Shown here: positions 1-52,159 of the stretch, piece after piece
Layout: every line of letters starts with the position of its first letter
Position numbering within the stretch: position 1 is the stretch's first letter
Assembly: GCA_003599175.1 (NCBI GenBank)
Contig: QZIY01000020.1
Coordinates: forward strand, 1-52,159
DNA: 52,159 bases
Origin: Candidatus Parcubacteria bacterium
GTDB lineage: Bacteria; Patescibacteriota; Minisyncoccia; Phycocordibacterales; UBA2100
Direction: 5' to 3'
The notes under the pieces: model-generated
Told to the model about the DNA's origin: nothing
Seen by the model: only the letters and a program-made list of their open reading frames with translations
Databases searched by the model: none
Made by a program: the position numbers and the translations under genes

Positions 1-112
1 GATCACTCACACTGCATTGCGCACGCAGTTGAATGGTTGCCATCTCGAAAGTATGGCATGGCGCGTATTTAGTTCAATGGTTAGTTGGGGATGGTATTAA
101 AACGTTAGCGTG

Positions 113-208
113 CGGCAGGAACCGGCAGCTGTTTTTTCTGGCGAGGACTGTTTGAGCGACTAGGACGCGAGTTCCGCAGGCACAAAAAATGCTGCCACCC
201 GCTTCCCG
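113..208. repeat. REP-like long imperfect palindrome downstream of the methyltransferase gene
   Basis: Arms ggcagc-tgttttttc (124-138) and caaaaaat-gctgcc (183-196), with an outer ggaa/ttcc pairing and an internal GAGCG..GCGAG motif (154-171). Confidence 0.5.
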
Positions 209-961
209 CTATCGTTTCGTTGCTTTGAGGATAAATCCCGTACCAAACCATTTGAGCGGTGTGCGATCGAGATATTCGAAGATGCGTGATTGGATGACGG
301 TGAGATGCGGGAGCCACAGATCGAAAGGATAGGGGATCAGTTTGAAATTGTAGTACACGGTTTCTGTCACGGTGAAGCCGTGTGCTTCCATAAGTCTCTT
401 CGCGCCTTTTGCGGTGTATTCGCGATGTGTCACGTTGCCAGGAGTCGGCTTTTTGCCAAAGAGACGCGCGATTTTGAGGAGTACTCGTCCAATGAAGCGG
501 AAAGGTGCGGGGCGATTAGGGAAGGTGATGATGGCAATACCTCCTTGGCGCAGAATTCGATGTGTCTCGTTCAAGTAGCGCGCCTGATCTTCGAGGTATT
601 CGATAAGACCCATTGCAATCGCGACATCAAATGCATTGTCTTCAAACGGCAAGCTGTAGGCATCGCCGACGACTGCTTCGATGTCCGGTGCCTCTCCGTA
701 TTCTTCCTTGGTTCGTGCGATCATCTCCGGTGCGGCATCAGTACAGGTAATGTGGCAGTTTTTGGCGCGGAGGCCCGGAATCATAACGCCGGGGCCGGAA
801 GCGATATCGACGACCTTCGTATTTTCGGGCACCATATCGAGCACCTTTTCGCGGCGTACGCGGAATGAATATCCTTCTGCCGTCACGCGGTCGTATTCCT
901 TGCGATACTCCACCGACTTATCGTTGAAATATTTTACTTCAGGACGTAGTGCTTCAGCCAT
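209..961 (-). CDS. Class I SAM-dependent methyltransferase (Methyltransf_11-like)
   Basis: VVDIASGPG motif I, GDAYSLPFEDNAFD, HRILRQGG. Confidence 0.85.
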   Translation of the reverse strand: MAEALRPEVKYFNDKSVEYRKEYDRVTAEGYSFRVRREKVLDMVPENTKVVDIASGPGVMIPGLRAKNCHITCTDAAPEMIARTKEEYGEAPDIEAVVGDAYSLPFEDNAFDVAIAMGLIEYLEDQARYLNETHRILRQGGIAIITFPNRPAPFRFIGRVLLKIARLFGKKPTPGNVTHREYTAKGAKRLMEAHGFTVTETVYYNFKLIPYPFDLWLPHLTVIQSRIFEYLDRTPLKWFGTGFILKATKR

Positions 962-1946
962 AGAAATGTTTGATACGTGACAGATATAATCGCATGCCGG
1001 CCACTATTGCTGCAAATGAGTGCATATCGTCATCCGTGCCATCCACCGCAATGCGCTTTAGAGAATAGGGTGGCGTCGTCGGGGTATTCACGCCTTGCTC
1101 GGTGGTGAGGGTATGGGTAAAGCCGATTTCTTTGCATAATTGTTCCGTCTTTTCAGTCCAATCGCCGGGCTGGCCGTTGGGGTAGGCGAAGATGGGGGAG
1201 ACGGAAAAGCCTGCGCTCTCGAGAGCGAGTTTACTAAGTGCGATTTCGCTGCGCGCTTCTTCAGGCGAGATCTTAGAGAGAATCGGGTGCGACTGTGTGT
1301 GCGCGCCGATCGCGTGTCCAGCCCCCGCCATCTCGCGCAGGTGGGATTCGGTGAGCGGTGCATACACACGTTTATCTCCTTCGAAGTTGGTGAGCGCTCG
1401 CGTCTCTTCTTCAAGCGCGCGAAGCGCTACCTCTCGTTCGTATGGCGACATGTGTTTGCAGCGCATGCGTAATTCATGATCTTTCCTTTCTTTATCCTCA
1501 CGTGAAGAAGCGCCAGCGCCACAGGCATATTCGAGCCGATCCACCCAGAGGGGCTTTTGCTCGAAGACGAAATCCGTTGTTACAAAAAAGGTTGCCGGCA
1601 GTTTCATCCGTTTCAGTGCGGCGCTCGCGTAGGTGTAGTTGTTTTCATACCCATCGTCGAACGTGATTGCGAGCACGTACGGCGGGAGTCGGCCTTCTTT
1701 TTGCAAACGGAGCGCTTCTTCGAGCGGGAGGATAGTGTAGTGGCTCTTCAAGAACGCGAGCTGCTTTTCGAAATGTTCGGGCGCGATGAATTTTTTGCGA
1801 TAATTGTAGAGATCATCGCGGCTCTCTTGAGGTGCGACGCCATGGTACAGTATCACGGTCAAGCCATCCCTATGGAACCATCGCAGGAGCTGAACGAATC
1901 CGCAGATGTCGAGAAGAAAGTACACGAGGCGCCTCATGCGGAGCAT
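954..1946 (-). CDS. Polysaccharide deacetylase (NodB/CE4)
   Basis: LYHGV, ITFDDGY, GAHTQSHP and FAYPNG motifs. Start moved to ATG 1946, which has TATCTT 6 nt upstream. Confidence 0.88.
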   Translation of the reverse strand: MLRMRRLVYFLLDICGFVQLLRWFHRDGLTVILYHGVAPQESRDDLYNYRKKFIAPEHFEKQLAFLKSHYTILPLEEALRLQKEGRLPPYVLAITFDDGYENNYTYASAALKRMKLPATFFVTTDFVFEQKPLWVDRLEYACGAGASSREDKERKDHELRMRCKHMSPYEREVALRALEEETRALTNFEGDKRVYAPLTESHLREMAGAGHAIGAHTQSHPILSKISPEEARSEIALSKLALESAGFSVSPIFAYPNGQPGDWTEKTEQLCKEIGFTHTLTTEQGVNTPTTPPYSLKRIAVDGTDDDMHSFAAIVAGMRLYLSRIKHFYG

Positions 1947-2012
1947 GTCAGTAAGATACAAGAAACAAGATACAATCACCAGGCAAAATTTAAACCTCAA
2001 TTTTCAGATCGG

Positions 2013-3077
2013 ATTCGGATTGTTGTCGTAGGGACGGAAACGGCTGTTTTTGACCCGCACTCCCCGGTACGCGAACGTATTTTGGCGTATACAGAAAAGT
2101 TTGCCTCGACCGACATTATCGTCATGTGCGGCGGGAAATTCGAAAAAGCGAGTCCACGCAAGGGCGTCACGCTCTACCCGACCAATTCGCGCTCGCGATT
2201 CAGGCGTGTCTTCGATGCGGTCCGCATCGGGAAGACGTTGGCTCCCGCAGATGTGGTGACCGTGCAGGATCCCTTTGAGACAGGGCTTGCGGGGCTCCTG
2301 ATCGCGCGGCACCTTGGCGCGAAATTGCATGTGCAGGTCCATACGGATTTTCTATCTCCGTCCTATGGCCGCGTGTCGCCCCTCAACATCGTGCGGCAGC
2401 GCATTGCCTCGTATGTGATCGCGCATGCCGATCGCATCCGAGTCGTGTCCGAAGACATCAAACAGGCGATCGAAGGACGCTACCGTCCGCGTGCACCGAT
2501 CTCTGTCTTGCCGATTTTTGTCGACATCGAAAAATTCAAGAGCGCGAGCGCGCTCGCTGATCTCGTACAGAAATTTGCCGGATACAAAACGCGTCTCCTC
2601 GTCGTTTCGCGACTCGAGCAAGAAAAAAATGTCGCACTCGCCGTTACCGCATTTGCAAAAGCGGCGCCAAAAGATGCGTGCCTCATCATCGTCGGCGATG
2701 GGCGGCAGCACGCGGCGCTCAAAAGACAGGCGCAAGATCTCGGGGTCATGGCGCGCGTCTTTTTCGAAGGCAGACAGGATGCGGCGCCGTACTACGCGCT
2801 CGCAGATCTCGTTCTCGTACCATCCGTCTATGAAGGATACGGACTCGTGATCATCGAGGCGCTTGCCGCAGGAAAGCCAGTCCTTTCGACCGATGTCGGC
2901 ATCGCGCGCGAAGCAGGAGCAATAGTTGTGACGCCTGAGCAGTTTGAGAATGCGCTCAAGGGGTGGTTTGAGAGTGGCCCACACACCGGGGCGCTCATAA
3001 AATATCCGTACGAGAGTTTTGAGGCATACGTGAAGGCGTATGGCGAGGATGTCGCGGCGACGTTTTCGGAGGGATGA
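2013..3077 (+). CDS. Glycosyltransferase family 4 (start codon uncertain)
   Basis: VSRLEQEKN and EGYGLVIIEALAAGKPVLSTDVG. The GT-B first strand IRIVVVG begins at ATT 2013 with no nearby canonical start. Confidence 0.85.
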   Translation: MRIVVVGTETAVFDPHSPVRERILAYTEKFASTDIIVMCGGKFEKASPRKGVTLYPTNSRSRFRRVFDAVRIGKTLAPADVVTVQDPFETGLAGLLIARHLGAKLHVQVHTDFLSPSYGRVSPLNIVRQRIASYVIAHADRIRVVSEDIKQAIEGRYRPRAPISVLPIFVDIEKFKSASALADLVQKFAGYKTRLLVVSRLEQEKNVALAVTAFAKAAPKDACLIIVGDGRQHAALKRQAQDLGVMARVFFEGRQDAAPYYALADLVLVPSVYEGYGLVIIEALAAGKPVLSTDVGIAREAGAIVVTPEQFENALKGWFESGPHTGALIKYPYESFEAYVKAYGEDVAATFSEG

Positions 3078-3110
3078 CAAACCCTTGATTTTGGCTACAA
3101 TGCGTCAACT

Positions 3111-3992
3111 ATGGCGTCCAAAAAACCGCTTATTGGCTTCATTGGGCAAGGATGGATCGGCAGCGCGTACGCTGATAATTTCGAAGAACGCGGCTATGAG
3201 GTCGTGCGTTACGCGCTCGAGAAAAAGTACGTAAAAAACAAGGACCGCATCGCAGAGTGCGACATTGTTTTTATCGCCGTGTGGACACCGACAACGCCGA
3301 AAGGTTTTGATATCTCTGTTGTCGAAAGTGTGTTGCCTTTGATTGGCAAGGGAAAAACGGCGGTCATCAAATCGACCATCTTGCCGGGTACAACGCAGAT
3401 GTTGCAGAAGAAGTTTCCTGATATCACGGTGTTGTTTGGCCCCGAATTCCTCTCCATCGCATCGCACGTACATGACGCTGCGCACCCGTTTGTAAATCTC
3501 GTCGGCATGCCAGTCGAGGATTCGAAGCACTACTTGGCGGCAGAGCGCGTGATGAAGGTATTGCCGAAGGCGCCGCATCAGGCGATTTGCAAAAGCGCAG
3601 AGGCGGAAATCTTTAAGTACACCCACAACGCGAGCGGCTACACGCAGGTGATTCTCTTCAATCTCATGTACGACCTTGCCGAAAAATTCGGCGCAAATTG
3701 GGACGTGATCAATCGTGCGGTGCAGGCCGACCCGCTGATCTCGAAGCGCTACTCGAATCCAGTGCACAAGAGTGGACGAGGTGCGGGCGGCGGCTGCTTC
3801 ATCAAAGACATGGCAGCACTTCGCGGCCATTTCAAAAAACACTTGCCCAAGGACAAAATGGCACTCAACGTGCTCTCGGCGATGGAGGCAAAAAATATTG
3901 AGCTCTTGACGTCGACCGACAAAGATCTTGATCTTTTGGAAGGAGTCTATGGAAAGGGGGTTTTGAAAAACAAGAAGCGTAGGGGAAAATAA
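3111..3992 (+). CDS. UDP-glucose/GDP-mannose dehydrogenase family protein, C-terminally short
   Basis: IGFIGQGWIG Rossmann motif, IKSTILPGT, PEFL, catalytic GGGCFIKD. Only 293 aa. Confidence 0.85.
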   Translation: MASKKPLIGFIGQGWIGSAYADNFEERGYEVVRYALEKKYVKNKDRIAECDIVFIAVWTPTTPKGFDISVVESVLPLIGKGKTAVIKSTILPGTTQMLQKKFPDITVLFGPEFLSIASHVHDAAHPFVNLVGMPVEDSKHYLAAERVMKVLPKAPHQAICKSAEAEIFKYTHNASGYTQVILFNLMYDLAEKFGANWDVINRAVQADPLISKRYSNPVHKSGRGAGGGCFIKDMAALRGHFKKHLPKDKMALNVLSAMEAKNIELLTSTDKDLDLLEGVYGKGVLKNKKRRGK

Positions 3993-3996
3993 GCAC

Positions 3997-5028
3997 ATGA
4001 GACTCCTCATTACGACCCAGGCGGTCGACCAAGACGATCCGGTCCTTGGTTTTTTTGTACATTGGATTACGGAAATTGCCCAACACGTAGAAGCTGTCGA
4101 AGTGATTTGTCTCAAAGAAGGTCTGCACACGCTGCCCATGAACGTGCGTGTGCATTCTCTTGGTAAAGAAGAACGCCGCTCGCGTATTACGTACGTGTTT
4201 CGCTTTTTTCGCTATATGTACCGTTTGCGCCGAGATTACGATGCCGTGTTTGTGCACATGAATTCGGAGTACGTCGTACTGGGAGGGCTCTGGTGGCGCT
4301 TGTGGAACAAGCGCATCTACCTGTGGCGTAATCATTGGTCAGGGGGACTCAAGACAATGATCGCAATATGGTTTAGTACCAATGTGTTTTGCACGTCAAA
4401 GCACTCTTACACTGCGCAATTCAAAAAGACCAAGATTATGCCGATCGGTGTCGATATTGCGGCATTTGGTGCAACAGGTGACGTTGCGCGGACACCACAC
4501 TCGATTCTCTTTCTTGCCAGACTCGATGAAAGCAAGCGGCCCGATCTGTTCGTGGAAGCATTAGAGCGTTTGCACGAACGCGGTGTTGCCTTTACCGCGA
4601 GCATTGTTGGGAATCCGACAGATCCTTCGTCTGCCTATGCGCATGCGCTGCGCAATCGCGCCGCTACGCTTTCACTCGAAGGTGTGCTCACCCTGAAGCC
4701 AGGCGTCTCGTATAGAGAGGTGCCCAAAGTGTTCGCCGCGCACGATATCTTTGTCAATCTTTCGCGCTCAGGTATGTACGACAAAACCCTCGTCGAAGCC
4801 GCGGCAGCTGGCTGTCTCGTCCTTGCCTCGAGCGATGACTATGCTGCCGAGGTCGATCAGCGTCTCGTCTTTGCAGATGGTGATCTTGATGATCTAACAA
4901 AGAAGCTTGAGGCACTCCTCTCACTGCCAGAAACTGATCGCGCCGCGCTTCGCACACTGCTTGATGCGTTCGCACGCAAACATTCGCTTCCTGAGATGGC
5001 GAATCGCTTGGCGGAGGAGTTGGTATGA
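3997..5028 (+). CDS. Glycosyltransferase family 4
   Basis: ILFLARLDESKR and DKTLVEAAAAG. Confidence 0.85.
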   Translation: MRLLITTQAVDQDDPVLGFFVHWITEIAQHVEAVEVICLKEGLHTLPMNVRVHSLGKEERRSRITYVFRFFRYMYRLRRDYDAVFVHMNSEYVVLGGLWWRLWNKRIYLWRNHWSGGLKTMIAIWFSTNVFCTSKHSYTAQFKKTKIMPIGVDIAAFGATGDVARTPHSILFLARLDESKRPDLFVEALERLHERGVAFTASIVGNPTDPSSAYAHALRNRAATLSLEGVLTLKPGVSYREVPKVFAAHDIFVNLSRSGMYDKTLVEAAAAGCLVLASSDDYAAEVDQRLVFADGDLDDLTKKLEALLSLPETDRAALRTLLDAFARKHSLPEMANRLAEELV

Positions 5029-5810
5029 TCAAAATTCCATGCAGCGTTGCGATCCTCACACGCAATTCAGCGGAGACGCTCGAACGCGCACTTCTCAGTG
5101 TAAAAGATTTTTCCGACGTCTTGATTTGTGATGGTGGGTCCACTGATGCCACGGTCGATATTGCTTCTCGATATGGTGCACGTATCATACGTCAAGATGG
5201 AGCTTTTTTGTATGAGGATGGACGCATAGCGGATTACGGTGGTGTCCGCAACCAGTGTCTTCGTGCAGCGAAGGAGTCGTGGTTTTTCTACCTCGACTCA
5301 GACGAATATATCGATGCCGGGCTTGCGGCAGAAATCGCTCAGGTTGTGCGAGGCGAGAAGGCGGCATACTGGATCCCGCGGCGGTATGTTTTCAAAGGCA
5401 CCGTCATTACCTGTTCTACGGGGTATCCAAATCAACAAATGCGCCTCTTTCATATAGATGCGGTGCACGGATTTATCAAACGTGTGCATGAGCGTATTCA
5501 GCTCAAAGATGGTACTCCTGTGTTCTGGCTCAGGAATTACATGTACGTGCCGGTTGGGGACGACATTGCGGACGTAAGAGCAAAGTGGAACAGATACATC
5601 GCGCTTGAGGAAGTGCGGCAACCGCACATTACGATGAGAAAAGCGCTGGATCTTTTTTTGCACGAAGGCGCAATCGGTTTGCGTTTTTTTGTGCGTTGGT
5701 TGAGACTCATCTTTTGTCGTAAGACACGCATGCCCCTCAAAAACGAATTCATGCGCGTGTGGTATCAGTGGCAACTCATCAAAAGTGTCGCACGTCGTAC
5801 CCTGCGCTGA
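5025..5810 (+). CDS. Glycosyltransferase family 2
   Basis: DGGSTDAT, YLDSDE (DxD) and VHE motifs. Confidence 0.88.
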   Translation: MIKIPCSVAILTRNSAETLERALLSVKDFSDVLICDGGSTDATVDIASRYGARIIRQDGAFLYEDGRIADYGGVRNQCLRAAKESWFFYLDSDEYIDAGLAAEIAQVVRGEKAAYWIPRRYVFKGTVITCSTGYPNQQMRLFHIDAVHGFIKRVHERIQLKDGTPVFWLRNYMYVPVGDDIADVRAKWNRYIALEEVRQPHITMRKALDLFLHEGAIGLRFFVRWLRLIFCRKTRMPLKNEFMRVWYQWQLIKSVARRTLR

Positions 5811-5811
5811 T

Positions 5812-6867
5812 ATGCGTCTCGTCATTTTCATCAACAAATTCGGCATCGGCGGTGCGGAGCGGCTGGTGATTGACGAGGTGCACGAGCTTGTACGACGCGG
5901 CATTGACGTCACCGTCATTACACTGCGGGAAGATCGCGAGGAATCCGATCAATCGCTCGGATCGCCGTCTTTGGACATACACTCCGTCTTTTTTTCATCG
6001 CTTTTCGATGTGAGTGCATGGGTGACGCTTATTCGGGTGCTCTCGGACAGGCGCTTTGATGTGGCACTCACGCATTTATGGTTCGCCAACACGATTGGTC
6101 GCATCGCCGCATACGTCGCCGGTGTGCCGCGCATCTATGCATTCGAACATAATGTGTACGATCGTGTGAAAACGTGGAAACAATTTTTAATTGATCGGAT
6201 ACTGCAGTCGCTCTCGAGCGGCATCATTGCAGTCTCTCCCGCAGTACGGAATTCGCTGATTGCGCACGGTGTTACGGAAGAGAGAATCGTTGTTGTGCCC
6301 AATGGCATTGATGTATCGCGTTTTCGCAAAGAGGAGGAGCATGCGCCCAATCCTTTCTTCACTTTTTTATTTGTTGGGCGGTTGGTAGAACAAAAAGGGG
6401 TGGATGTACTGCTCGAGGCGTTTGGAAAACTGGATCATGCGGAACTCCATATCGTCGGAGATGGCACCCTTAAAAATGATCTTGAAAAAAAAGCGCGTAT
6501 GCTCCCGGGAAGTCGGATTGAATTTCTTGGAACTCGACGTGATGTACCTGCGCTCCTCTCTCGGGCCGACTGTTTCGTCTTTCCGTCGCGCTGGGAAGGA
6601 TACGGTCTCGCGATAGCAGAAGCCGCTGCGACAGGTCTTCCGATCATTGCGTCCGACGTGCCGGCGGTACGCGATCTTGTTGAACATGAGAAAGAGGCGA
6701 TTTTAGTACCACCAGGAGATGCCGCAGCACTGTCGATCGCGATGCAGCGCGTGATGGGTGATCACGCGCTGCGACAGCGGCTGGCACGAGCCGCTCGTGA
6801 ACGTGCGACACACTTCTCGATTGAGCGGCATATTGACGGACTTCTCCAAATCATTCAATTACAGTAA
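5812..6867 (+). CDS. Glycosyltransferase family 4
   Basis: GGAER, FVGRLVEQKG and EGYGLAIAEAAATG. Start set at ATG 5812, directly after the previous stop. Confidence 0.9.
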   Translation: MRLVIFINKFGIGGAERLVIDEVHELVRRGIDVTVITLREDREESDQSLGSPSLDIHSVFFSSLFDVSAWVTLIRVLSDRRFDVALTHLWFANTIGRIAAYVAGVPRIYAFEHNVYDRVKTWKQFLIDRILQSLSSGIIAVSPAVRNSLIAHGVTEERIVVVPNGIDVSRFRKEEEHAPNPFFTFLFVGRLVEQKGVDVLLEAFGKLDHAELHIVGDGTLKNDLEKKARMLPGSRIEFLGTRRDVPALLSRADCFVFPSRWEGYGLAIAEAAATGLPIIASDVPAVRDLVEHEKEAILVPPGDAAALSIAMQRVMGDHALRQRLARAARERATHFSIERHIDGLLQIIQLQ

Positions 6868-6893
6868 TTACTATATAATATAATGCGCGCACC

Positions 6894-7856
6894 ATGGTCT
6901 CCTCACGAATTGTTCCAGCCCATAGTATGAGCGCGCCTCGCCTGGTGAGCATAATTTTAAACTGGAACAACTACGAGCACACACACGCTTTTGCTCAGTC
7001 GCTTCGCAGTACGGCTTCCGACGAGCACGAGGTTGTCATCGTCGACAACAATTCGCCCAACAAATCGACTGAACGTATTCAAGCCGAATTTCCACAGTAC
7101 ACCTATATTTACAACGATACCAATGTCGGCATTGCGGCAGCCAACAATATCGCGATTCGGTATGCCGAAGAGCGCCGTGCGGCATTCGTGTTTCTCTTCA
7201 ATAACGATCTCGAAGTTATTGAGGCAGATTTCTTTAAAAAAATGCTCGCATATATGGACGCACATCCGCGCGTTGCTATGGCGGCGCCACAGCTACTCTT
7301 TCCCGATCGACGGGTGCAAATGTCCATAAAGCGCATTCCGACACCGTCAAATCAAATTTCGGAATTGCTTCGATTGCCACAAAGGAAGATAGATCTCTCA
7401 CGTCTCAAAAAAGAGGGGGGCACGATTCCGTCCAGTTATTTTGTTATGGCATCGGCACTTTTGGTGCGCGTCGATGCTCTCCGGGATATCGGACTCGAGG
7501 ATGAGCGTTTTGTTTTGGGATATGAGGATGTCGATTGGGTGAAGCGGGCTCACGAAGCGGCGAGGGAGGTGCACTTTGTGCCAAGGGCTACCATTCTCCA
7601 CCACCACGGTGTATCCTCCAAAAACGCCATGAGCAGAATGGACTTTTATTACGGTGAAAAACTACGCTTTTTAATGAAACATCACGCCTTTTTGCCAATT
7701 GCTTTGTTTCGTCTCGCCGTTTCGATAAGTTCGCTTGCGCGAGCGTTTTCCGGTAGACATATGCGTTCGCATCTGTACCTGGCCTACCGTATCTGGACAT
7801 ACCCTTGGACAAGCGCCGCTTATCGTATACCGTATACATTGCCCCAAACAGTATGA
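6894..7856 (+). CDS. Glycosyltransferase family 2 (rhamnosyltransferase/WbbL-like)
   Basis: IILNWN, VDNNS, FNND and YEDVDW. TATAAT at 6879-6884. Alternative start at 6927. Confidence 0.85.
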   Translation: MVSSRIVPAHSMSAPRLVSIILNWNNYEHTHAFAQSLRSTASDEHEVVIVDNNSPNKSTERIQAEFPQYTYIYNDTNVGIAAANNIAIRYAEERRAAFVFLFNNDLEVIEADFFKKMLAYMDAHPRVAMAAPQLLFPDRRVQMSIKRIPTPSNQISELLRLPQRKIDLSRLKKEGGTIPSSYFVMASALLVRVDALRDIGLEDERFVLGYEDVDWVKRAHEAAREVHFVPRATILHHHGVSSKNAMSRMDFYYGEKLRFLMKHHAFLPIALFRLAVSISSLARAFSGRHMRSHLYLAYRIWTYPWTSAAYRIPYTLPQTV

Positions 7857-8917
7857 ATGACCTCCGAGGAGCTTTTGATGGACATAGCGTGTTGGTGTGT
7901 GGAGGCGCCGGATTTATTGGCTCCAATTTCATCCGTCAACTGCTTGCGGACAATACGTCGGTGCGTATTGCCAATCTTGACCTCTTGACCTATTCGGGCA
8001 ATCTCGAAAACCTTTCGGATATTCAACCGGATTCGCGGTACACCTTCATCGAAGGTGATATTGCCGACCCCCGCGTTATCGAAGAGATATTTGATCGATT
8101 TCGGCCAGAGTATGTCGTCAATTTTGCTGCGGAGACACATGTGGATCGCTCCATTCATGTGGGCGCACTCGAATTCATCCACACAAACGTTGAAGGGGTG
8201 TTCCATCTCCTTGAAGCAGCAAAAAAAGCGGGCTGTGTCCAAAAATATGTGCAGGTGTCGACTGATGAAGTATTCGGGAGTTTGCCGCTCGATTCTTCCG
8301 ATCGCTTTTCAGAGACAACACCGTTTGCGCCTACGTCACCGTATTCAGCGACAAAAGCAGGGGGTGACTTGCTGTGTCGCGCATATAACGAAACGTGGGG
8401 TATGCCCGTCGTCGTGACCCACTGCTCAAATAACTATGGCCCCTATCAATATCCTGAAAAATTAATTCCATTTTTTGTTCTCCGCATGTTGGAGGGCAAA
8501 AAACTCCCCATGTATGGTGATGGTAAGCACGTGCGCGATTGGATTTATGTGCTCGATCATTGCGATGCAATTGCTCGGTGCCTCCTTTCCGGAACGCCAG
8601 GAGGGGTGTATAACATCGGGGCAGATAACGAAATGAATAATCTGCAGATCGCGAAGCTCATTCTTGAATATTTCGGGAAAGATGAGTCGTGGATCGAATT
8701 TGTCGGTGATCGTCCTGGTCATGATCGTCGGTATGCGATCGACAGCTCGCTCATCCACCACGAGCTTGGCTGGAAACCACGGCATGATTTCGAGAGTGCA
8801 TTTAAATCAACGATCGAATGGTATGTCGATCATCAGGAATGGATTGAGCACGTGAGGAAGAAGACGGGCGTTTTTAATCCGCACATCGATTTGTGGCGAG
8901 GGCATGAAAAAGCATAA
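7853..8917 (+). CDS. rmlB: dTDP-glucose 4,6-dehydratase
   Basis: GGAGFIGSNF, FAAETHVDRSI, STDEVFG, YSATK, RDWIYV, DRPGHDRRY. Confidence 0.95.
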   Translation: MNDLRGAFDGHSVLVCGGAGFIGSNFIRQLLADNTSVRIANLDLLTYSGNLENLSDIQPDSRYTFIEGDIADPRVIEEIFDRFRPEYVVNFAAETHVDRSIHVGALEFIHTNVEGVFHLLEAAKKAGCVQKYVQVSTDEVFGSLPLDSSDRFSETTPFAPTSPYSATKAGGDLLCRAYNETWGMPVVVTHCSNNYGPYQYPEKLIPFFVLRMLEGKKLPMYGDGKHVRDWIYVLDHCDAIARCLLSGTPGGVYNIGADNEMNNLQIAKLILEYFGKDESWIEFVGDRPGHDRRYAIDSSLIHHELGWKPRHDFESAFKSTIEWYVDHQEWIEHVRKKTGVFNPHIDLWRGHEKA

Positions 8918-8920
8918 TCT

Positions 8921-9655
8921 ATGAAAAAAATAAAAGGAGTCATATTAGCAGGAGGCTTAGGAACGCGGCTTGCGCCGCTGACGCGAATTACCAACAAACA
9001 CCTCTTGCCCGTCTACAACAAACCGATGATTCTCTACCCGCTCGAGACGCTCAAGCGGAGCGGCGTCACCGACATCATGATCGTGTGCGGTCGCGAGCAC
9101 GCAGGGCACTTTATGAATTTCTTGGGCTCTGGACAAGAATATGGCGTGAAAATTTCATACGCGCTCCAAGATCGAAACAATGGTGGAATTGCTGATGCGC
9201 TACGCTATGCAGAAGATTTTGTCGACGGTGATCACATTGCGGTGATTCTTGGGGATAATATTTTTGAGCGGAACTTCCGAAAAGAGCTCGCATCATTCAA
9301 GCGCGGAGCCATGGTTTTCTTTAAGGAAATGCCCGATCCGACACGTTTCGGCGTTCCGGTATTCAACAAGGCCGGACGAATTACAAAGATCGAAGAGAAG
9401 CCAAAAGAACCGCAATCCAACCTCGCACAAACTGGTTTTTATGTGTATGACAAGGATATTTTTCAGATTATCAGACAGTTAAAACCATCGGCACGCGGAG
9501 AACTTGAGATTACCGATGCCAATAATGTGTATCTGAAGCGCAAGCGCCTTGCTCATGCGGTGATTGCTGGTTTGTGGTCGGATGCCGGGACATTCGACTC
9601 GCTCCTCAGCGTTACCAATGAAATTGCGCAGCGTGCACAACGCGCACATGGATAA
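8921..9655 (+). CDS. rmlA: Glucose-1-phosphate thymidylyltransferase (short SpsI-type)
   Basis: LAGGLGTRL, KHLLPVYNKPMI, LGDNIF, SARGELEITD, WSDAGT. Confidence 0.92.
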   Translation: MKKIKGVILAGGLGTRLAPLTRITNKHLLPVYNKPMILYPLETLKRSGVTDIMIVCGREHAGHFMNFLGSGQEYGVKISYALQDRNNGGIADALRYAEDFVDGDHIAVILGDNIFERNFRKELASFKRGAMVFFKEMPDPTRFGVPVFNKAGRITKIEEKPKEPQSNLAQTGFYVYDKDIFQIIRQLKPSARGELEITDANNVYLKRKRLAHAVIAGLWSDAGTFDSLLSVTNEIAQRAQRAHG

Positions 9656-10481
9656 GCTCGACAAGACGAGAGTGCTGACCATCGGATCTTCCGGATTAAT
9701 AGGTTCGTATATCGACTTTGGTCTGCGGCCACATCGTGCTGAACTCGATGTGCTCGATCAGGTGGCACTCATGGCATTTGTACGTGCGGAGAAACCGCAT
9801 ACAATCATTCATCTTGCGGGAGCGACCGATACTCGCGCGTGCGAGCAGGATCCGGCAAAAGCGTATATGCGAAACGCAGTCAGTGCATATTATGTGGCGC
9901 TCGCCGCCAATGCGGTTGATGCCAAAGCCGTGTATGTCTCAACGTCACGCGTGTTTAACGGCAAAAAAAAGACGTCATATACGGAAGATGACATGCCGGA
10001 CCCACAAAGTATCTACGGACATTCCAAATATCTCGGCGAATCGGCGTTTCGCGCCGTTGCAAAAAAATACCTTGTTGCCCGCACGTGTTGGGTGTTTGGC
10101 GGAGGACCTAAGCGCGATTCAAAGTTTTATGGTTCGATTATTCGCGCGCTCAAGCAAGACCAGCGCGTGAGTGCGATCGATGATGTATATGGATCGCCAA
10201 CATACGCAAAAGATTTTATCGCGGCGCTCATGGATGCTATCGATTCCGGTGTGTCTGGTGTTGTTCACATCGGCAACACCGGCATAGCGAGCAGATATGA
10301 GAGTGCACTACTCGTCGCGCAGCGCCTCAAAAAGCCAGAGCTTGTCGAAAAACGGATGTACAGCGATACTCAAGGATATGACCTGCTGCCCGAGAACGAA
10401 TCGATCGTATCGGCACGCGTATCACTGCGGACTTGGCATGAGGCGCTCGCATCCTATTTGAAAGATGAATGGAGCATATGA
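9648..10481 (+). CDS. rmlD: dTDP-4-keto-sugar reductase (RmlD family)
   Basis: GSSGLIG, YGHSKYLGE, GSPTY. Divergent (STSRVF in place of STDYVF). Confidence 0.8.
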   Translation: MDKLDKTRVLTIGSSGLIGSYIDFGLRPHRAELDVLDQVALMAFVRAEKPHTIIHLAGATDTRACEQDPAKAYMRNAVSAYYVALAANAVDAKAVYVSTSRVFNGKKKTSYTEDDMPDPQSIYGHSKYLGESAFRAVAKKYLVARTCWVFGGGPKRDSKFYGSIIRALKQDQRVSAIDDVYGSPTYAKDFIAALMDAIDSGVSGVVHIGNTGIASRYESALLVAQRLKKPELVEKRMYSDTQGYDLLPENESIVSARVSLRTWHEALASYLKDEWSI

Positions 10482-11704
10482 GCGTTATACACAAAACCAC
10501 CTGCCGTATTTGCAAAGGGCCTGACCTCGTCAAAATCCTTGCGCTCGGTGACCATCCACCTGTCGACAATTTTCTCAGCGAGAAAGACATTGCGCGGGAA
10601 AAAAGGTACCCGCTTGATGTCTTTTTTTGCCGCGCCTGTAACCTGGTACAGCTTCTCGACGTGGTTTCCCCAGAAGAGCTCTTTCATGGCGATTATGCGT
10701 ACTTTTCATCCGCTTCCGAACCGCTAGTGCGGCATTTCGAACAGTATGCGAGTGATTTGAGGCAACGATTTTTGTCAGACGGTGACCTCGTTGTTGATAT
10801 AGGCAGTAATGATGGCGTTCTCCTTCAATTCCTTAAAGATTATCAGGTGCTCGGCATAGAGCCATCTGAAAATGTCGCACGGGCCGCGCGAGAGAAGGGC
10901 ATCGAAACGCTCGTTGCATTTTTCAACAGCTCGCTCGCGGATACGATCATTGCCTCTCACGGAAAGGCAAAAGTAATTACGGCGAACAATGTATTTGCAC
11001 ATATTGATGACATTGATGAAATTATTCGGGGGGTTCGCATACTTCTTGCCGACGACGGCGTCTATGCGTTTGAAGCGCATTATCTTCTTGATCTCATACA
11101 GAAGAAAGAATTTGACACGGTGTACCATGAGCATTTGTGCTATTACAGCGTGAAGCCACTCATCGAACTCTTTCGACGCTTTGAGATGGATATTTTTGAT
11201 GTCGAACGGCAGGAAACGCATGGCGGCTCGATTCGCGTGTATGCGGGAAAGAAAGGCGCACACTCGATCGAGCCTTCAGTCCAAACGCTCCTGCAGCTCG
11301 AAAAAGATGCCGGACTTCACGACGAACAAACATTCGCGGGATTCCAAAAGGAGGTGGAGTCGATTCGCGCAAAATTGCTCGAGGTCGTGCGCGAAGCACG
11401 TACAGAAGGTAAGAAAGTCATCGGTTACGGAGCGCCAGCAAAAGGGAATACACTCCTCAATTATTGTGGTTTTACAGCCGATGACATCGCATACATCACC
11501 GACACAACGCCGCACAAGATCGGCCTCCTCACGCCCGGCAGCCACATCCCCGTCGTCTCTCCCGATATCCTCAAGACAGAAACCCCCACGCTGATACTGC
11601 TTCTCGCCTGGAACTACAAAGACTACATTCTTGAAAAAGAGGCGGATGTGCGCAAACGCGGCGCACGCTTTATTATTCCCATACCGCGAGTTGAAATCGT
11701 ATGA
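10478..11704 (+). CDS. NDP-hexose C3-methyltransferase (Zn-binding, SAM-dependent)
   Basis: CRIC...CRAC Zn site, DIGSNDG, YHEHLCY, THGGSIR, YGAPAKGNTLLNY. Confidence 0.9.
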   Translation: MSVIHKTTCRICKGPDLVKILALGDHPPVDNFLSEKDIAREKRYPLDVFFCRACNLVQLLDVVSPEELFHGDYAYFSSASEPLVRHFEQYASDLRQRFLSDGDLVVDIGSNDGVLLQFLKDYQVLGIEPSENVARAAREKGIETLVAFFNSSLADTIIASHGKAKVITANNVFAHIDDIDEIIRGVRILLADDGVYAFEAHYLLDLIQKKEFDTVYHEHLCYYSVKPLIELFRRFEMDIFDVERQETHGGSIRVYAGKKGAHSIEPSVQTLLQLEKDAGLHDEQTFAGFQKEVESIRAKLLEVVREARTEGKKVIGYGAPAKGNTLLNYCGFTADDIAYITDTTPHKIGLLTPGSHIPVVSPDILKTETPTLILLLAWNYKDYILEKEADVRKRGARFIIPIPRVEIV

Positions 11705-12435
11705 GCCTCAAGGATGATATTTTGAAATGCGTCGAACAGTCCGGGGCCACGATAGATCCGCTCATTGTACGCGCCGCAGAGCACGTTGAGGAGATGGCAG
11801 AAGGGGAGCATGACATTGATACGGTGCTCTCATGGCTTGCCGAAAAGCAGCGCGACTACCCCGCGCAAGTTGAAGAGGTTGGTGTGCGTGATTTGTCGTC
11901 ATGGAATGTCGATGAGAAGAGCGGCAATATCACGCACACATCCGGAAAATTTTTCTCGATCATCGGCGTACGCGTTAAAGGGGCGGGCGAGCGCGAAGTT
12001 GCTTCCTGGGATCAGCCCATGATGAAGCAGACTGAATGCAGTATTTCTGGCGTTATCGCGAAGCGCTTTGATGGCATACGAAAGTACCTTTTTTATGCCA
12101 AATTTGAGCCGGGTAATGTGAACCGTGTACAGCTCTCTCCTGCGCTCCAAGTGACGGAGAGCAACCTCGGGCGTGCGCATCAGGGAAAAAAACCGCGACT
12201 CGCTGAATACTTTGAAGGAGAGAAAGGGAAACTACTGACGAGTGTCGTTGATGTCGAAGACGGCGGACGCTTTTTTCAAAAGACAAATCGCACTATGATC
12301 GTCGAGGTCGCCGACAATGAGGATGTGCCGATGACCGATGATTACATCTGGCTTACGCTTCCGCAAATTCGACGGCTTCTTTTGGTCGACAACGTGATCA
12401 ATTCGCTCGCACGTGATGTGTGCGCCGTACTCTAA
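11701..12435 (+). CDS. NDP-hexose 2,3-dehydratase (single-repeat form)
   Basis: HTSGKFFSIIG, WDQPM, EPGN, QLSPALQ, EDGGRFFQKTNR, NSLAR. Confidence 0.88.
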   Translation: MSLKDDILKCVEQSGATIDPLIVRAAEHVEEMAEGEHDIDTVLSWLAEKQRDYPAQVEEVGVRDLSSWNVDEKSGNITHTSGKFFSIIGVRVKGAGEREVASWDQPMMKQTECSISGVIAKRFDGIRKYLFYAKFEPGNVNRVQLSPALQVTESNLGRAHQGKKPRLAEYFEGEKGKLLTSVVDVEDGGRFFQKTNRTMIVEVADNEDVPMTDDYIWLTLPQIRRLLLVDNVINSLARDVCAVL

Positions 12436-12438
12436 GCT

Positions 12439-13434
12439 ATGAAATTGCGAATCGGTATTCTCGGGTGTGCGAATATTGCAGCTAAATATGCGATACCCGC
12501 GTTTCAAGAAGTTGAAATCGCTGAACTTGTTGCGATTGCGAGCCGTGATGAGGATAAGGCGAAGACATGGGGAGCGCAGTATGGTCTTGAGGTGGAAAAC
12601 TATGAATCACTGATTGCGCGCGAGGACATTGATGTCATATATAGTCCGCTCCCGATTGGACTTCAGGAGGAGTGGGGCACAAGAGTGTTGAGTGTCGGTA
12701 AACATCTCATCTGCGAAAAATCGATCACGTACAGTCTCGATTCGGCGAAGCGTATGGTGGATTGCGCAAAGAGGAATGGTGTGGCGCTCTATGAAAATTT
12801 TGTCCCAGAATTCCATCCGCAACACGTGCGCATACAAGAACTCATCACTGATGGTGCGATCGGCAAACCGCACATATTTCAAGGATGGTATGGTTTCCCC
12901 CCATTTCCAGCCGAAGATATTCGCTACCGCGTGGATCTGAAAGGCGGTGCACTGAATGATGCCGGTTGCTACACTGTTTTCATGGCTCGTAAAATGCTCG
13001 CACAAGAGCCAATTGCGGTTACATGCAGACTTGCAGCCAATGGACACGAGGTGGACGTAGAAGGGTCTGCACTGCTTGAGTTTCCAAATGCAACCGCACA
13101 GCTTTCGTTTGGGTTCAATAATTTGTATCAAAACACCTACTCAATATGGGGTGAAAAAGGCCTCATCCGAACGGGGCGAGCCTACGCGCTACCGCCTACA
13201 CTCAAGCCGCCCGTTGAGCTCATTACGAACGATGGCAGTGCATCAAAGACGGACGTTGTAGACGTGCCCTCTGCAAATCAATTTGCGCTCAGTTTTGATT
13301 ATTTTTGCTGTGCGGTTTTGAATGACGATACACGTGCAAAGGACACAATGGCACAACGAATCTTGCAGCAGGCCCGCGTGCTCGAAGCGATGCGCATTTC
13401 GGCACGAGATCACCGTCGGGTTGAGCTTCTGTAG
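12439..13434 (+). CDS. Gfo/Idh/MocA oxidoreductase (probable NDP-hexose 3-ketoreductase)
   Basis: GILGCANIA, HLICEKS, GGALNDAGCY. Adjacent to the 2,3-dehydratase. Confidence 0.85.
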   Translation: MKLRIGILGCANIAAKYAIPAFQEVEIAELVAIASRDEDKAKTWGAQYGLEVENYESLIAREDIDVIYSPLPIGLQEEWGTRVLSVGKHLICEKSITYSLDSAKRMVDCAKRNGVALYENFVPEFHPQHVRIQELITDGAIGKPHIFQGWYGFPPFPAEDIRYRVDLKGGALNDAGCYTVFMARKMLAQEPIAVTCRLAANGHEVDVEGSALLEFPNATAQLSFGFNNLYQNTYSIWGEKGLIRTGRAYALPPTLKPPVELITNDGSASKTDVVDVPSANQFALSFDYFCCAVLNDDTRAKDTMAQRILQQARVLEAMRISARDHRRVELL

Positions 13435-13439
13435 CACAT

Positions 13440-14594
13440 ATGGCAATGCAAAGAAAACTGCGGATCGCACTCATTTACAGCGGGCGCTTTCCTGGTGAAA
13501 AGGCGGGAGCGCTTTTTGCCGCTAAAAGTGCGGAGGCGTTTGCAGAGCAGGGTGTCGAGGTGACACTCATTGTACCGAAGCGGCGCGATAGCATGAAGCA
13601 GACACCACAGCAGGTATGGGGCGTACCTGATTCCTTTGCCGTGCGTTTGTTGCCCGTCGTGAACCTCTTTCCCGTACGCTTCTTTGCACCAATTGCTTTT
13701 TTTGTAGCGCTCATCACGTATGTGCCGGTCGTTTTTCTCTATCTTCTCTTCAGCAGGCGTTCATTCGATCTCATCTACTCAAACGAGGCATACCCTTTGC
13801 TTGCGGCATCATTCCTTGCTCCATGTGTGTATGAACTCCACGATTTTCCACGACGAACGCTCTTTCTCTATCGCATCCTGTTCCGTCGCTTGCTGCTTAT
13901 CGTATCGACCAATGAATGGAAAAAACAACAACTCATCGAACGCTTTGGCGTCCCTGCGGAGCGCATCCTTGTTGAGCGCAATGCCGTCGATCTTGCCATA
14001 AATGATGTATCAAAAGAGACGGCGCGCACTCACCTCGGTCTGGAGGGTGATAGGTTCTATGTTGTATACACGGGCCAACTCTATAGCTGGAAAGGTACCG
14101 ACACACTGGCCGCGACCGCGACATTTCTTCCGAATGCGGTCATCGTGTTTGTGGGTGGCTTGGGACATGACCTTGAACGCTTCAAGGCACGGTGGGGACA
14201 GCAAAAAAATATTCGCATTGTTGGGCAGGTACCGCATGGCGAAGTTGTCTATTGGCAAAAGGCGGCCGACGTGCTTGTTATTCCGAATACGGCAAAAGAA
14301 GCTATTTCCGAGTTTTATACATCGCCAATGAAACTGTTCGAGTACATGGCTGCTGAGCGGCCGATTATTGCTTCTGACATTCCTTCCATCCGCGAGGTCT
14401 TGGGAGACGAGATGGCATACTTTGCAGAGCCCGATAATGCGAGTTCGTTTGCTTCGGCGATCACCGGAGCACTCGATAACCCGATGGGAGCGATAAAAAA
14501 AGCACGCTTAGCACGCGCGAATGTAGTGGCACATACCTGGCAAAAACGCTCTGCGCGTATTCTGGATGCTATACGATATGCTACAGACGGGTAA
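13440..14594 (+). CDS. Glycosyltransferase family 4
   Basis: YTGQLYSWKG and SPMKLFEYMA. Confidence 0.9.
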   Translation: MAMQRKLRIALIYSGRFPGEKAGALFAAKSAEAFAEQGVEVTLIVPKRRDSMKQTPQQVWGVPDSFAVRLLPVVNLFPVRFFAPIAFFVALITYVPVVFLYLLFSRRSFDLIYSNEAYPLLAASFLAPCVYELHDFPRRTLFLYRILFRRLLLIVSTNEWKKQQLIERFGVPAERILVERNAVDLAINDVSKETARTHLGLEGDRFYVVYTGQLYSWKGTDTLAATATFLPNAVIVFVGGLGHDLERFKARWGQQKNIRIVGQVPHGEVVYWQKAADVLVIPNTAKEAISEFYTSPMKLFEYMAAERPIIASDIPSIREVLGDEMAYFAEPDNASSFASAITGALDNPMGAIKKARLARANVVAHTWQKRSARILDAIRYATDG

Positions 14595-14630
14595 TTTCTC
14601 AAAGTTGTTAGCCGTGCTATGTTGCGAGAC

Positions 14631-15824
14631 ATGAAATCACAGGCTTCCCGGCGCCGTGTATCCGCACAAAAGCCATACCTTACCTTTGGCGCGCCCGATA
14701 TTGGAAAAGAAGAAATAGGTGCCGTTACGTCTGTCTTGCGATCTAGCTGGCTTGGCACGGGCCCAAAGACACATGATTTCGAGCATCTCGTCGGTAAGTA
14801 TACGGGGGCACAAGCTGCTTGCGCGCTCAATTCCGCAACCGCGGCTCTCCACCTTTCACTCGTCGGCCTTGGTATCGGAGCAGGCGATGAGGTGATTACG
14901 ACACCGCTTACCTTCTGTGCGAGCGCAAATGCGATCATCCATGCAGGAGCGACCCCGGTTTTCGTCGATGTCGAACGCGACTCCATGAACATCGATCCTA
15001 CAAAAATCGAGAAAGCGATCACGAAGAAAACCAAGGCGATATTGCCCGTCCATATGGCGGGGCGTCCCTGCAACATGGAGGCGATCAAGAAACTTGCCAG
15101 GAAGCACAAACTCTTCGTCATTGAAGATGCGGCGCATGCGCTTGGCGCTTCATACAAGGGCAAGAAGATCGGATCTCTCAGCGATGCGACCTGCTTTAGT
15201 TTTTATGTCACCAAAAATATTATCACTGGTGAAGGAGGCATGATTACAACCAATGATAAGCAATTTGCGGATCGCGTGCGCATTTTGTCGCTTCACGGCA
15301 TGTCGAAAGACGCTTGGAAGCGTTACAGTGCATCTGGCTACTCACACTATGAAGTTGTCGTACCCGGATTCAAATACAACCTCACCGATCTTGCTTCGGC
15401 AATCGGTATCGAACAAATGAAAAAGATCTCGCGATTCAACGCACGGCGGAAAAAGATTTGGGACATCTACTCCAAGGCATTTAAAGATTTGCCGGTGGTG
15501 CTCCCTGCGCCGATTCCCGCTGACATCGAGCATGCGCGACATCTCTATACGCTCTTGATCGATGAAAAGACCACGGGCCTTTCACGCGACGCCTTCATGC
15601 AGGCCTTGCATGAACGTGGAGTGGGGAGTGGTGTGCACTTCCGACCGGTTCATCTGCATGCATACTACCGCGAGCACTTCGGCTACAAAGAGGGTGATTT
15701 TCCACATGCGGAGTATATTGGCGAGCGAACCGTCTCCATTCCGTTTTCTTCTGCGCTTACCGACAGAGAAGTCTCGCGCGTGATCAAAGCAGTTCGAGAG
15801 GTTATCGAAGAACACCATGGCTAA
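14631..15824 (+). CDS. DegT/DnrJ/EryC1/StrS sugar aminotransferase
   Basis: NSATAALHL, EDAAHALG, SFYVTKNIITGEGG (PLP lysine). Start placed 7 nt after TATGTT. Confidence 0.92.
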   Translation: MKSQASRRRVSAQKPYLTFGAPDIGKEEIGAVTSVLRSSWLGTGPKTHDFEHLVGKYTGAQAACALNSATAALHLSLVGLGIGAGDEVITTPLTFCASANAIIHAGATPVFVDVERDSMNIDPTKIEKAITKKTKAILPVHMAGRPCNMEAIKKLARKHKLFVIEDAAHALGASYKGKKIGSLSDATCFSFYVTKNIITGEGGMITTNDKQFADRVRILSLHGMSKDAWKRYSASGYSHYEVVVPGFKYNLTDLASAIGIEQMKKISRFNARRKKIWDIYSKAFKDLPVVLPAPIPADIEHARHLYTLLIDEKTTGLSRDAFMQALHERGVGSGVHFRPVHLHAYYREHFGYKEGDFPHAEYIGERTVSIPFSSALTDREVSRVIKAVREVIEEHHG

Positions 15825-16578
15825 CACGTACGCACTGAGTGGGAAACATATTCTTATTACGGGTGCCAACGGCCAACTTGGCAGTGGCCTCGCTGCTCGT
15901 TTTACACAAGAAGGCGCCATCGTGCATGTGTCCGATATACAGGAGATAATCACGCCAGATCTTGCAAAGGCACTCACTGCTCTCGGTGCCTCCTTCACCT
16001 ATCACAAGCTCGACATCTCCAAGGAATCCGATATCAAAAAAGTTGTCGACGAACTCCCGGCACTGAACGTACTCGTCAACAATGCGGGCATTGCCGTGTT
16101 CACACCTTTTGAAGAACGCACGCCGGAGGAACTTGATGCGGTGATGGATGTAAATATAAAAGGCACCATTCTTACGGCCAAAATATGTGCGGCGAAGATG
16201 ACGGGAAAAGACGGGAAAATTATCAATATCGGATCAATCTATGGCGTCGTGCCGGGTGACAAGCGCATCTATGGCGACTCGGGCCGCAACACCTCAGAAA
16301 TTTACGCTGCGACGAAGGCGGGTGTGATTCATCTCACCAAATACCTGGCTGCCTATCTTGCCGACAAGGGTATTACCGTCAATGCGGTTTCGCCGGGCGG
16401 CATTTTCAGTAATCAAAAAGATTTTTTTGTCGCCGAATACACCAACAAAACACCCCTCAAGCGGATGGCATCGGTCGACGATATCGCAAACGCCGTACTC
16501 TTTCTCGCCTCGAGTGATGCCGGCTATATCACCGGTCAAAACCTTGTTGTCGACGGCGGCTTTTCACTCAATCAATAG
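15817..16578 (+). CDS. SDR oxidoreductase (PtmA-like)
   Basis: TGANGQLG, NNAG, GSIYG, YAATK, VNAVSPGG. Confidence 0.85.
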   Translation: MANTYALSGKHILITGANGQLGSGLAARFTQEGAIVHVSDIQEIITPDLAKALTALGASFTYHKLDISKESDIKKVVDELPALNVLVNNAGIAVFTPFEERTPEELDAVMDVNIKGTILTAKICAAKMTGKDGKIINIGSIYGVVPGDKRIYGDSGRNTSEIYAATKAGVIHLTKYLAAYLADKGITVNAVSPGGIFSNQKDFFVAEYTNKTPLKRMASVDDIANAVLFLASSDAGYITGQNLVVDGGFSLNQ

Positions 16579-16579
16579 T

Positions 16580-17407
16580 ATGTCGCTCGCAACACTCGGG
16601 ATCGGAAAAGGAAAAACATTTATCATCGCCGAAGTCGGTATCAATCACAATGGAGATTTCAAAAAAGCGGTCAAGCTGATCGACGAAGCGAAAAAAGCAG
16701 GCGCGGACGCGGTGAAGTTTCAGACCTATGTCACCGAAAAACGTGTTCCAAAAGATAGTCCAATCTACGGCATTTTGAAGCAATGCGAACTCTCGCAGGA
16801 GGATCAACGAAGGCTCAAAATACATGCGGATAAAAAAGGAATCCTCTTCTTCTCGACTCCCTTTGATGAAGAGAGCGTCACCTTTCTCAAAGATCTCAAT
16901 GTGCCGCTTCTCAAGATTGCGTCCTTTGATATCGTAAATCACAAGCTTCTTCGCGCGTGCGCGAAAACTAAGATCCCGATGATTATCTCGCGCGGCATGG
17001 CCTCACAATCGGAAATCGCTACTGCTGCCTCAATCTGCAAAAAGGTGGGCACCGAATTCGCGCTCTTGCACTGCGTTTCTGCCTATCCGGCACCCAAAAC
17101 ATCGGTGAATCTTCGCGCGATCGACGCTCTCAAAGCACAATACAAAGTCCCCGTCGGCTTTTCTGATCACACACTCGACATTGATGCATGCGTCTATGCG
17201 GTTGCCCGCGGCGCAGAGGTTTTGGAAAAGCACTTCACGCTTAATCGCAGAATGAAAGGGCCTGACCACCGGCTCTCGGCAGATCCGAAGATGCTCGCGC
17301 AGTTGGTGCAGCGTGTCCGAGAAGTAGAGGGGATGTTGGGCCGAGGTAAACTCGTGTCACTCCCTGTGGAGGCCGGTACTCGACAATATCGCCGCAAGAG
17401 TGTATGA
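16580..17407 (+). CDS. neuB: NeuB-family nonulosonic acid synthase lacking the C-terminal SAF domain
   Basis: IAEVGINHNG, AVKFQTY, STPFD, KIASFD, HCVSAYP, GFSDHT, EKHFT. Only 275 aa. Confidence 0.88.
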   Translation: MSLATLGIGKGKTFIIAEVGINHNGDFKKAVKLIDEAKKAGADAVKFQTYVTEKRVPKDSPIYGILKQCELSQEDQRRLKIHADKKGILFFSTPFDEESVTFLKDLNVPLLKIASFDIVNHKLLRACAKTKIPMIISRGMASQSEIATAASICKKVGTEFALLHCVSAYPAPKTSVNLRAIDALKAQYKVPVGFSDHTLDIDACVYAVARGAEVLEKHFTLNRRMKGPDHRLSADPKMLAQLVQRVREVEGMLGRGKLVSLPVEAGTRQYRRKSV

Positions 17408-18180
17408 AGTTTCAAATCGCGACGCCGCTCTCGACGATTTTTCAGAAGGCTTCTGTCGAAGAAAAAGATCGCATCATCGAACTCTCTGATGTTTTTGAAT
17501 ATCGTCACGGCATCGAAAGCGGTGTCGCTTCTGACAAGCCCCGCATCTATCACGCCGAGGAGAGCATCGTCGATCCCTGGAGTGATGCGGAGCTTGCAGA
17601 AATGAGCGACCGATTTTCGCGGGAGCACATCAAGTTCGTGACCTTCCACGTACCCACCTGCTACACGAAACCACCGATCAAGGATGGCTCGTACGTGCTA
17701 GGCGGTCGCGCGATGAGCGCAGATGAAATGCGAGCGAACGCGAAACAGAATGTGGAGCGCATGCGATCTGTCGGCGCACGCATCCCGATGGGCGCCGAGA
17801 ACAACAATTACTTCCCGACCGGCGCGTATGAAATCGTGACAGAGCCAGAATTTCTGACTGCCATCATGGAAGACAGCGGTTTCTCCTGGCTCCTCGATAT
17901 TGCACATGCGGAAATTACGGCGAAGCACACCAACGTGTCATTAGACGAGTATCTTTCAAAAATCGGTCTTGAACGCGTGGTACAGCTTCACTTGAGCGGC
18001 ATTACACGTACGCCGGAAGGGTATAAAGATTCGCATGGTCCCATGGCGGCGATCGACTGGGAGAACTTCGAGAAAATCGCAAAACAGTGCCACAACTTAC
18101 AGTATGTTACTCTCGAATACTACAAAGAACCAAGCGTCTTATTGCCGATGCTGGAGCGTCTCCATACGTATCAATCATGA
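17404..18180 (+). CDS. TIM-barrel metalloenzyme, DUF692/xylose-isomerase-like
   Basis: Ordered putative metal ligands FH, AENN, LLDIAH, LHLSG, DSH, TLEY. Confidence 0.6.
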   Translation: MKFQIATPLSTIFQKASVEEKDRIIELSDVFEYRHGIESGVASDKPRIYHAEESIVDPWSDAELAEMSDRFSREHIKFVTFHVPTCYTKPPIKDGSYVLGGRAMSADEMRANAKQNVERMRSVGARIPMGAENNNYFPTGAYEIVTEPEFLTAIMEDSGFSWLLDIAHAEITAKHTNVSLDEYLSKIGLERVVQLHLSGITRTPEGYKDSHGPMAAIDWENFEKIAKQCHNLQYVTLEYYKEPSVLLPMLERLHTYQS

Positions 18181-18905
18181 AAAAGCAATCGATCATCGAG
18201 TATCTTCCGTGGGACAGCGATTTCTTCAAGAAAAAAATCGCACGACTTTCACGCACATCGATAACCAAGCGACACATGAAGGAAGCAATCGCTGCAGCAA
18301 AAAAAGGAAACATCGAATGTCTCTACGCAACACTTGAAGCTGATGATCAGCGACATATCGAACTCGCAGAACAAAACGGTTTAGCACTTGTGGGGACGCG
18401 GGTAACGTACGCCTTCTCTGGTAAACTTCCCACCGCCAAATCTTCCGATGTCAGCATACGCGAGGGAACGGATGCCGATCGAGAAGATCTCTTGCGCCTC
18501 GCGGCGATCTTGAGTAGGGAAAGCCGCTTCGCGCGCGATCCGCACTTCGGTGCGACTGTTGCGAAGCGCTTGTATCGCACATGGATCGAAAAGCTTCTCT
18601 TTGATTCGTCGCCGCGCACAAGCGTACTCGTCGCCACGGTGAAAGGAAAGTTCGCCGGATTCATCGCCTCAAGCGTCCATGATGGCATGGCACATATCGA
18701 ACTTATCATCGTCGACGGCGCCTTTCGTGGCAAAGGAATCGGGAAACTCCTCATCGCTCAGAGCACCGCCCTGTATCGAAAACAAGGATTCACACAGATG
18801 CGCGTCTCCACCCAAGGCAGTAACATCGCAGCGCAGTCGCTCTACCAGTCGTGCGGTTTCCGTATCGCACGGATGGCGCTCGATTATCATAAGTGGTTCG
18901 TATGA
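18177..18905 (+). CDS. GNAT acetyltransferase (WecD/RffC-like)
   Basis: LPWDSDFF N-terminus, SRFARD, RGKGIG, TQGSNIAAQSLYQSCGF. Confidence 0.85.
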   Translation: MKKQSIIEYLPWDSDFFKKKIARLSRTSITKRHMKEAIAAAKKGNIECLYATLEADDQRHIELAEQNGLALVGTRVTYAFSGKLPTAKSSDVSIREGTDADREDLLRLAAILSRESRFARDPHFGATVAKRLYRTWIEKLLFDSSPRTSVLVATVKGKFAGFIASSVHDGMAHIELIIVDGAFRGKGIGKLLIAQSTALYRKQGFTQMRVSTQGSNIAAQSLYQSCGFRIARMALDYHKWFV

Positions 18906-19672
18906 GCACTATGGCGATCGTTCAGGCGCGCATGCAATCATCCCGTCTGCCAGGGAAGATTTTGTTACCACTTTCAGAAGAAAAAACGACACTCGAGTGC
19001 ATGCTCGATCGCGTGAAGCAGAGCGAGGAAATAGACCAGGTGGTCGTTGCCGTGAGCGATACTGAGGCAGATGCGCCGCTCCACCGCTTCCTCGAAAGAA
19101 TCGGACAGCCCTATGCTGTCGGAAGTGAAAACGATGTTTTGGACCGCTACTGGAGCGCAGCGAAAAAGTTTGCACATGTGGGAAGCACAATTGTGCGCCT
19201 TACATCGGATTGTCCGGTCATTGACCCCAAGGTTATCGACCGCGTGATTCGTTTCTACCAAGAAGGCCATTATGACTTTGTATCAAATTCGCTTGAACCC
19301 TATTCCTGGCCCGATGGTATGGATACCGAAGTATTTTCCTGCGAGCTTCTTGAACGTGCGGCAAAGGAAGCGACAAAGCCCTCGCATCGCGAGCATGTCA
19401 CGTTTTATTTCTGGCAGAACCCTGGCCTCTTCAAGATCGGCTACTTCAAAAACAGCTCCAACCAGTCCTCCTATCGGCTCACGCTTGATTACCCCGGGGA
19501 TTACGAAGTCTTGCGACGTATCCACAAGCATTTTGCTCCGCGTACCGATTTCACCGTTGCGGAGATTATTTCCTTTCTCGATGCCAATCCGGACGTTCGC
19601 GAGATGAATAGTGAGGCGGTCCGCAACGCTGGCTGGCAGAGCGCGCTCAAAAAAGATAGTATCCAAAAATAA
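18902..19672 (+). CDS. spsF: SpsF-like cytidylyltransferase
   Basis: QARMQSSRLPGK, GSENDVLDRY, VRLTSDCP, HREHVT, RLTLDY. Confidence 0.85.
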   Translation: MSTMAIVQARMQSSRLPGKILLPLSEEKTTLECMLDRVKQSEEIDQVVVAVSDTEADAPLHRFLERIGQPYAVGSENDVLDRYWSAAKKFAHVGSTIVRLTSDCPVIDPKVIDRVIRFYQEGHYDFVSNSLEPYSWPDGMDTEVFSCELLERAAKEATKPSHREHVTFYFWQNPGLFKIGYFKNSSNQSSYRLTLDYPGDYEVLRRIHKHFAPRTDFTVAEIISFLDANPDVREMNSEAVRNAGWQSALKKDSIQK

Positions 19673-19678
19673 GCGTCT

Positions 19679-21019
19679 ATGAAAAAGGGGGAGATCAAGC
19701 TGACCAAGAATGGTACCGGCCAAAAGCTTTGGCGCAAGGCAAAAAAACTCATTCCCGGCGGCAACCAACTCCTTTCAAAGCGTATTGAGCGCTTCCTGCC
19801 GGAATACTGGCCTGCGTATCATGGCAGGGGAAAAGGGGCAGAGGTGTCGGATCTCGATGGCAACCGGTATCTCGACATGTGCATTATGGGCATCGGGACG
19901 CTCACGCTTGGCTACGCCGACCCTGATGTCGATCGCGCGGTGATCCAAACGATCAAAGGAGGATCTATGGGCACGTTGAATTCCCCGCAGGAGATTGAGC
20001 TTGCGGAGCTCCTGATAAAGCTTCATCCATGGGCACAGATGGTGCGTTATGCGCGAAGCGGAGGAGAATCCATGGCAATCGCGGCACGTATCGCGCGTGC
20101 ATATAGCGGCAAAGAAAAAATCGCATTCTGCGGCTACCACGGCTGGGCCGATTGGTACCTCGCAGCAAATCTTTCGAAGAAGGATGGGCTCGACGAGCAC
20201 CTGATGCGGGGTCTTGAGCCAAAAGGTGTGCCGCATGGACTGAAGGGCACTATTTTACCCTTTCGTTACAATCATTTTGAAGAACTAGAAAAGATTCTCA
20301 AAGAAAACGAGGGTGAGATCGCTGCGGTCATCATGGAGCCGGTGCACGGCGAAGAACCAACCGACGATTTCCTGAAAAAAATCCGCAACGTCACCAAGGA
20401 GCTCAGTATCCCCTTAGTGTTCGATGAAATCACGATGGGTTTTCGCCTCACCATGGGTGGCGCGCACCTCTTGTATGGCATCGAGCCGGACATGGCGATC
20501 TTTGCCAAAGGAATGAGCAATGGTTATCCAATGGCGGCGATCCTTGGTCGCGAGGAGATTATGCAGGCAGCGCAAGACACGTTTATCTCGAGCACGTACT
20601 GGACGGAAGCCATTGGCCCTACGGCGGCGCTTGCCACGATCAAGAAAATGAAAGACAAAAAAGTCCACAAGCACCTGCGGACTATCGGTGTTCTGGTGCG
20701 AGATGCGTGGCAGAGCGCATCGAAAAAACACGGCATCGAGATCGGCTTCAGTGGCCCTTTGTCGTTGCAGTTCTTCGCGTTTAAGGGGAAGGACGCAGGG
20801 GCATTGAAAACGCTCTTCGTGCAGGAGATGTTGCGCCGCGGTTTTCTTGCGTCGGATCTTTTTTATGCTTCGTACGCACACACCCCCGCGCACGTGAAAA
20901 AATACGCGGCAGCGATCGATGAAGTATTCGGTATCCTCAAGGAAGCACTCAATACTAACACCGTTGAAAAACGGCTCCTCGGCCCGATCGCCCGCGCTGG
21001 ATTCGAACGGCTCAATTAA
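19679..21019 (+). CDS. Class III aminotransferase (glutamate-1-semialdehyde aminomutase-like)
   Basis: DLDGNRYLD, GYHGW, FDEITMGFR, FAKGMSNG. Confidence 0.88.
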   Translation: MKKGEIKLTKNGTGQKLWRKAKKLIPGGNQLLSKRIERFLPEYWPAYHGRGKGAEVSDLDGNRYLDMCIMGIGTLTLGYADPDVDRAVIQTIKGGSMGTLNSPQEIELAELLIKLHPWAQMVRYARSGGESMAIAARIARAYSGKEKIAFCGYHGWADWYLAANLSKKDGLDEHLMRGLEPKGVPHGLKGTILPFRYNHFEELEKILKENEGEIAAVIMEPVHGEEPTDDFLKKIRNVTKELSIPLVFDEITMGFRLTMGGAHLLYGIEPDMAIFAKGMSNGYPMAAILGREEIMQAAQDTFISSTYWTEAIGPTAALATIKKMKDKKVHKHLRTIGVLVRDAWQSASKKHGIEIGFSGPLSLQFFAFKGKDAGALKTLFVQEMLRRGFLASDLFYASYAHTPAHVKKYAAAIDEVFGILKEALNTNTVEKRLLGPIARAGFERLN

Positions 21020-21020
21020 C

Positions 21021-21368
21021 ATGGCAGGGGTGGGCATTGATATTGTTGAAGTTGCGCGGTTTCGCTCTCTTTGCACAAAAAAGGGTCGGACGAGCCAATT
21101 CGTTCATCGCGTGTTTAGCGATGAAGAACAATCATACTGCTTTGCGTTCAAAGACCCGGCACCGCATCTTGCCGGTATGTTTGCAGCGAAAGAAGCAATA
21201 CAAAAAGCGCTCGATCAATTCACTACCCCGCTCACGCAAGTAGAAGTGAGGCACAAAAAAAGTGGAAAACCAGAAATCTGGCTTCGCGGCAAACGGGCGA
21301 AGCATATTTTGATTTCCATATCGCACACTAAAAGTACCGCCTGTGCAGCTGCGTTTGCGACACGATAG
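21021..21368 (+). CDS. acpS: Holo-[acyl-carrier-protein] synthase
   Basis: GVGIDIVE, FAAKEA, GKP, ISISH. Confidence 0.92.
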   Translation: MAGVGIDIVEVARFRSLCTKKGRTSQFVHRVFSDEEQSYCFAFKDPAPHLAGMFAAKEAIQKALDQFTTPLTQVEVRHKKSGKPEIWLRGKRAKHILISISHTKSTACAAAFATR

Positions 21369-21372
21369 GATC

Positions 21373-22056
21373 TTACAGCGAGACGATTGTTTCTTGGGGG
21401 AGACGAATCAACGAACCTGACGGATACGAAGTACTGTCATTGCAAAGCCTTAAAATAATTGCTGCCACTTCCTCGGGCGTTGTCACCTGATCTGGCATTT
21501 TTGATTGCAAAAAAGTTGTCACTTTTTCGGGAAGATCACGATTCAAGCCACCAGACATGAATCCCGGCGCAACCGCATAGACGTTCCAGTCCTTTTCTTC
21601 GTGCGACAGCGTTTTTAGAAGTCCCTCAAGACCAGACTTGGCGGCTGCGTATGCGCCCACCGGTCCCGCATACTGGTGTGCTGCCTCGGATGTAATCCCG
21701 ATAAATGCCCCGCTTTTTCTCAGGTGTGGACGAATGGCTTTTGCAAGAAGATATGCACCGCGAGTCGCGGTTGCCATTGTAGAGTCGAATTGTTCAGCTG
21801 AAAGCGAAAGGAGCGGTACCCGATTAAGTTTTGGAGAGGCAGCATGTACGCATGCATCGACTCGTCCGTACCGAGCGATGATCTCGGCAATCGCGTCCTG
21901 TACCGATTGTTCGTTCGTTACATCGCAGTGAACACTGGGGTCTTGTGCGTTTAACGAGAGAGAAACAACATGCCACGCGCGCGCCTTAAAGAGGGTGCTG
22001 ATTGCGTTCCCGAGATATCCACTCCCTCCGGTAACGATAAGTACAGGTTCACTCAT
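21373..22056 (-). CDS. SDR ketoreductase (FabG-like)
   Basis: TGGSGYLG, YAAAK, VAPG. Confidence 0.82.
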   Translation of the reverse strand: MSEPVLIVTGGSGYLGNAISTLFKARAWHVVSLSLNAQDPSVHCDVTNEQSVQDAIAEIIARYGRVDACVHAASPKLNRVPLLSLSAEQFDSTMATATRGAYLLAKAIRPHLRKSGAFIGITSEAAHQYAGPVGAYAAAKSGLEGLLKTLSHEEKDWNVYAVAPGFMSGGLNRDLPEKVTTFLQSKMPDQVTTPEEVAAIILRLCNDSTSYPSGSLIRLPQETIVSL

Positions 22057-22481
22057 ACGATTGTACGCACCTGGGAATGTACGACACCGGTAGCAACGAC
22101 ACGATCGCCGACACGCACGGTGATATCGATTGCAACAATGTTCGCCGACGTGCTTATGCTTGTCACGGCTCCGTCCACTTGAACGGTATCTCCGATGAAT
22201 ACCGGCTGTTTGAATTCAAGCGTTTCCTTCATCAAAAGCGCGTGTTTCCCCGGAAGCTGCATCCCGATGAGCTGCGAGACGAGTGCACCGAGAAAGAAAC
22301 CGTGTACGACACGTTTGCCAAACGGCGTATCAGTGGCGTAGGCGTCATCGACGTGGAGCGGATTCATATCGCCGCTCAGCGCGGCAAACGCGTCGATATC
22401 GGCTGCAGCCACAGTGCGCGTCAGACGTGCTGTATCGCCGATGCGAATATCATCCAGGGTGAGTTCTTGAACGCCCGTCAT
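22053..22481 (-). CDS. MaoC-family (hot-dog) dehydratase
   Basis: FAALSGDMNPLH, HGFF, FKQPVFIGD. Confidence 0.92.
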   Translation of the reverse strand: MTGVQELTLDDIRIGDTARLTRTVAAADIDAFAALSGDMNPLHVDDAYATDTPFGKRVVHGFFLGALVSQLIGMQLPGKHALLMKETLEFKQPVFIGDTVQVDGAVTSISTSANIVAIDITVRVGDRVVATGVVHSQVRTIV

Positions 22482-22708
22482 AGCTCTATGCCTTTTTTAC
22501 GGAGCGCTCCCATGACATCGCCCAGGGACTGCATCGAAAGTACCTCCTGCATGTCGAAGACAACGCCATATTCTTTTTCAAGGTCTGCGATAAAGAGCAA
22601 GTAATTCATGGAATCCCACTCCGGTACATCCTTTGGCGTTAACTCTGGTCGGATGTCAGCCGCCGGAATCTTGAGTTGTTCGGTTACTATTATTTCGAAT
22701 GATTTCAT
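22478..22708 (-). CDS. Acyl carrier protein
   Basis: 76 aa and acidic, with WDSM phosphopantetheine motif and LEKEYGV. Confidence 0.88.
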   Translation of the reverse strand: MKSFEIIVTEQLKIPAADIRPELTPKDVPEWDSMNYLLFIADLEKEYGVVFDMQEVLSMQSLGDVMGALRKKGIEL

Positions 22709-23739
22709 ACGAGTGTGACCCATGATGGCATGACAGCGGCATCGACCGCTACCGTATTCCCCGTAAAATTCTTTTCGATAAATATTTTAGCCGGCATATT
22801 TTTTTCGGTTGGCGTGAAGATGATGTCGAGGGTTTCGGCTCCTTCCGCGCGAGCACTTTCTGCGATCGCGGCAAGAAACGCTTCTTCGACGCCTCGGCCA
22901 ATGACACGGCAGGAAAGGAGCAGTGATTCAATGTGCCAAACCGGCGCGAGCTTTTGCACGAGCGCAAATGCGGTAATGCCGTAATCGCCGAATTTGTCGG
23001 TGACACGTGCACACAAGACAGCGTAATGCGGGTCACGAATAAACGCATCGATCTCCTCGACGGTGAGTGGTTTTTTGTTGGTATTGAACTGATTTGTTTT
23101 TTCGGTGAGTTGCGAAAGTCGCGCCACTTGGGCGGACGCATCTTTCAGAATTTCAACACGAAATCCAAGGCTTTTGAGAAATGCATCTCGATCAGTGAAT
23201 TGTTTTTCCGCCTCGCGGCGCAATCGTTCCGTCACGTACATATTGCCGCGCATTTTGTCTTCGTCGGTGATGACGTTGGCTTCGAAATAGGGGAGTGTAT
23301 GCAAAAACTGTGCATATTCTCTCGGATCCACCGGCAACTCCGGCGTCTCTACCTCAGGTACGAATTGTCGCATCGCGGCGCGGTTTTCTGGATTGTCGTC
23401 GAGGAAAACCATCGAGTCGAGACCAATGTTGAGTTCTTGGGCGATTGAGCGAATGTTTTCGGTCTTATCTGACCAATTGATGCGCATGGCTGCGAAATGG
23501 TTGCGTTTCAAAATCATGTTGGGATTAGCATCGATCACTTCCAAAGCGTCGCTTTCGTTGTTCGCACTCGCGATCGCCAGAATGATGCCGCGGTGATTGA
23601 GGTCGAGGAGTGCCTGCTGAAATGCGACGAAGTACGCCCCCGGTGGTGTGAGGCCAAGTGCTATGCCACGGGGACCATCTTCTCCAACAACCCCGCCCCA
23701 GAGCGTGTTGTCGAGATCAAGGACGATGCATTTTTTCAT
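22705..23739 (-). CDS. FkbH-like HAD-IIIC phosphatase / glyceryl transferase
   Basis: LDLDNTLWGGVVGEDG, FLDDNP, KTNQFN, DKFGDYG, LLSCRVIGR (conserved Cys). Confidence 0.92.
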   Translation of the reverse strand: MKKCIVLDLDNTLWGGVVGEDGPRGIALGLTPPGAYFVAFQQALLDLNHRGIILAIASANNESDALEVIDANPNMILKRNHFAAMRINWSDKTENIRSIAQELNIGLDSMVFLDDNPENRAAMRQFVPEVETPELPVDPREYAQFLHTLPYFEANVITDEDKMRGNMYVTERLRREAEKQFTDRDAFLKSLGFRVEILKDASAQVARLSQLTEKTNQFNTNKKPLTVEEIDAFIRDPHYAVLCARVTDKFGDYGITAFALVQKLAPVWHIESLLLSCRVIGRGVEEAFLAAIAESARAEGAETLDIIFTPTEKNMPAKIFIEKNFTGNTVAVDAAVMPSWVTLV

Positions 23740-23793
23740 AGGGACTCGTACAGTATCGTTATACTACTTGAATTTACTCGCCCGCTCAACGAA

Positions 23794-24606
23794 CTACACA
23801 TTGCCTCGCAACTTGTCGATCGAGTGCTGTGCGAGGAGGAAGTACGGGTCTTCATCTAAAAGTCGCATGGCGATGTCATACAGGTCGGCAGCGCGCACCA
23901 CCTTAATGGTGCCGTTTCCGAACGTTTTCTCGTGGAGCGCGTGCGAGGCGCGCAGGTGTGGTTCGATTTTTTGCATCTCGTTGTCTACCTCTTGCTCGAG
24001 TGGTCGTGCGAAATACGTGCACCAATCCTTTCGCGTCTCATTGCCCTCGATAATGCTGCCCGTAAACGTTTTAAGGAATCGATAGGGGACTTTGTGCATT
24101 TGTTCGACATGAATGAGAAACGTGCAGTATTCAAAATCGACGCCGAACATAACGATTTTCGCATTGAGTTTGCGAAGATTGTCGAAGACGGATCCTTTGC
24201 CAAAGGTGTCCTTGCTTATGGTGAGTACCTCGTTCGTACGCTTGCCCCATGCGGCGATAGAGTGCATTGGCTGCAAAGAGCGCTTCACGCCGGGTTGCTG
24301 CCTAAAAAATTCGGACAGTGACCCGACGGTCGATCGGCTCTTTTGAACATCGAACGCTTCGCCTTTCCCCCAGCTAAAGCTGAAGGCGGGGAAGGTGACC
24401 GTACCGTCTTCGCCAACACTTTCTTTAAACGTCTCAATGAGCGCCGACAAAAAAGTATCTTTGTTTGGCGTTGCCAACTTACCGAACACTGCGATATCGG
24501 AGTGGATAAACAGCATATCGCCTTCTGCAACGCCGACTTCGCGCAAGGCGCGTAGCAAATCACTGTCAGTGAGATCTTCCTCATCGCACGTATAGAGAAG
24601 GGTCAT
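23794..24606 (-). CDS. AAC(3)/YokD-family N-acyltransferase
   Basis: FIHSD, PAFS, GSLSEFFR, RSLQPMHS, TFLIHVEQ, VPYR. Confidence 0.88.
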   Translation of the reverse strand: MTLLYTCDEEDLTDSDLLRALREVGVAEGDMLFIHSDIAVFGKLATPNKDTFLSALIETFKESVGEDGTVTFPAFSFSWGKGEAFDVQKSRSTVGSLSEFFRQQPGVKRSLQPMHSIAAWGKRTNEVLTISKDTFGKGSVFDNLRKLNAKIVMFGVDFEYCTFLIHVEQMHKVPYRFLKTFTGSIIEGNETRKDWCTYFARPLEQEVDNEMQKIEPHLRASHALHEKTFGNGTIKVVRAADLYDIAMRLLDEDPYFLLAQHSIDKLRGNV

Positions 24607-24728
24607 ATTTTTATTAAAGAGACTACGCCCGAACGGCAGAAAACTCAAGCTGATCAGGAGCATAGTACAAAAATGTTCGCCATAATGGCGAATGGCGGGA
24701 AGGCGTGGGGCACGCTATAGTAGCACCC

Positions 24729-26477
24729 ATGCAGCTTTTTAAAACGTTGATGTCGCAGTATCGATACCACATGGCGCTCTTGATTGTGCTTGGCTTTCTC
24801 TCCGGTGTGCTTGAAGGTCTCGGAATTACCGCCATCATTCCACTTTTTTCCTATCTTTTAGGGCAAGATGTTCCGGTCGGTAATAAAATAGTAAGCACCA
24901 TCGTCGGATTGTTTGACTACTTGCCGATTGCATATAGCCCAGTATCACTTCTTCTTTTCGTCATTGTGCTCTTTATCGTGCGCGCACTCGTTATGGTCGC
25001 TTTTTTTTATCTGCGCTCGCGCGTGTCTTCGAGCTATATGGTGCGTACCATGAACGATTTATGGAACAAAGTTCTTCATGCGAAGTGGGGTTTCTTACTA
25101 CACCAGCGGCTCGGTACGATCGATGTCACCATTTCGCGCGATGTGCGCAACGGTCAGTCGCTCCTTGAAAATATCTCGCAAGCCGTGCTCGTATTCACGA
25201 ACCTTATCATTTACATTTCGCTTGCAGTCTATATATCTCCTGCCATAACGCTTGCCACCGCCGTCGCCGGGACGCTCATGCTTTTCGTGTTACGGCCAAT
25301 CCGCAAGCGGATCAAGAAAAATTCTCGCGCCTTAAGCGGTATGGAGAAAGACATGTCGCACTTCCTCAATGAACATACACTCGGTCTCAAAGCTGTAAAA
25401 TCCGCCGCTGTGGAATCCGCCGTATATCGCGCAGGCCTCACATGGTTTGACGCATTTAAGCAACTTTTGATCAAATCTGTCTTTTTTGGCGCTGTCAGTT
25501 CGGCGTTTACCCAACCAGTCGCGCTCATATTTATGACCATCGTCTTTCTCTTCTTCTACGGCAAGGGCACACTCGAGCTCGGTACGTTTATCGCGCTCAT
25601 CTATCTCATTCAAAAGATTTTCGCCTACGTGGAATCGGGACAAGTTGCGCTGCATAGCATTCAGGATCGTCTCCCGTACGCAGAGCATGCTGCAGAATTT
25701 GCTCATACATTAGCGACAGAGGCGGAGCCAGATGATGGCGCACGACGTTTCGGCTTCCAGCGTGCAATTGAGTTTTCACATGTCGGGTTTTCATACACGG
25801 GAGAGAAAAAAGTGCTCGATGATGCTTCGTTCAGTATCGTGAAAGGGTCGCTCACGGGACTCATCGGGCCTTCGGGAAGTGGTAAAACATCGATTGCTGA
25901 TCTTCTCTTGCGTCTTTTTGAGCCGACGTCTGGCATCATATCGATAGACGGAGAAGATATTCGTTCATTTGATATTTCTGATTGGCGCCGCAGCATTGGC
26001 TATGTATCGCAAGACATGTTCCTCCTTAACGATACGGTTGCGGCAAACATCCGCTTCTATAACTCCGAGATGAGTGATGAAAATGTTCGTGAAGCAGCAC
26101 GATTTGCCAATTGCACTGAATTCATAGAAAAACTACCGCAAAAGTTTGAGACCGTTATCGGCGAACGGGGGATCATGCTCTCGCTGGGACAGCGGCAGCG
26201 CATAATACTCGCGCGCGTGCTTGCGCGAAAACCGGAAATATTGATCCTCGATGAAGCGACGAGCGCGCTCGATAACGAATCGGAGCGTCTTGTGCAAGAG
26301 GCGATTGAGGGTTTGAAACAGAACATTACGATTTTCATCATCGCGCACCGGCTCTCGACCGTTAGAGGCGTCGATATGCTTCTCGTTTTGCAAAACGGCC
26401 GGCTCGAAGAGAGGGGAACACCGCAGGAGTTGCTTGCAAATCCCGATTCCTATTTTTCACGGATGTACAAAAAATAA
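24729..26477 (+). CDS. ABC exporter, fused TMD-NBD (PglK/MsbA-like glycan flippase)
   Basis: N-terminal TM helices, GPSGSGKT, LSLGQRQR, ILDEATSALD. TATAGT lies 7 nt before ATG 24729. Confidence 0.9.
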   Translation: MQLFKTLMSQYRYHMALLIVLGFLSGVLEGLGITAIIPLFSYLLGQDVPVGNKIVSTIVGLFDYLPIAYSPVSLLLFVIVLFIVRALVMVAFFYLRSRVSSSYMVRTMNDLWNKVLHAKWGFLLHQRLGTIDVTISRDVRNGQSLLENISQAVLVFTNLIIYISLAVYISPAITLATAVAGTLMLFVLRPIRKRIKKNSRALSGMEKDMSHFLNEHTLGLKAVKSAAVESAVYRAGLTWFDAFKQLLIKSVFFGAVSSAFTQPVALIFMTIVFLFFYGKGTLELGTFIALIYLIQKIFAYVESGQVALHSIQDRLPYAEHAAEFAHTLATEAEPDDGARRFGFQRAIEFSHVGFSYTGEKKVLDDASFSIVKGSLTGLIGPSGSGKTSIADLLLRLFEPTSGIISIDGEDIRSFDISDWRRSIGYVSQDMFLLNDTVAANIRFYNSEMSDENVREAARFANCTEFIEKLPQKFETVIGERGIMLSLGQRQRIILARVLARKPEILILDEATSALDNESERLVQEAIEGLKQNITIFIIAHRLSTVRGVDMLLVLQNGRLEERGTPQELLANPDSYFSRMYKK

Positions 26478-26530
26478 CTTTCAGTATCGCATAGTGTATA
26501 CAGTACACATATAAGGTATCATTACATTGT

Positions 26531-26857
26531 ATGGATCTTGCGATGTCACTCGGTTGGCTTGCCACGTTTCTTTTTACAATCTGCTATGTGCCGCAGATTA
26601 TCAAGACTGTGAAAACACAGTCGGTGAGCGGTCTTAGTTTTTGGCTTCTTTTTATACAATTCATCGCCAACATAGTCGCATTTTGTTATGCAACGCTCAT
26701 CGCGCAGCCCCCGCTTCAAATCAAGTATATACTCGCGCTCTTTTTTCTTCTGATATGTATGGGCGTATATATTCGTGTGTATCGAAAAAATCCACCGCAG
26801 CGACAAATCTCATCGGCAGAATCGCTTCCCGATGCACCCGATCAAGTGGCCCTCTAA
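26531..26857 (+). CDS. PQ-loop / SemiSWEET-like small transporter
   Basis: YVPQIIKT...SGLS motif with three hydrophobic helices. Confidence 0.8.
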   Translation: MDLAMSLGWLATFLFTICYVPQIIKTVKTQSVSGLSFWLLFIQFIANIVAFCYATLIAQPPLQIKYILALFFLLICMGVYIRVYRKNPPQRQISSAESLPDAPDQVAL

Positions 26858-27390
26858 ATCAGTTTCTTCGCTCGCATTTCAGTCCAGAGCTTTTCGATAC
26901 TTTTATGCACGCTTGTTTCAGCCGAAATTCTGATATCTGGTCGCTCCGGTCGCTCGTACGGGCGATTGTCGCTCATACCGATGATCTCCATCTCACCCCT
27001 TTTCCCTTTTGCGTACAATCCCTTCACGTCGCGCTCGATACAAATGGAAAGCGGTGTATCTACAAAAACTTCAATATATTGATCACCTAAAAGAGCTCTC
27101 GAGTTTGCGCGATCTTCCGCATAAGGTGAAATCGCTGAAACAAGCACGAAATCATTGTCCGCGCTTTGTTTGAGTGCAAGTTCTGCGAGAAGGCGATTAT
27201 TCTTGCGTATATCGTCGCGCGAGAATCCGAGCGGTGTTGCATGTTTTTCACGGACATCATCGCCGTCGACGAGGCTAACGATTTTACGCGACGCTTCCAG
27301 TCGCGTTTTGAGCGCGCGGGCGAGCGTGGTTTTACCTGAACCAGACAGACCAGTGAACCACAAGATCCGACTCATAGTTTTATTCGACAA
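26854..27390 (-). CDS. cysC: Adenylyl-sulfate kinase
   Basis: WFTGLSGSGKTT, DGDDVR, ISPY, RDVKGLY, YERP. Confidence 0.92.
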   Translation of the reverse strand: MSNKTMSRILWFTGLSGSGKTTLARALKTRLEASRKIVSLVDGDDVREKHATPLGFSRDDIRKNNRLLAELALKQSADNDFVLVSAISPYAEDRANSRALLGDQYIEVFVDTPLSICIERDVKGLYAKGKRGEMEIIGMSDNRPYERPERPDIRISAETSVHKSIEKLWTEMRAKKLI

Positions 27391-29638
27391 ATACTTTTTT
27401 GCCGCGCTTGATCATGTCGATGATTGCTGAGGAAATTTCCGGACGCATAAACCATGCAGGTGGTTTTTTACCTGCAAGAAGCATCGCACGTACTTGTGTG
27501 CCACTGATGTTCAGTTTTTCGCTTTCTTTGTGTCTTAATCGCTGTTCGCCTTCGTGAATATGTTTTTTTTCCTTGGACGAATAAAATACTTGATTGAAAC
27601 GCACTGGAGATATATTGAGGTCGGGAAAACGATCGAAAATTTCGTGCGCTGCTGCCGGAGGATAGAACGACCCGATACCTGTATGATCTCGTCCGACGAT
27701 AAAATGACTGCAGCCGAAATTTTGACGGCACAGAGCAGTAAAAAGTGCTTCGCGCGGACCAGCGTAGCGTGAATAACTCGCGAAGGTCCCGAGTATAGCG
27801 CGTCCTTTGGGGTAGAATTGTTCACTCATGAGTGCATACGCAGCGATGATGGCCTCGGCCTCAAAATCACCTTTTTTCTTTTTGCCAATAACAGGATGAA
27901 TAAAAAGTCCATCTGCCGAAGAACGGCGAAGCGCTTCGAGCTGAATAAATTCGTGCCCACGATGAATTGCGTTCCTCGTGTGAAATGCAACGATCCGTGA
28001 CCATCCTCGTTCTGCAAATAAGCGTCGTGTCTGCCGCGGCGTGAGCTCGTATTTTTTGGTCGGCGAATCATATCGTCTGTAGAGTGTCACCGTGCCGCCT
28101 AAAAAGACAGGCCTCATCGCCAGTACCATGGCGACACCCGGGTGTGAGGGGTCAGTTGTCCCGTACACATGCTGCGCGAAATCTTTTTTATCGTACGCAT
28201 ATTTTTCTTTCAGATGGAGCACGGCTACAACGGTTCCTTTCTTGTTTTTGAGCGCGATATCAGATCCTTCTGTAAGACGCGCCGCTTCTTCGGTACTGAC
28301 ATCAAGTACAATCGGCATCGGCCATATGGCACCGCTTGGCATCCGCATATGCTTGAGCACAGAATCCAATTCTTTGTGCGTAAGAAAACCTTCGAGCGGA
28401 CTGAAGGTGCCGATGGCGATTTGCTCAATATCCATATGCTGTTCATCGGTAATCTGTATCGATTGCAATTTCCCATCGGGGGTGAGACCAAATGCAGCTT
28501 GCCGATCCACAAGCGTGCCACCATTAGGGGGAATGAGCATCTCGCCCGGATTACTGGTATGCAGATAGTTTGCCTTGTCGAGTGTGACGACGTATCGAGG
28601 ACGTGGTCGCGCATCTTCTGGCACGCTCTCTGCTTGATGAATCAATTTATTCAGCGTGTTAACCACCTCAATCGGATAGTCGCCGATCGCTGTTTCCGCT
28701 GCAAGTGTAACGCCGAAGGCGCCATCGAGGATCGTCTGCACCGTGTCATGTACCTCGGCGCGCGTAGGACTTTGTTTATGTACCATTGACTCAAGAAAAT
28801 TCGTCGCGACGAAGACTCCCTTGTTTTTTTTGCGCGCTCGGTCGATGATGATTTTTTGCGCAAAGGGGATTTTCTCGATCGGTACCTCGCGGCTCAAATC
28901 GCCGCGGTCGATCAGAAGGTAGTCAGATTTTTCTATGATCGCATCGAGTTGCTCGAGTGCTTCTGTGCACTCGATCTTCGAAATGATTTTCATGCGGCTC
29001 TTTGTCCGCTTTCGCACGAGATCCACTGCTTCTGGCGATCGCACGAACGAAACAGCAATGTGATCGACGCCTTCTTTGAGCGCTATTGCGATCGCATCTT
29101 CGTCTTTTGGTGAGAGTGTCGGAAGTTCAAAATTTTTTTTGGATGCCGTGTCGATGACAACACCTTTGTTGGCTCCCATGATGCCACCGGATAGTACCGT
29201 TGATACCACATACCCCTTCTGTGCGAGCATCGAAGTCTCGGTCACGCGCAGGACTACAGAATTGAAATCGATATATACGAGATCACCTTCAGCCAACTGT
29301 GGTACGATGGATTCAGGTTTGAGACAGATGCGTGTACTGTTGCCCCGAATCTGCTTTTGATAAATTTTGATCCTCGCGCCTTCCTCTAAGCGGATCTCGC
29401 CTCGTTCGTTTGCCCCGTTGCGCACCTGCGACCCTTCAGTATCCAATATGAAAGGTATGCCTACGTCGCGCGCAAGTTTCATAAAATAACCCTGATCTGC
29501 AATGCTTGAGTGCGACATATTGACACGCACGAAACCGACGCCCCGGTCTTTGAGCGCACGTAGATGATCTTTGGTATGAGTCGATGGCCCCAGCGTCACC
29601 ACGATCTTGGTTTTCTTGGGAGTCGGTCTGATTTTCAT
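27380..29638 (-). CDS. Pyruvate kinase catalytic domain fused to sulfate adenylyltransferase (Sat)
   Basis: N-terminal PK motifs KTKIVVTLGP, RVNMSH, DTEG, SKIE, RGDL, PTRAE, ETAIGDYP. C-terminal Sat motifs FSPLEGF, FHTRNAIHRGHE, RYAGPREA, IVGRDH, ISGTQVR. Confidence 0.9.
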   Translation of the reverse strand: MKIRPTPKKTKIVVTLGPSTHTKDHLRALKDRGVGFVRVNMSHSSIADQGYFMKLARDVGIPFILDTEGSQVRNGANERGEIRLEEGARIKIYQKQIRGNSTRICLKPESIVPQLAEGDLVYIDFNSVVLRVTETSMLAQKGYVVSTVLSGGIMGANKGVVIDTASKKNFELPTLSPKDEDAIAIALKEGVDHIAVSFVRSPEAVDLVRKRTKSRMKIISKIECTEALEQLDAIIEKSDYLLIDRGDLSREVPIEKIPFAQKIIIDRARKKNKGVFVATNFLESMVHKQSPTRAEVHDTVQTILDGAFGVTLAAETAIGDYPIEVVNTLNKLIHQAESVPEDARPRPRYVVTLDKANYLHTSNPGEMLIPPNGGTLVDRQAAFGLTPDGKLQSIQITDEQHMDIEQIAIGTFSPLEGFLTHKELDSVLKHMRMPSGAIWPMPIVLDVSTEEAARLTEGSDIALKNKKGTVVAVLHLKEKYAYDKKDFAQHVYGTTDPSHPGVAMVLAMRPVFLGGTVTLYRRYDSPTKKYELTPRQTRRLFAERGWSRIVAFHTRNAIHRGHEFIQLEALRRSSADGLFIHPVIGKKKKGDFEAEAIIAAYALMSEQFYPKGRAILGTFASYSRYAGPREALFTALCRQNFGCSHFIVGRDHTGIGSFYPPAAAHEIFDRFPDLNISPVRFNQVFYSSKEKKHIHEGEQRLRHKESEKLNISGTQVRAMLLAGKKPPAWFMRPEISSAIIDMIKRGKKVFVE

Positions 29639-29730
29639 ACGAGATGCATGAAGGGGAGGTTTTTGTCCCGGACATCGAGGAATATACTATTATTGGAGAC
29701 ACGCGTCTACGGTATGATACAGTCCCGTGT

Positions 29731-30585
29731 ATGCGCCGCCTCATTTTTTTTCACCTTGCGAAAACGGGAGGAATCACCCTGCGACGTATCGCTGAGCGCC
29801 ACCTTCCCGAGGGTTACGCGTTCTACAATCTCTCGCTCAATCAAGCCGACAGCAAGGAGCTTGAGGAATTTCGAGCGCTACCCGAAACTAAAAAAGAGAA
29901 GATTGCCGTCCTTGCAGGCCACATGCCTTTTGGCATGGATAAAGAGTTGAGCGGGCCGTCAGATTACATCACGATGCTCCGAAACCCGCTCGACATCGTC
30001 GTATCGGAGTATTATTACCTGCACAACAGTCCGCTTAAAGATTGGCACCGCGCGATCGCGGATTTCAAGGCGATGAGTCTCGGTGATTTCGCACGGAGCG
30101 GATTCAATATAACGACGAACCATCAGACGCGCGTTCTTGCCAGAATATGGTCCACTTTTTTGGAACGATCCGTTCCCGTCGATGAAGCGGCATTTTCACG
30201 GGCGAAAGAATCCCTTCGGCGTGACTTTCTCTGCGTTGGCATCACGGAGCGTTTCGACGAGTCGCTCTTGGTCATGAAAAGGCGGCTCGGGTGGCGTAGT
30301 ATTTATTATTTTAGAGAAAACAAAACGCCGGGACGCAGGCCAACTAAAAGTATCGCACCGGGAGATCGTGATGCTATTCTTGAGCGCAATCATATTGACC
30401 TTGCACTATGGAAGTTTGCGAATGAGCTTTTGGATAAGGAAATCGAAGATTATGGGCCAAATTTTATGCGTGATTTGCGCCATTTTCAGCGGCGTAATTT
30501 TTGGTACCAGAAAGCGCGTCGTGTCGCCCTCTTGGCACGTGGTTTGATGTTCCGCCTTAAGAAACTTACGCACCTGCATGCTTGA
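29731..30585 (+). CDS. Sulfotransferase (Sulfotransfer_2-like)
   Basis: FFHLAKTGG (5'-PSB) and LRNP..VVSEY (3'-PB), plus GITERFDESL. Divergent from the sat/cysC operon. Confidence 0.85.
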   Translation: MRRLIFFHLAKTGGITLRRIAERHLPEGYAFYNLSLNQADSKELEEFRALPETKKEKIAVLAGHMPFGMDKELSGPSDYITMLRNPLDIVVSEYYYLHNSPLKDWHRAIADFKAMSLGDFARSGFNITTNHQTRVLARIWSTFLERSVPVDEAAFSRAKESLRRDFLCVGITERFDESLLVMKRRLGWRSIYYFRENKTPGRRPTKSIAPGDRDAILERNHIDLALWKFANELLDKEIEDYGPNFMRDLRHFQRRNFWYQKARRVALLARGLMFRLKKLTHLHA

Positions 30586-31300
30586 AGCATCACTCTGGGG
30601 CTTGCGCTATGTGAGGATGATCACTGAAACACCCGGCGTTTCGTCGATGGAGCGGCTGAAGCGGCGCTATGCATTCATTCACATTGTCTCGTTCACTCCC
30701 TCCTCTTTGCCGGGATTTTCCGAAACGGTAAAAAAGACGCCTCTCATTCGGCTCGATCGTCCCATTGAGGATATATTTGCCGCGTTCAATGACACGACTC
30801 GTAATGAAATTCGACGTACGGAAAAGATGCCAGAGCTCTCATTCGTGCACGGTGAACGTCATAGAGGAGATGCGTATTCGCTCTATCGAGCGTTTGAGCA
30901 TGCTCAGGGTCGCACGCCCAAACCAAAAAACGAAATCACCAGGAGTCTTCTGTTCACTGCATATTGGAAGGAAGAGTTGATTGCGACGGCGATTTGTTTT
31001 GAAGACGGTGGTTGGGTTCGTCTCTCGCATCTTGCGTCGCGTCGGCTCACGAATACTAAAGAATACTCGCATGCCATCATTGCGTATGCGTCGCGACGCT
31101 TGATGTACGAGATTTGCCGTTGGGGCAAGCAGCACGAGAAGCATTCATTCGATCTTGGCATCATCAACCTCTCCGATCCGTCGAAAAAGGGAATTGCGCA
31201 ATTCAAACAGTCCTTTGGCGGTCTGATCGTCGATACGTACATCTATCGCTGGAAGAGTCCGTTATTTCGCTTTGTGACGAGGTTGTGGTATCTCGATTAG
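30578..31300 (+). CDS. FemAB/GNAT-fold protein
   Basis: TRNEIRR, FDLG and GIAQFKQSFGG resemble FemABX-like motifs. Confidence 0.65.
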   Translation: MLEASLWGLRYVRMITETPGVSSMERLKRRYAFIHIVSFTPSSLPGFSETVKKTPLIRLDRPIEDIFAAFNDTTRNEIRRTEKMPELSFVHGERHRGDAYSLYRAFEHAQGRTPKPKNEITRSLLFTAYWKEELIATAICFEDGGWVRLSHLASRRLTNTKEYSHAIIAYASRRLMYEICRWGKQHEKHSFDLGIINLSDPSKKGIAQFKQSFGGLIVDTYIYRWKSPLFRFVTRLWYLD

Positions 31301-31303
31301 CAT

Positions 31304-32665
31304 ATGAACATTTGCCTTTTCGGACACAGCTGGCATACGCTCACGCCTTACGAACCGCTGGTTAATCTTCTACGCGATCGTGGAATCACCTTTGAGATGC
31401 TCGTGTTGGCACCGCCCACGAGCGCATATTTTCAATCGCTCGAGGAATTTCAAAGACGTTTTCCGCAATTATCGGGATGGGAAAGAGGCGTATACTCGAC
31501 GCGCATCTTCGCGGTAATTCTCCGGATTCCTCTCATTGGTCCGCTCTTTGCCGCACTCCTGTTTCTTTTCATTGTGAGACGACGGTTTGCGCAGGCAAGA
31601 TACGATTGCATTGTCGTAAGCGGAGATCGCGGACTTTTTATCAACGTTATCTTGATCCGCGCCGCGAAGGCCGCAGGTGTCCCGGTTCTTTTGTACCCAC
31701 AAGAAGCATTTCAATCACATGATATGGACGCAAAGATTAAATCTGGAGCCGTCGCTCGTGCGACTGTGATGCGCACATTCGTGCGTCGTCTCACAACTGC
31801 GCTCTATAGTGCGAATTTCTCTCTCGTTGAGGGAGCGCCTTCATACAACTACGTGCCGAGCTATCTTTTGCCATTTGCGCTGTGGAATCGTATTGATACG
31901 CTCTTGCCGATTGATCCCTTCGTCCGCGGGACCAACCCAAACCTCTCAGCGGTGGCGGTCAATTCATCGGATCAAGGCGAAGAAATCAGACGAACACTCG
32001 GAGAGAACAACCGCTTTTTTGTAACTGGTTTCCCGGCATTTGATGCGGTAATGAAGCAACTTCGGATGCGCGATCAGACCCGGACCGATCTTCTGCACAT
32101 TCGCCCCAATCAGCGCGTGCTTCTTATCATTGGCACGCACCTGACCGAAAATTATGCTCCCCATGAATTTCCCGCCGCGTATCAGGAGATCGCTCGTATC
32201 TTTCGCCTACTGGTTGACGAATTACCGTCGGACGTGCTCATTGTGTACAAAAAACACCCACATCGCGAGATTCTCCAAGATATTCTCGCAATCGATCCAG
32301 CGTTGTCTGAGCGGATGCGCATTATTGGACGCGAGGCAGATACGTATCAGCTTGTTGGAGCCGCCGATGCAATCTTTATGTTTGCTTCCTCGGTTATTGG
32401 GTCTGCCATCGCAACAGATGCTCGCATCTGGCTCTATCATCTACCCAACCTGCGCGGGTTCGATGAATTTTATCACCCTTATCATTCACCGCCGCGACTC
32501 AACACTCGTGACGAACTACACAAGGTTTTGCCGCACTTTTTTGATCCACTATCGGAGGAGGAGAAAAAAGGGCGTGATATTGATCGTAGACATAACGGCA
32601 TTTATGATGGTCGCAATACCGAACGCATCTACGAGGCGATCTGTACAGTTGCTCGCACGTCATGA
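31304..32665 (+). CDS. Putative GT-B fold transferase (CDP-glycerol phosphotransferase/capsule-synthesis-like)
   Basis: VTGFPAFD, KKHPHRE, FASSV, DGRNTERI. Confidence 0.55.
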   Translation: MNICLFGHSWHTLTPYEPLVNLLRDRGITFEMLVLAPPTSAYFQSLEEFQRRFPQLSGWERGVYSTRIFAVILRIPLIGPLFAALLFLFIVRRRFAQARYDCIVVSGDRGLFINVILIRAAKAAGVPVLLYPQEAFQSHDMDAKIKSGAVARATVMRTFVRRLTTALYSANFSLVEGAPSYNYVPSYLLPFALWNRIDTLLPIDPFVRGTNPNLSAVAVNSSDQGEEIRRTLGENNRFFVTGFPAFDAVMKQLRMRDQTRTDLLHIRPNQRVLLIIGTHLTENYAPHEFPAAYQEIARIFRLLVDELPSDVLIVYKKHPHREILQDILAIDPALSERMRIIGREADTYQLVGAADAIFMFASSVIGSAIATDARIWLYHLPNLRGFDEFYHPYHSPPRLNTRDELHKVLPHFFDPLSEEEKKGRDIDRRHNGIYDGRNTERIYEAICTVARTS

Positions 32666-34032
32666 AAACCATCCTTTTCAATATTGACGAAGGCACCATG
32701 TCATACGCGCTTCTGCGCACGGGTTTTTTGAAGCGGATGGAGCGGGAGTCAACGATACGGCTCGTCGCGGTCGTACCTTCAAACAAGCTTGATTATTATC
32801 GCGAATCGTTCCGCACGATTCGCAATATCGAATTCACGACCGTGCCGTCGAATAGCTATCAAACAGTTGAAATTTTTTGGGACAATCTGTTTCGTCAAAA
32901 CATTCCAACGCGCACCAAGTCAAATCACCAGTGGCACTCATTTTATACGAACGGGAGTCTGATCTTTCGAAGCGTTCGACTCGTGGGAGTACGAACTTTG
33001 TGGCTCCTGGGACATCTATCGCTCTGGCGGCGTTTCTTGCGCTTTCTCTACGGTTTTACGCCGCATCGCGCATTTGACGCGGTGTTCGACAAGTACAAAC
33101 CGGATCTCCTTTTTGCCACTACCATGTACAGCATGAGAGACCTTGGCCTTATGAAAGCGGCTCGTGCGCATGGCGTCGCGATCGTCGGCATGGTCAAAAC
33201 ATGGGATAGTATTACGACGAAGTTTTTCATGCCGATCGCACCCGATTACATGATCGCCCATAATGAAATCATCAAGTCAGAAGCGGTGAAGTATCTTGAT
33301 TTTCCGGCCAGCAAAATTTTCGTGAGCGGTATTCCGCGGTTCGATTTTTATTTCAATGCAGACATCATACGGCGGCGCGCAGATTTTCTCGCGCAGCTCG
33401 GCTTACAATCCGATGACAAATATATCCTTTTCGCGGGAGACGCGCTGCATCAATATCCGGATCAATGCGAATTCATTGATTTTCTGGATCACACTATTAC
33501 AAAGGATCATTTTTTTGATGGATATACCATTCTGTACCGGCCGCATCCGCATTACGGCAAATGCGAAGGTGGCAGGGCGCGCTGGAAACGTGTCAAAGAG
33601 CAGCAACCCGCGACACGGGTAACAGAGGGGAGAGCTGCATGGGAGTTTGAAGAAAGCGACATCGCACTCATCAACAACACCATCTATCATGCCGCGGCTA
33701 TCTTGATGTTTGCCTCTACGATTGGTATCGAGACGGCACTCTATGATCGGCCCACGATTGGCGTTGCTTTTGATATGACGCCCGAACCAAACTATTATCT
33801 TTCCAATCGCCGCTACTATGACAGCGATCATTATCAAATACTCGACAAAAGCGGTGGCATTCCGCGCGCGCAGAGTCGCGAAGAAGTGATTGCGCTCCTC
33901 AAGGAAGCGATCGCGGAACCACACAAATACGCGGCGGGTAGAAAGCTGATCGTCGACAAAATGCTCGGATTCACCGACGGTCATTCCGCGGAGCGCATCG
34001 CACAGTTTCTCATTGACAAACTGAATCAGTAA
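32662..34032 (+). CDS. Putative GT-B fold transferase (CDP-glycerol phosphotransferase-like)
   Basis: TWDSITTK, SGIPRFD, YRPHP, ASTIGIE, DGHSAERI. Confidence 0.6.
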   Translation: MKTILFNIDEGTMSYALLRTGFLKRMERESTIRLVAVVPSNKLDYYRESFRTIRNIEFTTVPSNSYQTVEIFWDNLFRQNIPTRTKSNHQWHSFYTNGSLIFRSVRLVGVRTLWLLGHLSLWRRFLRFLYGFTPHRAFDAVFDKYKPDLLFATTMYSMRDLGLMKAARAHGVAIVGMVKTWDSITTKFFMPIAPDYMIAHNEIIKSEAVKYLDFPASKIFVSGIPRFDFYFNADIIRRRADFLAQLGLQSDDKYILFAGDALHQYPDQCEFIDFLDHTITKDHFFDGYTILYRPHPHYGKCEGGRARWKRVKEQQPATRVTEGRAAWEFEESDIALINNTIYHAAAILMFASTIGIETALYDRPTIGVAFDMTPEPNYYLSNRRYYDSDHYQILDKSGGIPRAQSREEVIALLKEAIAEPHKYAAGRKLIVDKMLGFTDGHSAERIAQFLIDKLNQ

Positions 34033-34033
34033 T

Positions 34034-35005
34034 ATGCTCACGATCGTCATGTACCATTATGTGCGCGACATTGCAGGGTCACCGTATCCAGGTATTAGAG
34101 GGCGTACGCTCGGGGAATTCGACGGCCAACTTGAATATCTTTCTCGACATTACGTGCATGTGAGCTTGCAAGATGTGATGGATGCGGCAGGAGGAAGAAT
34201 GACGCTACCCGAGAACGCTTATCACCTGACATTTGATGACGGCCTTTCGGATCACTATCGGAACGTATTTCCGCGCCTTCGCGAGCGCGGCATTCCCGCA
34301 TCCTTCTATCCGCCCACCCAAAGCGCACTTAATTCAGTGGTCCTCGAAGTGCACAAAATCCAATTTTTACTTTCAGTCATCACCGATTATGGCGCGCTTG
34401 CGAATGAAATTTTTTCCATGGCTGCTGCTTACCGTTCAGAGTATGAATTTCCCTCTGAAGCAGGACTCCGTGCTCAGTTTGTCAACATCAGGAGTCGCTT
34501 TGATCCGCCCGAAGTCGTGTTGGTCAAGCGGCTGCTACAGACCGGTTTGCCCGGTCCAGTTCGCACTGGAGTCATCGGAGAGCTCTTCGCGCTTCATGTC
34601 ACAACCGATGAAGCTGCGTTTGCGCACGAACTCTATATGACAATGGAGGATATGCGGGAGATGTACAAGTCGGGCATGGAATTTGGAGGACATGGATATC
34701 GGCACGCACGAATGCATGGTATGAAACTCGACGAGCAGGAATTCGAGATCAAAAAAAGTCGGGAATTGATGCGTATGTTGCACGGCAGGGAGCAGCCGTG
34801 GGTGATGAACTACCCGTTTGGCAGTTACGACGAGGAAACAGTGCGGCTCGCGCAAAAATACCACGCGATTCTCGGACTCACGACCAAGGCAGAGCTGGTG
34901 CACGGTTTCGATCGTCCGCTCGAGCTTGAACGGCTCGATACGAATGACTTGCCGCTCTCCGGCGATGCGCCGATTTCAAGATGGACGGCGCAGGTGTTGG
35001 TGTGA
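34034..35005 (+). CDS. Polysaccharide deacetylase
   Basis: MYHYVR, LTFDDG, GGHGYRH, YPFG. Confidence 0.88.
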   Translation: MLTIVMYHYVRDIAGSPYPGIRGRTLGEFDGQLEYLSRHYVHVSLQDVMDAAGGRMTLPENAYHLTFDDGLSDHYRNVFPRLRERGIPASFYPPTQSALNSVVLEVHKIQFLLSVITDYGALANEIFSMAAAYRSEYEFPSEAGLRAQFVNIRSRFDPPEVVLVKRLLQTGLPGPVRTGVIGELFALHVTTDEAAFAHELYMTMEDMREMYKSGMEFGGHGYRHARMHGMKLDEQEFEIKKSRELMRMLHGREQPWVMNYPFGSYDEETVRLAQKYHAILGLTTKAELVHGFDRPLELERLDTNDLPLSGDAPISRWTAQVLV

Positions 35006-35017
35006 AATACTGATTAT

Positions 35018-35719
35018 ATGAACATCATTGCGCTCATCCTCGCCCGCGGCGGCAGCAAGCGGTTTCCGGGGAAAAATCTATACCCGCTGCTCGGAAAGCC
35101 CCTGATTGCACATTCTATCATCGCTGCGAAAGCGACGACGAAGATCGATCGGGTGATCGTCTCGACCGACAGCGAGGAAATTGCCGCGGTGGCGCGGGAA
35201 TATACCGCGGAAGTCCCATTCATGCGCCCCTCGGAACTTGCGAGCGATTCCGCAAAGGCGATTGACGTCGTGCGTCACATCATCGGGATGCTCGAACAAG
35301 ACGGTTATAAGGCCGGTTACGTTGTCACATTACAGCCAACAACACCCGTAATCGAACCGGCGCAGATCGATGCGGCGATCGAGCTTGCGATCGAGAAAAA
35401 TGCAGAGTCTGTCGTGAACGTATCGGAAATAGATACCATCAATCACCCGTACAACATCCGCGAAATTCGAGAGGATGGCACCGCGCATTTCTGGCAAGAA
35501 AAATTGCATTACGAGGCGCTCGGCAAAGATAGACCGAAGTTTTATCACGCTGCCAATCTGTGGCTATCGAGTTACGACACGGTGATGAAAGAGGGGAAAT
35601 TTGAAGGAGAAAAAAATTATCCCATCATCGTGCCGCCGATTTATTCGAGCGATATCGATTTTAAGGAAGATCTGGAACGACTTGAAGCCATCCTTTCCAG
35701 CTGGAAGAAAAACGGCTAG
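35018..35719 (+). CDS. neuA: Acylneuraminate cytidylyltransferase (CMP-nonulosonate synthetase)
   Basis: ARGGSKRFPGKN, VSTDS, RPSELASD, LQPTTP, DIDF. Confidence 0.92.
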   Translation: MNIIALILARGGSKRFPGKNLYPLLGKPLIAHSIIAAKATTKIDRVIVSTDSEEIAAVAREYTAEVPFMRPSELASDSAKAIDVVRHIIGMLEQDGYKAGYVVTLQPTTPVIEPAQIDAAIELAIEKNAESVVNVSEIDTINHPYNIREIREDGTAHFWQEKLHYEALGKDRPKFYHAANLWLSSYDTVMKEGKFEGEKNYPIIVPPIYSSDIDFKEDLERLEAILSSWKKNG

Positions 35720-35729
35720 TATCCAGACA

Positions 35730-36878
35730 ATGGCAGATAAGCGGACGATTGCGGTACTCACGGGGAAGCGCGGCGGATTCGGCGCGATGATTACGATGGT
35801 CGAAGCGCTGAAACGTGATCCAAAAATCAGCGTTGAGCCGATTACTACCGACATGCACCTGAACCCTTTTTTTGGTGATACGGTCAAGGAAGTTGAGAGA
35901 TCATATGGCCCGACCCATCGCGTACCGACCGATCAAAAAGACGACACGAGTGAAGAGCGAGCACAGACACTTGCGCGCACCATGGCGGGCATGGTCGATA
36001 TACTCTCGAAAATTAAACCTGATGTTTTGGTGACGTTGGGGGATCGCGGCGAAGTTTTGGCGGCAGCAAACGCCGCGCTCGAACTCAATATTCCAGTCGC
36101 CCACATCCTTGGAGGCGATACTGCAGGAAACCGAGATGGCGTACGTATCCATGCCATCACCAAACTTGCGCATTTGCATTTTCCAGCCAACAAAGACGCA
36201 TACAAACGCATCTTGAAATTAGGCGAAGAGAAATGGCGCGTCTTCGACTTTGGCTCTACCTATATCGATCTTGCGGTGCAGAAAAAGTTTACGCCGAATA
36301 CAGAAGTGCGGCGGAAGTACAACATCAAACCAGATGAGCCGTACCTTCTCTGCATTCAGCATCCGACGACGCTCGACGAAACCCGCTCATATGACGAAGC
36401 AAAGACGGTATACGAGGGGCTGAAGCGCACGGGTATGCGTACGATCATTGTCTGGCCATGCAGTGATCAAGGGTATTCACTCGTCCTCAAGGCACTCGAT
36501 GAGTATAAAAATGTGCCGCAATTCAGTATTCACAAAAATATCGAAGTACAGGATTTTTGGGGACTCATGGATGGTGCCTCTGCGATGGTAGGGAATTCTT
36601 CGAGCGGTCTCATGGAAACACCATACTTCAATCTGCCGTCCGTAACGGTCGGACACCGGCAAGACGGTCGAGCGCGAGACACCAATGGTATTGTGGTAGC
36701 TGAGCCGACGCCTGAAAAGGTCGAGAAGGCCGTTCTGAGAGCGATCTCACCCGCATTTAAGAAAAAGGTAAAAAATCATTTCGTCTTTGGCAAAGGAAAT
36801 GCGGGAGAGAAGATTGCTCATGTTCTCAAAACTATTCCACTGGGTGAAAAATTACTTCGCAAAAAAATAACGTTCTAA
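35730..36878 (+). CDS. neuC: UDP-N-acetylglucosamine 2-epimerase (hydrolysing)
   Basis: LGDRGE, HAITKLAHLHF, GNSSSG, GHRQDGR. Confidence 0.9.
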   Translation: MADKRTIAVLTGKRGGFGAMITMVEALKRDPKISVEPITTDMHLNPFFGDTVKEVERSYGPTHRVPTDQKDDTSEERAQTLARTMAGMVDILSKIKPDVLVTLGDRGEVLAAANAALELNIPVAHILGGDTAGNRDGVRIHAITKLAHLHFPANKDAYKRILKLGEEKWRVFDFGSTYIDLAVQKKFTPNTEVRRKYNIKPDEPYLLCIQHPTTLDETRSYDEAKTVYEGLKRTGMRTIIVWPCSDQGYSLVLKALDEYKNVPQFSIHKNIEVQDFWGLMDGASAMVGNSSSGLMETPYFNLPSVTVGHRQDGRARDTNGIVVAEPTPEKVEKAVLRAISPAFKKKVKNHFVFGKGNAGEKIAHVLKTIPLGEKLLRKKITF

Positions 36879-36883
36879 AGATT

Positions 36884-37810
36884 ATGAAAGTTTTAGTCAC
36901 TGGAGGCGCAGGATTTATCGGGTCGCATGTCGTCGACAAGCTCCTTTCGGATGGACACTCGGTTGCCGTCGTCGATGATTTTTCGTCGGGCAATGAGCTG
37001 AATGTCCGCAAAGGCGTGACGTATCACCGCACCAATCTCAATGATCCGAAACTTGCGGACGTGCTGAGAGAGGAAAAACCGGAAGCGATTTGTCATTTGG
37101 CGGCAAAGACCAATATGCGCGAATCGCTCGACGATCCATTTTCGGATATCGAAGGCAATGTGCGCGGACTCGTGGCGCTTCTCGAACTGGCTACTAAAAA
37201 GTACCCGATCAAAAAGTTTGTCTTTTCCTGCACCGGCGGCGCACTCTATGGTGATCCGGAGTATGTGCCGGTCGATGAAAACCATCCCACACGCCCTACT
37301 TCGCCTTACGGCATCTCCAAACTCTCCGGAGAAAAGTATCTCTATTATTACAACGCCGTGCACAATCTTCCGAGCATCTCTCTTCGCTACAGTAATGTGT
37401 ACGGACCGCGCAATGAACGCAAAAAACACAACGGCGCTGTCACGGTGTTCATCCAGCGAGTCCTCAAGGGAGAGCCAATCAAGATCAACGGCAGTGGTGA
37501 GCAAACGCGCGACTTTATCTTCGTCGAAGATGTTGCCCGTGCAAATGCGGCAGCTGTATCCGCAGATATCAAAGGTGCTGATGTGTGCAATATAAGCGGC
37601 GGCTCCGAGACGAGCGTGAATAGCATGATCGAGATCATCGAAAAACACGCAGGCAAAAAAGCGCAGGTCGAGCATGCGCCCGAAATCAAAGGCGAAATCA
37701 TGCGAAGTTTCATGTCGAATCAGAAAGCAAAGGATGTATTGGGGTGGTCGCCGAGCGCGAGTGTGGACGACGGTATCAAAAAGACTGTCGAGTACTTCGT
37801 AACGCTATAA
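36884..37810 (+). CDS. NAD-dependent epimerase (GalE-like)
   Basis: TGGAGFIGSH, SPYGISK, LRYSNVYGPR, QTRDFIFV. Confidence 0.9.
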   Translation: MKVLVTGGAGFIGSHVVDKLLSDGHSVAVVDDFSSGNELNVRKGVTYHRTNLNDPKLADVLREEKPEAICHLAAKTNMRESLDDPFSDIEGNVRGLVALLELATKKYPIKKFVFSCTGGALYGDPEYVPVDENHPTRPTSPYGISKLSGEKYLYYYNAVHNLPSISLRYSNVYGPRNERKKHNGAVTVFIQRVLKGEPIKINGSGEQTRDFIFVEDVARANAAAVSADIKGADVCNISGGSETSVNSMIEIIEKHAGKKAQVEHAPEIKGEIMRSFMSNQKAKDVLGWSPSASVDDGIKKTVEYFVTL

Positions 37811-37818
37811 CAAAGAGA

Positions 37819-37845
37819 AAGAGGATCGGCAGAGCCGATCCTCTT
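37819..37845. terminator. Hairpin between convergent genes (probable bidirectional terminator)
   Basis: Perfect 12-bp stem aagaggatcggc-aga-gccgatcctctt. Confidence 0.75.
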
Positions 37846-37864
37846 ATGAAATGAACTGATTTTG

Positions 37865-38908
37865 TTATTGGTGCGCAATCTGCTCCATCACGTCGGCCAT
37901 CGTTGCTACGGCGTACCCAGGGCGAGGTTGGGCATCGCCGTATATAAGACGCTGTCGCGTAAGCATCATAAGACGCTCGTTCGTCTCCTTGAGATAACGC
38001 AGTATCTCGATCCTGAGATATTGCGGATCATCGGAGGCGACAAGCGCGGCAAGGCCTTGCTCGATCGGCTCCCATGCTTTGTCTCCAATCAATACCTGCT
38101 TTCGCTCCTGCAGGACCGACGGCCAGAACTCGATATTTGGTATCCTACGGATCGCTGCGCCGATCCCGAGTTCAGAGAGGAAACTGACCACAAGGTCAGC
38201 CCCGATCAGAAGCTGTGGCCCAGACAGCTCATTGCGTGTGATCAGGCGAGCAGTTATATGCGGTATGCTGTTCAACTGCTCGATGAGTCGATCATATGTT
38301 TCATCTCCGTCATCACCCGGATGACGCGACAGCACGAAATAGAATTTCCGATCAGGCAGTCCGATGAGCGCGGATCCGAGACCGCCCCAGAGCGCGATGT
38401 TTTGCTGGGGGAATTTCGTACCGGGACTCACGATCAATGTCTGTGCGCCGACGCCGAGCTCCGCACGAACCGTCTCGCGGTCTTTTTCGGGAAAATAGTA
38501 CATTTCGTGCATTGGGTTTCCGCTTACAAAGATGCGTACACTTTCTTTGTATAATCGCGCCGCGCCTTTTTTATCGGACGGCCCTATCACCGCGAGGGCA
38601 TCGATATCTCGCATCGAGTCATCTTCATGTGGCCGATGGTATACGAGATGCGTGTCAGCGTATCGCATGATCGGCACGTTGTACCGATGTGCCGCGCTGA
38701 TAGCCATACGCTCGATCCTGCCGCCGATGTCTGGGTCGGTCGCGAAGCCGCTCCAGAGTACGTGCGCGCTTTGAACCTCTTGTCCGACGTCGCGCTCGGA
38801 TGCGCGCATCAAGAGCGTACCTTCGTGTTTGCGCAGCATGAGCTCTCCCAGCAGTTTTTGGGCTGCGTTTACGGCTGCGGGATCACCGCATGCGAGCACT
38901 ACTTTCAT
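37865..38908 (-). CDS. Hypothetical protein with probable GT-B fold
   Basis: 347-aa ORF with AGGAG RBS. DPAAV, VSGNP, SRHPGD and GADLVV resemble the GT-B/epimerase superfamily. Confidence 0.6.
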   Translation of the reverse strand: MKVVLACGDPAAVNAAQKLLGELMLRKHEGTLLMRASERDVGQEVQSAHVLWSGFATDPDIGGRIERMAISAAHRYNVPIMRYADTHLVYHRPHEDDSMRDIDALAVIGPSDKKGAARLYKESVRIFVSGNPMHEMYYFPEKDRETVRAELGVGAQTLIVSPGTKFPQQNIALWGGLGSALIGLPDRKFYFVLSRHPGDDGDETYDRLIEQLNSIPHITARLITRNELSGPQLLIGADLVVSFLSELGIGAAIRRIPNIEFWPSVLQERKQVLIGDKAWEPIEQGLAALVASDDPQYLRIEILRYLKETNERLMMLTRQRLIYGDAQPRPGYAVATMADVMEQIAHQ

Positions 38909-39038
38909 CTGCCTCTCCTATCAGGCAGGGAACTCAACTCAATATTTTATACAACATTTTGTATGAAAATCAAATTTTCAGCAAATTACATCATGAACAT
39001 TTGATGATTGAGAAAACGTTTGATACATTTATGTCTCT

Positions 39039-39719
39039 ATGACCCCTGACGAAAAAGCAGACATCTCACGTGCACTCATCAAACTCACGCTCGAACGATA
39101 CCCGCGCGTATTCCTCGCATGCTCTTTCGGCAAAGACTCTCGCGTCTTGGTGGATCTTGCGACCTCGGTGAAGCCCGATGTCGAGATTTGCGGCATCGAT
39201 ACAGGATACGAATTCAAAGAGACGCTGGAATTTGCCAATGAACTCATCGAAAAGCGCAACCTCAATTTCAAATGGCTTCGCCCCACGCCCGAAGATGTGA
39301 AGCGTATCGATGAATACTATGGCGACAGCTTCATCAAAGACGATCAGTACAAATGCTGCGAGATGAAAATTCCAGCGATCAATAATGTCATCGGCGGATA
39401 CGATGCGTGGATCACAGGTCTCCGACGCGATGAGACGGAATTCCGCAAAAACACGGGCCTTATTGAGCAGGGCAAGATCGTGAAGGTGAATCCCATTGCA
39501 TTTTGGAATCACGATGATATCTGGACCTACATCAAAGACCACAAGCTTGAATATCACCCACTCTACGACAAAGGTTATCCGTCACTCGGCTGCGAGCCGT
39601 GCACAAAGGAGGGGAAGAACCAGAGTGGGGGCGGGCGACAGGGTAAATTCGAGCGCGCGGGCCGCTTCACTGGTACCGGCAATCAGGGACAAGAGTGCGG
39701 TTTGCATACCATGGTCTAA
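39039..39719 (+). CDS. cysH: APS/PAPS reductase with [4Fe-4S] cysteine motif
   Basis: SFGKDS, IDTGY, CC..K, WITGLRRD, YPSLGCEPCT, ECGLH. Confidence 0.92.
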   Translation: MTPDEKADISRALIKLTLERYPRVFLACSFGKDSRVLVDLATSVKPDVEICGIDTGYEFKETLEFANELIEKRNLNFKWLRPTPEDVKRIDEYYGDSFIKDDQYKCCEMKIPAINNVIGGYDAWITGLRRDETEFRKNTGLIEQGKIVKVNPIAFWNHDDIWTYIKDHKLEYHPLYDKGYPSLGCEPCTKEGKNQSGGGRQGKFERAGRFTGTGNQGQECGLHTMV

Positions 39720-39737
39720 AGCGGTAGTGTTCAGACC

Positions 39738-40919
39738 ATGGCAATAAAAAGTAAGAAGCTCCGTGTGCTCGTTTTGGGCGGTGATGGCTATCTGGGCTGG
39801 CCGACGGCGATGTATTTTTCCAATCGAGGTCACGAGGTCGCGGTTGTCGACAATTTCAATAAGCGAAAGTGGGAAGCGGAAGTTGATGCGGAGCCATTGA
39901 TGCCCATCCCATCACTTCAGGAGCGCATCCGTATCTGGAAGAAAACAACCGGCAAGAAAATCAAAATGTATGTCGGCGATCTCTGTCATGAGCGTTTTGT
40001 CGCGCGCGTGTTCGATGAGTTCAAGCCCGACACGATCATTCACTTTGGTGAGCAACCCTCAGCACCTTTCTCAATGATCGGCAACGAACGAGCAGTGGAG
40101 ACGCAGGTCAACAATGTTGTCGGCAATTTGAATGTAATCTTTGCGATGAAGCGCTCGACACCGAATGCACATCTTGTGAAGCTCGGCACGATGGGCGAAT
40201 ATGGCACGCCGAATATTGATATCGAAGAAGGATGGCTCGACATTACTCACAAGGGGCGCAGAGATCGTCTTCTCTTTCCCAAAAAGCCGGGGTCCTTCTA
40301 TCATCTCTCGAAAGTCCATGACAGCCACAATCTCGAATTTGCATGCCGCACGTGGGATCTTGCGGTGACCGATCTCAATCAGGGTGTCGTATATGGCATT
40401 GAGACGGAAGAGACAAAGATGGCGCCTGGTCTTCACACCTCATTCCACTACGATGATATTTTCGGTACCGCACTCAACCGCTTTTGTGTACAGGCGGTCG
40501 CTGGCTTGCCGATCACGCCGTATGGCAAAGGTGGACAGAAACGCGGGTTTCTCAACATCGTCGATACGCTCCGCTGCGTCGAGCTCGCAGCGCTCCACCC
40601 GGCGAAAAAGGGCGAGTTTCGCGTCTTCAACCAATTCACTGAAGTTTTTAGCGTCAACGAACTTGCAGAAACGGTGAAAGAGGCGGCGAAGAAAATGAAC
40701 ATCAAGGCGACAGTCAAGCACATCAAAAACCCGCGCAAGGAGCAGGAAGAGCACTACTACAAGCCGGTGCACACCGGCTTGCCTAAGCTCGGTCTCAAAC
40801 CGCACCTCCTCTCCGACGTCTTGGTCGAGAGCATGATCGCCAAAATCATTGAGCACAAAGATCACATTGAGGAAGAAATCATCATGCCGCGCGTGGTGTG
40901 GGAGAAAAAGAAGAACTAA
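39738..40919 (+). CDS. sqdB: UDP-sulfoquinovose synthase
   Basis: GGDGYLGWPTA, EQPSAPFS, KLGTMGEYGTP, PGSFYHLSK, DLNQGVVYG, GTALNRFC, VFNQFTE. Confidence 0.92.
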   Translation: MAIKSKKLRVLVLGGDGYLGWPTAMYFSNRGHEVAVVDNFNKRKWEAEVDAEPLMPIPSLQERIRIWKKTTGKKIKMYVGDLCHERFVARVFDEFKPDTIIHFGEQPSAPFSMIGNERAVETQVNNVVGNLNVIFAMKRSTPNAHLVKLGTMGEYGTPNIDIEEGWLDITHKGRRDRLLFPKKPGSFYHLSKVHDSHNLEFACRTWDLAVTDLNQGVVYGIETEETKMAPGLHTSFHYDDIFGTALNRFCVQAVAGLPITPYGKGGQKRGFLNIVDTLRCVELAALHPAKKGEFRVFNQFTEVFSVNELAETVKEAAKKMNIKATVKHIKNPRKEQEEHYYKPVHTGLPKLGLKPHLLSDVLVESMIAKIIEHKDHIEEEIIMPRVVWEKKKN

Positions 40920-40955
40920 CTTTCTTTTTTTTTAGGAGACCGCTAGACTGCCGGT

Positions 40956-41978
40956 ATGAGCAAAAAGGTCTCCTTAAACGGTAGGATGGTGGGCGAAGGC
41001 GAGCCCGTGTACATCATCGCTGAAGGTGGGCTTACGAATTGGGGGCAGCTCGATTTGGCAAAAAAGCAGGCGGATGCCGCTTTGGTGGCGAAATGCGACT
41101 CGGTGAAATATCAGGCACAGACGACCGAAGCACTGGTCTCGAAAGTTGCCTCGCCGTATTGGTACGATCGGCTCAAATATAAAGAGCTACCGCATGATCA
41201 ATTGCGCGAGCTGATGGAGTATTGTAAGGAAATCGGCATCCAAGGATTTATCACGGCGCATACGGAAGTCGATCTCGAATTTCTTGACAAAGATTTAAAT
41301 ATTCCATTTCACAAAATCGGGTCAGGCGAATCACTCAACTTCGAATTTTTGGAAAAAGTTGGTGCGTGCAAAAAACCGGTCATCATGTCGCTCGGACTTC
41401 ATGTATCGATCGACGAAGTCAAAGAATCTGTTGCAGCGCTCGAGCGGGGAGGTACGCGCGACATTGTGCTCATGCATTGCAACACTATCTACCCGACTCC
41501 GTGGGAGATCATGGATCTTTCAATCATTCAAAAATTGAAAGAGACTTTTGATTATCCGATTGGCTATTCGGATCACACACCGGGCTGGCACATTCCTCTC
41601 GCTGCCGTTGCGCTCGGTGCCACTGTGATCGAGAAGCATCTTTCGTTTGACCTCACCGACGAACGCTCATTTGACTCTGCGGTTTCGTGCACACCAGAAA
41701 CCTTGATTACGATGGTGGAACAATTGAGGCAAGTAGATGCGGCAAGATTTGATCGCAAGGGCGAGCGGCCAAACGCTATTTTGAAAGGGCGTGAATGGGC
41801 GCGGCAATCGATCGTGGCGACGACGAACATCGCAAAGGGAACTGAGATCACTCGCGAGATGCTTACGGTAAAGCGACCAGGAACAGGACTCCCGCCGGAA
41901 AAGGTTGCAGACATCGTCGGCAAAACGGCGACGCGAAATATCGGTGAAGACGAATTGATTCTGGAATCTGACTTTTAA
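40956..41978 (+). CDS. neuB: NeuB-family nonulosonic acid synthase with SAF domain
   Basis: KIGSGE, HCNTIYP, GYSDHT, IEKH, ARQSIV, KRPGTG. Atypical AEGGLTNWG in place of AExGxNH. Confidence 0.85.
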   Translation: MSKKVSLNGRMVGEGEPVYIIAEGGLTNWGQLDLAKKQADAALVAKCDSVKYQAQTTEALVSKVASPYWYDRLKYKELPHDQLRELMEYCKEIGIQGFITAHTEVDLEFLDKDLNIPFHKIGSGESLNFEFLEKVGACKKPVIMSLGLHVSIDEVKESVAALERGGTRDIVLMHCNTIYPTPWEIMDLSIIQKLKETFDYPIGYSDHTPGWHIPLAAVALGATVIEKHLSFDLTDERSFDSAVSCTPETLITMVEQLRQVDAARFDRKGERPNAILKGREWARQSIVATTNIAKGTEITREMLTVKRPGTGLPPEKVADIVGKTATRNIGEDELILESDF

Positions 41979-41987
41979 TCCCACGCC

Positions 41988-43451
41988 ATGATCCTTTTTT
42001 TTCGCGAGCATCGTCGTGTGTTGATTGCACTTCTTTTTGTACTCCTCATACATCAGGCGTCGTTTCTCTATTTTGATCACTTGAGTGCCCAAAATCCGAC
42101 CGCCTCGGCATATCCGATTTTTGCAGGGGATTCGGCAACGTATGTGGAGATGAGTGAATCGCTGCTTGTGGGGAAGGGACTTGCCGGGGAAGACGGAGCT
42201 CTACAGCGCGCATACCCGCCGGGGTATGCTGCATTTTTGGCTGTTTCGAAAGCGATCACTGGCTCATATACCTTTGCTGCGATCATACAAATCTTTGCAA
42301 CGCTCGGGGCTGCGTTCTTGATCTATCTCATGACGCTGAAGTTTGTCTCAAGGGGGTGGGCGATCGCAGCGGCAATGTTCTACGGCCTTGATCCGTCGGT
42401 CATCTTTGCATCGACGACACTGTTTTCTGATGCGCTCTTTAGCGCGATGATCGTCGCGGTCGTGTACATGCTCTTTTTTGCGGAGCGTCCGCCCGTCCTA
42501 GTGCGATCTGCAATTGCCGGGTTTTTGCTCGATGCCGCAACTCTCGTTCGGCCGATAGGAGAATTTTTGCTAATTGTGCTACCGGTTCTCTTCGTGATAT
42601 TGAGTTGGATCGAAATACGTACGCGGGGAAGGAAAGGAAAAATTATGATATATCATAATTTTTTACCTGCGGTCGTATGCGCGCTCACGGCACTTATCAT
42701 TGTAGTGCCTTGGGTGTATCGCAACTATTCGATCTTCGGTGTGCCCGAAATAGCGCACGTCGGCGCGAATAATCTTCTGTACTACAACGCGCGACAATTT
42801 CTACTGTTTGAAGAAATGAACACGCTGAATCCTCTGGCGGCGCTTAAGGCAGCACGCGCACAAACAGATCTGCAGCTTGCGGCCGTTGATGCGCGAATAG
42901 CTGAGGAGCTAGAAAAGGCGACGCCGCCGGGTCAGATGAGCACGAATTATGAAGGCGCTGTCGCAAAGCGTCTTCTTCTCGAGCATCCGATTTTGTACGG
43001 CTACTACCACAGTGTCAACATCGTACCGTTTTTCATCACAAGCTCTGTCGCTGCATATCAGCAGTATGTTATGCAGGCGAGAGATTCGAGTGGATTTTAT
43101 GCGCCGACGTTTTCAGCGCTCTGGCAAAACCTGCGGGATATGAAAGATAGGTTCGCGACACGCGATTGGGGAGGACTCGTTGCAGCGGCCAGCGCTGTTG
43201 CACCTATTGCACTCGAAATGCTTTTCTGGATCATCGTGACGTTGCTTGCCGCTGGTGCAGTGATGCTGCGGTGGCGCGATCCGCGCGTCATCCTTTTTGC
43301 GCTCTTGGTGTTGTATTTTGCGTTCCTCACCGGGCCTGTTGCGATCGCACGTTATCGCATTCCAGCGGAACCGTACCTCTTTATCCTTGCGGGGATTGCG
43401 CTTTCGGCACTCGTTGATCGTATCAAAGCAACATATGGTTCCACTCGATAA
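41988..43451 (+). CDS. GT-C membrane glycosyltransferase (ArnT/PMT_2-like)
   Basis: GDSATY, PPGY, SDALF, TLVRP, PWVYRN, ARYRIP. Multi-TM. Confidence 0.78.
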   Translation: MILFFREHRRVLIALLFVLLIHQASFLYFDHLSAQNPTASAYPIFAGDSATYVEMSESLLVGKGLAGEDGALQRAYPPGYAAFLAVSKAITGSYTFAAIIQIFATLGAAFLIYLMTLKFVSRGWAIAAAMFYGLDPSVIFASTTLFSDALFSAMIVAVVYMLFFAERPPVLVRSAIAGFLLDAATLVRPIGEFLLIVLPVLFVILSWIEIRTRGRKGKIMIYHNFLPAVVCALTALIIVVPWVYRNYSIFGVPEIAHVGANNLLYYNARQFLLFEEMNTLNPLAALKAARAQTDLQLAAVDARIAEELEKATPPGQMSTNYEGAVAKRLLLEHPILYGYYHSVNIVPFFITSSVAAYQQYVMQARDSSGFYAPTFSALWQNLRDMKDRFATRDWGGLVAAASAVAPIALEMLFWIIVTLLAAGAVMLRWRDPRVILFALLVLYFAFLTGPVAIARYRIPAEPYLFILAGIALSALVDRIKATYGSTR

Positions 43452-44517
43452 TCAGGCTCGTATATTCGTCGGATTTGTCGTTGCACTCATCGTGCTCTAT
43501 GCCATTGCGTTCGTCGTCTTGCAGCCGGCGCTGCGCACCGGCGGGGATGCGCCTTCATATGTTGCGGGAGCCGAGGTGCTCTCCGGAGGCGCGCCGAACG
43601 CCGACTTTATGGTTAATCGCATATTGACCGCTCCCTTGACGCTCACGGGAATTGCGATCTTCAAGTACATAACGGGTGATTACTACGAGGGCTGGGTGAT
43701 TCTCAACGCTATATTCTTTTTTGCACTCGGTCTTGTTAGTTTTTTCATGCTACGAACTTTTTTCGGATCAAAGGTTGCCGCGATTGGCGCGATCTTGCTG
43801 TGCGCGAATTACGACGTCCTCACTTTCGGCATTGCGCCGCTCTCCGATATAGGCGGATGGTTTTTTTATCTCCTCGCGCTTTTCTTTATTACAAAATTCG
43901 TAGCCGGAGAGTCTGAGTGCAATTTTGTATACGCAGGGCTTGCGATCGGCTTTGGCGCGCTTTTCAAAGAGTATGCGTTCCTCGCCGTGATACCGATTGC
44001 GGCGCTTCTCTTGTATGAATATGGTCGCGATCTGCGCGAACTCGTGAAGCATGCATTTCTTCCGGCGCTCGCCGCAACGCTCCCGGTGCTTATCACACAT
44101 GTTGCAGTGTTCTTTACCCTTCATTACACGTACCTCGATTGGTATCTATACAATAAGCATCAGTACGCGTACCAGAGCTGGCTTCCCAATGCGATCAAAA
44201 GTTTTGGCTCGGTGCTGAATCTCTTGGCTATTCCCGCGGCATTGGGGTTCGCATTGTTCGTGTGGTCATGGAAACTCGATCGTTTTGCAGTGTTTGTCGT
44301 CTCACTCATCATTCCAGCGCTATGGATTCTCGTGTGGCCGTCAATCACGCAGCGCGTTGTCTTCCTTGCAGTGCCAACGGCAGTCATCTTAAGCTGCATC
44401 GCTTTCAAGCGGTACGAGCGATATATATGGTGGTTTGCGCCGATCCTCCTTATCTATGTGGCGATTTCACTCACGCTTGATGCCTATCTCCTCGGGGTTA
44501 TAAACTTGCCGCTCTGA
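43435..44517 (+). CDS. GT-C membrane glycosyltransferase (PMT_2-like)
   Basis: GDAPSY, LSDIG, GALFKE. Multi-TM. Start at ATG 43435. Confidence 0.7.
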   Translation: MVPLDNQARIFVGFVVALIVLYAIAFVVLQPALRTGGDAPSYVAGAEVLSGGAPNADFMVNRILTAPLTLTGIAIFKYITGDYYEGWVILNAIFFFALGLVSFFMLRTFFGSKVAAIGAILLCANYDVLTFGIAPLSDIGGWFFYLLALFFITKFVAGESECNFVYAGLAIGFGALFKEYAFLAVIPIAALLLYEYGRDLRELVKHAFLPALAATLPVLITHVAVFFTLHYTYLDWYLYNKHQYAYQSWLPNAIKSFGSVLNLLAIPAALGFALFVWSWKLDRFAVFVVSLIIPALWILVWPSITQRVVFLAVPTAVILSCIAFKRYERYIWWFAPILLIYVAISLTLDAYLLGVINLPL

Positions 44518-44533
44518 GGTATACTGGCAGCAT

Positions 44534-45601
44534 ATGACCAAGGCGCTGCTCCGACAGATTTTTCTCATCGCGCTCGTGATCGGATCGGGTGTCTTGGTCT
44601 TCTACATATTGGCGCCCTTCCTGGCGCCGATTGCGCTCGGCATCATCTTTGCGGTTCTCCTCCACCCGCTCTATCTCAAAATCTGCGATGCGATCGGCGG
44701 CCAAGAAACGCTCGGTTCGCTCCTCACGGTGCTTTTCTGCGGTCTCGTACTTCTCATCCCCGTCGGTTACCTTGGGTTTCAACTCATCCAGGAAGCGCAA
44801 GGGATCTACATGAACATAGCGGGAGGAGGCCTCCAGACAGTGCAATTGCAATTTCTCCAGCGCGTCGAGCCCTGGCTGACCGCATACATCCCCGACGCAC
44901 TGCCATGGCTCCTGCAATCGATGCAAGATATCAGTTCGTACACGCAACAGGGGATCGTGTGGCTCATGCAGCATATGGGTGTCGCGTTTTCGGGCATCTC
45001 CTCATTTTTCCTCCAGACATTTATTTTCCTCATGACGCTCTACTACCTCCTGCGCGATGGCGGCCGCTTGAAGCGCGTGATCATCGAGAACAGTCCGCTC
45101 TCCAGAGAAGATGACGAAATGGTGTTTGCCGAACTCGGCCGTTCGGTGAACTCGGTCGTGAAAGGCAAGCTCCTGATCGCCATCATCCAGGGCATCTTTG
45201 CGGGCATCGGACTTGCGGTCTTTGGCGTCCCCAACTCGATTTTCTGGGGACTCGTCGCGACGCTCTTCTCACTGATTCCGCCTTTTGGTACCGCATTTGT
45301 GCTGGCGCCCGCTGTTTTGTATCTCTTTGCGATCGGAACGATTCCCGCCGCTATCGGGCTCGCGATCTGGAGCGGTATTGCCGGCCTCATCGACAACGTG
45401 CTTGGGCCGAAGCTTATGACTTCGGGTACACAATTCCACCCGCTTCTCATGCTTGTCTCCGTCCTCGGGGGTCTTGCCTTTTTCGGCCCCGTCGGACTTT
45501 TCTTGGGTCCCATTGCCGTTTCGTTCTTCCTCACGCTCCTTTCGCTCTATCGACACTTCCTTGAAGGAGCGCCGATGCCGGTGTCAGAATCGACACCATG
45601 A
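44534..45601 (+). CDS. AI-2E family transporter
   Basis: YLLRDG, AIIQG, IDNVLGP, HPLLMLVSVLGG, FGPVGLFLGP. Confidence 0.9.
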   Translation: MTKALLRQIFLIALVIGSGVLVFYILAPFLAPIALGIIFAVLLHPLYLKICDAIGGQETLGSLLTVLFCGLVLLIPVGYLGFQLIQEAQGIYMNIAGGGLQTVQLQFLQRVEPWLTAYIPDALPWLLQSMQDISSYTQQGIVWLMQHMGVAFSGISSFFLQTFIFLMTLYYLLRDGGRLKRVIIENSPLSREDDEMVFAELGRSVNSVVKGKLLIAIIQGIFAGIGLAVFGVPNSIFWGLVATLFSLIPPFGTAFVLAPAVLYLFAIGTIPAAIGLAIWSGIAGLIDNVLGPKLMTSGTQFHPLLMLVSVLGGLAFFGPVGLFLGPIAVSFFLTLLSLYRHFLEGAPMPVSESTP

Positions 45602-46053
45602 CGGACACTGAAATCGTGACATCGCCCGAAACGCAAAAAGCACCGAGCATGATGACGCTCGGATCTCCCGCGCTTCATGAATTCATCCGTTATTTCGCCG
45701 CGTCGCTCATCGCGCTTGTCGTCGATATTGTCGGCTTGTGGCTGCTTACGGAATTCTTGGATGTGCCATATCTCGTCTCCGCTGCGATATCCTTCCTCCT
45801 CGGCCTCATCATCGTCTACATCGCAAGCATCTACTGGGTATTCGAAGCACGTTCGATACGGAGCCCTGCCGCCGAATTCGGCATCTTTCTCGTGATTGGT
45901 CTTATAGGTCTCGGAATCAACGAGCTGATACTCGGACTCTTGACTGAATACGCCGGGCTCTACTACATGATCTCCAAAATCGCGAGCGTGTTCGTCGTCT
46001 TTACGTGGAACTTCTTCGCGCGGAAATACGTGCTTTTTGCAAAGGCGCGATAA
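45598..46053 (+). CDS. GtrA family protein
   Basis: EFIRY, four TM helices, WVF, WNFFARKYVLF. Confidence 0.88.
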   Translation: MTDTEIVTSPETQKAPSMMTLGSPALHEFIRYFAASLIALVVDIVGLWLLTEFLDVPYLVSAAISFLLGLIIVYIASIYWVFEARSIRSPAAEFGIFLVIGLIGLGINELILGLLTEYAGLYYMISKIASVFVVFTWNFFARKYVLFAKAR

Positions 46054-46097
46054 GCATTGTATAATAAACAAAGCCAACACAACGGGAAGGAGAGAAG

Positions 46098-46622
46098 ATG
46101 GCTCGCCATCTGATATGTCCGGTGCTCAAGTCGCCGTGGCCAGAGGGTCGCATTGGTCCTGAAAAATACCAGGATTTTTATAGGGTCGCTGTCCAAGCCA
46201 TAGAGTGGCAAAAACTCTTCGGGAAGGACGCAGACTTGCTCGTTGTGAGCACATTCCGCCGAGGCGACTTCGACGAGGCGGATTACTATGCTGCTCTGCT
46301 TGATCGTCTCGGTGGCGAACGGATTCGCGTGATTCGTGAAGGAGTTGAAACGGTCGGGCAAATTGGAACAGCGCTTTGTACAGCGCGACTCGAACAGGCC
46401 CGTCTGCACCTTGGATCCACCGTACCGCATTTGCCACGAGTGCGGTGGCTGACTCGTAAAAATGTAAACGTGCATCATTTCGCTGTTGCCGGGATTCCGC
46501 GTCCGGCGGAATTTTTTACGGATATCATTCTCGCAATCGCATTTCCCGTGCTCGATGCATTGGGGAGACGAGAGTGGTTTCTCGCGAAAACGACGGAGAG
46601 GAGGTCAGTGGGGAAGCTATAG
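46098..46622 (+). CDS. Hypothetical protein, weak DUF218/YdcF-like signature
   Basis: AAGGAG RBS and own TATAAT (46060-46065). ETVGQ and STVPHLPRV resemble the DUF218 T..N/HxxR motifs. Confidence 0.55.
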   Translation: MARHLICPVLKSPWPEGRIGPEKYQDFYRVAVQAIEWQKLFGKDADLLVVSTFRRGDFDEADYYAALLDRLGGERIRVIREGVETVGQIGTALCTARLEQARLHLGSTVPHLPRVRWLTRKNVNVHHFAVAGIPRPAEFFTDIILAIAFPVLDALGRREWFLAKTTERRSVGKL

Positions 46623-46640
46623 ATTGATTTGGCTTACTTG

Positions 46641-46674
46641 AAAGGCCCGGTGCCGTGTGCATCGCGGCCTTTTT
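46641..46674 (+). terminator. Rho-independent terminator
   Basis: aaaggcc-cggtgc...gcatcg-cggcctttt stem followed by a T run. Confidence 0.7.
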
Positions 46675-46707
46675 AATGTGCCTCTCTACCGCTACGATGA
46701 ATCGTTC

Positions 46708-46809
46708 ATGGCGCAAGAGAGCAAAAAACCGATCATTATTGGCGCGGGGCCAGCGGGACTTTATAAACCATTTACACTTCATCTCGTTCGAATTATGATG
46801 CGCATATGA
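46708..46809 (+). pseudogene. Truncated duplicate of the 5' end of the FAD oxidoreductase at 47355 (33-codon ORF)
   Basis: 46708-46760 matches 47355-47407 at 49/53 nt and reads [18 protein letters not shown]. Its stop overlaps the next ATG. Confidence 0.85.
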
Positions 46810-46976
46810 CATCTGCAACAAAACGATTCATCATTTCCCTGATGGGAGGCAAACACAAAAAAAACCGTGAGGCGACTTTTTTTGAACGCGCACGCCGAAA
46901 TATTGTCAAACGCAAGAAACATGTCGGTCGCGACGTATCTTCCCGGATAGACGCGATTGTCTATGGAGCAGAATAG
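46806..46976 (+). CDS. Putative antitoxin, 56 aa (not in the ORF track)
   Basis: MTSATKRF...[14 protein letters not shown]. Small basic ORF overlapping the PIN gene start, with a C-terminal D.S..ID..VYG segment. Confidence 0.7.
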   Translation: MTSATKRFIISLMGGKHKKNREATFFERARRNIVKRKKHVGRDVSSRIDAIVYGAE

Positions 46977-47358
46977 ATTCCTTATCGACAGCTCCGTTTT
47001 CGTCGCCTTCTATTACGAAGGAGATGCGCAGCATACAGATGCCCTTCGCGTCATGGCAGACATCTCCGCTCAAGTGCTTATAGTTCATCCATATGTTATT
47101 CAAGAGACAGCAACGGTTCTTGCATATCGCCTCGGCATGCCCGTAGCCAAGGCATTTGTTACCGACGTCATGAAAGCGAAAAACGTTCTCATTCCTGCCG
47201 CAGACGTATACAGAGATGCCGCTTTTTTCCTCGATTACTCCAAGAAGATGTCGTTTACGGACATTGCGTTGATCGGATTGGCTCGTTCAATGGGAGTGCC
47301 CATTGTTACGTTCGATAAGCAAATGTTATCCGCCTTTTCTCAAACGCGGCGGATATGA
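46963..47358 (+). CDS. vapC: PIN-domain (VapC-like) ribonuclease toxin
   Basis: [20 protein letters not shown] acidic tetrad. Confidence 0.85.
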
Positions 47359-48920
47359 CACAAGAGAGCAAAAAAGCGATCATTATTGGCGCGGGGCCAG
47401 CGGGGCTCACTGCCGCATACGAGCTTTTGAAGCGCACTGATATCAAGCCGATCGTGCTTGAGCGTGATCCGGTGTACGTCGGTGGTATTTCAAAAACGGT
47501 CAACTACAAGGGCAACCGCATCGACATCGGCGGACATCGCTTTTTCTCCAAATCCGACGTGATTATGAAATGGTGGGGCGAAATGCTGCCGGTCAAAACA
47601 GACGACGCTGCGGGAAAAAATATTACGTACCAAAACACCACGCGCGCACTCACCGAAGGCATGCCGATTGCAACGGGCGCGGAGGGAGACCGCGTGATGC
47701 ATGTGAGGCCGCGCAAGACGCGCATTGTGTACGGTGGCAAATTTTTTGCGTATCCGGTCGAGCTTTCTTTGAATACGCTTCTCAATCTTGGATTCTGGAA
47801 GGTACTCAGGATAGGAATTACCTATACCAAGGCCGTACTATTTCCGATTCGGCCAGAAAAGACGCTCGAAGATTTTTTTATCAATCGCTTCGGCACCGAG
47901 CTCTACAAAACGTTTTTCAAATCGTATACGGAAAAGGTGTGGGGCGTCTCCTGCAAAGAGATGTCGGCAGAATGGGGTGCGCAGCGCGTGAAAGGGCTTT
48001 CGATTATCAAGGCCGTGCAGCATGCCGCGAAAAAGGTGATGCAGATTGGGCCGCTCTCGGGAAAATCGGTCGAAACCTCACTCATCGAACAATTTTTGTA
48101 TCCTACATATGGCCCCGGATATATGTGGGAAATCGTTGCGGAAAAGATAAAGGAAATGGGTGGTCAAATCGTGATGGGTGCGAGTGTAGAACGAGTGCAG
48201 TGCGTGGAGGGTGGATTTGTGGTCACCGCAAAAACCACGGAAGGTAGGAAAGACTATGCGGGCGAATACGTGTTTTCGACGACCGATGTGAAAGCGCTTG
48301 CGCGCATGATGGAGCCAGCACTTCCTGAAGACGTGCGAAAGATCGCGGACGCTCTACAGTATCGCGATTTTCTCACCGTCGGGCTTCTCTTGCGCGATAA
48401 GCCCAAAGAGCCAAACGGAGAACTACTTCTCGATACATGGATGTACGTGCATGAGCCGGGCGTCGATGTAGGCCGCCTGCAGCTCTTTCACAACTGGAAT
48501 CCGCACATGGTCGCCAATCAGTCTCACGGTTGGATCGGGCTCGAATATTTTTGCAATGAGGGCGATGCGCTTTGGAATCGCGACGATGCGGAGTTGGTAA
48601 AGCAGGGCGAAAGAGAATTGCGTCACATTGGTCTTCTTAAAGACAATGTGGTTCTGGATGGTACCGTACTCCGCCAACCAAAAGCGTATCCCGGCTATTT
48701 CGGCGCATACGCGGAGTTTCCAAAGGTGCGCGCCGCATTCGACGCGATTCCAAACCTCTTCTTGATCGGCCGCAATGGTATGCATCGCTACAACAATCAG
48801 GACCACTCTATGCTCGCAGCGATCGGCGCCGTCGACAACGTAATCGAAGGAAGAACGAATAATTCAAATCTGTGGCAAATTAACACGGAAGAGGAATATC
48901 ACGAGGAAAAGAAGGTATAA
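47355..48920 (+). CDS. FAD-dependent oxidoreductase (UDP-galactopyranose mutase/protoporphyrinogen oxidase-like)
   Basis: [39 protein letters not shown]. Confidence 0.88.
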
Positions 48921-48966
48921 AAAGATAAGTTGTAGAGAAGGAAGCTGCCGTGATAGCATTGCCCTA

Positions 48967-51057
48967 ATGAAGGTGGCTCAGGACGTGTTGCGATGGATCG
49001 TTATAGCAATGGTCTTTGCACTTCCCATTGTGCCCTTTATCGTCGCCGACGGCCTGTTTTTTCCCTACATCGTCGGCAAGAATTTTGTCTTCCGCATCCT
49101 CGTCGAGATCATGGCCTCTTTCTGGCTCGCGCTTGCTGTCTGTATGCCGCAGTACCGGCCGCGACGATCGTGGGTACTCGGTGCATTCGCGCTCTTCGTA
49201 CTCATCATTGGCATTGCCGATGTTTTTGGTGCGTATCCATTCAAGAGCATCTGGAGCAACTTCGAGCGCATGGAAGGGTGGGTGACGCTCGCGCACATGC
49301 TTGCGTACCTCGTTGTGACCGCGTCGGTCTTGAATACTGAGAATTTCTGGCGGCGACTGTTCCAGATATCGATCATTGCGTCGATGCTCCTTTCGCTCAA
49401 GGGATTCATGCAGGTCGTGGGTCTCGCCGCGCTCGGACAAGGAGGAGCCGCAGGACTTACCGCTCGTATCGATGCCACCTTCGGGAATCCGATTTATCTC
49501 GCCGCCTACATGCTCTTCCATATTTTCATTGCGGCGATGTTCTGGATGCAGATGCGCACCGTGCGTCCGGCAAAGGAGCAGCTGTGGCCGGCCATTTTTT
49601 ACTGCTCCGCAATCGTCTTGGATACCACTGCGCTCCTTCTCACGGGTACGCGCGGTACGATGCTCGGTCTTATCGGCGGTGCCTTCCTCACACTCCTTCT
49701 CCTCGCCCTCGGGTCGAGAAATAGGACGTGGCGCTACGCTGTCGTGGGCTTTTTTGCCGGCCTTGTTGTCTTCGGTGGTGCTGTATGGGCCGCACGCGAT
49801 AGCGCGATCGTGCAGAATGTCGTCTTCCTCAATCGTCTTTCATCGATTTCTCTCGGCGAGGCGACCGTGAAGGCGCGCTTTCTCAATATGGGGATGGCGT
49901 GGGAGGGTGTGAAGGAGCGGCCGATACTCGGTTGGGGGCAGGAGAACTATGCACTCGTCTTCGACAAGTACTACGACCCGCGCATGTACGCACAGGAGCA
50001 GTGGTTTGACCGCGTGCACAACAGCATCTTCGATTGGTGGATTGCGGGGGGCACGCTCGGCCTCCTCGCGTTCCTGGGCGTTTTCGCGGCTACGCTCTGG
50101 GTCCTCTGGCGACCGAGCGGCGAGCGAGGAAGTACTGAGCTCAGCAGAGCGAACGTGAGATCGATTTTTGGCTTCGGCGGTGCGAGCGCGTTCACGCACG
50201 AAGAGAGGAGCGTTCTCACGGGCCTCCTCGCCGGCTATTTCTTCCACAATCTCACGGTCTTCGACAACATCACGAGTTCGATACTTTTTATAACGGTGCT
50301 CGGATATATCGCGTATCGCGAAATCGCTGCATCTGCGGCCGCGCCAATCGTAAAAGCAGTATTCATTCCGGAAAAGATGCTTCCTATTGTTGGGATTGCA
50401 GGTGTGATTCTTATGTTCGTTTCGATTTGGGGCATCAACGGGAGCGCATATACAGCGAATGCGACACTCATCCAGGCAATGCAAGGGCAGCCGGGCGGCG
50501 TCGCGCAAAATCTCGAGCTGTTTAAAAAAACCATTTCCTACCAATCACTCGGCACACAGGAGGCGCGCGAACAGCTCGCCCAAATCACACAGGCAGTTCT
50601 CGGATCAAATCAAGTCTCTGACGAACTTAAAACGCAATTTGTGCAACTTGCGGTGAGTGAGCTCGATGCGCAAGCGGCGGCTTCTCCACTTGATGCGCGC
50701 TTTCCCTTGTTTGCGGGCGGCGTGTTGGATGCTGCAGGTCTCTACAAAGAGGCGACCGGTTACTACCAAAAAGCACATGAGCTCTCGCCGGGCAAGCAAT
50801 CGATTTTGTATCAACTGGGACAGAATGCCATGTTGCAAAACAACGAAACGGACGCCGTCCGGTATTTCAAGGAGGCGTATGAACTGGAGAAATCAAACTT
50901 CACAGCGCTCAAATACTACGTCGCGATTTTATACATGGCCGGAGACTCTGATGAAGCACTCGAGGTGCTCGAGACGGCAGCCGCTTCGTATCCGCAGCAG
51001 AAGGCGGGGGTTGAAGAGCTCATGCAGGAGGTAAAGAATAAGACGCTCAAGCTTTAG
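48967..51057 (+). CDS. O-antigen ligase (Wzy_C) family protein with C-terminal TPR region
   Basis: TFGNPIYLA, TGTRG, RPILGWGQENY, DRVHN. Multi-TM with a TPR-like tail. Confidence 0.88.
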   Translation: MKVAQDVLRWIVIAMVFALPIVPFIVADGLFFPYIVGKNFVFRILVEIMASFWLALAVCMPQYRPRRSWVLGAFALFVLIIGIADVFGAYPFKSIWSNFERMEGWVTLAHMLAYLVVTASVLNTENFWRRLFQISIIASMLLSLKGFMQVVGLAALGQGGAAGLTARIDATFGNPIYLAAYMLFHIFIAAMFWMQMRTVRPAKEQLWPAIFYCSAIVLDTTALLLTGTRGTMLGLIGGAFLTLLLLALGSRNRTWRYAVVGFFAGLVVFGGAVWAARDSAIVQNVVFLNRLSSISLGEATVKARFLNMGMAWEGVKERPILGWGQENYALVFDKYYDPRMYAQEQWFDRVHNSIFDWWIAGGTLGLLAFLGVFAATLWVLWRPSGERGSTELSRANVRSIFGFGGASAFTHEERSVLTGLLAGYFFHNLTVFDNITSSILFITVLGYIAYREIAASAAAPIVKAVFIPEKMLPIVGIAGVILMFVSIWGINGSAYTANATLIQAMQGQPGGVAQNLELFKKTISYQSLGTQEAREQLAQITQAVLGSNQVSDELKTQFVQLAVSELDAQAAASPLDARFPLFAGGVLDAAGLYKEATGYYQKAHELSPGKQSILYQLGQNAMLQNNETDAVRYFKEAYELEKSNFTALKYYVAILYMAGDSDEALEVLETAAASYPQQKAGVEELMQEVKNKTLKL

Positions 51058-51094
51058 CTCTAGCGCATTTTTCAGGGATTGGTACGATGATAAA

Positions 51095-51190
51095 AGAGGA
51101 AGCTCCGTAGAGCGGAGGGCGGCGGCACTCACATAAGACTTTCACTTTGGAGCTCGCACCCGTCCTCCGCTTTGTGGGGCTTTTTTGTTT
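51095..51190 (+). ncRNA. Candidate small RNA 1 (23-bp closing stem, 37-nt loop)
   Basis: 51100-51122 pairs fully with 51160-51182 (18 WC + 5 G-U). TACGAT at 51083-51088 and a 3' U tract. Confidence 0.5.
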
Positions 51191-51215
51191 CTGTAAAAAG
51201 GTTTATACTTGCCGT

Positions 51216-51295
51216 GTTGAGTGCCCACAAGATTGTGAGTACTTCCAAGATCGAAAGTCGCGAAGTATCCCGCTCACGCGGGATTCTTCGTTTTT
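51216..51295 (+). ncRNA. Candidate small RNA 2
   Basis: TATACT at 51204-51209, hairpin 51219-51244, terminator 51261-51295. Confidence 0.4.
51261..51295 (+). terminator. Rho-independent terminator
   Basis: cgaagtatcccgc-tcac-gcgggattcttcg (12/13 bp) followed by TTTTT. Confidence 0.75.
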
Positions 51296-51348
51296 AAAGT
51301 TTTCAGAATAGGAGACGGAGAGTCCTGCTTCGCTAAAGCTACGCAGGA

Positions 51349-51392
51349 TAAAAAGAAAACATATGAACAACTGTTCATATGTTTTCTTTTTA
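51349..51392. repeat. Perfect 21-bp inverted repeat
   Basis: taaaaagaaaacatatgaaca-ac-tgttcatatgttttcttttta. Confidence 0.9.
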
Positions 51393-51394
51393 AG

Positions 51395-51403
51395 TTATCC
51401 ACA
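51395..51403 (+). promoter_or_regulatory. Consensus DnaA box
   Basis: TTATCCACA exact match in an AT-rich intergenic region. Confidence 0.5.
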
Positions 51404-51523
51404 CATGCATAGTAAATTCACACATTGTGCATACTTCGGTGCAATAATTATTAAAACGCATTGCATACATTTACTTTTATGCGTGCGGGTCGAACTTAGC
51501 ATCAAAAAAATTTAAATAATCCT

Positions 51524-51589
51524 ATGGCAGCTAAAAAGCGCAAGAAGGCAGCAAAGAAGAAGAAGGCGACGAAGAAGAAGCGCGTCTAG
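51524..51589 (+). CDS. 21-aa Lys/Arg-rich micropeptide
   Basis: MAAKKRKKAAKKKKATKKKRV, with an A-rich leader and its own terminator. Confidence 0.65.
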   Translation: MAAKKRKKAAKKKKATKKKRV

Positions 51590-51608
51590 TCTTTCTTCTA
51601 GAAGAAAG

Positions 51609-51643
51609 AAAACAATCCCTCCGAGCGGAGGGGTTGTTTTTTT
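51609..51643 (+). terminator. Rho-independent terminator
   Basis: aaaacaatccctcc-gagc-ggaggggttgtttt followed by TTT. Confidence 0.8.
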
Positions 51644-51698
51644 GATATAGGGGCTCTTAGCATTCGAAGGTCTTTTGCGGTAGGATAATGGACTACAT

Positions 51699-52159
51699 AT
51701 GGCGTTTTGGAATAAGTGGTTTTCCGAAGACAGTGGTGCCCTGAAGCGAGCGATGCCGATCGTGGAAGCGACCAATGCGCACGAAGCGACAATGAAAGCG
51801 CTCTCGGACGAGCAGTTGAAGCAGAAAACAGCCGAATTTAAGGAGCGCCTTGCGAAGGGCGAGGATCTGGAAAAACTGGCGCCAGAAGCATTTGCCGCAG
51901 TGCGCGAGGCCGCCCGCCGAACCCTCGGGCTTCGGCACTTCGATGTGCAGCTCATCGGCGGCATTATCCTCCATCGTCGTGGAATCGCCGAAATGAAAAC
52001 CGGCGAAGGAAAAACGCTCGTCGCCACCTTGCCCGTCTATCTCAACGCACTCACGGGCAAGGGTGTCCATGTCATTACCGTCAACGACTACCTCTCACGC
52101 CGCGACGGCGTATGGATGGGTCAGGTGTACCACGCGCTCGGTATGACGGTCGGTATCAT
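51699..52159 (+). CDS. secA: Preprotein translocase subunit SecA (5' part; runs off the window)
   Basis: Translates to [44 protein letters not shown]. Confidence 0.96.

What the first reader, a model, noticed from the sequence alone, without database searches (positions are those of the whole stretch)
21021..24606. Stand-alone PKS-like module (AAC(3)-FkbH-ACP-MaoC-SDR + AcpS) probably N-acylating a sugar with glyceryl/lactyl
Seen: five minus-strand genes, the last four joined by 4-nt overlaps, converge on acpS at the end of the amino-sugar/nonulosonate operon. There is no ketosynthase or adenylation enzyme. Known: FkbH loads glycerate from 1,3-bisphosphoglycerate onto holo-ACP, and FkbH+DH+KR+ACP loading modules of trans-AT PKSs (bryostatin type) are proposed to give lactyl-ACP. 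AAC(3) enzymes acylate amino-sugar amines. Inference: glyceryl-ACP is dehydrated by MaoC to pyruvyl-ACP, reduced by the SDR to lactyl-ACP, and transferred by an ACP-dependent AAC(3) homolog onto an NDP-amino sugar. A dedicated AcpS makes sense if the host lacks fatty acid synthesis.
Basis: partly seen in the sequence, partly recalled or inferred. Interest (0 to 1): 0.78.

Follow-up and report, generated by a model that had tools for sequence, protein, structure and literature searches.

The report
Carrier-protein cassette that acylates amino sugars
A tiny-genome bacterium with no fatty-acid synthesis keeps one private carrier-protein system in its surface-sugar locus, and this system probably builds a three-carbon acyl group (likely lactyl) from a glycolysis intermediate and attaches it to an amino sugar through an enzyme whose fold is otherwise known from aminoglycoside resistance.

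Summary
AAC(3)-fold, FkbH, ACP, MaoC and SDR genes lie on the minus strand, and the last four are joined by ATGA overlaps. They converge on acpS, which ends a plus-strand amino-sugar/nonulosonate operon.

The 0.92-Mb genome (88% complete) has no ketosynthase, FabA/Z or FabD, and only this one ACP and this one AcpS.

In 84 related loci the core AcpS-FkbH-ACP-MaoC-SDR is conserved, but the transferase varies and the three types never co-occur: AAC(3)-fold in 14 loci, MBOAT in 23, a GNAT-like protein in 8.

The AAC(3)-fold enzyme probably takes its acyl group from the ACP. The evidence:
- natural MaoC-AAC(3) fusions;
- two other genomes of the phylum where FkbH is replaced by an adenylating enzyme but ACP, AcpS and AAC(3) stay together;
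- a complex prediction that passed its controls.

The lactyl product is inferred from the characterised DH-KR conversion of glyceryl-ACP in FR901464/lankacidin biosynthesis. The acceptor is unresolved, but a nonulosonate-pathway amine is favoured.

Nothing is shown biochemically. I found no paper describing this route for glycans. This scan has already noted the same cassette on other DNA (23 notes, at least two with AAC(3)).

The parts
21021..21368 (+). acpS, a holo-ACP synthase (115 aa). It is the last gene of the plus-strand sugar operon and the only PF01648 match in the genome.
   Evidence: Pfam ACPS 1.4e-14; TIGR00556 1e-18; single genome-wide hit; an AcpS lies beside FkbH in 22 of the 23 closest loci.
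21373..22056 (-). FabG-like short-chain dehydrogenase (227 aa), the proposed 2-ketoreductase that turns pyruvoyl-ACP into lactyl-ACP.
   Evidence: adh_short_C2 3e-33 and KR 8.4e-12. The best NCBIfam hit is 3-oxoacyl-ACP reductase, far under its cut-off. TGxxxGxG and YxxxK are read directly from the translation. ATGA overlap with MaoC. A homologue follows MaoC in 20 of the 22 closest loci. A MaoC-SDR fusion occurs in L037.
22053..22481 (-). MaoC-type single hot-dog dehydratase (142 aa), the proposed glyceryl-ACP dehydratase.
   Evidence: MaoC_dehydratas 7.3e-23. The GDxNPxH motif is conserved among 28 sequences. MaoC lies within 3 kb of FkbH in 38 of 84 loci. It is fused to AAC(3) in L036 and in P0013, P0015 and P0017.
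22478..22708 (-). Acyl carrier protein (76 aa), the only PP-binding match in the genome.
   Evidence: PP-binding 2.2e-4, 21.9 bits against a cut-off of 20.8. W31 and S33 of the WDS motif are invariant in 35 aligned sequences, and D32 is nearly invariant (at least 90%). Single genome-wide hit. An ACP lies within 2.5 kb of FkbH in 64 of 84 loci.
22705..23739 (-). Short-form FkbH (344 aa), a HAD-IIIC glyceryl transferase/phosphatase and the proposed loader of glycerate from 1,3-bisphosphoglycerate onto holo-ACP.
   Evidence: TIGR01686 2.3e-89, over its cut-off. The DxDxT motif and the SCR cysteine are conserved in 73 sequences. The N-terminal half aligns with PDB 3slr. It lacks the FkbH_N domain found in the 606-aa form that I scanned (L036). 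FkbH ORFs of about 490-610 aa are common in the more distant loci.
23794..24606 (-). AAC(3)-fold protein (270 aa), the proposed acyl-ACP:amino-sugar N-acyltransferase.
   Evidence: PF02522 2.2e-39. It lies far below every AAC(3) resistance equivalog cut-off (80 bits against 270). Its best PDB relatives are YokD and FrbF. The predicted complex with the ACP scored 0.63 against a best control of 0.02. MaoC fusions occur among its closest relatives.
14619..21019 (+). Candidate acceptor pathway 1: PseC-like DegT aminotransferase, SDR, short NeuB, MNIO/DUF692-like protein, WecD-like GNAT, CTP_transf_3 cytidylyltransferase and class-III aminotransferase.
34034..41978 (+). Candidate acceptor pathway 2: PF01522 deacetylase-like protein, a second CTP_transf_3, a NeuC-like 2-epimerase, epimerase/dehydratases and a second NeuB with a SAF domain.
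   Evidence: The deacetylase-like cluster c20 sits within one or two genes of FkbH in 5 loci (L011, L045, L047, L049, L053) and elsewhere in 2 more (L010, L025).

Best explanation
This is a carrier-protein-fed sugar-acylation cassette. The proposed steps are:
1. AcpS puts phosphopantetheine on the cassette's own ACP.
2. FkbH takes 1,3-bisphosphoglycerate, removes the phosphates and leaves glyceryl-S-ACP.
3. The MaoC dehydratase removes the 3-hydroxyl. This gives 2-hydroxyacryloyl-S-ACP, which tautomerises to pyruvoyl-S-ACP.
4. The FabG-like SDR reduces the 2-keto group to lactyl-S-ACP.
5. The AAC(3)-fold enzyme docks the ACP where its resistance relatives bind acetyl-CoA. It transfers the acyl group to a free amine of a nucleotide-linked amino sugar made in the same locus. 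This is most likely an intermediate or product of one of the two nonulosonate pathways.

My own odds per step: FkbH loading 0.9, the lactyl product 0.65, AAC(3) taking acyl-ACP 0.7, a nonulosonate-pathway acceptor 0.5. All chemistry is inferred. Gene content, conservation, fusions and a passed binding prediction are what is shown.
For: (1) Domain identities and intact motifs:
- FkbH is over its curated cut-off, with DxDxT and a conserved Cys.
- W31 and S33 of the ACP WDS motif are invariant.
- MaoC keeps GDxNPxH.
- The SDR keeps YxxxK.

(2) ATGA translational coupling of FkbH-ACP-MaoC-SDR.

(3) The genome has no KS, FabA/Z or FabD, and only this ACP and this AcpS. The ACP can therefore only serve this cassette. 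PGK, a source of 1,3-BPG, is present.

(4) Conservation: in the 23 closest loci ACP is present in 23, AcpS in 22 and MaoC in 21. SDR is present in 20 of 22. The cassette also occurs in archaeal, proteobacterial, Bacteroidota and Omnitrophota MAGs.

(5) The transferase is interchangeable, and the types never co-occur. AAC(3) is in 14 loci, MBOAT in 23 and GNAT-like in 8; 39 loci have none in the DNA held; there are 0 overlaps among the 84. This is what alternative acceptors of one acyl-ACP would look like.

(6) Fusions:
- MaoC-AAC(3) in L036.
- MaoC-AAC(3) in 3 of the 18 non-self AAC(3) homologues.
- MaoC-SDR next to AAC(3) in L037.

(7) In the phylum sample, 3 of 401 genomes have this AAC(3) clade. 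The two that lack FkbH still carry AcpS and an AMP-binding loader within about 6 kb of the AAC(3) gene. Their ACP lies about 5-6 kb from it.

(8) Predicted AAC(3)-ACP complex:
- Median score 0.63; best of 3 controls 0.02.
- The mark was reached by 58 of 80 solved complexes and 2 of 110 mismatched pairs. These counts hold only roughly, because my own alignments were used.
- The runs agree in at least 97% of contacts, and the partner pLDDT is at least 87.
- The interface includes ACP Ser33 and AAC(3) residues 37-44.

(9) Precedent: DH-KR proteins convert glyceryl-S-ACP to lactyl-S-ACP in FR901464 and lankacidin biosynthesis (passage of PMC4765723 citing He et al. 2014; PMC6162330 figure legend).

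(10) Lactoyl and glyceryl groups are listed among prokaryotic nonulosonate modifications (passage of PMC8157484).

(11) AAC(3)-type loci hold NeuB in 6 of 14 cases, against 1 of 23 MBOAT-type loci.
Against: - No biochemical datum exists for any step.
- GAPDH was not found in the genome, so 1,3-BPG would have to come from PGK run backwards, or GAPDH sits in the missing 12%.
- CoaE was not found, so the CoA that AcpS needs must be scavenged, or the gene is unassembled.
- The ACP's Pfam score is barely over its cut-off.
- MaoC and SDR are single hot-dog and FabG-like proteins. I could not test whether they are homologous to the characterised PKS DH*/KR*.
- AAC(3) is absent from 70 of 84 FkbH loci, so its link to the cassette is facultative.
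- The window also has a WecD-like GNAT that could be the real transferase.
- 8 of 14 AAC(3) loci show no NeuB in the DNA held, and several of those contigs are short.
- Related loci are kin, so the counts are not independent.
- The complex prediction is the model's confidence, not a measurement.
Confidence: 0.6

Rival explanations
1. The AAC(3)-fold protein is an ordinary acetyl-CoA-dependent N-acetyltransferase of the sugar pathway. The acyl-ACP is used by a different enzyme, for example the WecD-like GNAT at 18177-18905 or an unrecognised protein.
For: All characterised members of PF02522 that I know of use acetyl-CoA (recalled). PDB relatives are named AAC(3), YokD and FrbF. In 8 loci a GNAT-like protein, not AAC(3), sits beside the cassette, which shows that GNAT folds can take this role. 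The window has a GNAT in the facing operon.
Against: MaoC-AAC(3) fusions occur. AAC(3), ACP and AcpS stay together when the loader is swapped. AAC(3) never co-occurs with MBOAT or the GNAT-like transferase in the 84 loci. The ACP-docking prediction passed. The window GNAT did not cluster with the cassette-linked GNAT-like family.
Confidence: 0.15
2. The cassette works as proposed but the product is not lactyl. It could be glyceroyl, pyruvoyl or, after transamination of pyruvoyl-ACP by the adjacent class-III aminotransferase, alanyl.
For: N-glyceroyl and di-O-methylglyceroyl pseudaminic acids are documented (PMC5378307 passages; PMC3068675 abstract and Discussion). The class-III aminotransferase gene abuts acpS. 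It is present in 4 of 14 AAC(3) loci against 1 of 70 others.
Against: MaoC and SDR are retained together and translationally coupled to the ACP, which a plain glyceroyl donor would not need. Loci without MaoC/SDR exist (for example L033, L035, L050, L061) and are the natural glyceroyl candidates. The SDR would be superfluous for alanyl. The characterised DH-KR precedent gives lactyl.
Confidence: 0.2
3. The acyl group is put on a hydroxyl (O-ester) or on a non-sugar acceptor rather than on an amino-sugar amine.
For: In 23 of 84 related loci the same cassette feeds an MBOAT, a family of O-acyltransferases. The locus has TagF-like glycerophosphotransferases.
Against: The genome has no MBOAT. All characterised PF02522 enzymes I know of N-acylate amines (recalled). 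Three aminotransferase-bearing sugar routes lie in the window.
Confidence: 0.08
4. The AAC(3) gene is an aminoglycoside resistance gene that merely lies beside an unrelated polyketide remnant.
For: PF02522 match of 2.2e-39.
Against: It scores 80 bits against the 270-bit cut-off of the AAC_3 equivalog, and lower still for the subtype models. Linkage to ACP systems and nonulosonate genes recurs across phyla. No KS is present anywhere in the genome.
Confidence: 0.02

Closest known systems
Lactyl starter-unit machinery of the FR901464 and lankacidin polyketide synthases (FkbH-type loader, ACP, DH-KR), as described in a review passage (PMC4765723) citing He et al. 2014; the proposed BryA loading module of bryostatin is recalled, not seen.
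   Same: An FkbH-type loader, an ACP, a dehydratase and a ketoreductase acting on a glycerate-derived thioester. Lactyl-S-ACP is the expected product.
   Different: Here all parts are free-standing small proteins. The dehydratase is a MaoC single hot-dog. There is no ketosynthase in the whole genome. The acyl group is proposed to leave the ACP onto a sugar amine instead of priming a polyketide. Homology of MaoC/SDR to the PKS DH*/KR* was not tested.
Campylobacter jejuni NCTC 11168 flagellin glycosylation genes around Cj1295-Cj1304, which give the di-O-methylglyceroyl pseudaminic acid.
   Same: An FkbH-domain gene (cj1302; PMC7099621 passage) lies in a nonulosonate locus. A putative N-acetyltransferase, Cj1296/7, sits next to the aminopeptidase-like Cj1295 that is required for the modification (PMC3068675). 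In my loci a DUF4910/M28-like protein of that kind accompanies AAC(3) in 7 of 14 loci and is in 0 of 70 others. Methyltransferase and VOC/epimerase-like genes flank FkbH in several loci.
   Different: The window has no DUF4910 gene and adds MaoC, SDR and its own AcpS. That Cj1296/7 is AAC(3)-like, and that acpP2/acpP3/fabH2 lie there, is recalled. I could not align the Campylobacter proteins with these tools.
Dlt pathway (carrier protein DltC, MBOAT DltB) for D-alanylation of teichoic acids.
   Same: A dedicated small carrier protein delivers an acyl group to a cell-surface polymer. 23 of 84 related FkbH loci carry an MBOAT right after the cassette.
   Different: This window and genome have no MBOAT. 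The loader is FkbH rather than an adenylating enzyme. The transferase is a soluble AAC(3)-fold protein.
AAC(3) aminoglycoside N-acetyltransferases, YokD and FrbF (PF02522).
   Same: Same fold family. The best PDB sequence matches are YokD (2nyg, 6e-12) and FrbF (3sma, 1e-10). FrbF is recalled to act on a CMP-linked amine, which would make a nucleotide-linked acceptor plausible.
   Different: It fails all NCBIfam resistance cut-offs. It is linked to carrier-protein systems, and the donor is proposed to be acyl-ACP, not acetyl-CoA.

Membership tests
FkbH family (TIGR01686, HAD-IIIC glyceryl transferase/phosphatase) | Score over the curated family cut-off | tested here: met
   299.7 bits against 146.65, covering profile positions 3-316 of 323.
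FkbH family (TIGR01686, HAD-IIIC glyceryl transferase/phosphatase) | HAD phosphatase motif DxDxT, and the conserved cysteine said to carry the glyceryl-S-enzyme intermediate (the cysteine's role is recalled) | tested here: met
   LDLDNT at residues 7-12 and SCR at 275-277 are conserved at 80-95% or more in 73 sequences.
FkbH family (TIGR01686, HAD-IIIC glyceryl transferase/phosphatase) | N-terminal FkbH_N domain (PF21211) | tested here: not met
   No PF21211 hit in the 344-aa protein. The domain is present in the 606-aa L036 form. FkbH ORFs in the 22 closest non-window loci are 345-383 aa where called, so this is a short form.
FkbH family (TIGR01686, HAD-IIIC glyceryl transferase/phosphatase) | Transfers glycerate from 1,3-bisphosphoglycerate to a partner ACP | not testable with these tools
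   Only the adjacency is shown: an ACP lies within 2.5 kb in 64 of 84 loci.
AAC(3) aminoglycoside resistance acetyltransferases | PF02522 fold | tested here: met
   2.2e-39, covering 2-231 of 232 profile positions.
AAC(3) aminoglycoside resistance acetyltransferases | Reaches an NCBIfam AAC(3) equivalog or subtype cut-off | tested here: not met
   Best score is 80 bits against 270 (AAC_3). The subtype models are 35-70 bits against cut-offs of 420-675.
AAC(3) aminoglycoside resistance acetyltransferases | Acetyl-CoA donor and aminoglycoside acceptor | not testable with these tools
   The context argues otherwise.
DH-KR-FkbH-ACP lactyl starter modules of trans-AT PKSs | FkbH, ACP, dehydratase and ketoreductase together | tested here: met
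   Four coupled genes. The enzyme classes are MaoC and FabG-like SDR.
DH-KR-FkbH-ACP lactyl starter modules of trans-AT PKSs | Feeds a downstream ketosynthase | tested here: not met
   PF00109 gave 0 hits in the genome (88% complete); the control rang in 14 of 14 genomes.
Campylobacter Cj1295-Cj1304-type nonulosonate N-acyl remodelling set | DUF4910/aminopeptidase-like protein (Cj1295 type) beside the AAC(3)-like gene | tested here: not met
   PF16254 gave 0 hits in the genome. It is present in 7 of 14 AAC(3) loci elsewhere.
Campylobacter Cj1295-Cj1304-type nonulosonate N-acyl remodelling set | Sequence orthology of FkbH, ACP and AAC(3) to cj1302, cj1299/cj1304 and cj1296/7 | not tested
   No named Campylobacter record could be reached with the tools. 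The link rests on paper passages and on recall.
Dlt-like carrier-protein/MBOAT surface acylation | MBOAT next to the carrier protein | tested here: not met
   PF03062 gave 0 hits in the genome. It is present in 23 of 84 related loci.

The most novel reading that the evidence does not exclude
A clade of AAC(3)-fold proteins are carrier-protein-dependent N-acyltransferases. Plug-in loaders (FkbH, or an adenylating enzyme) and optional tailoring enzymes (MaoC/SDR, methyltransferase, VOC) build the acyl group on a private ACP. The AAC(3)-fold enzyme then installs it on nonulosonic-acid-type sugars. This one logic would be the missing genetic basis of N-glyceroyl, di-O-methylglyceroyl and N-lactoyl pseudaminic/legionaminic acids, including those of Campylobacter and perhaps Tannerella.
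Probability: 0.45. Interest if true: 0.75.

Novelty: new variant of a known kind. Interest (0 to 1): 0.62.

Why it matters
Unusual N-acyl groups on sialic-acid-like sugars shape phage binding, immunity and surface charge. A 2017 paper still called the genetic basis of the N-glyceroyl group a major challenge (PMC5378307 passage).

A defined six-gene set with a clear mass-spectrometric read-out would make that question directly testable. It would also show polyketide starter-unit chemistry reused for glycan decoration, and give the aminoglycoside-resistance fold an acyl-ACP-using branch.

In an organism without fatty-acid synthesis, keeping an ACP and an AcpS solely for a sugar decoration suggests that the decoration matters to the cell.

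Tried and rejected
- Aminoglycoside resistance was rejected on NCBIfam cut-offs and context.
- A hidden PKS/FAS was rejected. There is no KS, FabA/Z or FabD.
- A local adenylating loader was rejected. The two AMP-binding genes lie on other contigs. They are only 24-30% identical to the ACP-linked loaders of L095/L096, and none of the cassette genes is near them.
- A Dlt-like route in this genome was rejected, because there is no MBOAT.
- A Cj1295-type deacetylase here was rejected, because there is no DUF4910.
- My SDR profile was contaminated by a MaoC-SDR fusion and mis-scored MaoC ORFs, so SDR counts come from tblastn instead.
- Literature searches found no paper on an FkbH/ACP route to glycan acyl groups:
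  - FkbH + pseudaminic: 1 paper, which only names cj1302.
  - FkbH + lactyl + acyl carrier protein: 0 papers.
  - glyceryl-ACP / amino sugar / FkbH: 5 papers, all polyketide or unrelated.
  - bisphosphoglycerate / ACP / glyceroyl: 160 papers, none relevant among the 25 listed.
  - FkbH + polysaccharide: 3 papers, none on mechanism.
   The library holds open-access papers only, and supplements were closed.
- Look-ups of earlier scan notes by place and by AAC(3) sequence returned nothing.
- I did not run a structure prediction or fold search of the AAC(3) protein, and I made no expression look-up.

Full report
**What is there**

The six genes exist at the stated coordinates.
- On the minus strand: an AAC(3)-fold protein (23794-24606), FkbH (22705-23739), an ACP (22478-22708), a MaoC dehydratase (22053-22481) and a FabG-like SDR (21373-22056).
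- On the plus strand: acpS (21021-21368).

Pfam and NCBIfam agree.
- PF02522: 2.2e-39.
- TIGR01686 FkbH: 299.7 bits against a cut-off of 146.65.
- PP-binding: 21.9 bits against 20.8.
- MaoC: 7.3e-23.
- adh_short_C2: 3e-33.
- ACPS: 1.4e-14.

The junctions FkbH/ACP, ACP/MaoC and MaoC/SDR are ATGA overlaps. A 54-nt gap follows the AAC(3) gene. acpS starts 1 nt after the class-III aminotransferase gene and ends 4 nt from the convergent SDR stop.

Catalytic motifs are intact and conserved.
- FkbH keeps DxDxT and an SCR cysteine (73 sequences).
- W31 and S33 of the ACP WDS motif are invariant in 35 aligned sequences (the motif is also conserved at 95% or more among 53 sequences).
- MaoC keeps GDxNPxH (28 sequences).

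**The host**

The window is contig 3 of a 0.92-Mb, 40-contig genome that is 88% complete. Its closest FkbH loci all come from candidate-phyla-radiation (Patescibacteria) MAGs.

Genome-wide searches gave the following.
- No ketosynthase, FabA/Z or FabD (the controls rang in 14, 9 and 10 of 14 reference genomes).
- One PP-binding match and one ACPS match, both in this cassette.
- No MBOAT, no DUF4910, no GAPDH C-domain and no CoaE.
- PGK is present.
- One PF02522 gene.
- Two AMP-binding genes on other contigs, unrelated to ACP loaders.

Absences are limited by the 88% completeness.

**Surroundings**

Upstream on the plus strand lie three groups of genes.
- RmlB-, RmlA- and RmlD-like genes, a C-methyltransferase, a half-size NDP-hexose 2,3-dehydratase, a GFO reductase and a GT4.
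- Then a PseC-like DegT, an SDR, a short NeuB, an MNIO/DUF692-like protein, a WecD-like GNAT, a CTP_transf_3 cytidylyltransferase and a class-III aminotransferase.
- Then acpS.

Downstream lie an ABC exporter, a sulfate-activation and sulfotransferase set, and TagF-like transferases. A second nonulosonate set follows: a PF01522 deacetylase-like protein, a second CTP_transf_3, a NeuC-like epimerase and a NeuB with a SAF domain. The locus therefore offers several amine acceptors.

**Conservation**

FkbH is rare in the phylum: 5 of 401 sampled genomes have it. A scan of species-representative genomes found 184 relatives, and I kept 80 loci. With four phylum loci and the window, minus one duplicate contig, that makes 84 distinct loci.

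Profiles built from the loci's own gene clusters gave these counts.
- ACP within 2.5 kb of FkbH: 64 of 84.
- MaoC within 3 kb: 38 of 84.
- AcpS within 5 kb: 33 of 84.

Among the 23 closest loci (FkbH 54-65% identical, window included):
- ACP is present in 23, AcpS in 22 and MaoC in 21.
- The two without MaoC are contigs under 4 kb.
- An SDR follows MaoC in 20 of the 22 non-window loci.

The usual order is AcpS-FkbH-ACP-MaoC-SDR. The window is unusual only in having acpS on the facing operon.

**The transferase is the variable part**

Across the 84 loci:
- an AAC(3)-fold gene is present in 14;
- an MBOAT, often with a 380-aa protein that has no Pfam match, is present in 23;
- a 340-aa GNAT-like protein is present in 8;
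- none of the three is in the DNA held for 39;
- no locus has two of them.

Among the 23 closest loci the split is 7 AAC(3), 13 MBOAT, 1 GNAT-like and 2 none.

The gene order around AAC(3) differs between loci: it lies before AcpS in L013 and L020, after the SDR in L012 and L016, and before FkbH in the window. This argues for functional rather than merely inherited linkage.

A DUF4910/DUF2172/M28-like protein accompanies AAC(3) in 7 of 14 loci and is in 0 of the other 70. NeuB lies in 6 of 14 AAC(3) loci, 1 of 23 MBOAT loci, 3 of 8 GNAT-like loci and 4 of 39 others. These loci are kin and several contigs are short, so the counts show tendencies and should not be read as statistics.

**Does the AAC(3)-fold protein use the ACP?**

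Three independent lines say it probably does.

1. Fusions.
   - L036 encodes a 400-aa MaoC-AAC(3) protein directly after FkbH and ACP.
   - L037 encodes a 560-aa MaoC-SDR protein next to AAC(3).
   - 3 of the 18 non-self homologues of the window protein carry both PF01575 and PF02522.

2. A swapped loader.
   - A profile of this AAC(3) clade hit 3 of 401 phylum genomes.
   - The two besides the window have no FkbH.
   - In both, AcpS and an AMP-binding enzyme lie within about 6 kb of the AAC(3) gene, and the ACP about 5-6 kb from it. NeuB or PseB/DegT/CTP_transf_3 genes are alongside.

3. A complex prediction, with my alignments of 24 AAC(3) and 35 ACP sequences.
   - The median score was 0.63, against a best control of 0.02.
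   - That mark was reached by 58 of 80 solved complexes and 2 of 110 mismatched pairs. The counts hold only roughly, because my own alignments were used.
   - The runs agreed in at least 97% of contacts, and the partner pLDDT was at least 87.
   - The interface puts ACP residues 32-38, including Ser33, against AAC(3) residues 37-44, just after the conserved HS(D/S) motif.
   - I know of no solved AAC(3)-fold/ACP complex (recalled). The PDB relatives are AAC(3)s, YokD and FrbF.
   - This supports binding but does not show it.

**What acyl group?**

FkbH chemistry gives glyceryl-S-ACP from 1,3-bisphosphoglycerate. This is established knowledge of the family. Here it is recalled, apart from a table entry in PMC7901079.

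A MaoC-type dehydratase removes a beta-hydroxyl from a thioester. On glyceryl-ACP that gives the enol of pyruvoyl-ACP. A FabG-like reductase would then give lactyl-ACP.

This sequence has been characterised for DH-KR proteins of FR901464 and lankacidin biosynthesis. I saw only a review passage (PMC4765723) and a figure legend (PMC6162330), both citing He et al. 2014, and not the primary paper. Lactoyl and glyceryl groups are listed among prokaryotic nonulosonate decorations (PMC8157484 passage).

Loci that lack MaoC/SDR but carry a methyltransferase and a VOC/epimerase-like gene would be the glyceroyl or methylglyceroyl variants.

**Link to known biology**

In C. jejuni NCTC 11168:
- the flagellin glycosylation locus holds an FkbH-domain gene, cj1302, and an epimerase-annotated cj1301 (PMC7099621 passage);
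- Cj1296/7 is listed as an N-acetyltransferase beside Cj1295 (PMC3068675 table);
- Cj1295, which is aminopeptidase-like, is required for the di-O-methylglyceroyl pseudaminic acid, and the authors hypothesise that it removes the 5-N-acetyl group so that the new acyl group can be put on (abstract and Discussion).

The DUF4910-AAC(3) pairing that I see fits that idea. I could not align the Campylobacter proteins, and their AAC(3) likeness is recalled.

For Tannerella Pse5Am7Gra, the genetic basis of the N-glyceroyl group was called a major challenge in 2017 (PMC5378307 passage).

My searches of the open library found no paper proposing an FkbH/ACP route for glycan acyl groups. Subscription journals and supplements were not searchable.

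**Acceptor**

The acceptor is unresolved. The candidates are:
- the 4-amino sugar made by the PseC-like DegT;
- an amine made by the class-III aminotransferase, which is present in 4 of 14 AAC(3) loci against 1 of 70 others;
- a de-N-acetylated nonulosonate. The PF01522 deacetylase-like protein at 34034-35005 belongs to a cluster that sits within one or two genes of FkbH in 5 loci and elsewhere in 2 more.

The NeuB association favours a nonulosonate-pathway amine, at about even odds.

**Earlier notes of this scan**

A word look-up returned 23 earlier notes on FkbH/ACP/MaoC cassettes in other genomes. They include AAC(3)-type, MBOAT-type and GNAT-type variants. I had reached the three-transferase picture from my own calls before reading them. 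They gave me the lead to the FR901464/lankacidin precedent, which I then checked in paper passages. They are not independent evidence.

**Verdict**

The core is AcpS-FkbH-ACP-MaoC-SDR and the AAC(3)-fold enzyme is one of three alternative outlets. The acceptor is open.

It is a new variant of known polyketide starter-unit chemistry, applied to glycan decoration. I could not find it in print, and it is directly testable.

Noticed in passing
window 26854-30585 and 39039-39719: A sulfation module lies inside the glycan locus. It comprises an APS kinase, a 752-aa fusion of a pyruvate-kinase barrel with PUA_2 and ATP-sulfurylase domains, a Gal-3-O-sulfotransferase-like protein and, further on, a PAPS-reductase-domain protein. 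The pyruvate kinase/sulfurylase fusion is unusual.
   Followed up: no
window 17404-18180: A protein with weak matches to MbnB/TglH/ChrH (MNIO, DUF692-type) RiPP maturases (1.2e-12; NCBIfam hits far under their cut-offs) sits between NeuB and the GNAT of the nonulosonate operon. Its role in a sugar pathway is unexplained.
   Followed up: no
window 16580-17407 and 40956-41978: There are two NeuB-type synthases. The first is 275 aa, without the C-terminal SAF domain, and is under the NeuB/PseI cut-offs. The second is 340 aa, with a SAF domain.
   Followed up: partly
window 7805-13434: RmlB-, RmlA- and RmlD-like genes lie with a C-methyltransferase (Methyltransf_14/13), a half-length NDP-hexose 2,3-dehydratase (244 aa) and a GFO reductase. 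Together they look like a route to a branched deoxy sugar, unexpected in a 0.9-Mb genome.
   Followed up: no
L095 3230-13810 (G053:C1): The order is AcpS, ACP, AMP-binding enzyme, Fe-alcohol dehydrogenase, LuxE-like acyl-protein synthetase, LuxC-like reductase, VOC protein, a 525-aa AAC(3)-fold protein with an unassigned C-terminal half, a GT2 and NeuB. This is a different carrier-protein acyl pathway feeding the same transferase clade.
   Followed up: partly
L036 4043-5245; L037 5-1687: Natural MaoC-AAC(3) (400 aa) and MaoC-SDR (560 aa) fusion proteins occur in Deferribacterales and Desulfobacteraceae MAGs.
   Followed up: yes
L035 11743-13572 (Aneurinibacillus terranovensis): A cultured Firmicute carries a long FkbH, an ACP, a VOC protein, a DUF4910 protein and an AAC(3)-like hit beside a Maf-type (PF01973) protein, NeuB, CTP_transf_3 and DegT. 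It is a candidate flagellin glycosylation island and a tractable test organism.
   Followed up: partly
genome G000 (whole): GAPDH C-domain and CoaE were not found although PGK is present. The sources of 1,3-BPG and of the CoA needed by AcpS are therefore unclear in this 88%-complete genome.
   Followed up: partly

Follow-up and report, generated by a model that had tools for sequence, protein, structure and literature searches.

The window analysed here, a 52,159-nt stretch of a Candidatus Parcubacteria contig (QZIY01000020.1), contains a glycan island that encodes every enzyme for converting sulfate to sulfite and sulfate to PAPS, in a genome with no visible means of making cysteine from sulfate. 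A SqdB-like enzyme lies inside a sialic-acid-like pathway in this island, an arrangement that suggests an as yet undescribed surface sugar with a carbon-bound sulfonate. We estimate at about one in two the probability that two sulfur modules share one APS pool, with sulfite from CysH going into a sulfonated nonulosonic acid (NulO) or hexose precursor and the PAPS module providing O-sulfate.

The PAPS and sulfotransferase module

All genes named in a preceding sequence-only reading were found as open frames at their coordinates and in the families it had assigned, and the curated family cut-offs were passed by Sat, CysC, CysH (NF002537), NeuC and the sulfotransferase. The source genome comprises 920,917 bp in 40 contigs and is 88.31% complete. 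Its assignment to a putative CPR host was borne out, as the closest SqdB and Sat homologues among the matches listed are named Candidatus Kaiserbacteria or Patescibacteria. Genes described below are on the forward strand unless the reverse strand is given.

PK-Sat, cysC and a divergent sulfotransferase gene had been placed at 26854–30585, and all three match their family profiles. The 752-aa PK-Sat fusion (27380–29638, reverse strand), predicted to convert sulfate to APS, consists of a pyruvate-kinase (PK) barrel (residues 8–326), a PUA_2 domain (388–521) and an ATP-sulfurylase domain (529–740). It scores 429.3 bits against the sulfate adenylyltransferase family NF003166 (cut-off 387), and the conserved PK motifs of its barrel align with M. 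tuberculosis PK (5wrp). This architecture is common to all 120 homologues listed, 18 of which are PK+Sat+CysC triple fusions; our literature searches found no paper on the PK-Sat fusion. The start of cysC, encoding a predicted APS kinase that forms PAPS (26854–27390, reverse strand; PF01583, 149.1 bits; TIGR00455, 159.7 bits, cut-off 138.7), shares 11 nt with the 3′ end of PK-Sat. Divergent from PK-Sat is the gene for a PAPS-type sulfotransferase of the Gal-3-O-sulfotransferase family (29644–30585; PF06990, 40.9 bits, cut-off 27). Its K-T-G-G-I-T and R-N-P-x(5)-S stretches are taken by us to resemble the 5′-PSB and 3′-PB motifs, and a 41% identical copy lies beside ABC and PK-Sat-CysC genes in the relative G459.

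The inserted sulfur module (26531–31300) begins with the gene for a PQ-loop (SemiSWEET-like) membrane protein of 108 aa (26531–26857; PF04193, 51.3 bits), in which a hydropathy scan showed three TM-like segments; it has no counterpart between the ABC and first TagF genes of the relative G025. Downstream of the sulfotransferase, a 240-aa protein (30578–31300) matched no Pfam family at E ≤ 0.001, FemAB giving E 0.074. Its neighbours by features and by structure belong to FemAB/Acetyltransf_6 clusters, and we treat its FemAB/GNAT-like assignment as a lead only.

CysH and the fate of sulfite

CysH (39039–39719; PF01507 PAPS_reduct, 149.3 bits), the predicted sulfite source, is the sole PAPS_reduct gene in the whole genome. 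It exceeds the cut-off of NF002537 (190 against 154 bits) and falls below that of TIGR02055 APS_reductase (158.6 against 235.3 bits). The previously noted CC...CxxC motif is seen in the translation as Cys106-Cys107 and Cys185-x-x-Cys188, followed by a C-terminal ECGLH with Cys220, and all three elements are invariant in the seven of seven CPR-type CysH copies adjoining SqdB. The combination of CC...CxxC and ECGLH marks the APS-reductase type of CysH, and APS is the probable substrate here. With the last base of the cysH stop codon at 39719 and the first base of sqdB at 39738, the 18-bp spacing is confirmed.

Neither sulfite reductase (PF01077 NIR_SIR) nor PALP-type cysteine synthase (PF00291) was found in the window, as the sequence-only reading had held, or in the 920,917-bp genome at 88.31% completeness, where the search it proposed for cysI, sir and cysK was likewise negative. 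The same searches found NIR_SIR in 11 of 14 control genomes and PALP in all 14. The route from sulfate to APS and on to PAPS and sulfite thus appears self-contained, as had been suggested, with no visible onward path to sulfide or cysteine, and sulfite is left without another visible sink. Since no STT3/AglB was found in the genome either, these absences together support the proposal that sulfite serves solely to make a sulfo-sugar.

The genome also contains a TrxR-like gene and an Inositol_P/CysQ-like gene, which we count in favour of the main reading, and against it that the sole thioredoxin-fold match is weak (27.7 bits) and lies beside a DsbB-like gene. Among Fe-S assembly genes, which had been proposed for checking together with thioredoxin, a NifS/IscS-like desulfurase was found and SufBD and NifU_N, candidate scaffolds for the CysH cluster, were not found in the genome. 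A search of the genome for a SulP sulfate transporter was negative, which we likewise count against the main reading, together with the missing scaffolds and the incompleteness of the genome.

The SqdB-like protein

The product of 39738–40919 is an SQD1-like SDR whose best NCBIfam match is the UDP-sulfoquinovose synthase family NF041015 (E 3e-144), at 480.7 bits, under the curated cut-off of 575. It aligns without gaps to SQD1 (1qrr/1i24; 505.6 bits) and keeps GxxGxxG, T151-M-G and Y188-H189-x-x-K192. At the position of SQD1 Arg101 it has Pro107. Such Pro-type sequences form one clade that lacks the two arginines of the Arg-type at SQD1 positions 101 and 229, with coupled changes at positions 36, 40, 47, 229 and 231. 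According to excerpts of the work on Agl3, Arg101 is essential and R101A inactive; the Pro-type may therefore differ in chemistry, beyond a difference in sugar preference.

Excerpts of two studies describe SqdB chemistry as a modified 4,6-dehydratase mechanism (PMC8987622, PMC4388408). The legionaminic (Leg) and pseudaminic (Pse) acid pathways begin with this chemistry, which we count towards a sulfonated NulO. We predict from the sequence that the enzyme adds sulfite to the 4-keto-5,6-ene of a UDP-hexose. Given a GalU-like gene in the genome (321.8 bits, cut-off 326.8), the cell can probably draw on UDP-glucose, the canonical substrate, which we count against the main reading.

The nonulosonic acid cassette

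A conserved ABC-TagF-NulO locus, colinear in G025, G029, L010 and G459, opens with an ABC exporter that unites membrane and ATPase domains in one protein (24705–26477; PF00664, PF00005). Two TagF/TagB-like transferases follow the sulfur module. The first (31304–32665, 453 aa; PF04464, 28.8 bits) is kept beside ABC in G025, G029 and L010 and is a candidate nonulosonic acid or polyol-phosphate transferase; the second (32662–34032, 456 aa; PF04464, 44 bits) shares 40% identity with the corresponding proteins of G025 and G029. Experimentally implicated Pse/Leg transferases of T. forsythia (∼445 aa) contain a TagB domain, according to an excerpt of PMC5420450.

After a polysaccharide deacetylase (34034–35005; PF01522, 74.8 bits) without counterpart in the G025 locus come a NeuA/PseF-like CMP-nonulosonic acid cytidylyltransferase (35018–35719; PF02348, 104.9 bits; TIGR03584 PseF, 154.9 bits, under the cut-off of 205.7) and a NeuC-type hydrolysing UDP-HexNAc 2-epimerase (35601–36878; TIGR03568 NeuC_NnaA, 325.8 bits, cut-off 235.9). 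The TIGR03568 match begins at residue 49, and the true NeuC start is probably downstream of 35601. A 308-aa GalE-like SDR epimerase/dehydratase (36884–37810; PF01370, 198.1 bits), kept between NeuC and CysH in G025 and L010, is below the cut-offs for GalE (190 against 262.3 bits) and LegB (141.5 against 475 bits). The next gene (37865–38908, reverse strand, 347 aa) is an insertion relative to G025, with no Pfam match and no match at any compared locus. Its structure neighbours have Glyphos_transf, LpxB or MurG folds (TM 0.72–0.82), and a GT-B-fold transferase is a lead only.

Downstream of SqdB lies a NeuB-family nonulosonic acid synthase (40956–41978; PF03102, 206.8 bits, with a SAF domain; TIGR03569, 266.6 bits, under the cut-off of 399.65). 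It belongs to an SqdB-linked clade of 21 rows (SH-aLRT 99), and the second NeuB copies present at these loci fall outside it. The following 487-aa polytopic membrane protein (41988–43451; nine TM-like segments) gave no Pfam match and resembles the LA_3751/2 putative GT (E 1.4e-6); it is conserved downstream of NeuB in G025 at 40% identity. The window holds four GT4 genes.

Distribution of the modules in related loci

We compared 84 related sqdB loci, 37 of Pro-type and 47 of Arg/Ser/Cys-type (43 Arg-type), scoring NulO linkage as NeuB, NeuC or a CMP-transferase within 7.5 kb of sqdB. Linkage was seen at 23 of the 37 Pro-type loci, 17 of which carry all three genes, and at none of the 47 others (0/43 for the Arg-type alone). 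It is kept across phyla while gene order varies. As the Pro-type is one clade, this correlation reflects one historical event and cassette transfer, not many independent events. At the remaining 14 Pro-type loci, glycosyltransferases presumably act on the product directly.

Six of the 84 loci, all CPR-type, have cysH directly upstream of sqdB, and the locus described here is the seventh; the arrangement was absent from the other 78, including those of free-living phyla with their own assimilation. Neither ATP sulfurylase nor CysD was found in G025 (94% complete) or G043 (100%), which have cysH-sqdB, and no CysH in the genome of G029 (98%), which has sqdB. Thus the cassette needs no in-house sulfate route, a point against the favoured pathway. 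The single pathway previously envisaged holds for this genome insofar as both modules are present, which among the genus genomes sampled is the case only here, and fails as a unit, since each occurs apart in relatives. The best reading is that the PAPS/sulfotransferase module is mobile separately from cysH-sqdB.

A proposed pathway and its alternatives

In the pathway that we favour, PK-Sat would make APS from sulfate, its PK barrel probably regenerating ATP from PEP. CysC would form PAPS, from which the Gal3ST-family enzyme would place O-sulfate on a glycan, and the Fe-S-type CysH would reduce APS to sulfite. The SQD1-like SDR would add this to the 5,6-ene of a 4-keto UDP-hexose, giving a C6 sulfonate. 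Because SqdB is flanked by NeuC, the CMP-transferase and a co-inherited NeuB clade, the 6-sulfo sugar nucleotide most likely passes to NeuC and, with PEP, NeuB, and the sulfo-sugar may be a NulO precursor rather than a sulfoquinovose residue. The resulting 9-deoxy-9-sulfo nonulosonic acid, a type of sugar for which we found no published description, would be activated with CMP for transfer by the TagF/TagB-like enzymes, and its export would fall to the ABC transporter.

It is possible, though we would not expect it, that ordinary UDP-sulfoquinovose is made from UDP-glucose and CysH sulfite, and that a glycosyltransferase of the island adds sulfoquinovose to a glycan that also carries O-sulfate esters and a sialic-acid-like sugar without a sulfonate. 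The gapless SQD1 alignment with its retained catalytic residues fits this, as does the GalU-like gene; the GT4 enzymes could act like SqdX or Agl16, and direct use of the product is conceivable, as at the 14 unlinked Pro-type loci. Moreover, NeuC, NeuB and the CMP-transferase already form a complete sialic-acid-type pathway requiring no additional enzyme, and SqdB could supply a second, separate residue. However, the conserved neighbours of SqdB are the CMP-transferase and NeuB, with no glycosyltransferase conserved there, Arg-type SqdB is never NulO-linked, and the linked NeuB genes group in a clade of their own, scoring under the Neu5Ac-synthase and PseI cut-offs. The replaced Arg101 and the missed equivalog cut-off also argue against it. 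With no STT3/AglB and a NeuC/NeuB/CMP-transferase cassette conserved across phyla, plain sulfoquinovose as in Sulfolobales N-glycans, as first proposed, is not upheld.

We consider it improbable that the Pro-type enzyme has abandoned sulfite and is a plain 4,6- or 5,6-dehydratase (cf. Pen, TunA) in the synthesis of a 9-deoxy nonulosonic acid, with some other role for CysH. SQD1 and Agl3 do work as 5,6-dehydratases without sulfite (excerpts of PMC8987622, PMC4388408), the Arg-type arginines are gone and the cassettes of G029 and L061 lack cysH, but two observations speak against this: cysH is immediately upstream at seven CPR-type loci, among them the present one, in whose genome no sulfite reductase or cysteine synthase was found to consume sulfite, and the cassette has no aminotransferase or acetyltransferase such as Leg/Pse pathways normally use after a 4,6-dehydratase. 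Marginally less credible still is ordinary assimilatory sulfate reduction, in which the 12% missing from the 40-contig genome would contain sulfite reductase and cysteine synthase and the sqdB adjacency would be incidental. Against it, cysH has precisely this position before sqdB at six other loci, cysH-sqdB relatives at 94–100% completeness lack ATP sulfurylase and CysD, and Sat, CysC and CysH belong to a glycan island instead of a cys operon.

Comparison with known systems

As with bifunctional Sat-CysC PAPS synthases (NF004040, Aquifex type), Sat and CysC, here with a sulfotransferase, occur in one module, but this Sat has an N-terminal PK barrel without the PK C-terminal domain. CysH shares the PAPS_reduct fold, CC...CxxC ligands and ECGLH catalytic cysteine with the Fe-S APS reductases of plant plastids and of the P. 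aeruginosa, M. tuberculosis and B. subtilis type; unlike these, it adjoins a sugar enzyme gene, outside any cysteine pathway. With the UDP-sulfoquinovose synthases SQD1 (Arabidopsis), SqdB and Agl3 (Sulfolobus acidocaldarius), the SqdB-like protein has in common the SDR fold, its length and a predicted chemistry of 4-oxidation, 5,6-dehydration, sulfite addition and re-reduction. It differs in Arg101 and the equivalog score, in having NeuC, NeuB and a CMP-transferase as neighbours instead of SqdX/SQD2/SqdD or Agl16, and in a host without thylakoids or detected STT3. The cassette resembles the Leg/Pse pathways (LegB/PseB 4,6-dehydratase, then LegG/NeuC, LegI/NeuB and LegF/NeuA) in combining a UDP-HexNAc-modifying SDR, a NeuC-type epimerase, a NeuB-type synthase and a CMP-transferase. 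Here, however, there is no aminotransferase or N-acetyltransferase, and the SDR is an SQD1 homologue predicted to add sulfite, not hydride, at C6, so that the predicted product would keep its 7-OH and bear a 9-sulfonate.

Proline in place of a conserved arginine in the SqdB-like enzyme

The SQD1/SqdB-like SDR is encoded at 39738-40919 on the plus strand, 18 bp 3' of cysH. The protein matches NF041015 (E 3e-144), and its 480.7 bits are below the curated equivalog cut-off of 575 bits, which none of the Patescibacteria matches reached. Against Arabidopsis SQD1 (1qrr) the protein gives a gapless alignment of 505.6 bits, and it carries the motifs of an extended SDR, G14-x-x-G-x-x-G20, T151-M-G and Y188-H-x-x-K192. 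Arg101 of SQD1 and Agl3 is replaced by Pro107. The R101A mutant of Agl3 is inactive according to PMC4388408, and for a diatom SQD1 a COACH prediction assigns the equivalent arginine to two ligand pockets, that of NAD and that of UDP-SQ (SQ, sulfoquinovose; PMC7281551). As Arg101 is a proline here and Agl3 R101A is inactive, we stop short of calling this a genuine UDP-sulfoquinovose synthase. Its reaction very probably follows the same pattern, by oxidation, 5,6-dehydration, nucleophile addition and reduction, the steps given for SQD1/Agl3-type enzymes in PMC8987622 and PMC4388408. Sulfite is the predicted nucleophile, given the cysH gene 18 bp upstream, and the idea that the sugar substrate is UDP-GlcNAc rests on gene context. 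We also considered that UDP-glucose might be unavailable, which would favour UDP-GlcNAc; a GalU-like gene close to its cut-off (321.8 bits vs. 326.8) speaks against this, and UDP-glucose is probably available.

Linkage of Pro-type SqdB to nonulosonic acid genes

Genome contigs were scanned with the SqdB-like protein, and 80 loci from many phyla (55–82% identity) were kept, which together with four loci from relatives gave 84. Neighbouring genes were scored by tblastn of the window proteins (E<=1e-10, at least 50% query cover, within 7.5 kb), and each SqdB was typed by the residue aligned to SQD1 Arg101. Genes for NeuB, NeuC or the CMP-transferase of nonulosonic acid (NulO) synthesis were found near 23 of the 37 Pro-type loci (all three at 17, two at 3 and one at 3) and near none of the 43 Arg-type, three Ser-type and one Cys-type loci. 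The 23 linked loci, all of them on MAGs or single-cell assemblies, belong to Parcubacteria, Saccharibacteria, Alpha- and Betaproteobacteria, Nitrospiraceae, Gaiellaceae and other Actinomycetota, and Pelagibacteraceae, and their gene order varies. In the window itself, NeuC scores 325.8 bits against TIGR03568 (cut-off 235.9), NeuB 206.8 bits against PF03102 and the CMP-transferase 104.9 bits against PF02348; this NeuB reaches neither the equivalog cut-off for Neu5Ac synthase nor that for PseI.

A quick IQ-TREE analysis of SqdB (85 rows; SQD1, cyanobacterial SqdB and Agl3 were left out of the trees) placed all Pro- and Cys-type proteins in one 39-row clade (SH-aLRT 93), sister to a 43-row actinomycete clade of Arg- and Ser-type proteins (SH-aLRT 99). 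All 24 NulO-linked rows, including the window, fall within a 33-row set (support 97); since Pro- and Cys-type proteins form a single clade, the change from arginine to proline is one event, and the correlation does not amount to 24 independent observations. The SqdB-linked NeuB proteins likewise form one 21-row clade (SH-aLRT 99) in a 33-row tree from the same loci, apart from the second NeuB copies of these loci. Among the NeuB rows within 4.5 kb of SqdB there are three exceptions to this clade, namely second copies at L018 and L061 and the long-branched L063. The columns separating the SqdB clades are 36, 39, 40, 47, 101, 215, 229 and 231 in SQD1 numbering, and SQD1 itself has the Arg-clade residue at 36, 40, 47, 101, 229 and 231. 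Pro-type genes are currently annotated as UDP-sulfoquinovose synthase or generic epimerase, and the proline together with its coupled changes could serve as a signature for separating glycan-type from sulfolipid-type SqdB in annotation.

Fourteen Pro-type loci showed no NulO linkage. Several of these are truncated by contig ends (L011, L048, L055); partners at others are DegT with a sugar transferase, a UDP-sugar dehydrogenase with PglF-like and WecA-like genes, or a PgaC/chitin-synthase-like GT2 with a deacetylase. Such surroundings hint at HexNAc sugars, and they imply that the SqdB product is usable without a NulO pathway. At four loci from Actinomycetes and a betaproteobacterium (L065, L078, L080, L035), Pro-type variants have E-I-P where E-Q-P would otherwise stand and adjoin a PgaC/chitin-synthase-like GT2 and a polysaccharide deacetylase, which suggests a sulfonated exopolysaccharide of poly-HexNAc type. 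At a Chloroflexota locus (L015), the genes directly after a Pro-type SqdB encode a DegT aminotransferase and a Bac_transf sugar transferase, an arrangement that would fit a route in which the 4-keto intermediate is diverted into a 4-amino sulfo-sugar.

CysH and the fate of sulfite

CysH (39039-39719, plus strand) scores 190 bits against NF002537 (cut-off 154) and 158.6 bits against TIGR02055, below the subfamily cut-off of 235.3. The CC...CxxC motif read from the sequence alone is indeed present, as Cys106-Cys107 and Cys185-x-x-Cys188, and together with ECGLH and the PAPS_reduct domain it points to an Fe-S APS reductase. CysH is the only PAPS_reduct gene in its genome. A cysH gene immediately precedes the sqdB-like gene both in the window and at 6 of the 84 loci, which come from two relatives of the same order (G025 and G043, see below), one Parcubacteria locus, two Saccharibacteria loci and one other bacterium; among the 84 loci, no locus from Proteobacteria, Actinomycetota or another free-living group has cysH beside sqdB. 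CC, CxxC and ECGLH are kept in 7/7 CysH copies adjoining a sqdB-like gene.

The sequence-only reading had noted that sulfite reductase and cysteine synthase are missing from the window, and this holds genome-wide: neither NIR_SIR sulfite reductase (PF01077) nor a PALP enzyme (PF00291, O-acetylserine sulfhydrylase) was matched in the 88.31%-complete genome. Sulfite therefore has no visible path to cysteine. The same genome yielded no SUFBD or NifU_N Fe-S scaffold and no SulP sulfate transporter. Matches to each of these families, and to STT3, were obtained in control genomes. In a proposed check for thioredoxin and Fe-S assembly genes, a NifS/IscS-like desulfurase, a TrxR-like reductase (TIGR01292, 257.4 bits, below the cut-off of 343.45) and a single, weak thioredoxin-fold match beside a DsbB-like gene were found, and the two scaffold families were not. 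With no sulfite reductase matched in the genome, this leaves the SqdB-like enzyme as the one plausible user of sulfite. If this reading is true, an enzyme known from the cysteine pathway supplies sulfite solely for incorporation into a surface sugar, and does so in a bacterium that has given up sulfur assimilation.

PAPS synthesis and sulfotransferase

All five genes named from the sequence alone (PK-Sat, CysC, sulfotransferase, CysH and the SqdB-like gene) are present, and each matches its own family. PK-Sat (27380-29638, minus strand) joins a pyruvate-kinase (PK) barrel to PUA_2 and ATP sulfurylase and scores 429.3 bits against NF003166 (cut-off 387). It is accompanied by the APS kinase CysC (26854-27390, minus strand; TIGR00455, 159.7 bits, cut-off 138.7) and a protein of the Gal-3-O-sulfotransferase family (29644-30585, plus strand; PF06990, 40.9 bits, cut-off 27). 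PAPS synthesis and its use by a sulfotransferase are thus encoded together, and an Inositol_P/CysQ-like gene elsewhere in the genome (C16:9852-10586, 173.3 bits) is a candidate for PAP removal. The sulfotransferase has stretches resembling the PAPS-binding motifs 5'-PSB and 3'-PB. By annotation, PK-Sat and the sulfotransferase start divergently with only 5 bp between them (29638-29644); a later Met, right in front of the K-T-G-G motif, is the probable start of the sulfotransferase and would leave room for promoters.

The PK + PUA_2 + ATP-sulfurylase architecture is shared by all of the best 120 protein-database matches to PK-Sat, 18 of which also include APS kinase; their sources include Patescibacteria, Nanoarchaeota, Woesearchaeota and Anaerolineae. 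The conserved PK motifs, which we take to be the catalytic ones, align with M. tuberculosis PK, and our inference is that this domain uses PEP to regenerate ATP. A literature search at title and abstract level found nothing on a PK/ATP-sulfurylase fusion.

The glycan island and its relatives

The genome comprises 920,917 bp in 40 contigs (completeness 88.31%, contamination 0.15%). The guess that the host belongs to the CPR is supported by the closest homologues of the SqdB-like and Sat proteins, which are named Candidatus Kaiserbacteria, Parcubacteria or Patescibacteria. The window is one entire contig of this genome, C3. The contig ends in a SecA fragment, and the glycan island spans nearly all of it, with GT4 and GT2 transferases, an RmlA/B/D-like set, a Wzy_C/TPR protein, PMT_2 and GtrA proteins, an NDP-hexose 2,3-dehydratase with a C-methyltransferase and, at ~14.6–19.7 kb, a first NulO gene set. 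For the unnamed ORFs, a Pfam search at E<=1 gave no more than weak hints. A plus-strand ORF at 37862-38554 has no family match, and on the basis of the Atlas model a minus-strand 347-aa ORF is treated as the gene in preference to it.

Several further features of the island were observed. The genes at 14619-19672 make up a separate set, so that there are two NulO sets in the window; they encode a DegT aminotransferase, an SDR, NeuB (TIGR03569, 308.6 bits, below cut-off), a GNAT protein and a cytidylyltransferase. Between this NeuB and the GNAT gene, at 17404-18180, is a MbnB/TglH/ChrH-family (DUF692-type) protein, which is odd in a sugar pathway. At 10469-13434 the NDP-hexose C-methyltransferase and 2,3-dehydratase are grouped with a GFO/IDH/MocA oxidoreductase; together they form a route to a branched deoxysugar, of a kind typical of antibiotic sugars, within a CPR glycan island. 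The protein at 23794-24663 (minus strand), of the aminoglycoside 3-N-acetyltransferase family (PF02522, 135.9 bits), is probably a sugar N-acetyltransferase and not a resistance gene.

In G025, a genome of the same genus, the order ABC-TagF1-TagF2-CMP-transferase-NeuC-epimerase-CysH-SqdB-NeuB-membrane protein is colinear with the window. G029 has the same order without CysH, and in G043, which belongs to a different family of the order, the genes run NeuC-CysH-SqdB-CMP-transferase ... NeuB. Relative to G025, the window has three additions: the block at 26531-31300 (PQ-loop, CysC, PK-Sat, sulfotransferase and a FemAB-like gene), a deacetylase, and a minus-strand GT-B-like gene. The SqdB family was found in 4 of 61 relatives' genomes including its own (2/36 others in the genus, 1/24 in other families of the order) and in one of a further 400 genomes drawn from across the phylum. 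Of 60 other genomes searched in the genus, three (G008, G013, G459) matched ATP sulfurylase, and all three are without the SqdB family. G459 carries the PAPS module between the ABC and a TagF-like gene, with a sulfotransferase of 41% identity and a PK-Sat of 62% identity that forms a 998-aa open frame together with CysC; G008 and G013 have Sat-CysC without the PK part. Among the genus genomes sampled, only the genome studied here combines the PAPS module with cysH-sqdB. The Sat-CysC pairs of G013 and G008 (L106, L107) were seen to lie a few kb from NeuB and CMP-transferase genes, so that sulfate activation is tied to NulO loci even without SqdB.

No ATP sulfurylase was found in G025 (94% complete) or G043 (100%), both of which keep an intact Fe-S-type cysH-sqdB pair (G025:C25 and G043:C3, loci L006, L008, L091 and L092). 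Their sole PAPS_reduct-family match is CysH, and hence there is no CysD. G029 (98% complete) has sqdB and no PAPS_reduct gene. Our guess is that these three obtain APS, PAPS or sulfite by scavenging.

Proposed pathway and comparison with known systems

We propose, with a probability of about 0.5 for the chain as a whole, that sulfate is converted to an exported NulO polymer that is both sulfonated and O-sulfated. PK-Sat would convert sulfate to APS, which CysC would turn into PAPS for O-sulfation by the sulfotransferase and CysH would reduce to sulfite. The SqdB-like enzyme would use this sulfite to form a C6-sulfonated UDP-hexose or UDP-HexNAc, from which NeuC and NeuB, with PEP, would make a 9-sulfo nonulosonate. 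After activation by the CMP-transferase, the nonulosonate would be transferred by the TagF/TagB-like proteins and the polymer exported by the ABC transporter. As to a sulfoquinovosyltransferase partner (SqdX/SQD2 or SqdD) of the kind used in the SQDG sulfolipid pathway, no transferase is conserved beside SqdB across the 84 loci, and the island has four GT4 genes. Both TagF-like proteins carry an H-P-H stretch, which is uninformative as a sialyltransferase motif because TagF enzymes also use histidines. In Tannerella forsythia, Pse/Leg transfer depends on proteins with a domain of this type and of similar size (PMC5420450).

The main rival is that plain UDP-SQ is made and used as a separate residue. 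The gapless alignment with SQD1 and the Pro-type loci that lack NulO genes are compatible with it, and the proline at Arg101 and the NeuB clade linked to SqdB speak against it; we consider plain UDP-SQ rather unlikely. A broader form of the sulfonated-nonulosonate reading, which in our judgement falls a little short of an even chance, would make the Pro-type SQD1 homologues a separate class that C6-sulfonates UDP-GlcNAc and, with NeuC, a dedicated NeuB clade and CMP-transferase, yields a 9-deoxy-9-sulfo sialic-acid-like sugar, a carbon-sulfonated NulO. This Kaiserbacterium, having no sulfur assimilation, would also O-sulfate the polymer from PAPS, with both sulfur donors coming from sulfate via a PEP-driven PK-Sat. 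If true, this would be an unreported class of C-S sugars, either a sulfonated NulO or a 6-sulfo-HexNAc precursor, and its product could be a new, strongly acidic surface epitope. The cassette occurs in CPR, Proteobacteria, Actinomycetota and Nitrospirota, and so could then be an overlooked origin of organosulfonates in the environment.

Our literature search found no paper linking SqdB with nonulosonic acids or with CPR, and its listings gave nothing relevant on sulfonated NulO or sulfo-HexNAc sugars; the accessible part of a 2026 SQ review does not mention Patescibacteria, sialic acid or polysaccharide. The likeness to the Sulfolobales N-glycan, proposed from the sequence alone, was not borne out. 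That system uses SQ and has AglB/STT3, whereas the genome studied here gave no match to this family (PF02516) in a search that matched 4 of 14 controls, all of them archaea. The window contributes several things: both modules joined within a single island and genome, absences that hold for the genome as a whole, Pro in place of Arg101 as a clade signature, a co-inherited NeuB clade, and relatives that have cysH-sqdB without sulfate activation.

What the first reader, a model, noticed from the sequence alone, without database searches (positions are those of the whole stretch)
27380..29638. Pyruvate kinase::ATP sulfurylase fusion
Seen: one uninterrupted 752-aa ORF. Residues ~8-340 are a pyruvate kinase A/B domain with the catalytic motifs (RxNxSH, DTxG, KIE, RGDL, TRAE, ETAxGxYP) but no regulatory C domain. 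A ~30-aa linker follows, then a full Sat domain starting at an internal Met367 (nt 28540), possibly the ancestral start. Known: the Sat reaction is thermodynamically unfavourable and consumes ATP, and the adjacent CysC releases ADP. Inference: the fusion locally regenerates ATP from PEP to drive APS/PAPS synthesis in a fermentative cell, free of allosteric control. Alternatively the PK domain has a new substrate.
Basis: partly seen in the sequence, partly recalled or inferred. Interest (0 to 1): 0.8.

Follow-up and report, generated by a model that had tools for sequence, protein, structure and literature searches.

The report
Pyruvate kinase fused to ATP sulfurylase
One gene really does join a pyruvate kinase core to the enzyme that activates sulfate; it belongs to a widespread enzyme family for which I found no paper, and it probably uses phosphoenolpyruvate to keep the sulfate donor PAPS flowing into sulfated cell-surface sugars.

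Summary
A 752-aa ORF lies on the minus strand at 27380-29638. It has a pyruvate kinase A/B barrel without the C domain, a linker, then PUA_2 and ATP sulfurylase. CysC overlaps its stop codon.

It is not a one-off. All 119 other best database clusters share the architecture and 18 also carry CysC. It occurs in Patescibacteria, DPANN archaea, Chloroflexota and other phyla. This scan has reported the family at least ten times on other DNA. Five literature searches found no description.

- All PK catalytic residues are invariant in 56 of 56 fusions.
- The Sat half carries a paired switch at both sulfate contacts, QTRN to HTRN and GRDHAG to GRDHTG. This switch tracks the PK association.
- Models dock the PK lid (B domain) on Sat: pTM 0.90, and split-chain score 0.70 against a best control of 0.02.
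- Met367 is not a conserved relic start (4 of 56).
- In this genome the fusion holds the only PK found, and PAPS has two sinks: a sulfotransferase and CysH plus SQD1 (UDP-sulfoquinovose).

The best reading is PEP-driven ADP-to-ATP recycling for PAPS synthesis. It is inferred, not shown.

The parts
27380..29638 (-). PK-Sat fusion gene, 752 aa (P0001)
   Evidence: ORF list and translation. Pfam finds PK, PUA_2 and ATP-sulfurylase.
28604..29638 (-). Pyruvate kinase A/B module, residues 1-345, with no C domain
   Evidence: PF00224 at residues 8-326, 232 bits. It aligns to PDB 2e28, 5wrp and 8eq3 over residues 8-338. Catalytic positions R38, N40, S42, H43, D66, R73, K221, E223, D247 and E295 are invariant in 56 of 56 fusions; T292 is kept in 91%.
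29132..29419 (-). PK B (lid) domain, about residues 74-169. This is the predicted docking surface for the Sat module.
   Evidence: In the split-chain model the PK interface residues are 85-87, 117-134, 149-151, 163-169 and 253. Family-specific switches lie here: F125, D/N126, D163 and the insertion 166-168.
28541..28621 (-). Linker, residues 340-366. The first half is variable; a semi-conserved L353-E-x-x-N-Y358-L359-L stretch follows.
   Evidence: Column counts in 56 fusions. AF2 predicts a helix at 348-355.
27383..28540 (-). Sat-type ATP sulfurylase module (PUA_2 plus catalytic domain), residues 367-752
   Evidence: Pfam. NF003166 429.3 against 387, and TIGR00339 347.9 against 322.95. PDB 8a8d at E 1e-97 over residues 367-739.
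27980..27982 (-). His553 codon: HTRN in place of the canonical QXRN sulfate-binding motif
   Evidence: H in 56 of 56 fusions and in 119 of 119 fusion-length database hits. Q in 10 of 10 unfused Sats of the phylum sample.
27680..27682 (-). Thr653 codon: GRDHTG in place of GRDHAG
   Evidence: T in 55 of 56 fusions. It covaries with H553 in the database hits.
26854..27390 (-). APS kinase CysC, 178 aa, overlapping the fusion's end by 11 nt
   Evidence: PF01583 149 bits. TIGR00455 159.7 against 138.7.
29681..29709 (-). Promoter-like site upstream of the fusion gene (weak evidence)
   Evidence: Consensus scan with 9 of 12 matches. The number of such sites in the region is no higher than in shuffles.
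29644..30585 (+). Divergent sulfotransferase (Gal-3-O-sulfotransferase-like). The real start is probably Met30 at 29731.
   Evidence: PF06990 40.9 bits starting at residue 30. Sequence read. Homologues in L016, L032, L070 and L077 align from residue 30-33 onward.
39039..39719 (+). CysH, phosphoadenylyl-sulfate reductase: a second sink for PAPS
   Evidence: PF01507 149 bits. NF002537 190 against 154.
39738..40919 (+). SQD1-type UDP-sulfoquinovose synthase, which would use the sulfite made by CysH
   Evidence: PDB 1i24/1qrr SQD1 at E 9e-151 over residues 9-390. NF041015 480.7, which is below its cut-off of 575.

Best explanation
The gene encodes a two-module enzyme of a single-origin family. An active pyruvate kinase barrel, lacking the allosteric C domain, is joined to a Sat-type ATP sulfurylase, with its mobile lid packed against Sat.

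Proposed mechanism:
- Sat makes APS from ATP and sulfate.
- The translationally coupled CysC turns APS into PAPS and releases ADP.
- The PK module re-phosphorylates that ADP with PEP on the spot.
- The net reaction is ATP + PEP + sulfate -> PAPS + PPi + pyruvate.
- ADP, which traps APS kinase in a dead-end complex, does not build up.

In this cell PAPS would feed the divergent sulfotransferase. Through CysH and SQD1 it would also feed UDP-sulfoquinovose, both for a surface glycan.

Shown: the architecture, conservation of the catalytic residues, the gene context and the modelled interface. Inferred: every activity and the coupling between them.
For: Architecture and competence:
- The domain architecture is clear.
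- PK catalytic positions are invariant in 56 of 56 fusions and align with solved PKs.
- In Sat the HXXH motif, R555, N556 and the GRD loop are invariant.

Gene order and neighbours:
- The order is always PK-Sat-(CysC). Of the 66 loci, CysC is fused in 20 and lies within two genes in 19.
- 18 of the 119 database clusters are triple fusions.
- Of 20 genomes without a neighbouring CysC, 13 have a strong CysC elsewhere.
- Among 149 downstream ORFs: Sulfotransfer_1 in 14, Sulfotransfer_3 in 12, CysQ-like Inositol_P in 8. Among 138 upstream ORFs: Sulfotransfer_1 in 10 and Sulfotransfer_3 in 10. Many glycan genes appear on both sides.

The PK module is dedicated rather than housekeeping where genomes are large:
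- All 8 fusion genomes of 2.5 Mb or more also keep a canonical PK scoring 325-400 bits, against 190-250 bits for the fusion PKs.
- The fusion PK domains form one clade, 56 of 56, on a long stem.

Physical coupling:
- AF2 gives pLDDT 92.2 and pTM 0.90.
- The split-chain model scores 0.70 against a best control of 0.02. That mark was reached by 58 of 80 solved complexes and 2 of 110 mismatched pairs. The runs agree in at least 86% of contacts, and the partner pLDDT is at least 89.
- The modelled interface holds family-specific switches.

Biochemical rationale: PK/PEP was needed for PAPS synthesis by human PAPSS1 in vitro (PMC9885120, passages read).
Against: - No activity was measured.
- PK is fused to Sat, not to CysC, which is the enzyme that makes ADP.
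- 20 of the 66 loci have no CysC nearby, and 7 of those 20 genomes show none or only weak P-loop matches. All 7 are 0.6-1.4 Mb MAGs of unknown completeness.
- The family PK carries invariant private residues beside the active site (D244, Q71, S70). These could mean altered substrates or altered cation dependence.
- Both sulfate contacts of Sat are changed, so even 'sulfate' is an inference from context.
- In this genome the fusion is the only PK found and no PPDK or PpsA was found (genome 88% complete). Housekeeping use is therefore not excluded.
- The interface is only modelled, and enrichment of family switches on the Sat side is weak: 15 of 25 interface positions against 163 of 348 elsewhere.
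Confidence: 0.6

Rival explanations
1. The PK module is mainly the cell's ordinary glycolytic pyruvate kinase. The fusion to Sat serves only co-expression or oligomerisation, with Sat replacing the lost C domain as an assembly scaffold. There is no special link to PAPS synthesis.
For: - In this genome the fusion is the only PF00224 match. Enolase is present and no PEP-utilizers_C was found.
- 21 of the 28 fusion genomes under 2 Mb show no second PK-like gene. By contrast, roughly two thirds of the 401 phylum genomes have a PK match (276 of 401 match either half, nearly all of them the PK half).
- The PK active site is intact.
Against: - All 8 larger fusion genomes keep a canonical PK as well.
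- The fusion PKs are a separate, divergent clade that is always joined to one special Sat type.
- The fusion always sits in sulfation contexts.
- The two roles are not mutually exclusive.
- The MAGs are incomplete, the genomes are related to one another, and the set mixes bacteria and archaea.
Confidence: 0.15
2. The PK-like barrel has changed its job. It would use PEP on an acceptor other than free ADP, for example a bound adenylate of the sulfurylase reaction. Or it acts as a PEP- or nucleotide-sensing gate on a sulfurylase whose anion pocket has been remodelled. Either way, activation would be driven or controlled by new chemistry.
For: - Invariant private residues sit next to the catalytic ones: D244 (A in 97% of canonical PKs) and Q71 (E, K or R in canonical PKs).
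- There is a paired switch at both sulfate contacts, Q to H and A to T. It occurs in all PK-associated Sats and in none of the 10 unfused Sats of the phylum sample. The roles of these two positions come from PMC6607087 (passages read).
- The PK lid is modelled as clamped to the helix that leads into the HTRN strand.
- Some carriers show no CysC.
- Earlier notes of this scan describe a PK-barrel::nucleotidyltransferase fusion that also sits beside Sat (not tested here).
Against: - Every residue known to bind PEP, metal and nucleotide phosphate is kept.
- CysC is fused or adjacent in 39 of the 66 loci and is found elsewhere in 13 more genomes.
- Ordinary PK chemistry explains the data.
Confidence: 0.2
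3. The fusion is an assembly or frameshift artefact that joins two separate genes.
For: A rare split form does exist elsewhere: in L109 a PK ORF ends 16 nt before the Sat ORF. Reads for this window could not be checked.
Against: The single uninterrupted frame recurs in 119 protein clusters from many sources, in 56 genome loci and in 75 of 80 metagenome loci. The linker also holds a semi-conserved motif.
Confidence: 0.01

Closest known systems
Bifunctional and trifunctional PAPS synthases: the Aquifex aeolicus Sat/CysC enzyme (PDB 2gks, NCBIfam NF004040) and metazoan PAPSS1/2
   Same: Enzymes of one pathway are fused in a single chain that contains a Sat-type sulfurylase. The domain order Sat-CysC matches the triple-fusion relatives. 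The product would be PAPS for sulfotransferases.
   Different: Here the extra module is a pyruvate kinase barrel at the N-terminus, which none of those enzymes has. In this window CysC is a separate gene. NF004040 scores 291.5 against a cut-off of 669. The sulfate pocket is H/T-type rather than Q/A-type.
Homo-oligomeric Sat-type ATP sulfurylase: Methanothermococcus thermolithotrophicus (8a8d), Thermus thermophilus (1v47), yeast (1g8h)
   Same: The full PUA_2 plus catalytic domain is present, with E 1e-97 to 8a8d. HXXH, R, N and the GRD loop are kept.
   Different: QXRN reads HTRN and GRDHAG reads GRDHTG, so both sulfate contacts are changed. A PK module is fused at the N-terminus.
Pyruvate kinase (EC 2.7.1.40): G. 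stearothermophilus 2e28, M. tuberculosis 5wrp, E. coli PykF
   Same: The A/B barrel and all catalytic residues are shared.
   Different: There is no C (effector and tetramer) domain. TIGR01064 scores 285.9, below its cut-off of 306.4. Private invariant residues are present: D244, Q71, F125, D163 and an insertion at 166-168. The lid is modelled as docked on another enzyme.
The laboratory PK/PEP ATP-regeneration system used for enzymatic PAPS synthesis (PMC9885120)
   Same: The same three activities (sulfurylase, APS kinase, pyruvate kinase) work together. The stated purpose is removal of ADP, which traps APS kinase.
   Different: That is an artificial mixture of separate enzymes. Here the combination is encoded naturally, with PK covalently joined to Sat.

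Membership tests
Pyruvate kinase (PF00224 / TIGR01064) | A/B barrel domain above the Pfam cut-off | tested here: met
   232 bits against 30, residues 8-326
Pyruvate kinase (PF00224 / TIGR01064) | Catalytic and metal- or phosphate-binding residues. The functional roles are recalled from the PK literature; the aligned positions come from the calls. | tested here: met
   R38, N40, S42, H43, D66, R73, K158, K221, E223, D247 and E295 are kept here and in 56 of 56 fusions; T292 is kept here and in 91% of them
Pyruvate kinase (PF00224 / TIGR01064) | C-terminal alpha/beta (effector) domain and a full-length equivalog score | tested here: not met
   No PK_C match was listed. TIGR01064 scores 285.9, below 306.4, and matches only profile positions 1-340 of 476.
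Pyruvate kinase (PF00224 / TIGR01064) | PEP + ADP -> pyruvate + ATP activity | not testable with these tools
   Needs an enzyme assay
Sat-type ATP sulfurylase (PF14306 + PF01747, TIGR00339, NF003166) | PUA_2 plus catalytic domain above the curated cut-offs | tested here: met
   TIGR00339 347.9 against 322.95, and NF003166 429.3 against 387
Sat-type ATP sulfurylase (PF14306 + PF01747, TIGR00339, NF003166) | HXXH motif and GRD loop | tested here: met
   H559, H562 and G649-R-D-H652 are invariant in 56 of 56. The motif list is from PMC6607087.
Sat-type ATP sulfurylase (PF14306 + PF01747, TIGR00339, NF003166) | QXRN sulfate-binding motif and the Ala of VGRDHAG | tested here: not met
   HTRN and GRDHTG stand in their place. 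R and N are kept, but Q is H (56 of 56) and A is T (55 of 56).
Bifunctional Sat/CysC PAPS synthase (NF004040) | Sat and APS kinase in one chain | tested here: not met
   In this window CysC is a separate, overlapping gene. NF004040 scores 291.5 against 669. 18 of 119 relatives do have CysC fused.
PK-Sat fusion family (unnamed; H/T-type Sat) | PK A/B barrel directly upstream of, and in frame with, a Sat that carries HTRN and GRDHTG | tested here: met
   P0001 is 53-69% identical over 98% or more of its length to 119 clusters with the same three Pfam domains. It has the H/T signature and falls in the fusion PK clade.

The most novel reading that the evidence does not exclude
The family is not just three enzymes tethered together. 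It would be a mechanically coupled, PEP-powered sulfate activator. The PK lid, which must open and close for catalysis, is clamped to the Sat helix that leads into the active-site strand. The Sat sulfate pocket has been rebuilt in step with this (Q to H, A to T). ATP made from PEP would then be handed over or gated directly at the sulfurylase site. That would give kinetics or anion handling that no separate PK plus Sat pair has.
Probability: 0.2. Interest if true: 0.8.

Novelty: new variant of a known kind. Interest (0 to 1): 0.6.

Why it matters
PAPS synthesis is costly, thermodynamically uphill and inhibited by its own by-products. A natural enzyme that carries its own PEP-driven ATP regeneration would show how tiny fermentative cells (CPR bacteria and DPANN archaea) and some large-genome bacteria afford sulfated surface glycans. 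It would also hand biocatalysis a ready-made one-chain version of the PK/PEP-assisted PAPS systems now assembled by hand.

The H/T signature gives a simple sequence marker for this Sat subtype. At present these proteins are annotated only as 'sulfate adenylyltransferase' or 'pyruvate kinase', and those labels can distort metabolic reconstructions. In this genome a pipeline would count a glycolytic PK or a sulfate-assimilation step without seeing that the two are one protein.

In this window the module also supplies a CysH-SQD1 pair. That points to sulfoquinovose synthesis in a Patescibacteria genome, for which two literature searches found nothing relevant.

Tried and rejected
- Reads across the linker: the look-up of sequencing runs listed no run, so none was listed and read laying was not used. 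No RNA holder was listed either.
- Met367 as a relic start: rejected, 4 of 56.
- 'PK replaces APS kinase': largely rejected. 13 of the 20 genomes without a neighbouring CysC have a strong CysC elsewhere. It is left open for 7 small MAGs.
- 'Standalone' H/T-type Sats from the short-protein search: I followed them into metagenome contigs. There they proved to be PK-fused (75 of 80), cut at a contig end (4) or a split pair (1, L109). I found no truly PK-free H/T Sat.
- Overall conservation of the modelled interface: the PK side is only slightly more conserved than the rest of the lid (top-residue frequency 0.59 against 0.54). On the Sat side the enrichment of switches is weak (15 of 25 against 163 of 348). 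Only individual switches support the interface.
- Literature: searches found no paper on this fusion. I judged this from listings of titles and abstract starts, plus passages of PMC12361377 and PMC9885120. Searches found nothing on sulfoquinovose in CPR or Patescibacteria. Supplements were not seen. The library lacks most subscription journals.
- Own-genome searches found no family-I pyrophosphatase, no SulP sulfate permease and no NIR_SIR sulfite reductase. The genome is 88% complete, so these are 'not found', not 'absent'.
Full report
WHAT IS THERE

The window holds one uninterrupted 752-aa ORF on the minus strand, 27380..29638, with an ATG start. The plus-strand reading of the same stretch is full of stops.

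Pfam finds three domains:
- a pyruvate kinase barrel at residues 8-326 (232 bits),
- PUA_2 at residues 388-521,
- ATP-sulfurylase at residues 529-740.

NCBIfam places the C-terminal half above the curated cut-offs for sulfate adenylyltransferase: NF003166 429.3 against 387, and TIGR00339 347.9 against 322.95. The N-terminal half matches only the first 340 of 476 positions of the PK equivalog, at 285.9 against 306.4, so the C domain is missing.

The gene downstream, 26854..27390 (-), overlaps the fusion by 11 nt and is CysC. The divergent gene is a Gal-3-O-sulfotransferase-like protein. Its listed start at 29644 lies only 5 nt from the fusion's ATG. However, the Pfam match and the homologues both begin at about residue 30, where a Met is followed by an F-F-H-L-A-K-T-G-G stretch (29731). 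The intergenic gap is therefore probably 92 nt. A weak promoter-like site lies there, but sites of that kind are no more frequent in this region than in shuffles.

IS IT A ONE-OFF OR AN ARTEFACT?

It is neither.
- In the large protein collection, all 119 other best clusters (53-69% identity over at least 98% of the query) carry the same three Pfam domains. 18 of them add APS kinase and one adds an N-terminal nucleotidyltransferase. Where sources name them, the names are only 'sulfate adenylyltransferase' or 'pyruvate kinase'.
- A scan of one genome per species found 323 relative-encoding stretches. Among the 80 kept, 65 (L015-L079) cover both halves or are cut by a contig end. Their record titles name many Patescibacteria lineages, Woese-, Nano-, Pace- and Nanohalo-archaeota, Chloroflexota (one on a 10.4-Mb contig), Gemmatimonadota, Acidimicrobiia, Omnitrophota, Neomarinimicrobiota and others.
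- Within the window's own phylum the fusion is rare. In a sample of 401 genomes only this genome and G098 have a full-length match.
- This scan has already reported the same family on other DNA at least ten times, with the same general reading.
- Five literature searches found no paper on it, judged from listings and two sets of passages.
- Reads could not be checked because no run was listed.

THE PK HALF

The PK half aligns over residues 8-338 with solved PKs 2e28, 5wrp and 8eq3.

I aligned 56 full-length fusions with 28 canonical PKs. Fourteen of the canonical PKs come from fusion-bearing genomes. A twenty-ninth row, L081, proved to be a partial fusion and slightly lowers the 'canonical' percentages. 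Every catalytic position is invariant in 56 of 56 fusions: R38, N40, S42, H43, D66, G69, R73, K221, E223, R245-G-D247 and E295. T292 is kept in 91% and R293 in 93%. K158 is also invariant. The functional roles of these residues are recalled from the PK literature.

The family also has private invariant residues:
- D244 directly before the RGD (A in 97% of canonical PKs),
- S70-Q71 in D-T-E-G-S-Q-(I/V)-R (canonical PKs have P, then E, K or R),
- F125 (D in 79% of canonical PKs),
- D163 (P in all 28 canonical PKs),
- a three-residue insertion at 166-168.

Fusion PK domains score 190-250 bits on PF00224, against 325-400 bits for canonical PKs in the same genomes. In a FastTree tree all 56 form one clade with no canonical PK inside, on a stem of 0.92 substitutions per site with support 0.73. 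This fits a single origin followed by transfer between bacteria and archaea.

THE SAT HALF

The best solved relative is the M. thermolithotrophicus ATP sulfurylase 8a8d, at E 1e-97 over residues 367-739. HXXH, R555, N556 and G-R-D-H are invariant.

The canonical QXRN, however, reads HTRN in 56 of 56 fusions, and GRDHAG reads GRDHTG in 55 of 56. According to PMC6607087 (passages read), yeast Gln195 hydrogen-bonds the sulfate of APS and the backbone NH of Ala293 contacts a sulfate oxygen. Both changed positions are therefore sulfate contacts.

The two changes covary:
- Of the 119 fusion-length database hits, 117 are H/T and 2 are H/A.
- Of 120 shorter hits, 51 are H/T, 67 are Q/A and 2 could not be read.
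- All 10 unfused Sats in the phylum sample are Q/A.

I followed the apparently standalone H/T Sats into metagenome contigs using alignment A3. All 80 loci returned are H-type (79 H/T, 1 H/A). In 75 the PK is in the same ORF. Four are cut at the contig start. One, L109, which is 85% identical to P0138, is a split pair in which the PK ORF ends 16 nt before the Sat ORF. In everything I examined, this Sat subtype comes with a PK barrel.

LINKER AND MET367

Residues 340-352 are variable and gappy. A semi-conserved L353-E-x-x-N-Y358-L359-L follows (Y in 45 of 56), and the invariant P371-H/N-G-G opens Sat. A Met at position 367 occurs in only 4 of 56 members, so it is not a relic start.

MODELLED ARCHITECTURE

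AF2 with 100 family sequences gives pLDDT 92.2 and pTM 0.90, with a helix at 348-355 in the linker. A pTM that high for a two-module chain implies a confident relative placement of the modules.

I then folded the two modules as separate chains, Sat 367-752 and PK 1-345.
- The model supports binding with a score of 0.70, against a best control of 0.02.
- That mark was reached by 58 of 80 solved complexes and 2 of 110 mismatched pairs. These counts hold only roughly, because my own alignment was used.
- The runs agree in at least 86% of contacts, and the partner pLDDT is at least 89.
- I know of no solved PK-Sat complex. The PDB sequence search found no chain covering both halves. The pass is therefore unlikely to come from memory of a solved structure.

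The PK side of the interface is the B (lid) domain: residues 85-87, 117-134, 149-151 and 163-169. The Sat side is 378-383, 522, 528-544 and 602-615. This includes the helix at 534-543 that leads into the strand carrying HTRN.

Several family-specific switches lie in this interface. On the PK side they are F125, D/N126, H/Y122, D163 and the insertion 166-168. On the Sat side they are Q536 (100% in H/T-type, E in 100% of Q/A-type), E531 and R539. Residues 536 and 163 are a predicted contact pair.

In fairness, overall conservation of the interface is only slightly raised (0.59 against 0.54 on the PK side). The Sat-side enrichment of switches is weak: 15 of 25 interface positions against 163 of 348 elsewhere.

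CONTEXT ACROSS GENOMES

I examined 66 loci, L004 plus L015-L079, using my own crude ORF caller and phmmer.
- The order is always PK-Sat-(CysC).
- CysC is fused in 20 loci and lies within the next two genes in 19.
- It is not nearby, although there is room for it, in 20.
- Five loci are cut by contig ends and two are partial (with L055 and L058 reassigned by eye).
- Of the 20 genomes without a neighbouring CysC, 13 have a strong CysC elsewhere. Seven, all 0.6-1.4 Mb, show none or only weak P-loop matches.

The commonest neighbour families are as follows:
- Among 149 downstream ORFs: Sulfotransfer_1 (14), Sulfotransfer_3 (12), Inositol_P, which is CysQ-like (8), glycosyltransferases and PQ-loop/MtN3 (7).
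- Among 138 upstream ORFs: the two sulfotransferase families (10 each), methyltransferases, GT2 and sugar-nucleotide enzymes.

CONTEXT IN THIS WINDOW AND GENOME

The genome is 0.92 Mb in 40 contigs and 88% complete.
- The fusion is its only PF00224 match.
- Enolase is present, and no PEP-utilizers_C domain (PPDK or PpsA) was found.
- A CysQ-like gene lies on another contig.
- No family-I pyrophosphatase, SulP permease or NIR_SIR sulfite reductase was found.

Around the fusion lie TagF-like glycerophosphotransferases, a polysaccharide deacetylase, a CMP-sugar cytidylyltransferase, a UDP-GlcNAc 2-epimerase and NeuB. This is a surface-glycan island with a sialic-acid-like sugar.

About ten kilobases away sit CysH (39039-39719; NF002537 190 against 154) and, directly after it, an SQD1-type UDP-sulfoquinovose synthase (39738-40919). 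The latter matches plant SQD1 structures 1i24/1qrr at E 9e-151, although NF041015 scores 480.7, below its cut-off of 575. With no sulfite reductase found, the sulfite from CysH most likely goes to SQD1. PAPS therefore has two sinks here: sulfate esters and a sulfonated sugar.

HOW IT MOST LIKELY WORKS

The most economical reading is a PAPS-making unit with built-in ATP regeneration. Sat forms APS. CysC forms PAPS and ADP. The PK module converts ADP back to ATP with PEP. The net reaction is ATP + PEP + sulfate -> PAPS + PPi + pyruvate.

The published rationale is direct. [quoted passage not shown]

All of this is inferred here. What is shown is the intact active sites, the fixed gene order, the sulfation context and a modelled interface. 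PK cannot shift the Sat equilibrium itself; the pull acts through CysC and the local ATP/ADP ratio.

RIVALS

(a) Housekeeping PK. 21 of the 28 fusion genomes under 2 Mb show no second PK-like gene (I count G416's odd 485-aa frame as a second PK). By contrast, roughly two thirds of the phylum sample have a PK. This suggests the fusion can stand in for the glycolytic enzyme, and this genome fits that picture. But all 8 larger carriers keep a canonical PK as well, so the fusion PK is a dedicated extra copy there. The two roles can coexist. Caveats are that the MAGs are incomplete, the genomes are related to each other, and bacteria and archaea are mixed.

(b) Changed chemistry or gating. The private invariant residues at the PK active site, the rebuilt sulfate pocket, the clamped lid and the carriers without CysC all leave room for this.

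(c) Artefact. This is effectively excluded.

COMPARISON AND NOVELTY

The closest known systems are the bifunctional Sat/CysC enzymes (2gks, PAPSS1/2), plain Sat (8a8d) and plain PK. None of them has a PK module joined to Sat, and none has the H/T pocket.

I file the gene as a member of the unnamed PK-Sat family. Relative to published knowledge, that family is a new variant of the PAPS-synthase theme. The gene is not a full member of 'pyruvate kinase', because it lacks the C domain and scores below the equivalog cut-off. It also fails the strict QXRN criterion of ATP sulfurylases.

Noticed in passing
window 39039-40919 (+): CysH (PAPS reductase) is directly followed by an SQD1-type UDP-sulfoquinovose synthase (E 9e-151 to plant SQD1). 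They lie inside a glycan island of a 0.92-Mb Patescibacteria genome in which no sulfite reductase was found. This suggests a sulfoquinovose-containing surface glycan or lipid. Two literature searches found nothing on this in CPR or Patescibacteria.
   Followed up: partly
window 34034-43451 (+): A set of genes for a sialic-acid-like (nonulosonic acid) sugar lies next to the sulfation genes: NeuB (40956-41978), a CMP-sugar cytidylyltransferase (35018-35719), a UDP-GlcNAc 2-epimerase (35601-36878) and a polysaccharide deacetylase (34034-35005). Two TagF-like glycerophosphotransferases are at 31304-34032.
   Followed up: partly
window 23794-24663 (-) and 24705-26477 (+): An aminoglycoside 3-N-acetyltransferase-family protein (PF02522, 136 bits) sits beside an ABC exporter (transmembrane plus ATPase domains) at the edge of the glycan island. 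In this context it is more likely a sugar or amine acetyltransferase than a resistance gene.
   Followed up: no
L032:12099-13793, L169:2332-4035, L175:2284-3885: In some Chloroflexota-type loci the gene next to the PK-Sat fusion is a roughly 530-570-aa protein with a Sat-like N-terminal part fused to CysC. That Sat-like part lacks the QXRN/HTRN and GRDH motifs, so it appears to be an APS kinase carrying a degenerate sulfurylase domain.
   Followed up: no
downstream neighbours of the fusion in L015-L079 (alignment A1): PQ-loop/MtN3-type small membrane proteins occur among the three genes downstream of the fusion in 7 of the 149 ORFs scanned. Their substrate (a sugar, or sulfate or PAPS?) is unknown.
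   Followed up: no
L109:3-1541: A split form of the family: a PK ORF ends 16 nt before an H/T-type Sat ORF, followed by CysC. The Sat is 85% identical to a 383-aa protein annotated as a standalone Sat in a Diapherotrites archaeon (P0138).
   Followed up: partly
P0011 (1019 aa): One relative carries an extra N-terminal nucleotidyltransferase domain (PF00483/PF12804) ahead of PK-Sat. Earlier notes of this scan describe PK-barrel::nucleotidyltransferase fusions beside Sat.
   Followed up: no
G416:C17:3893-4609: A 485-aa frame in one fusion-bearing genome matches the PK profile only at positions 4-74 and 171-328. It looks like a PK whose lid (B) domain is missing or very divergent.
   Followed up: no
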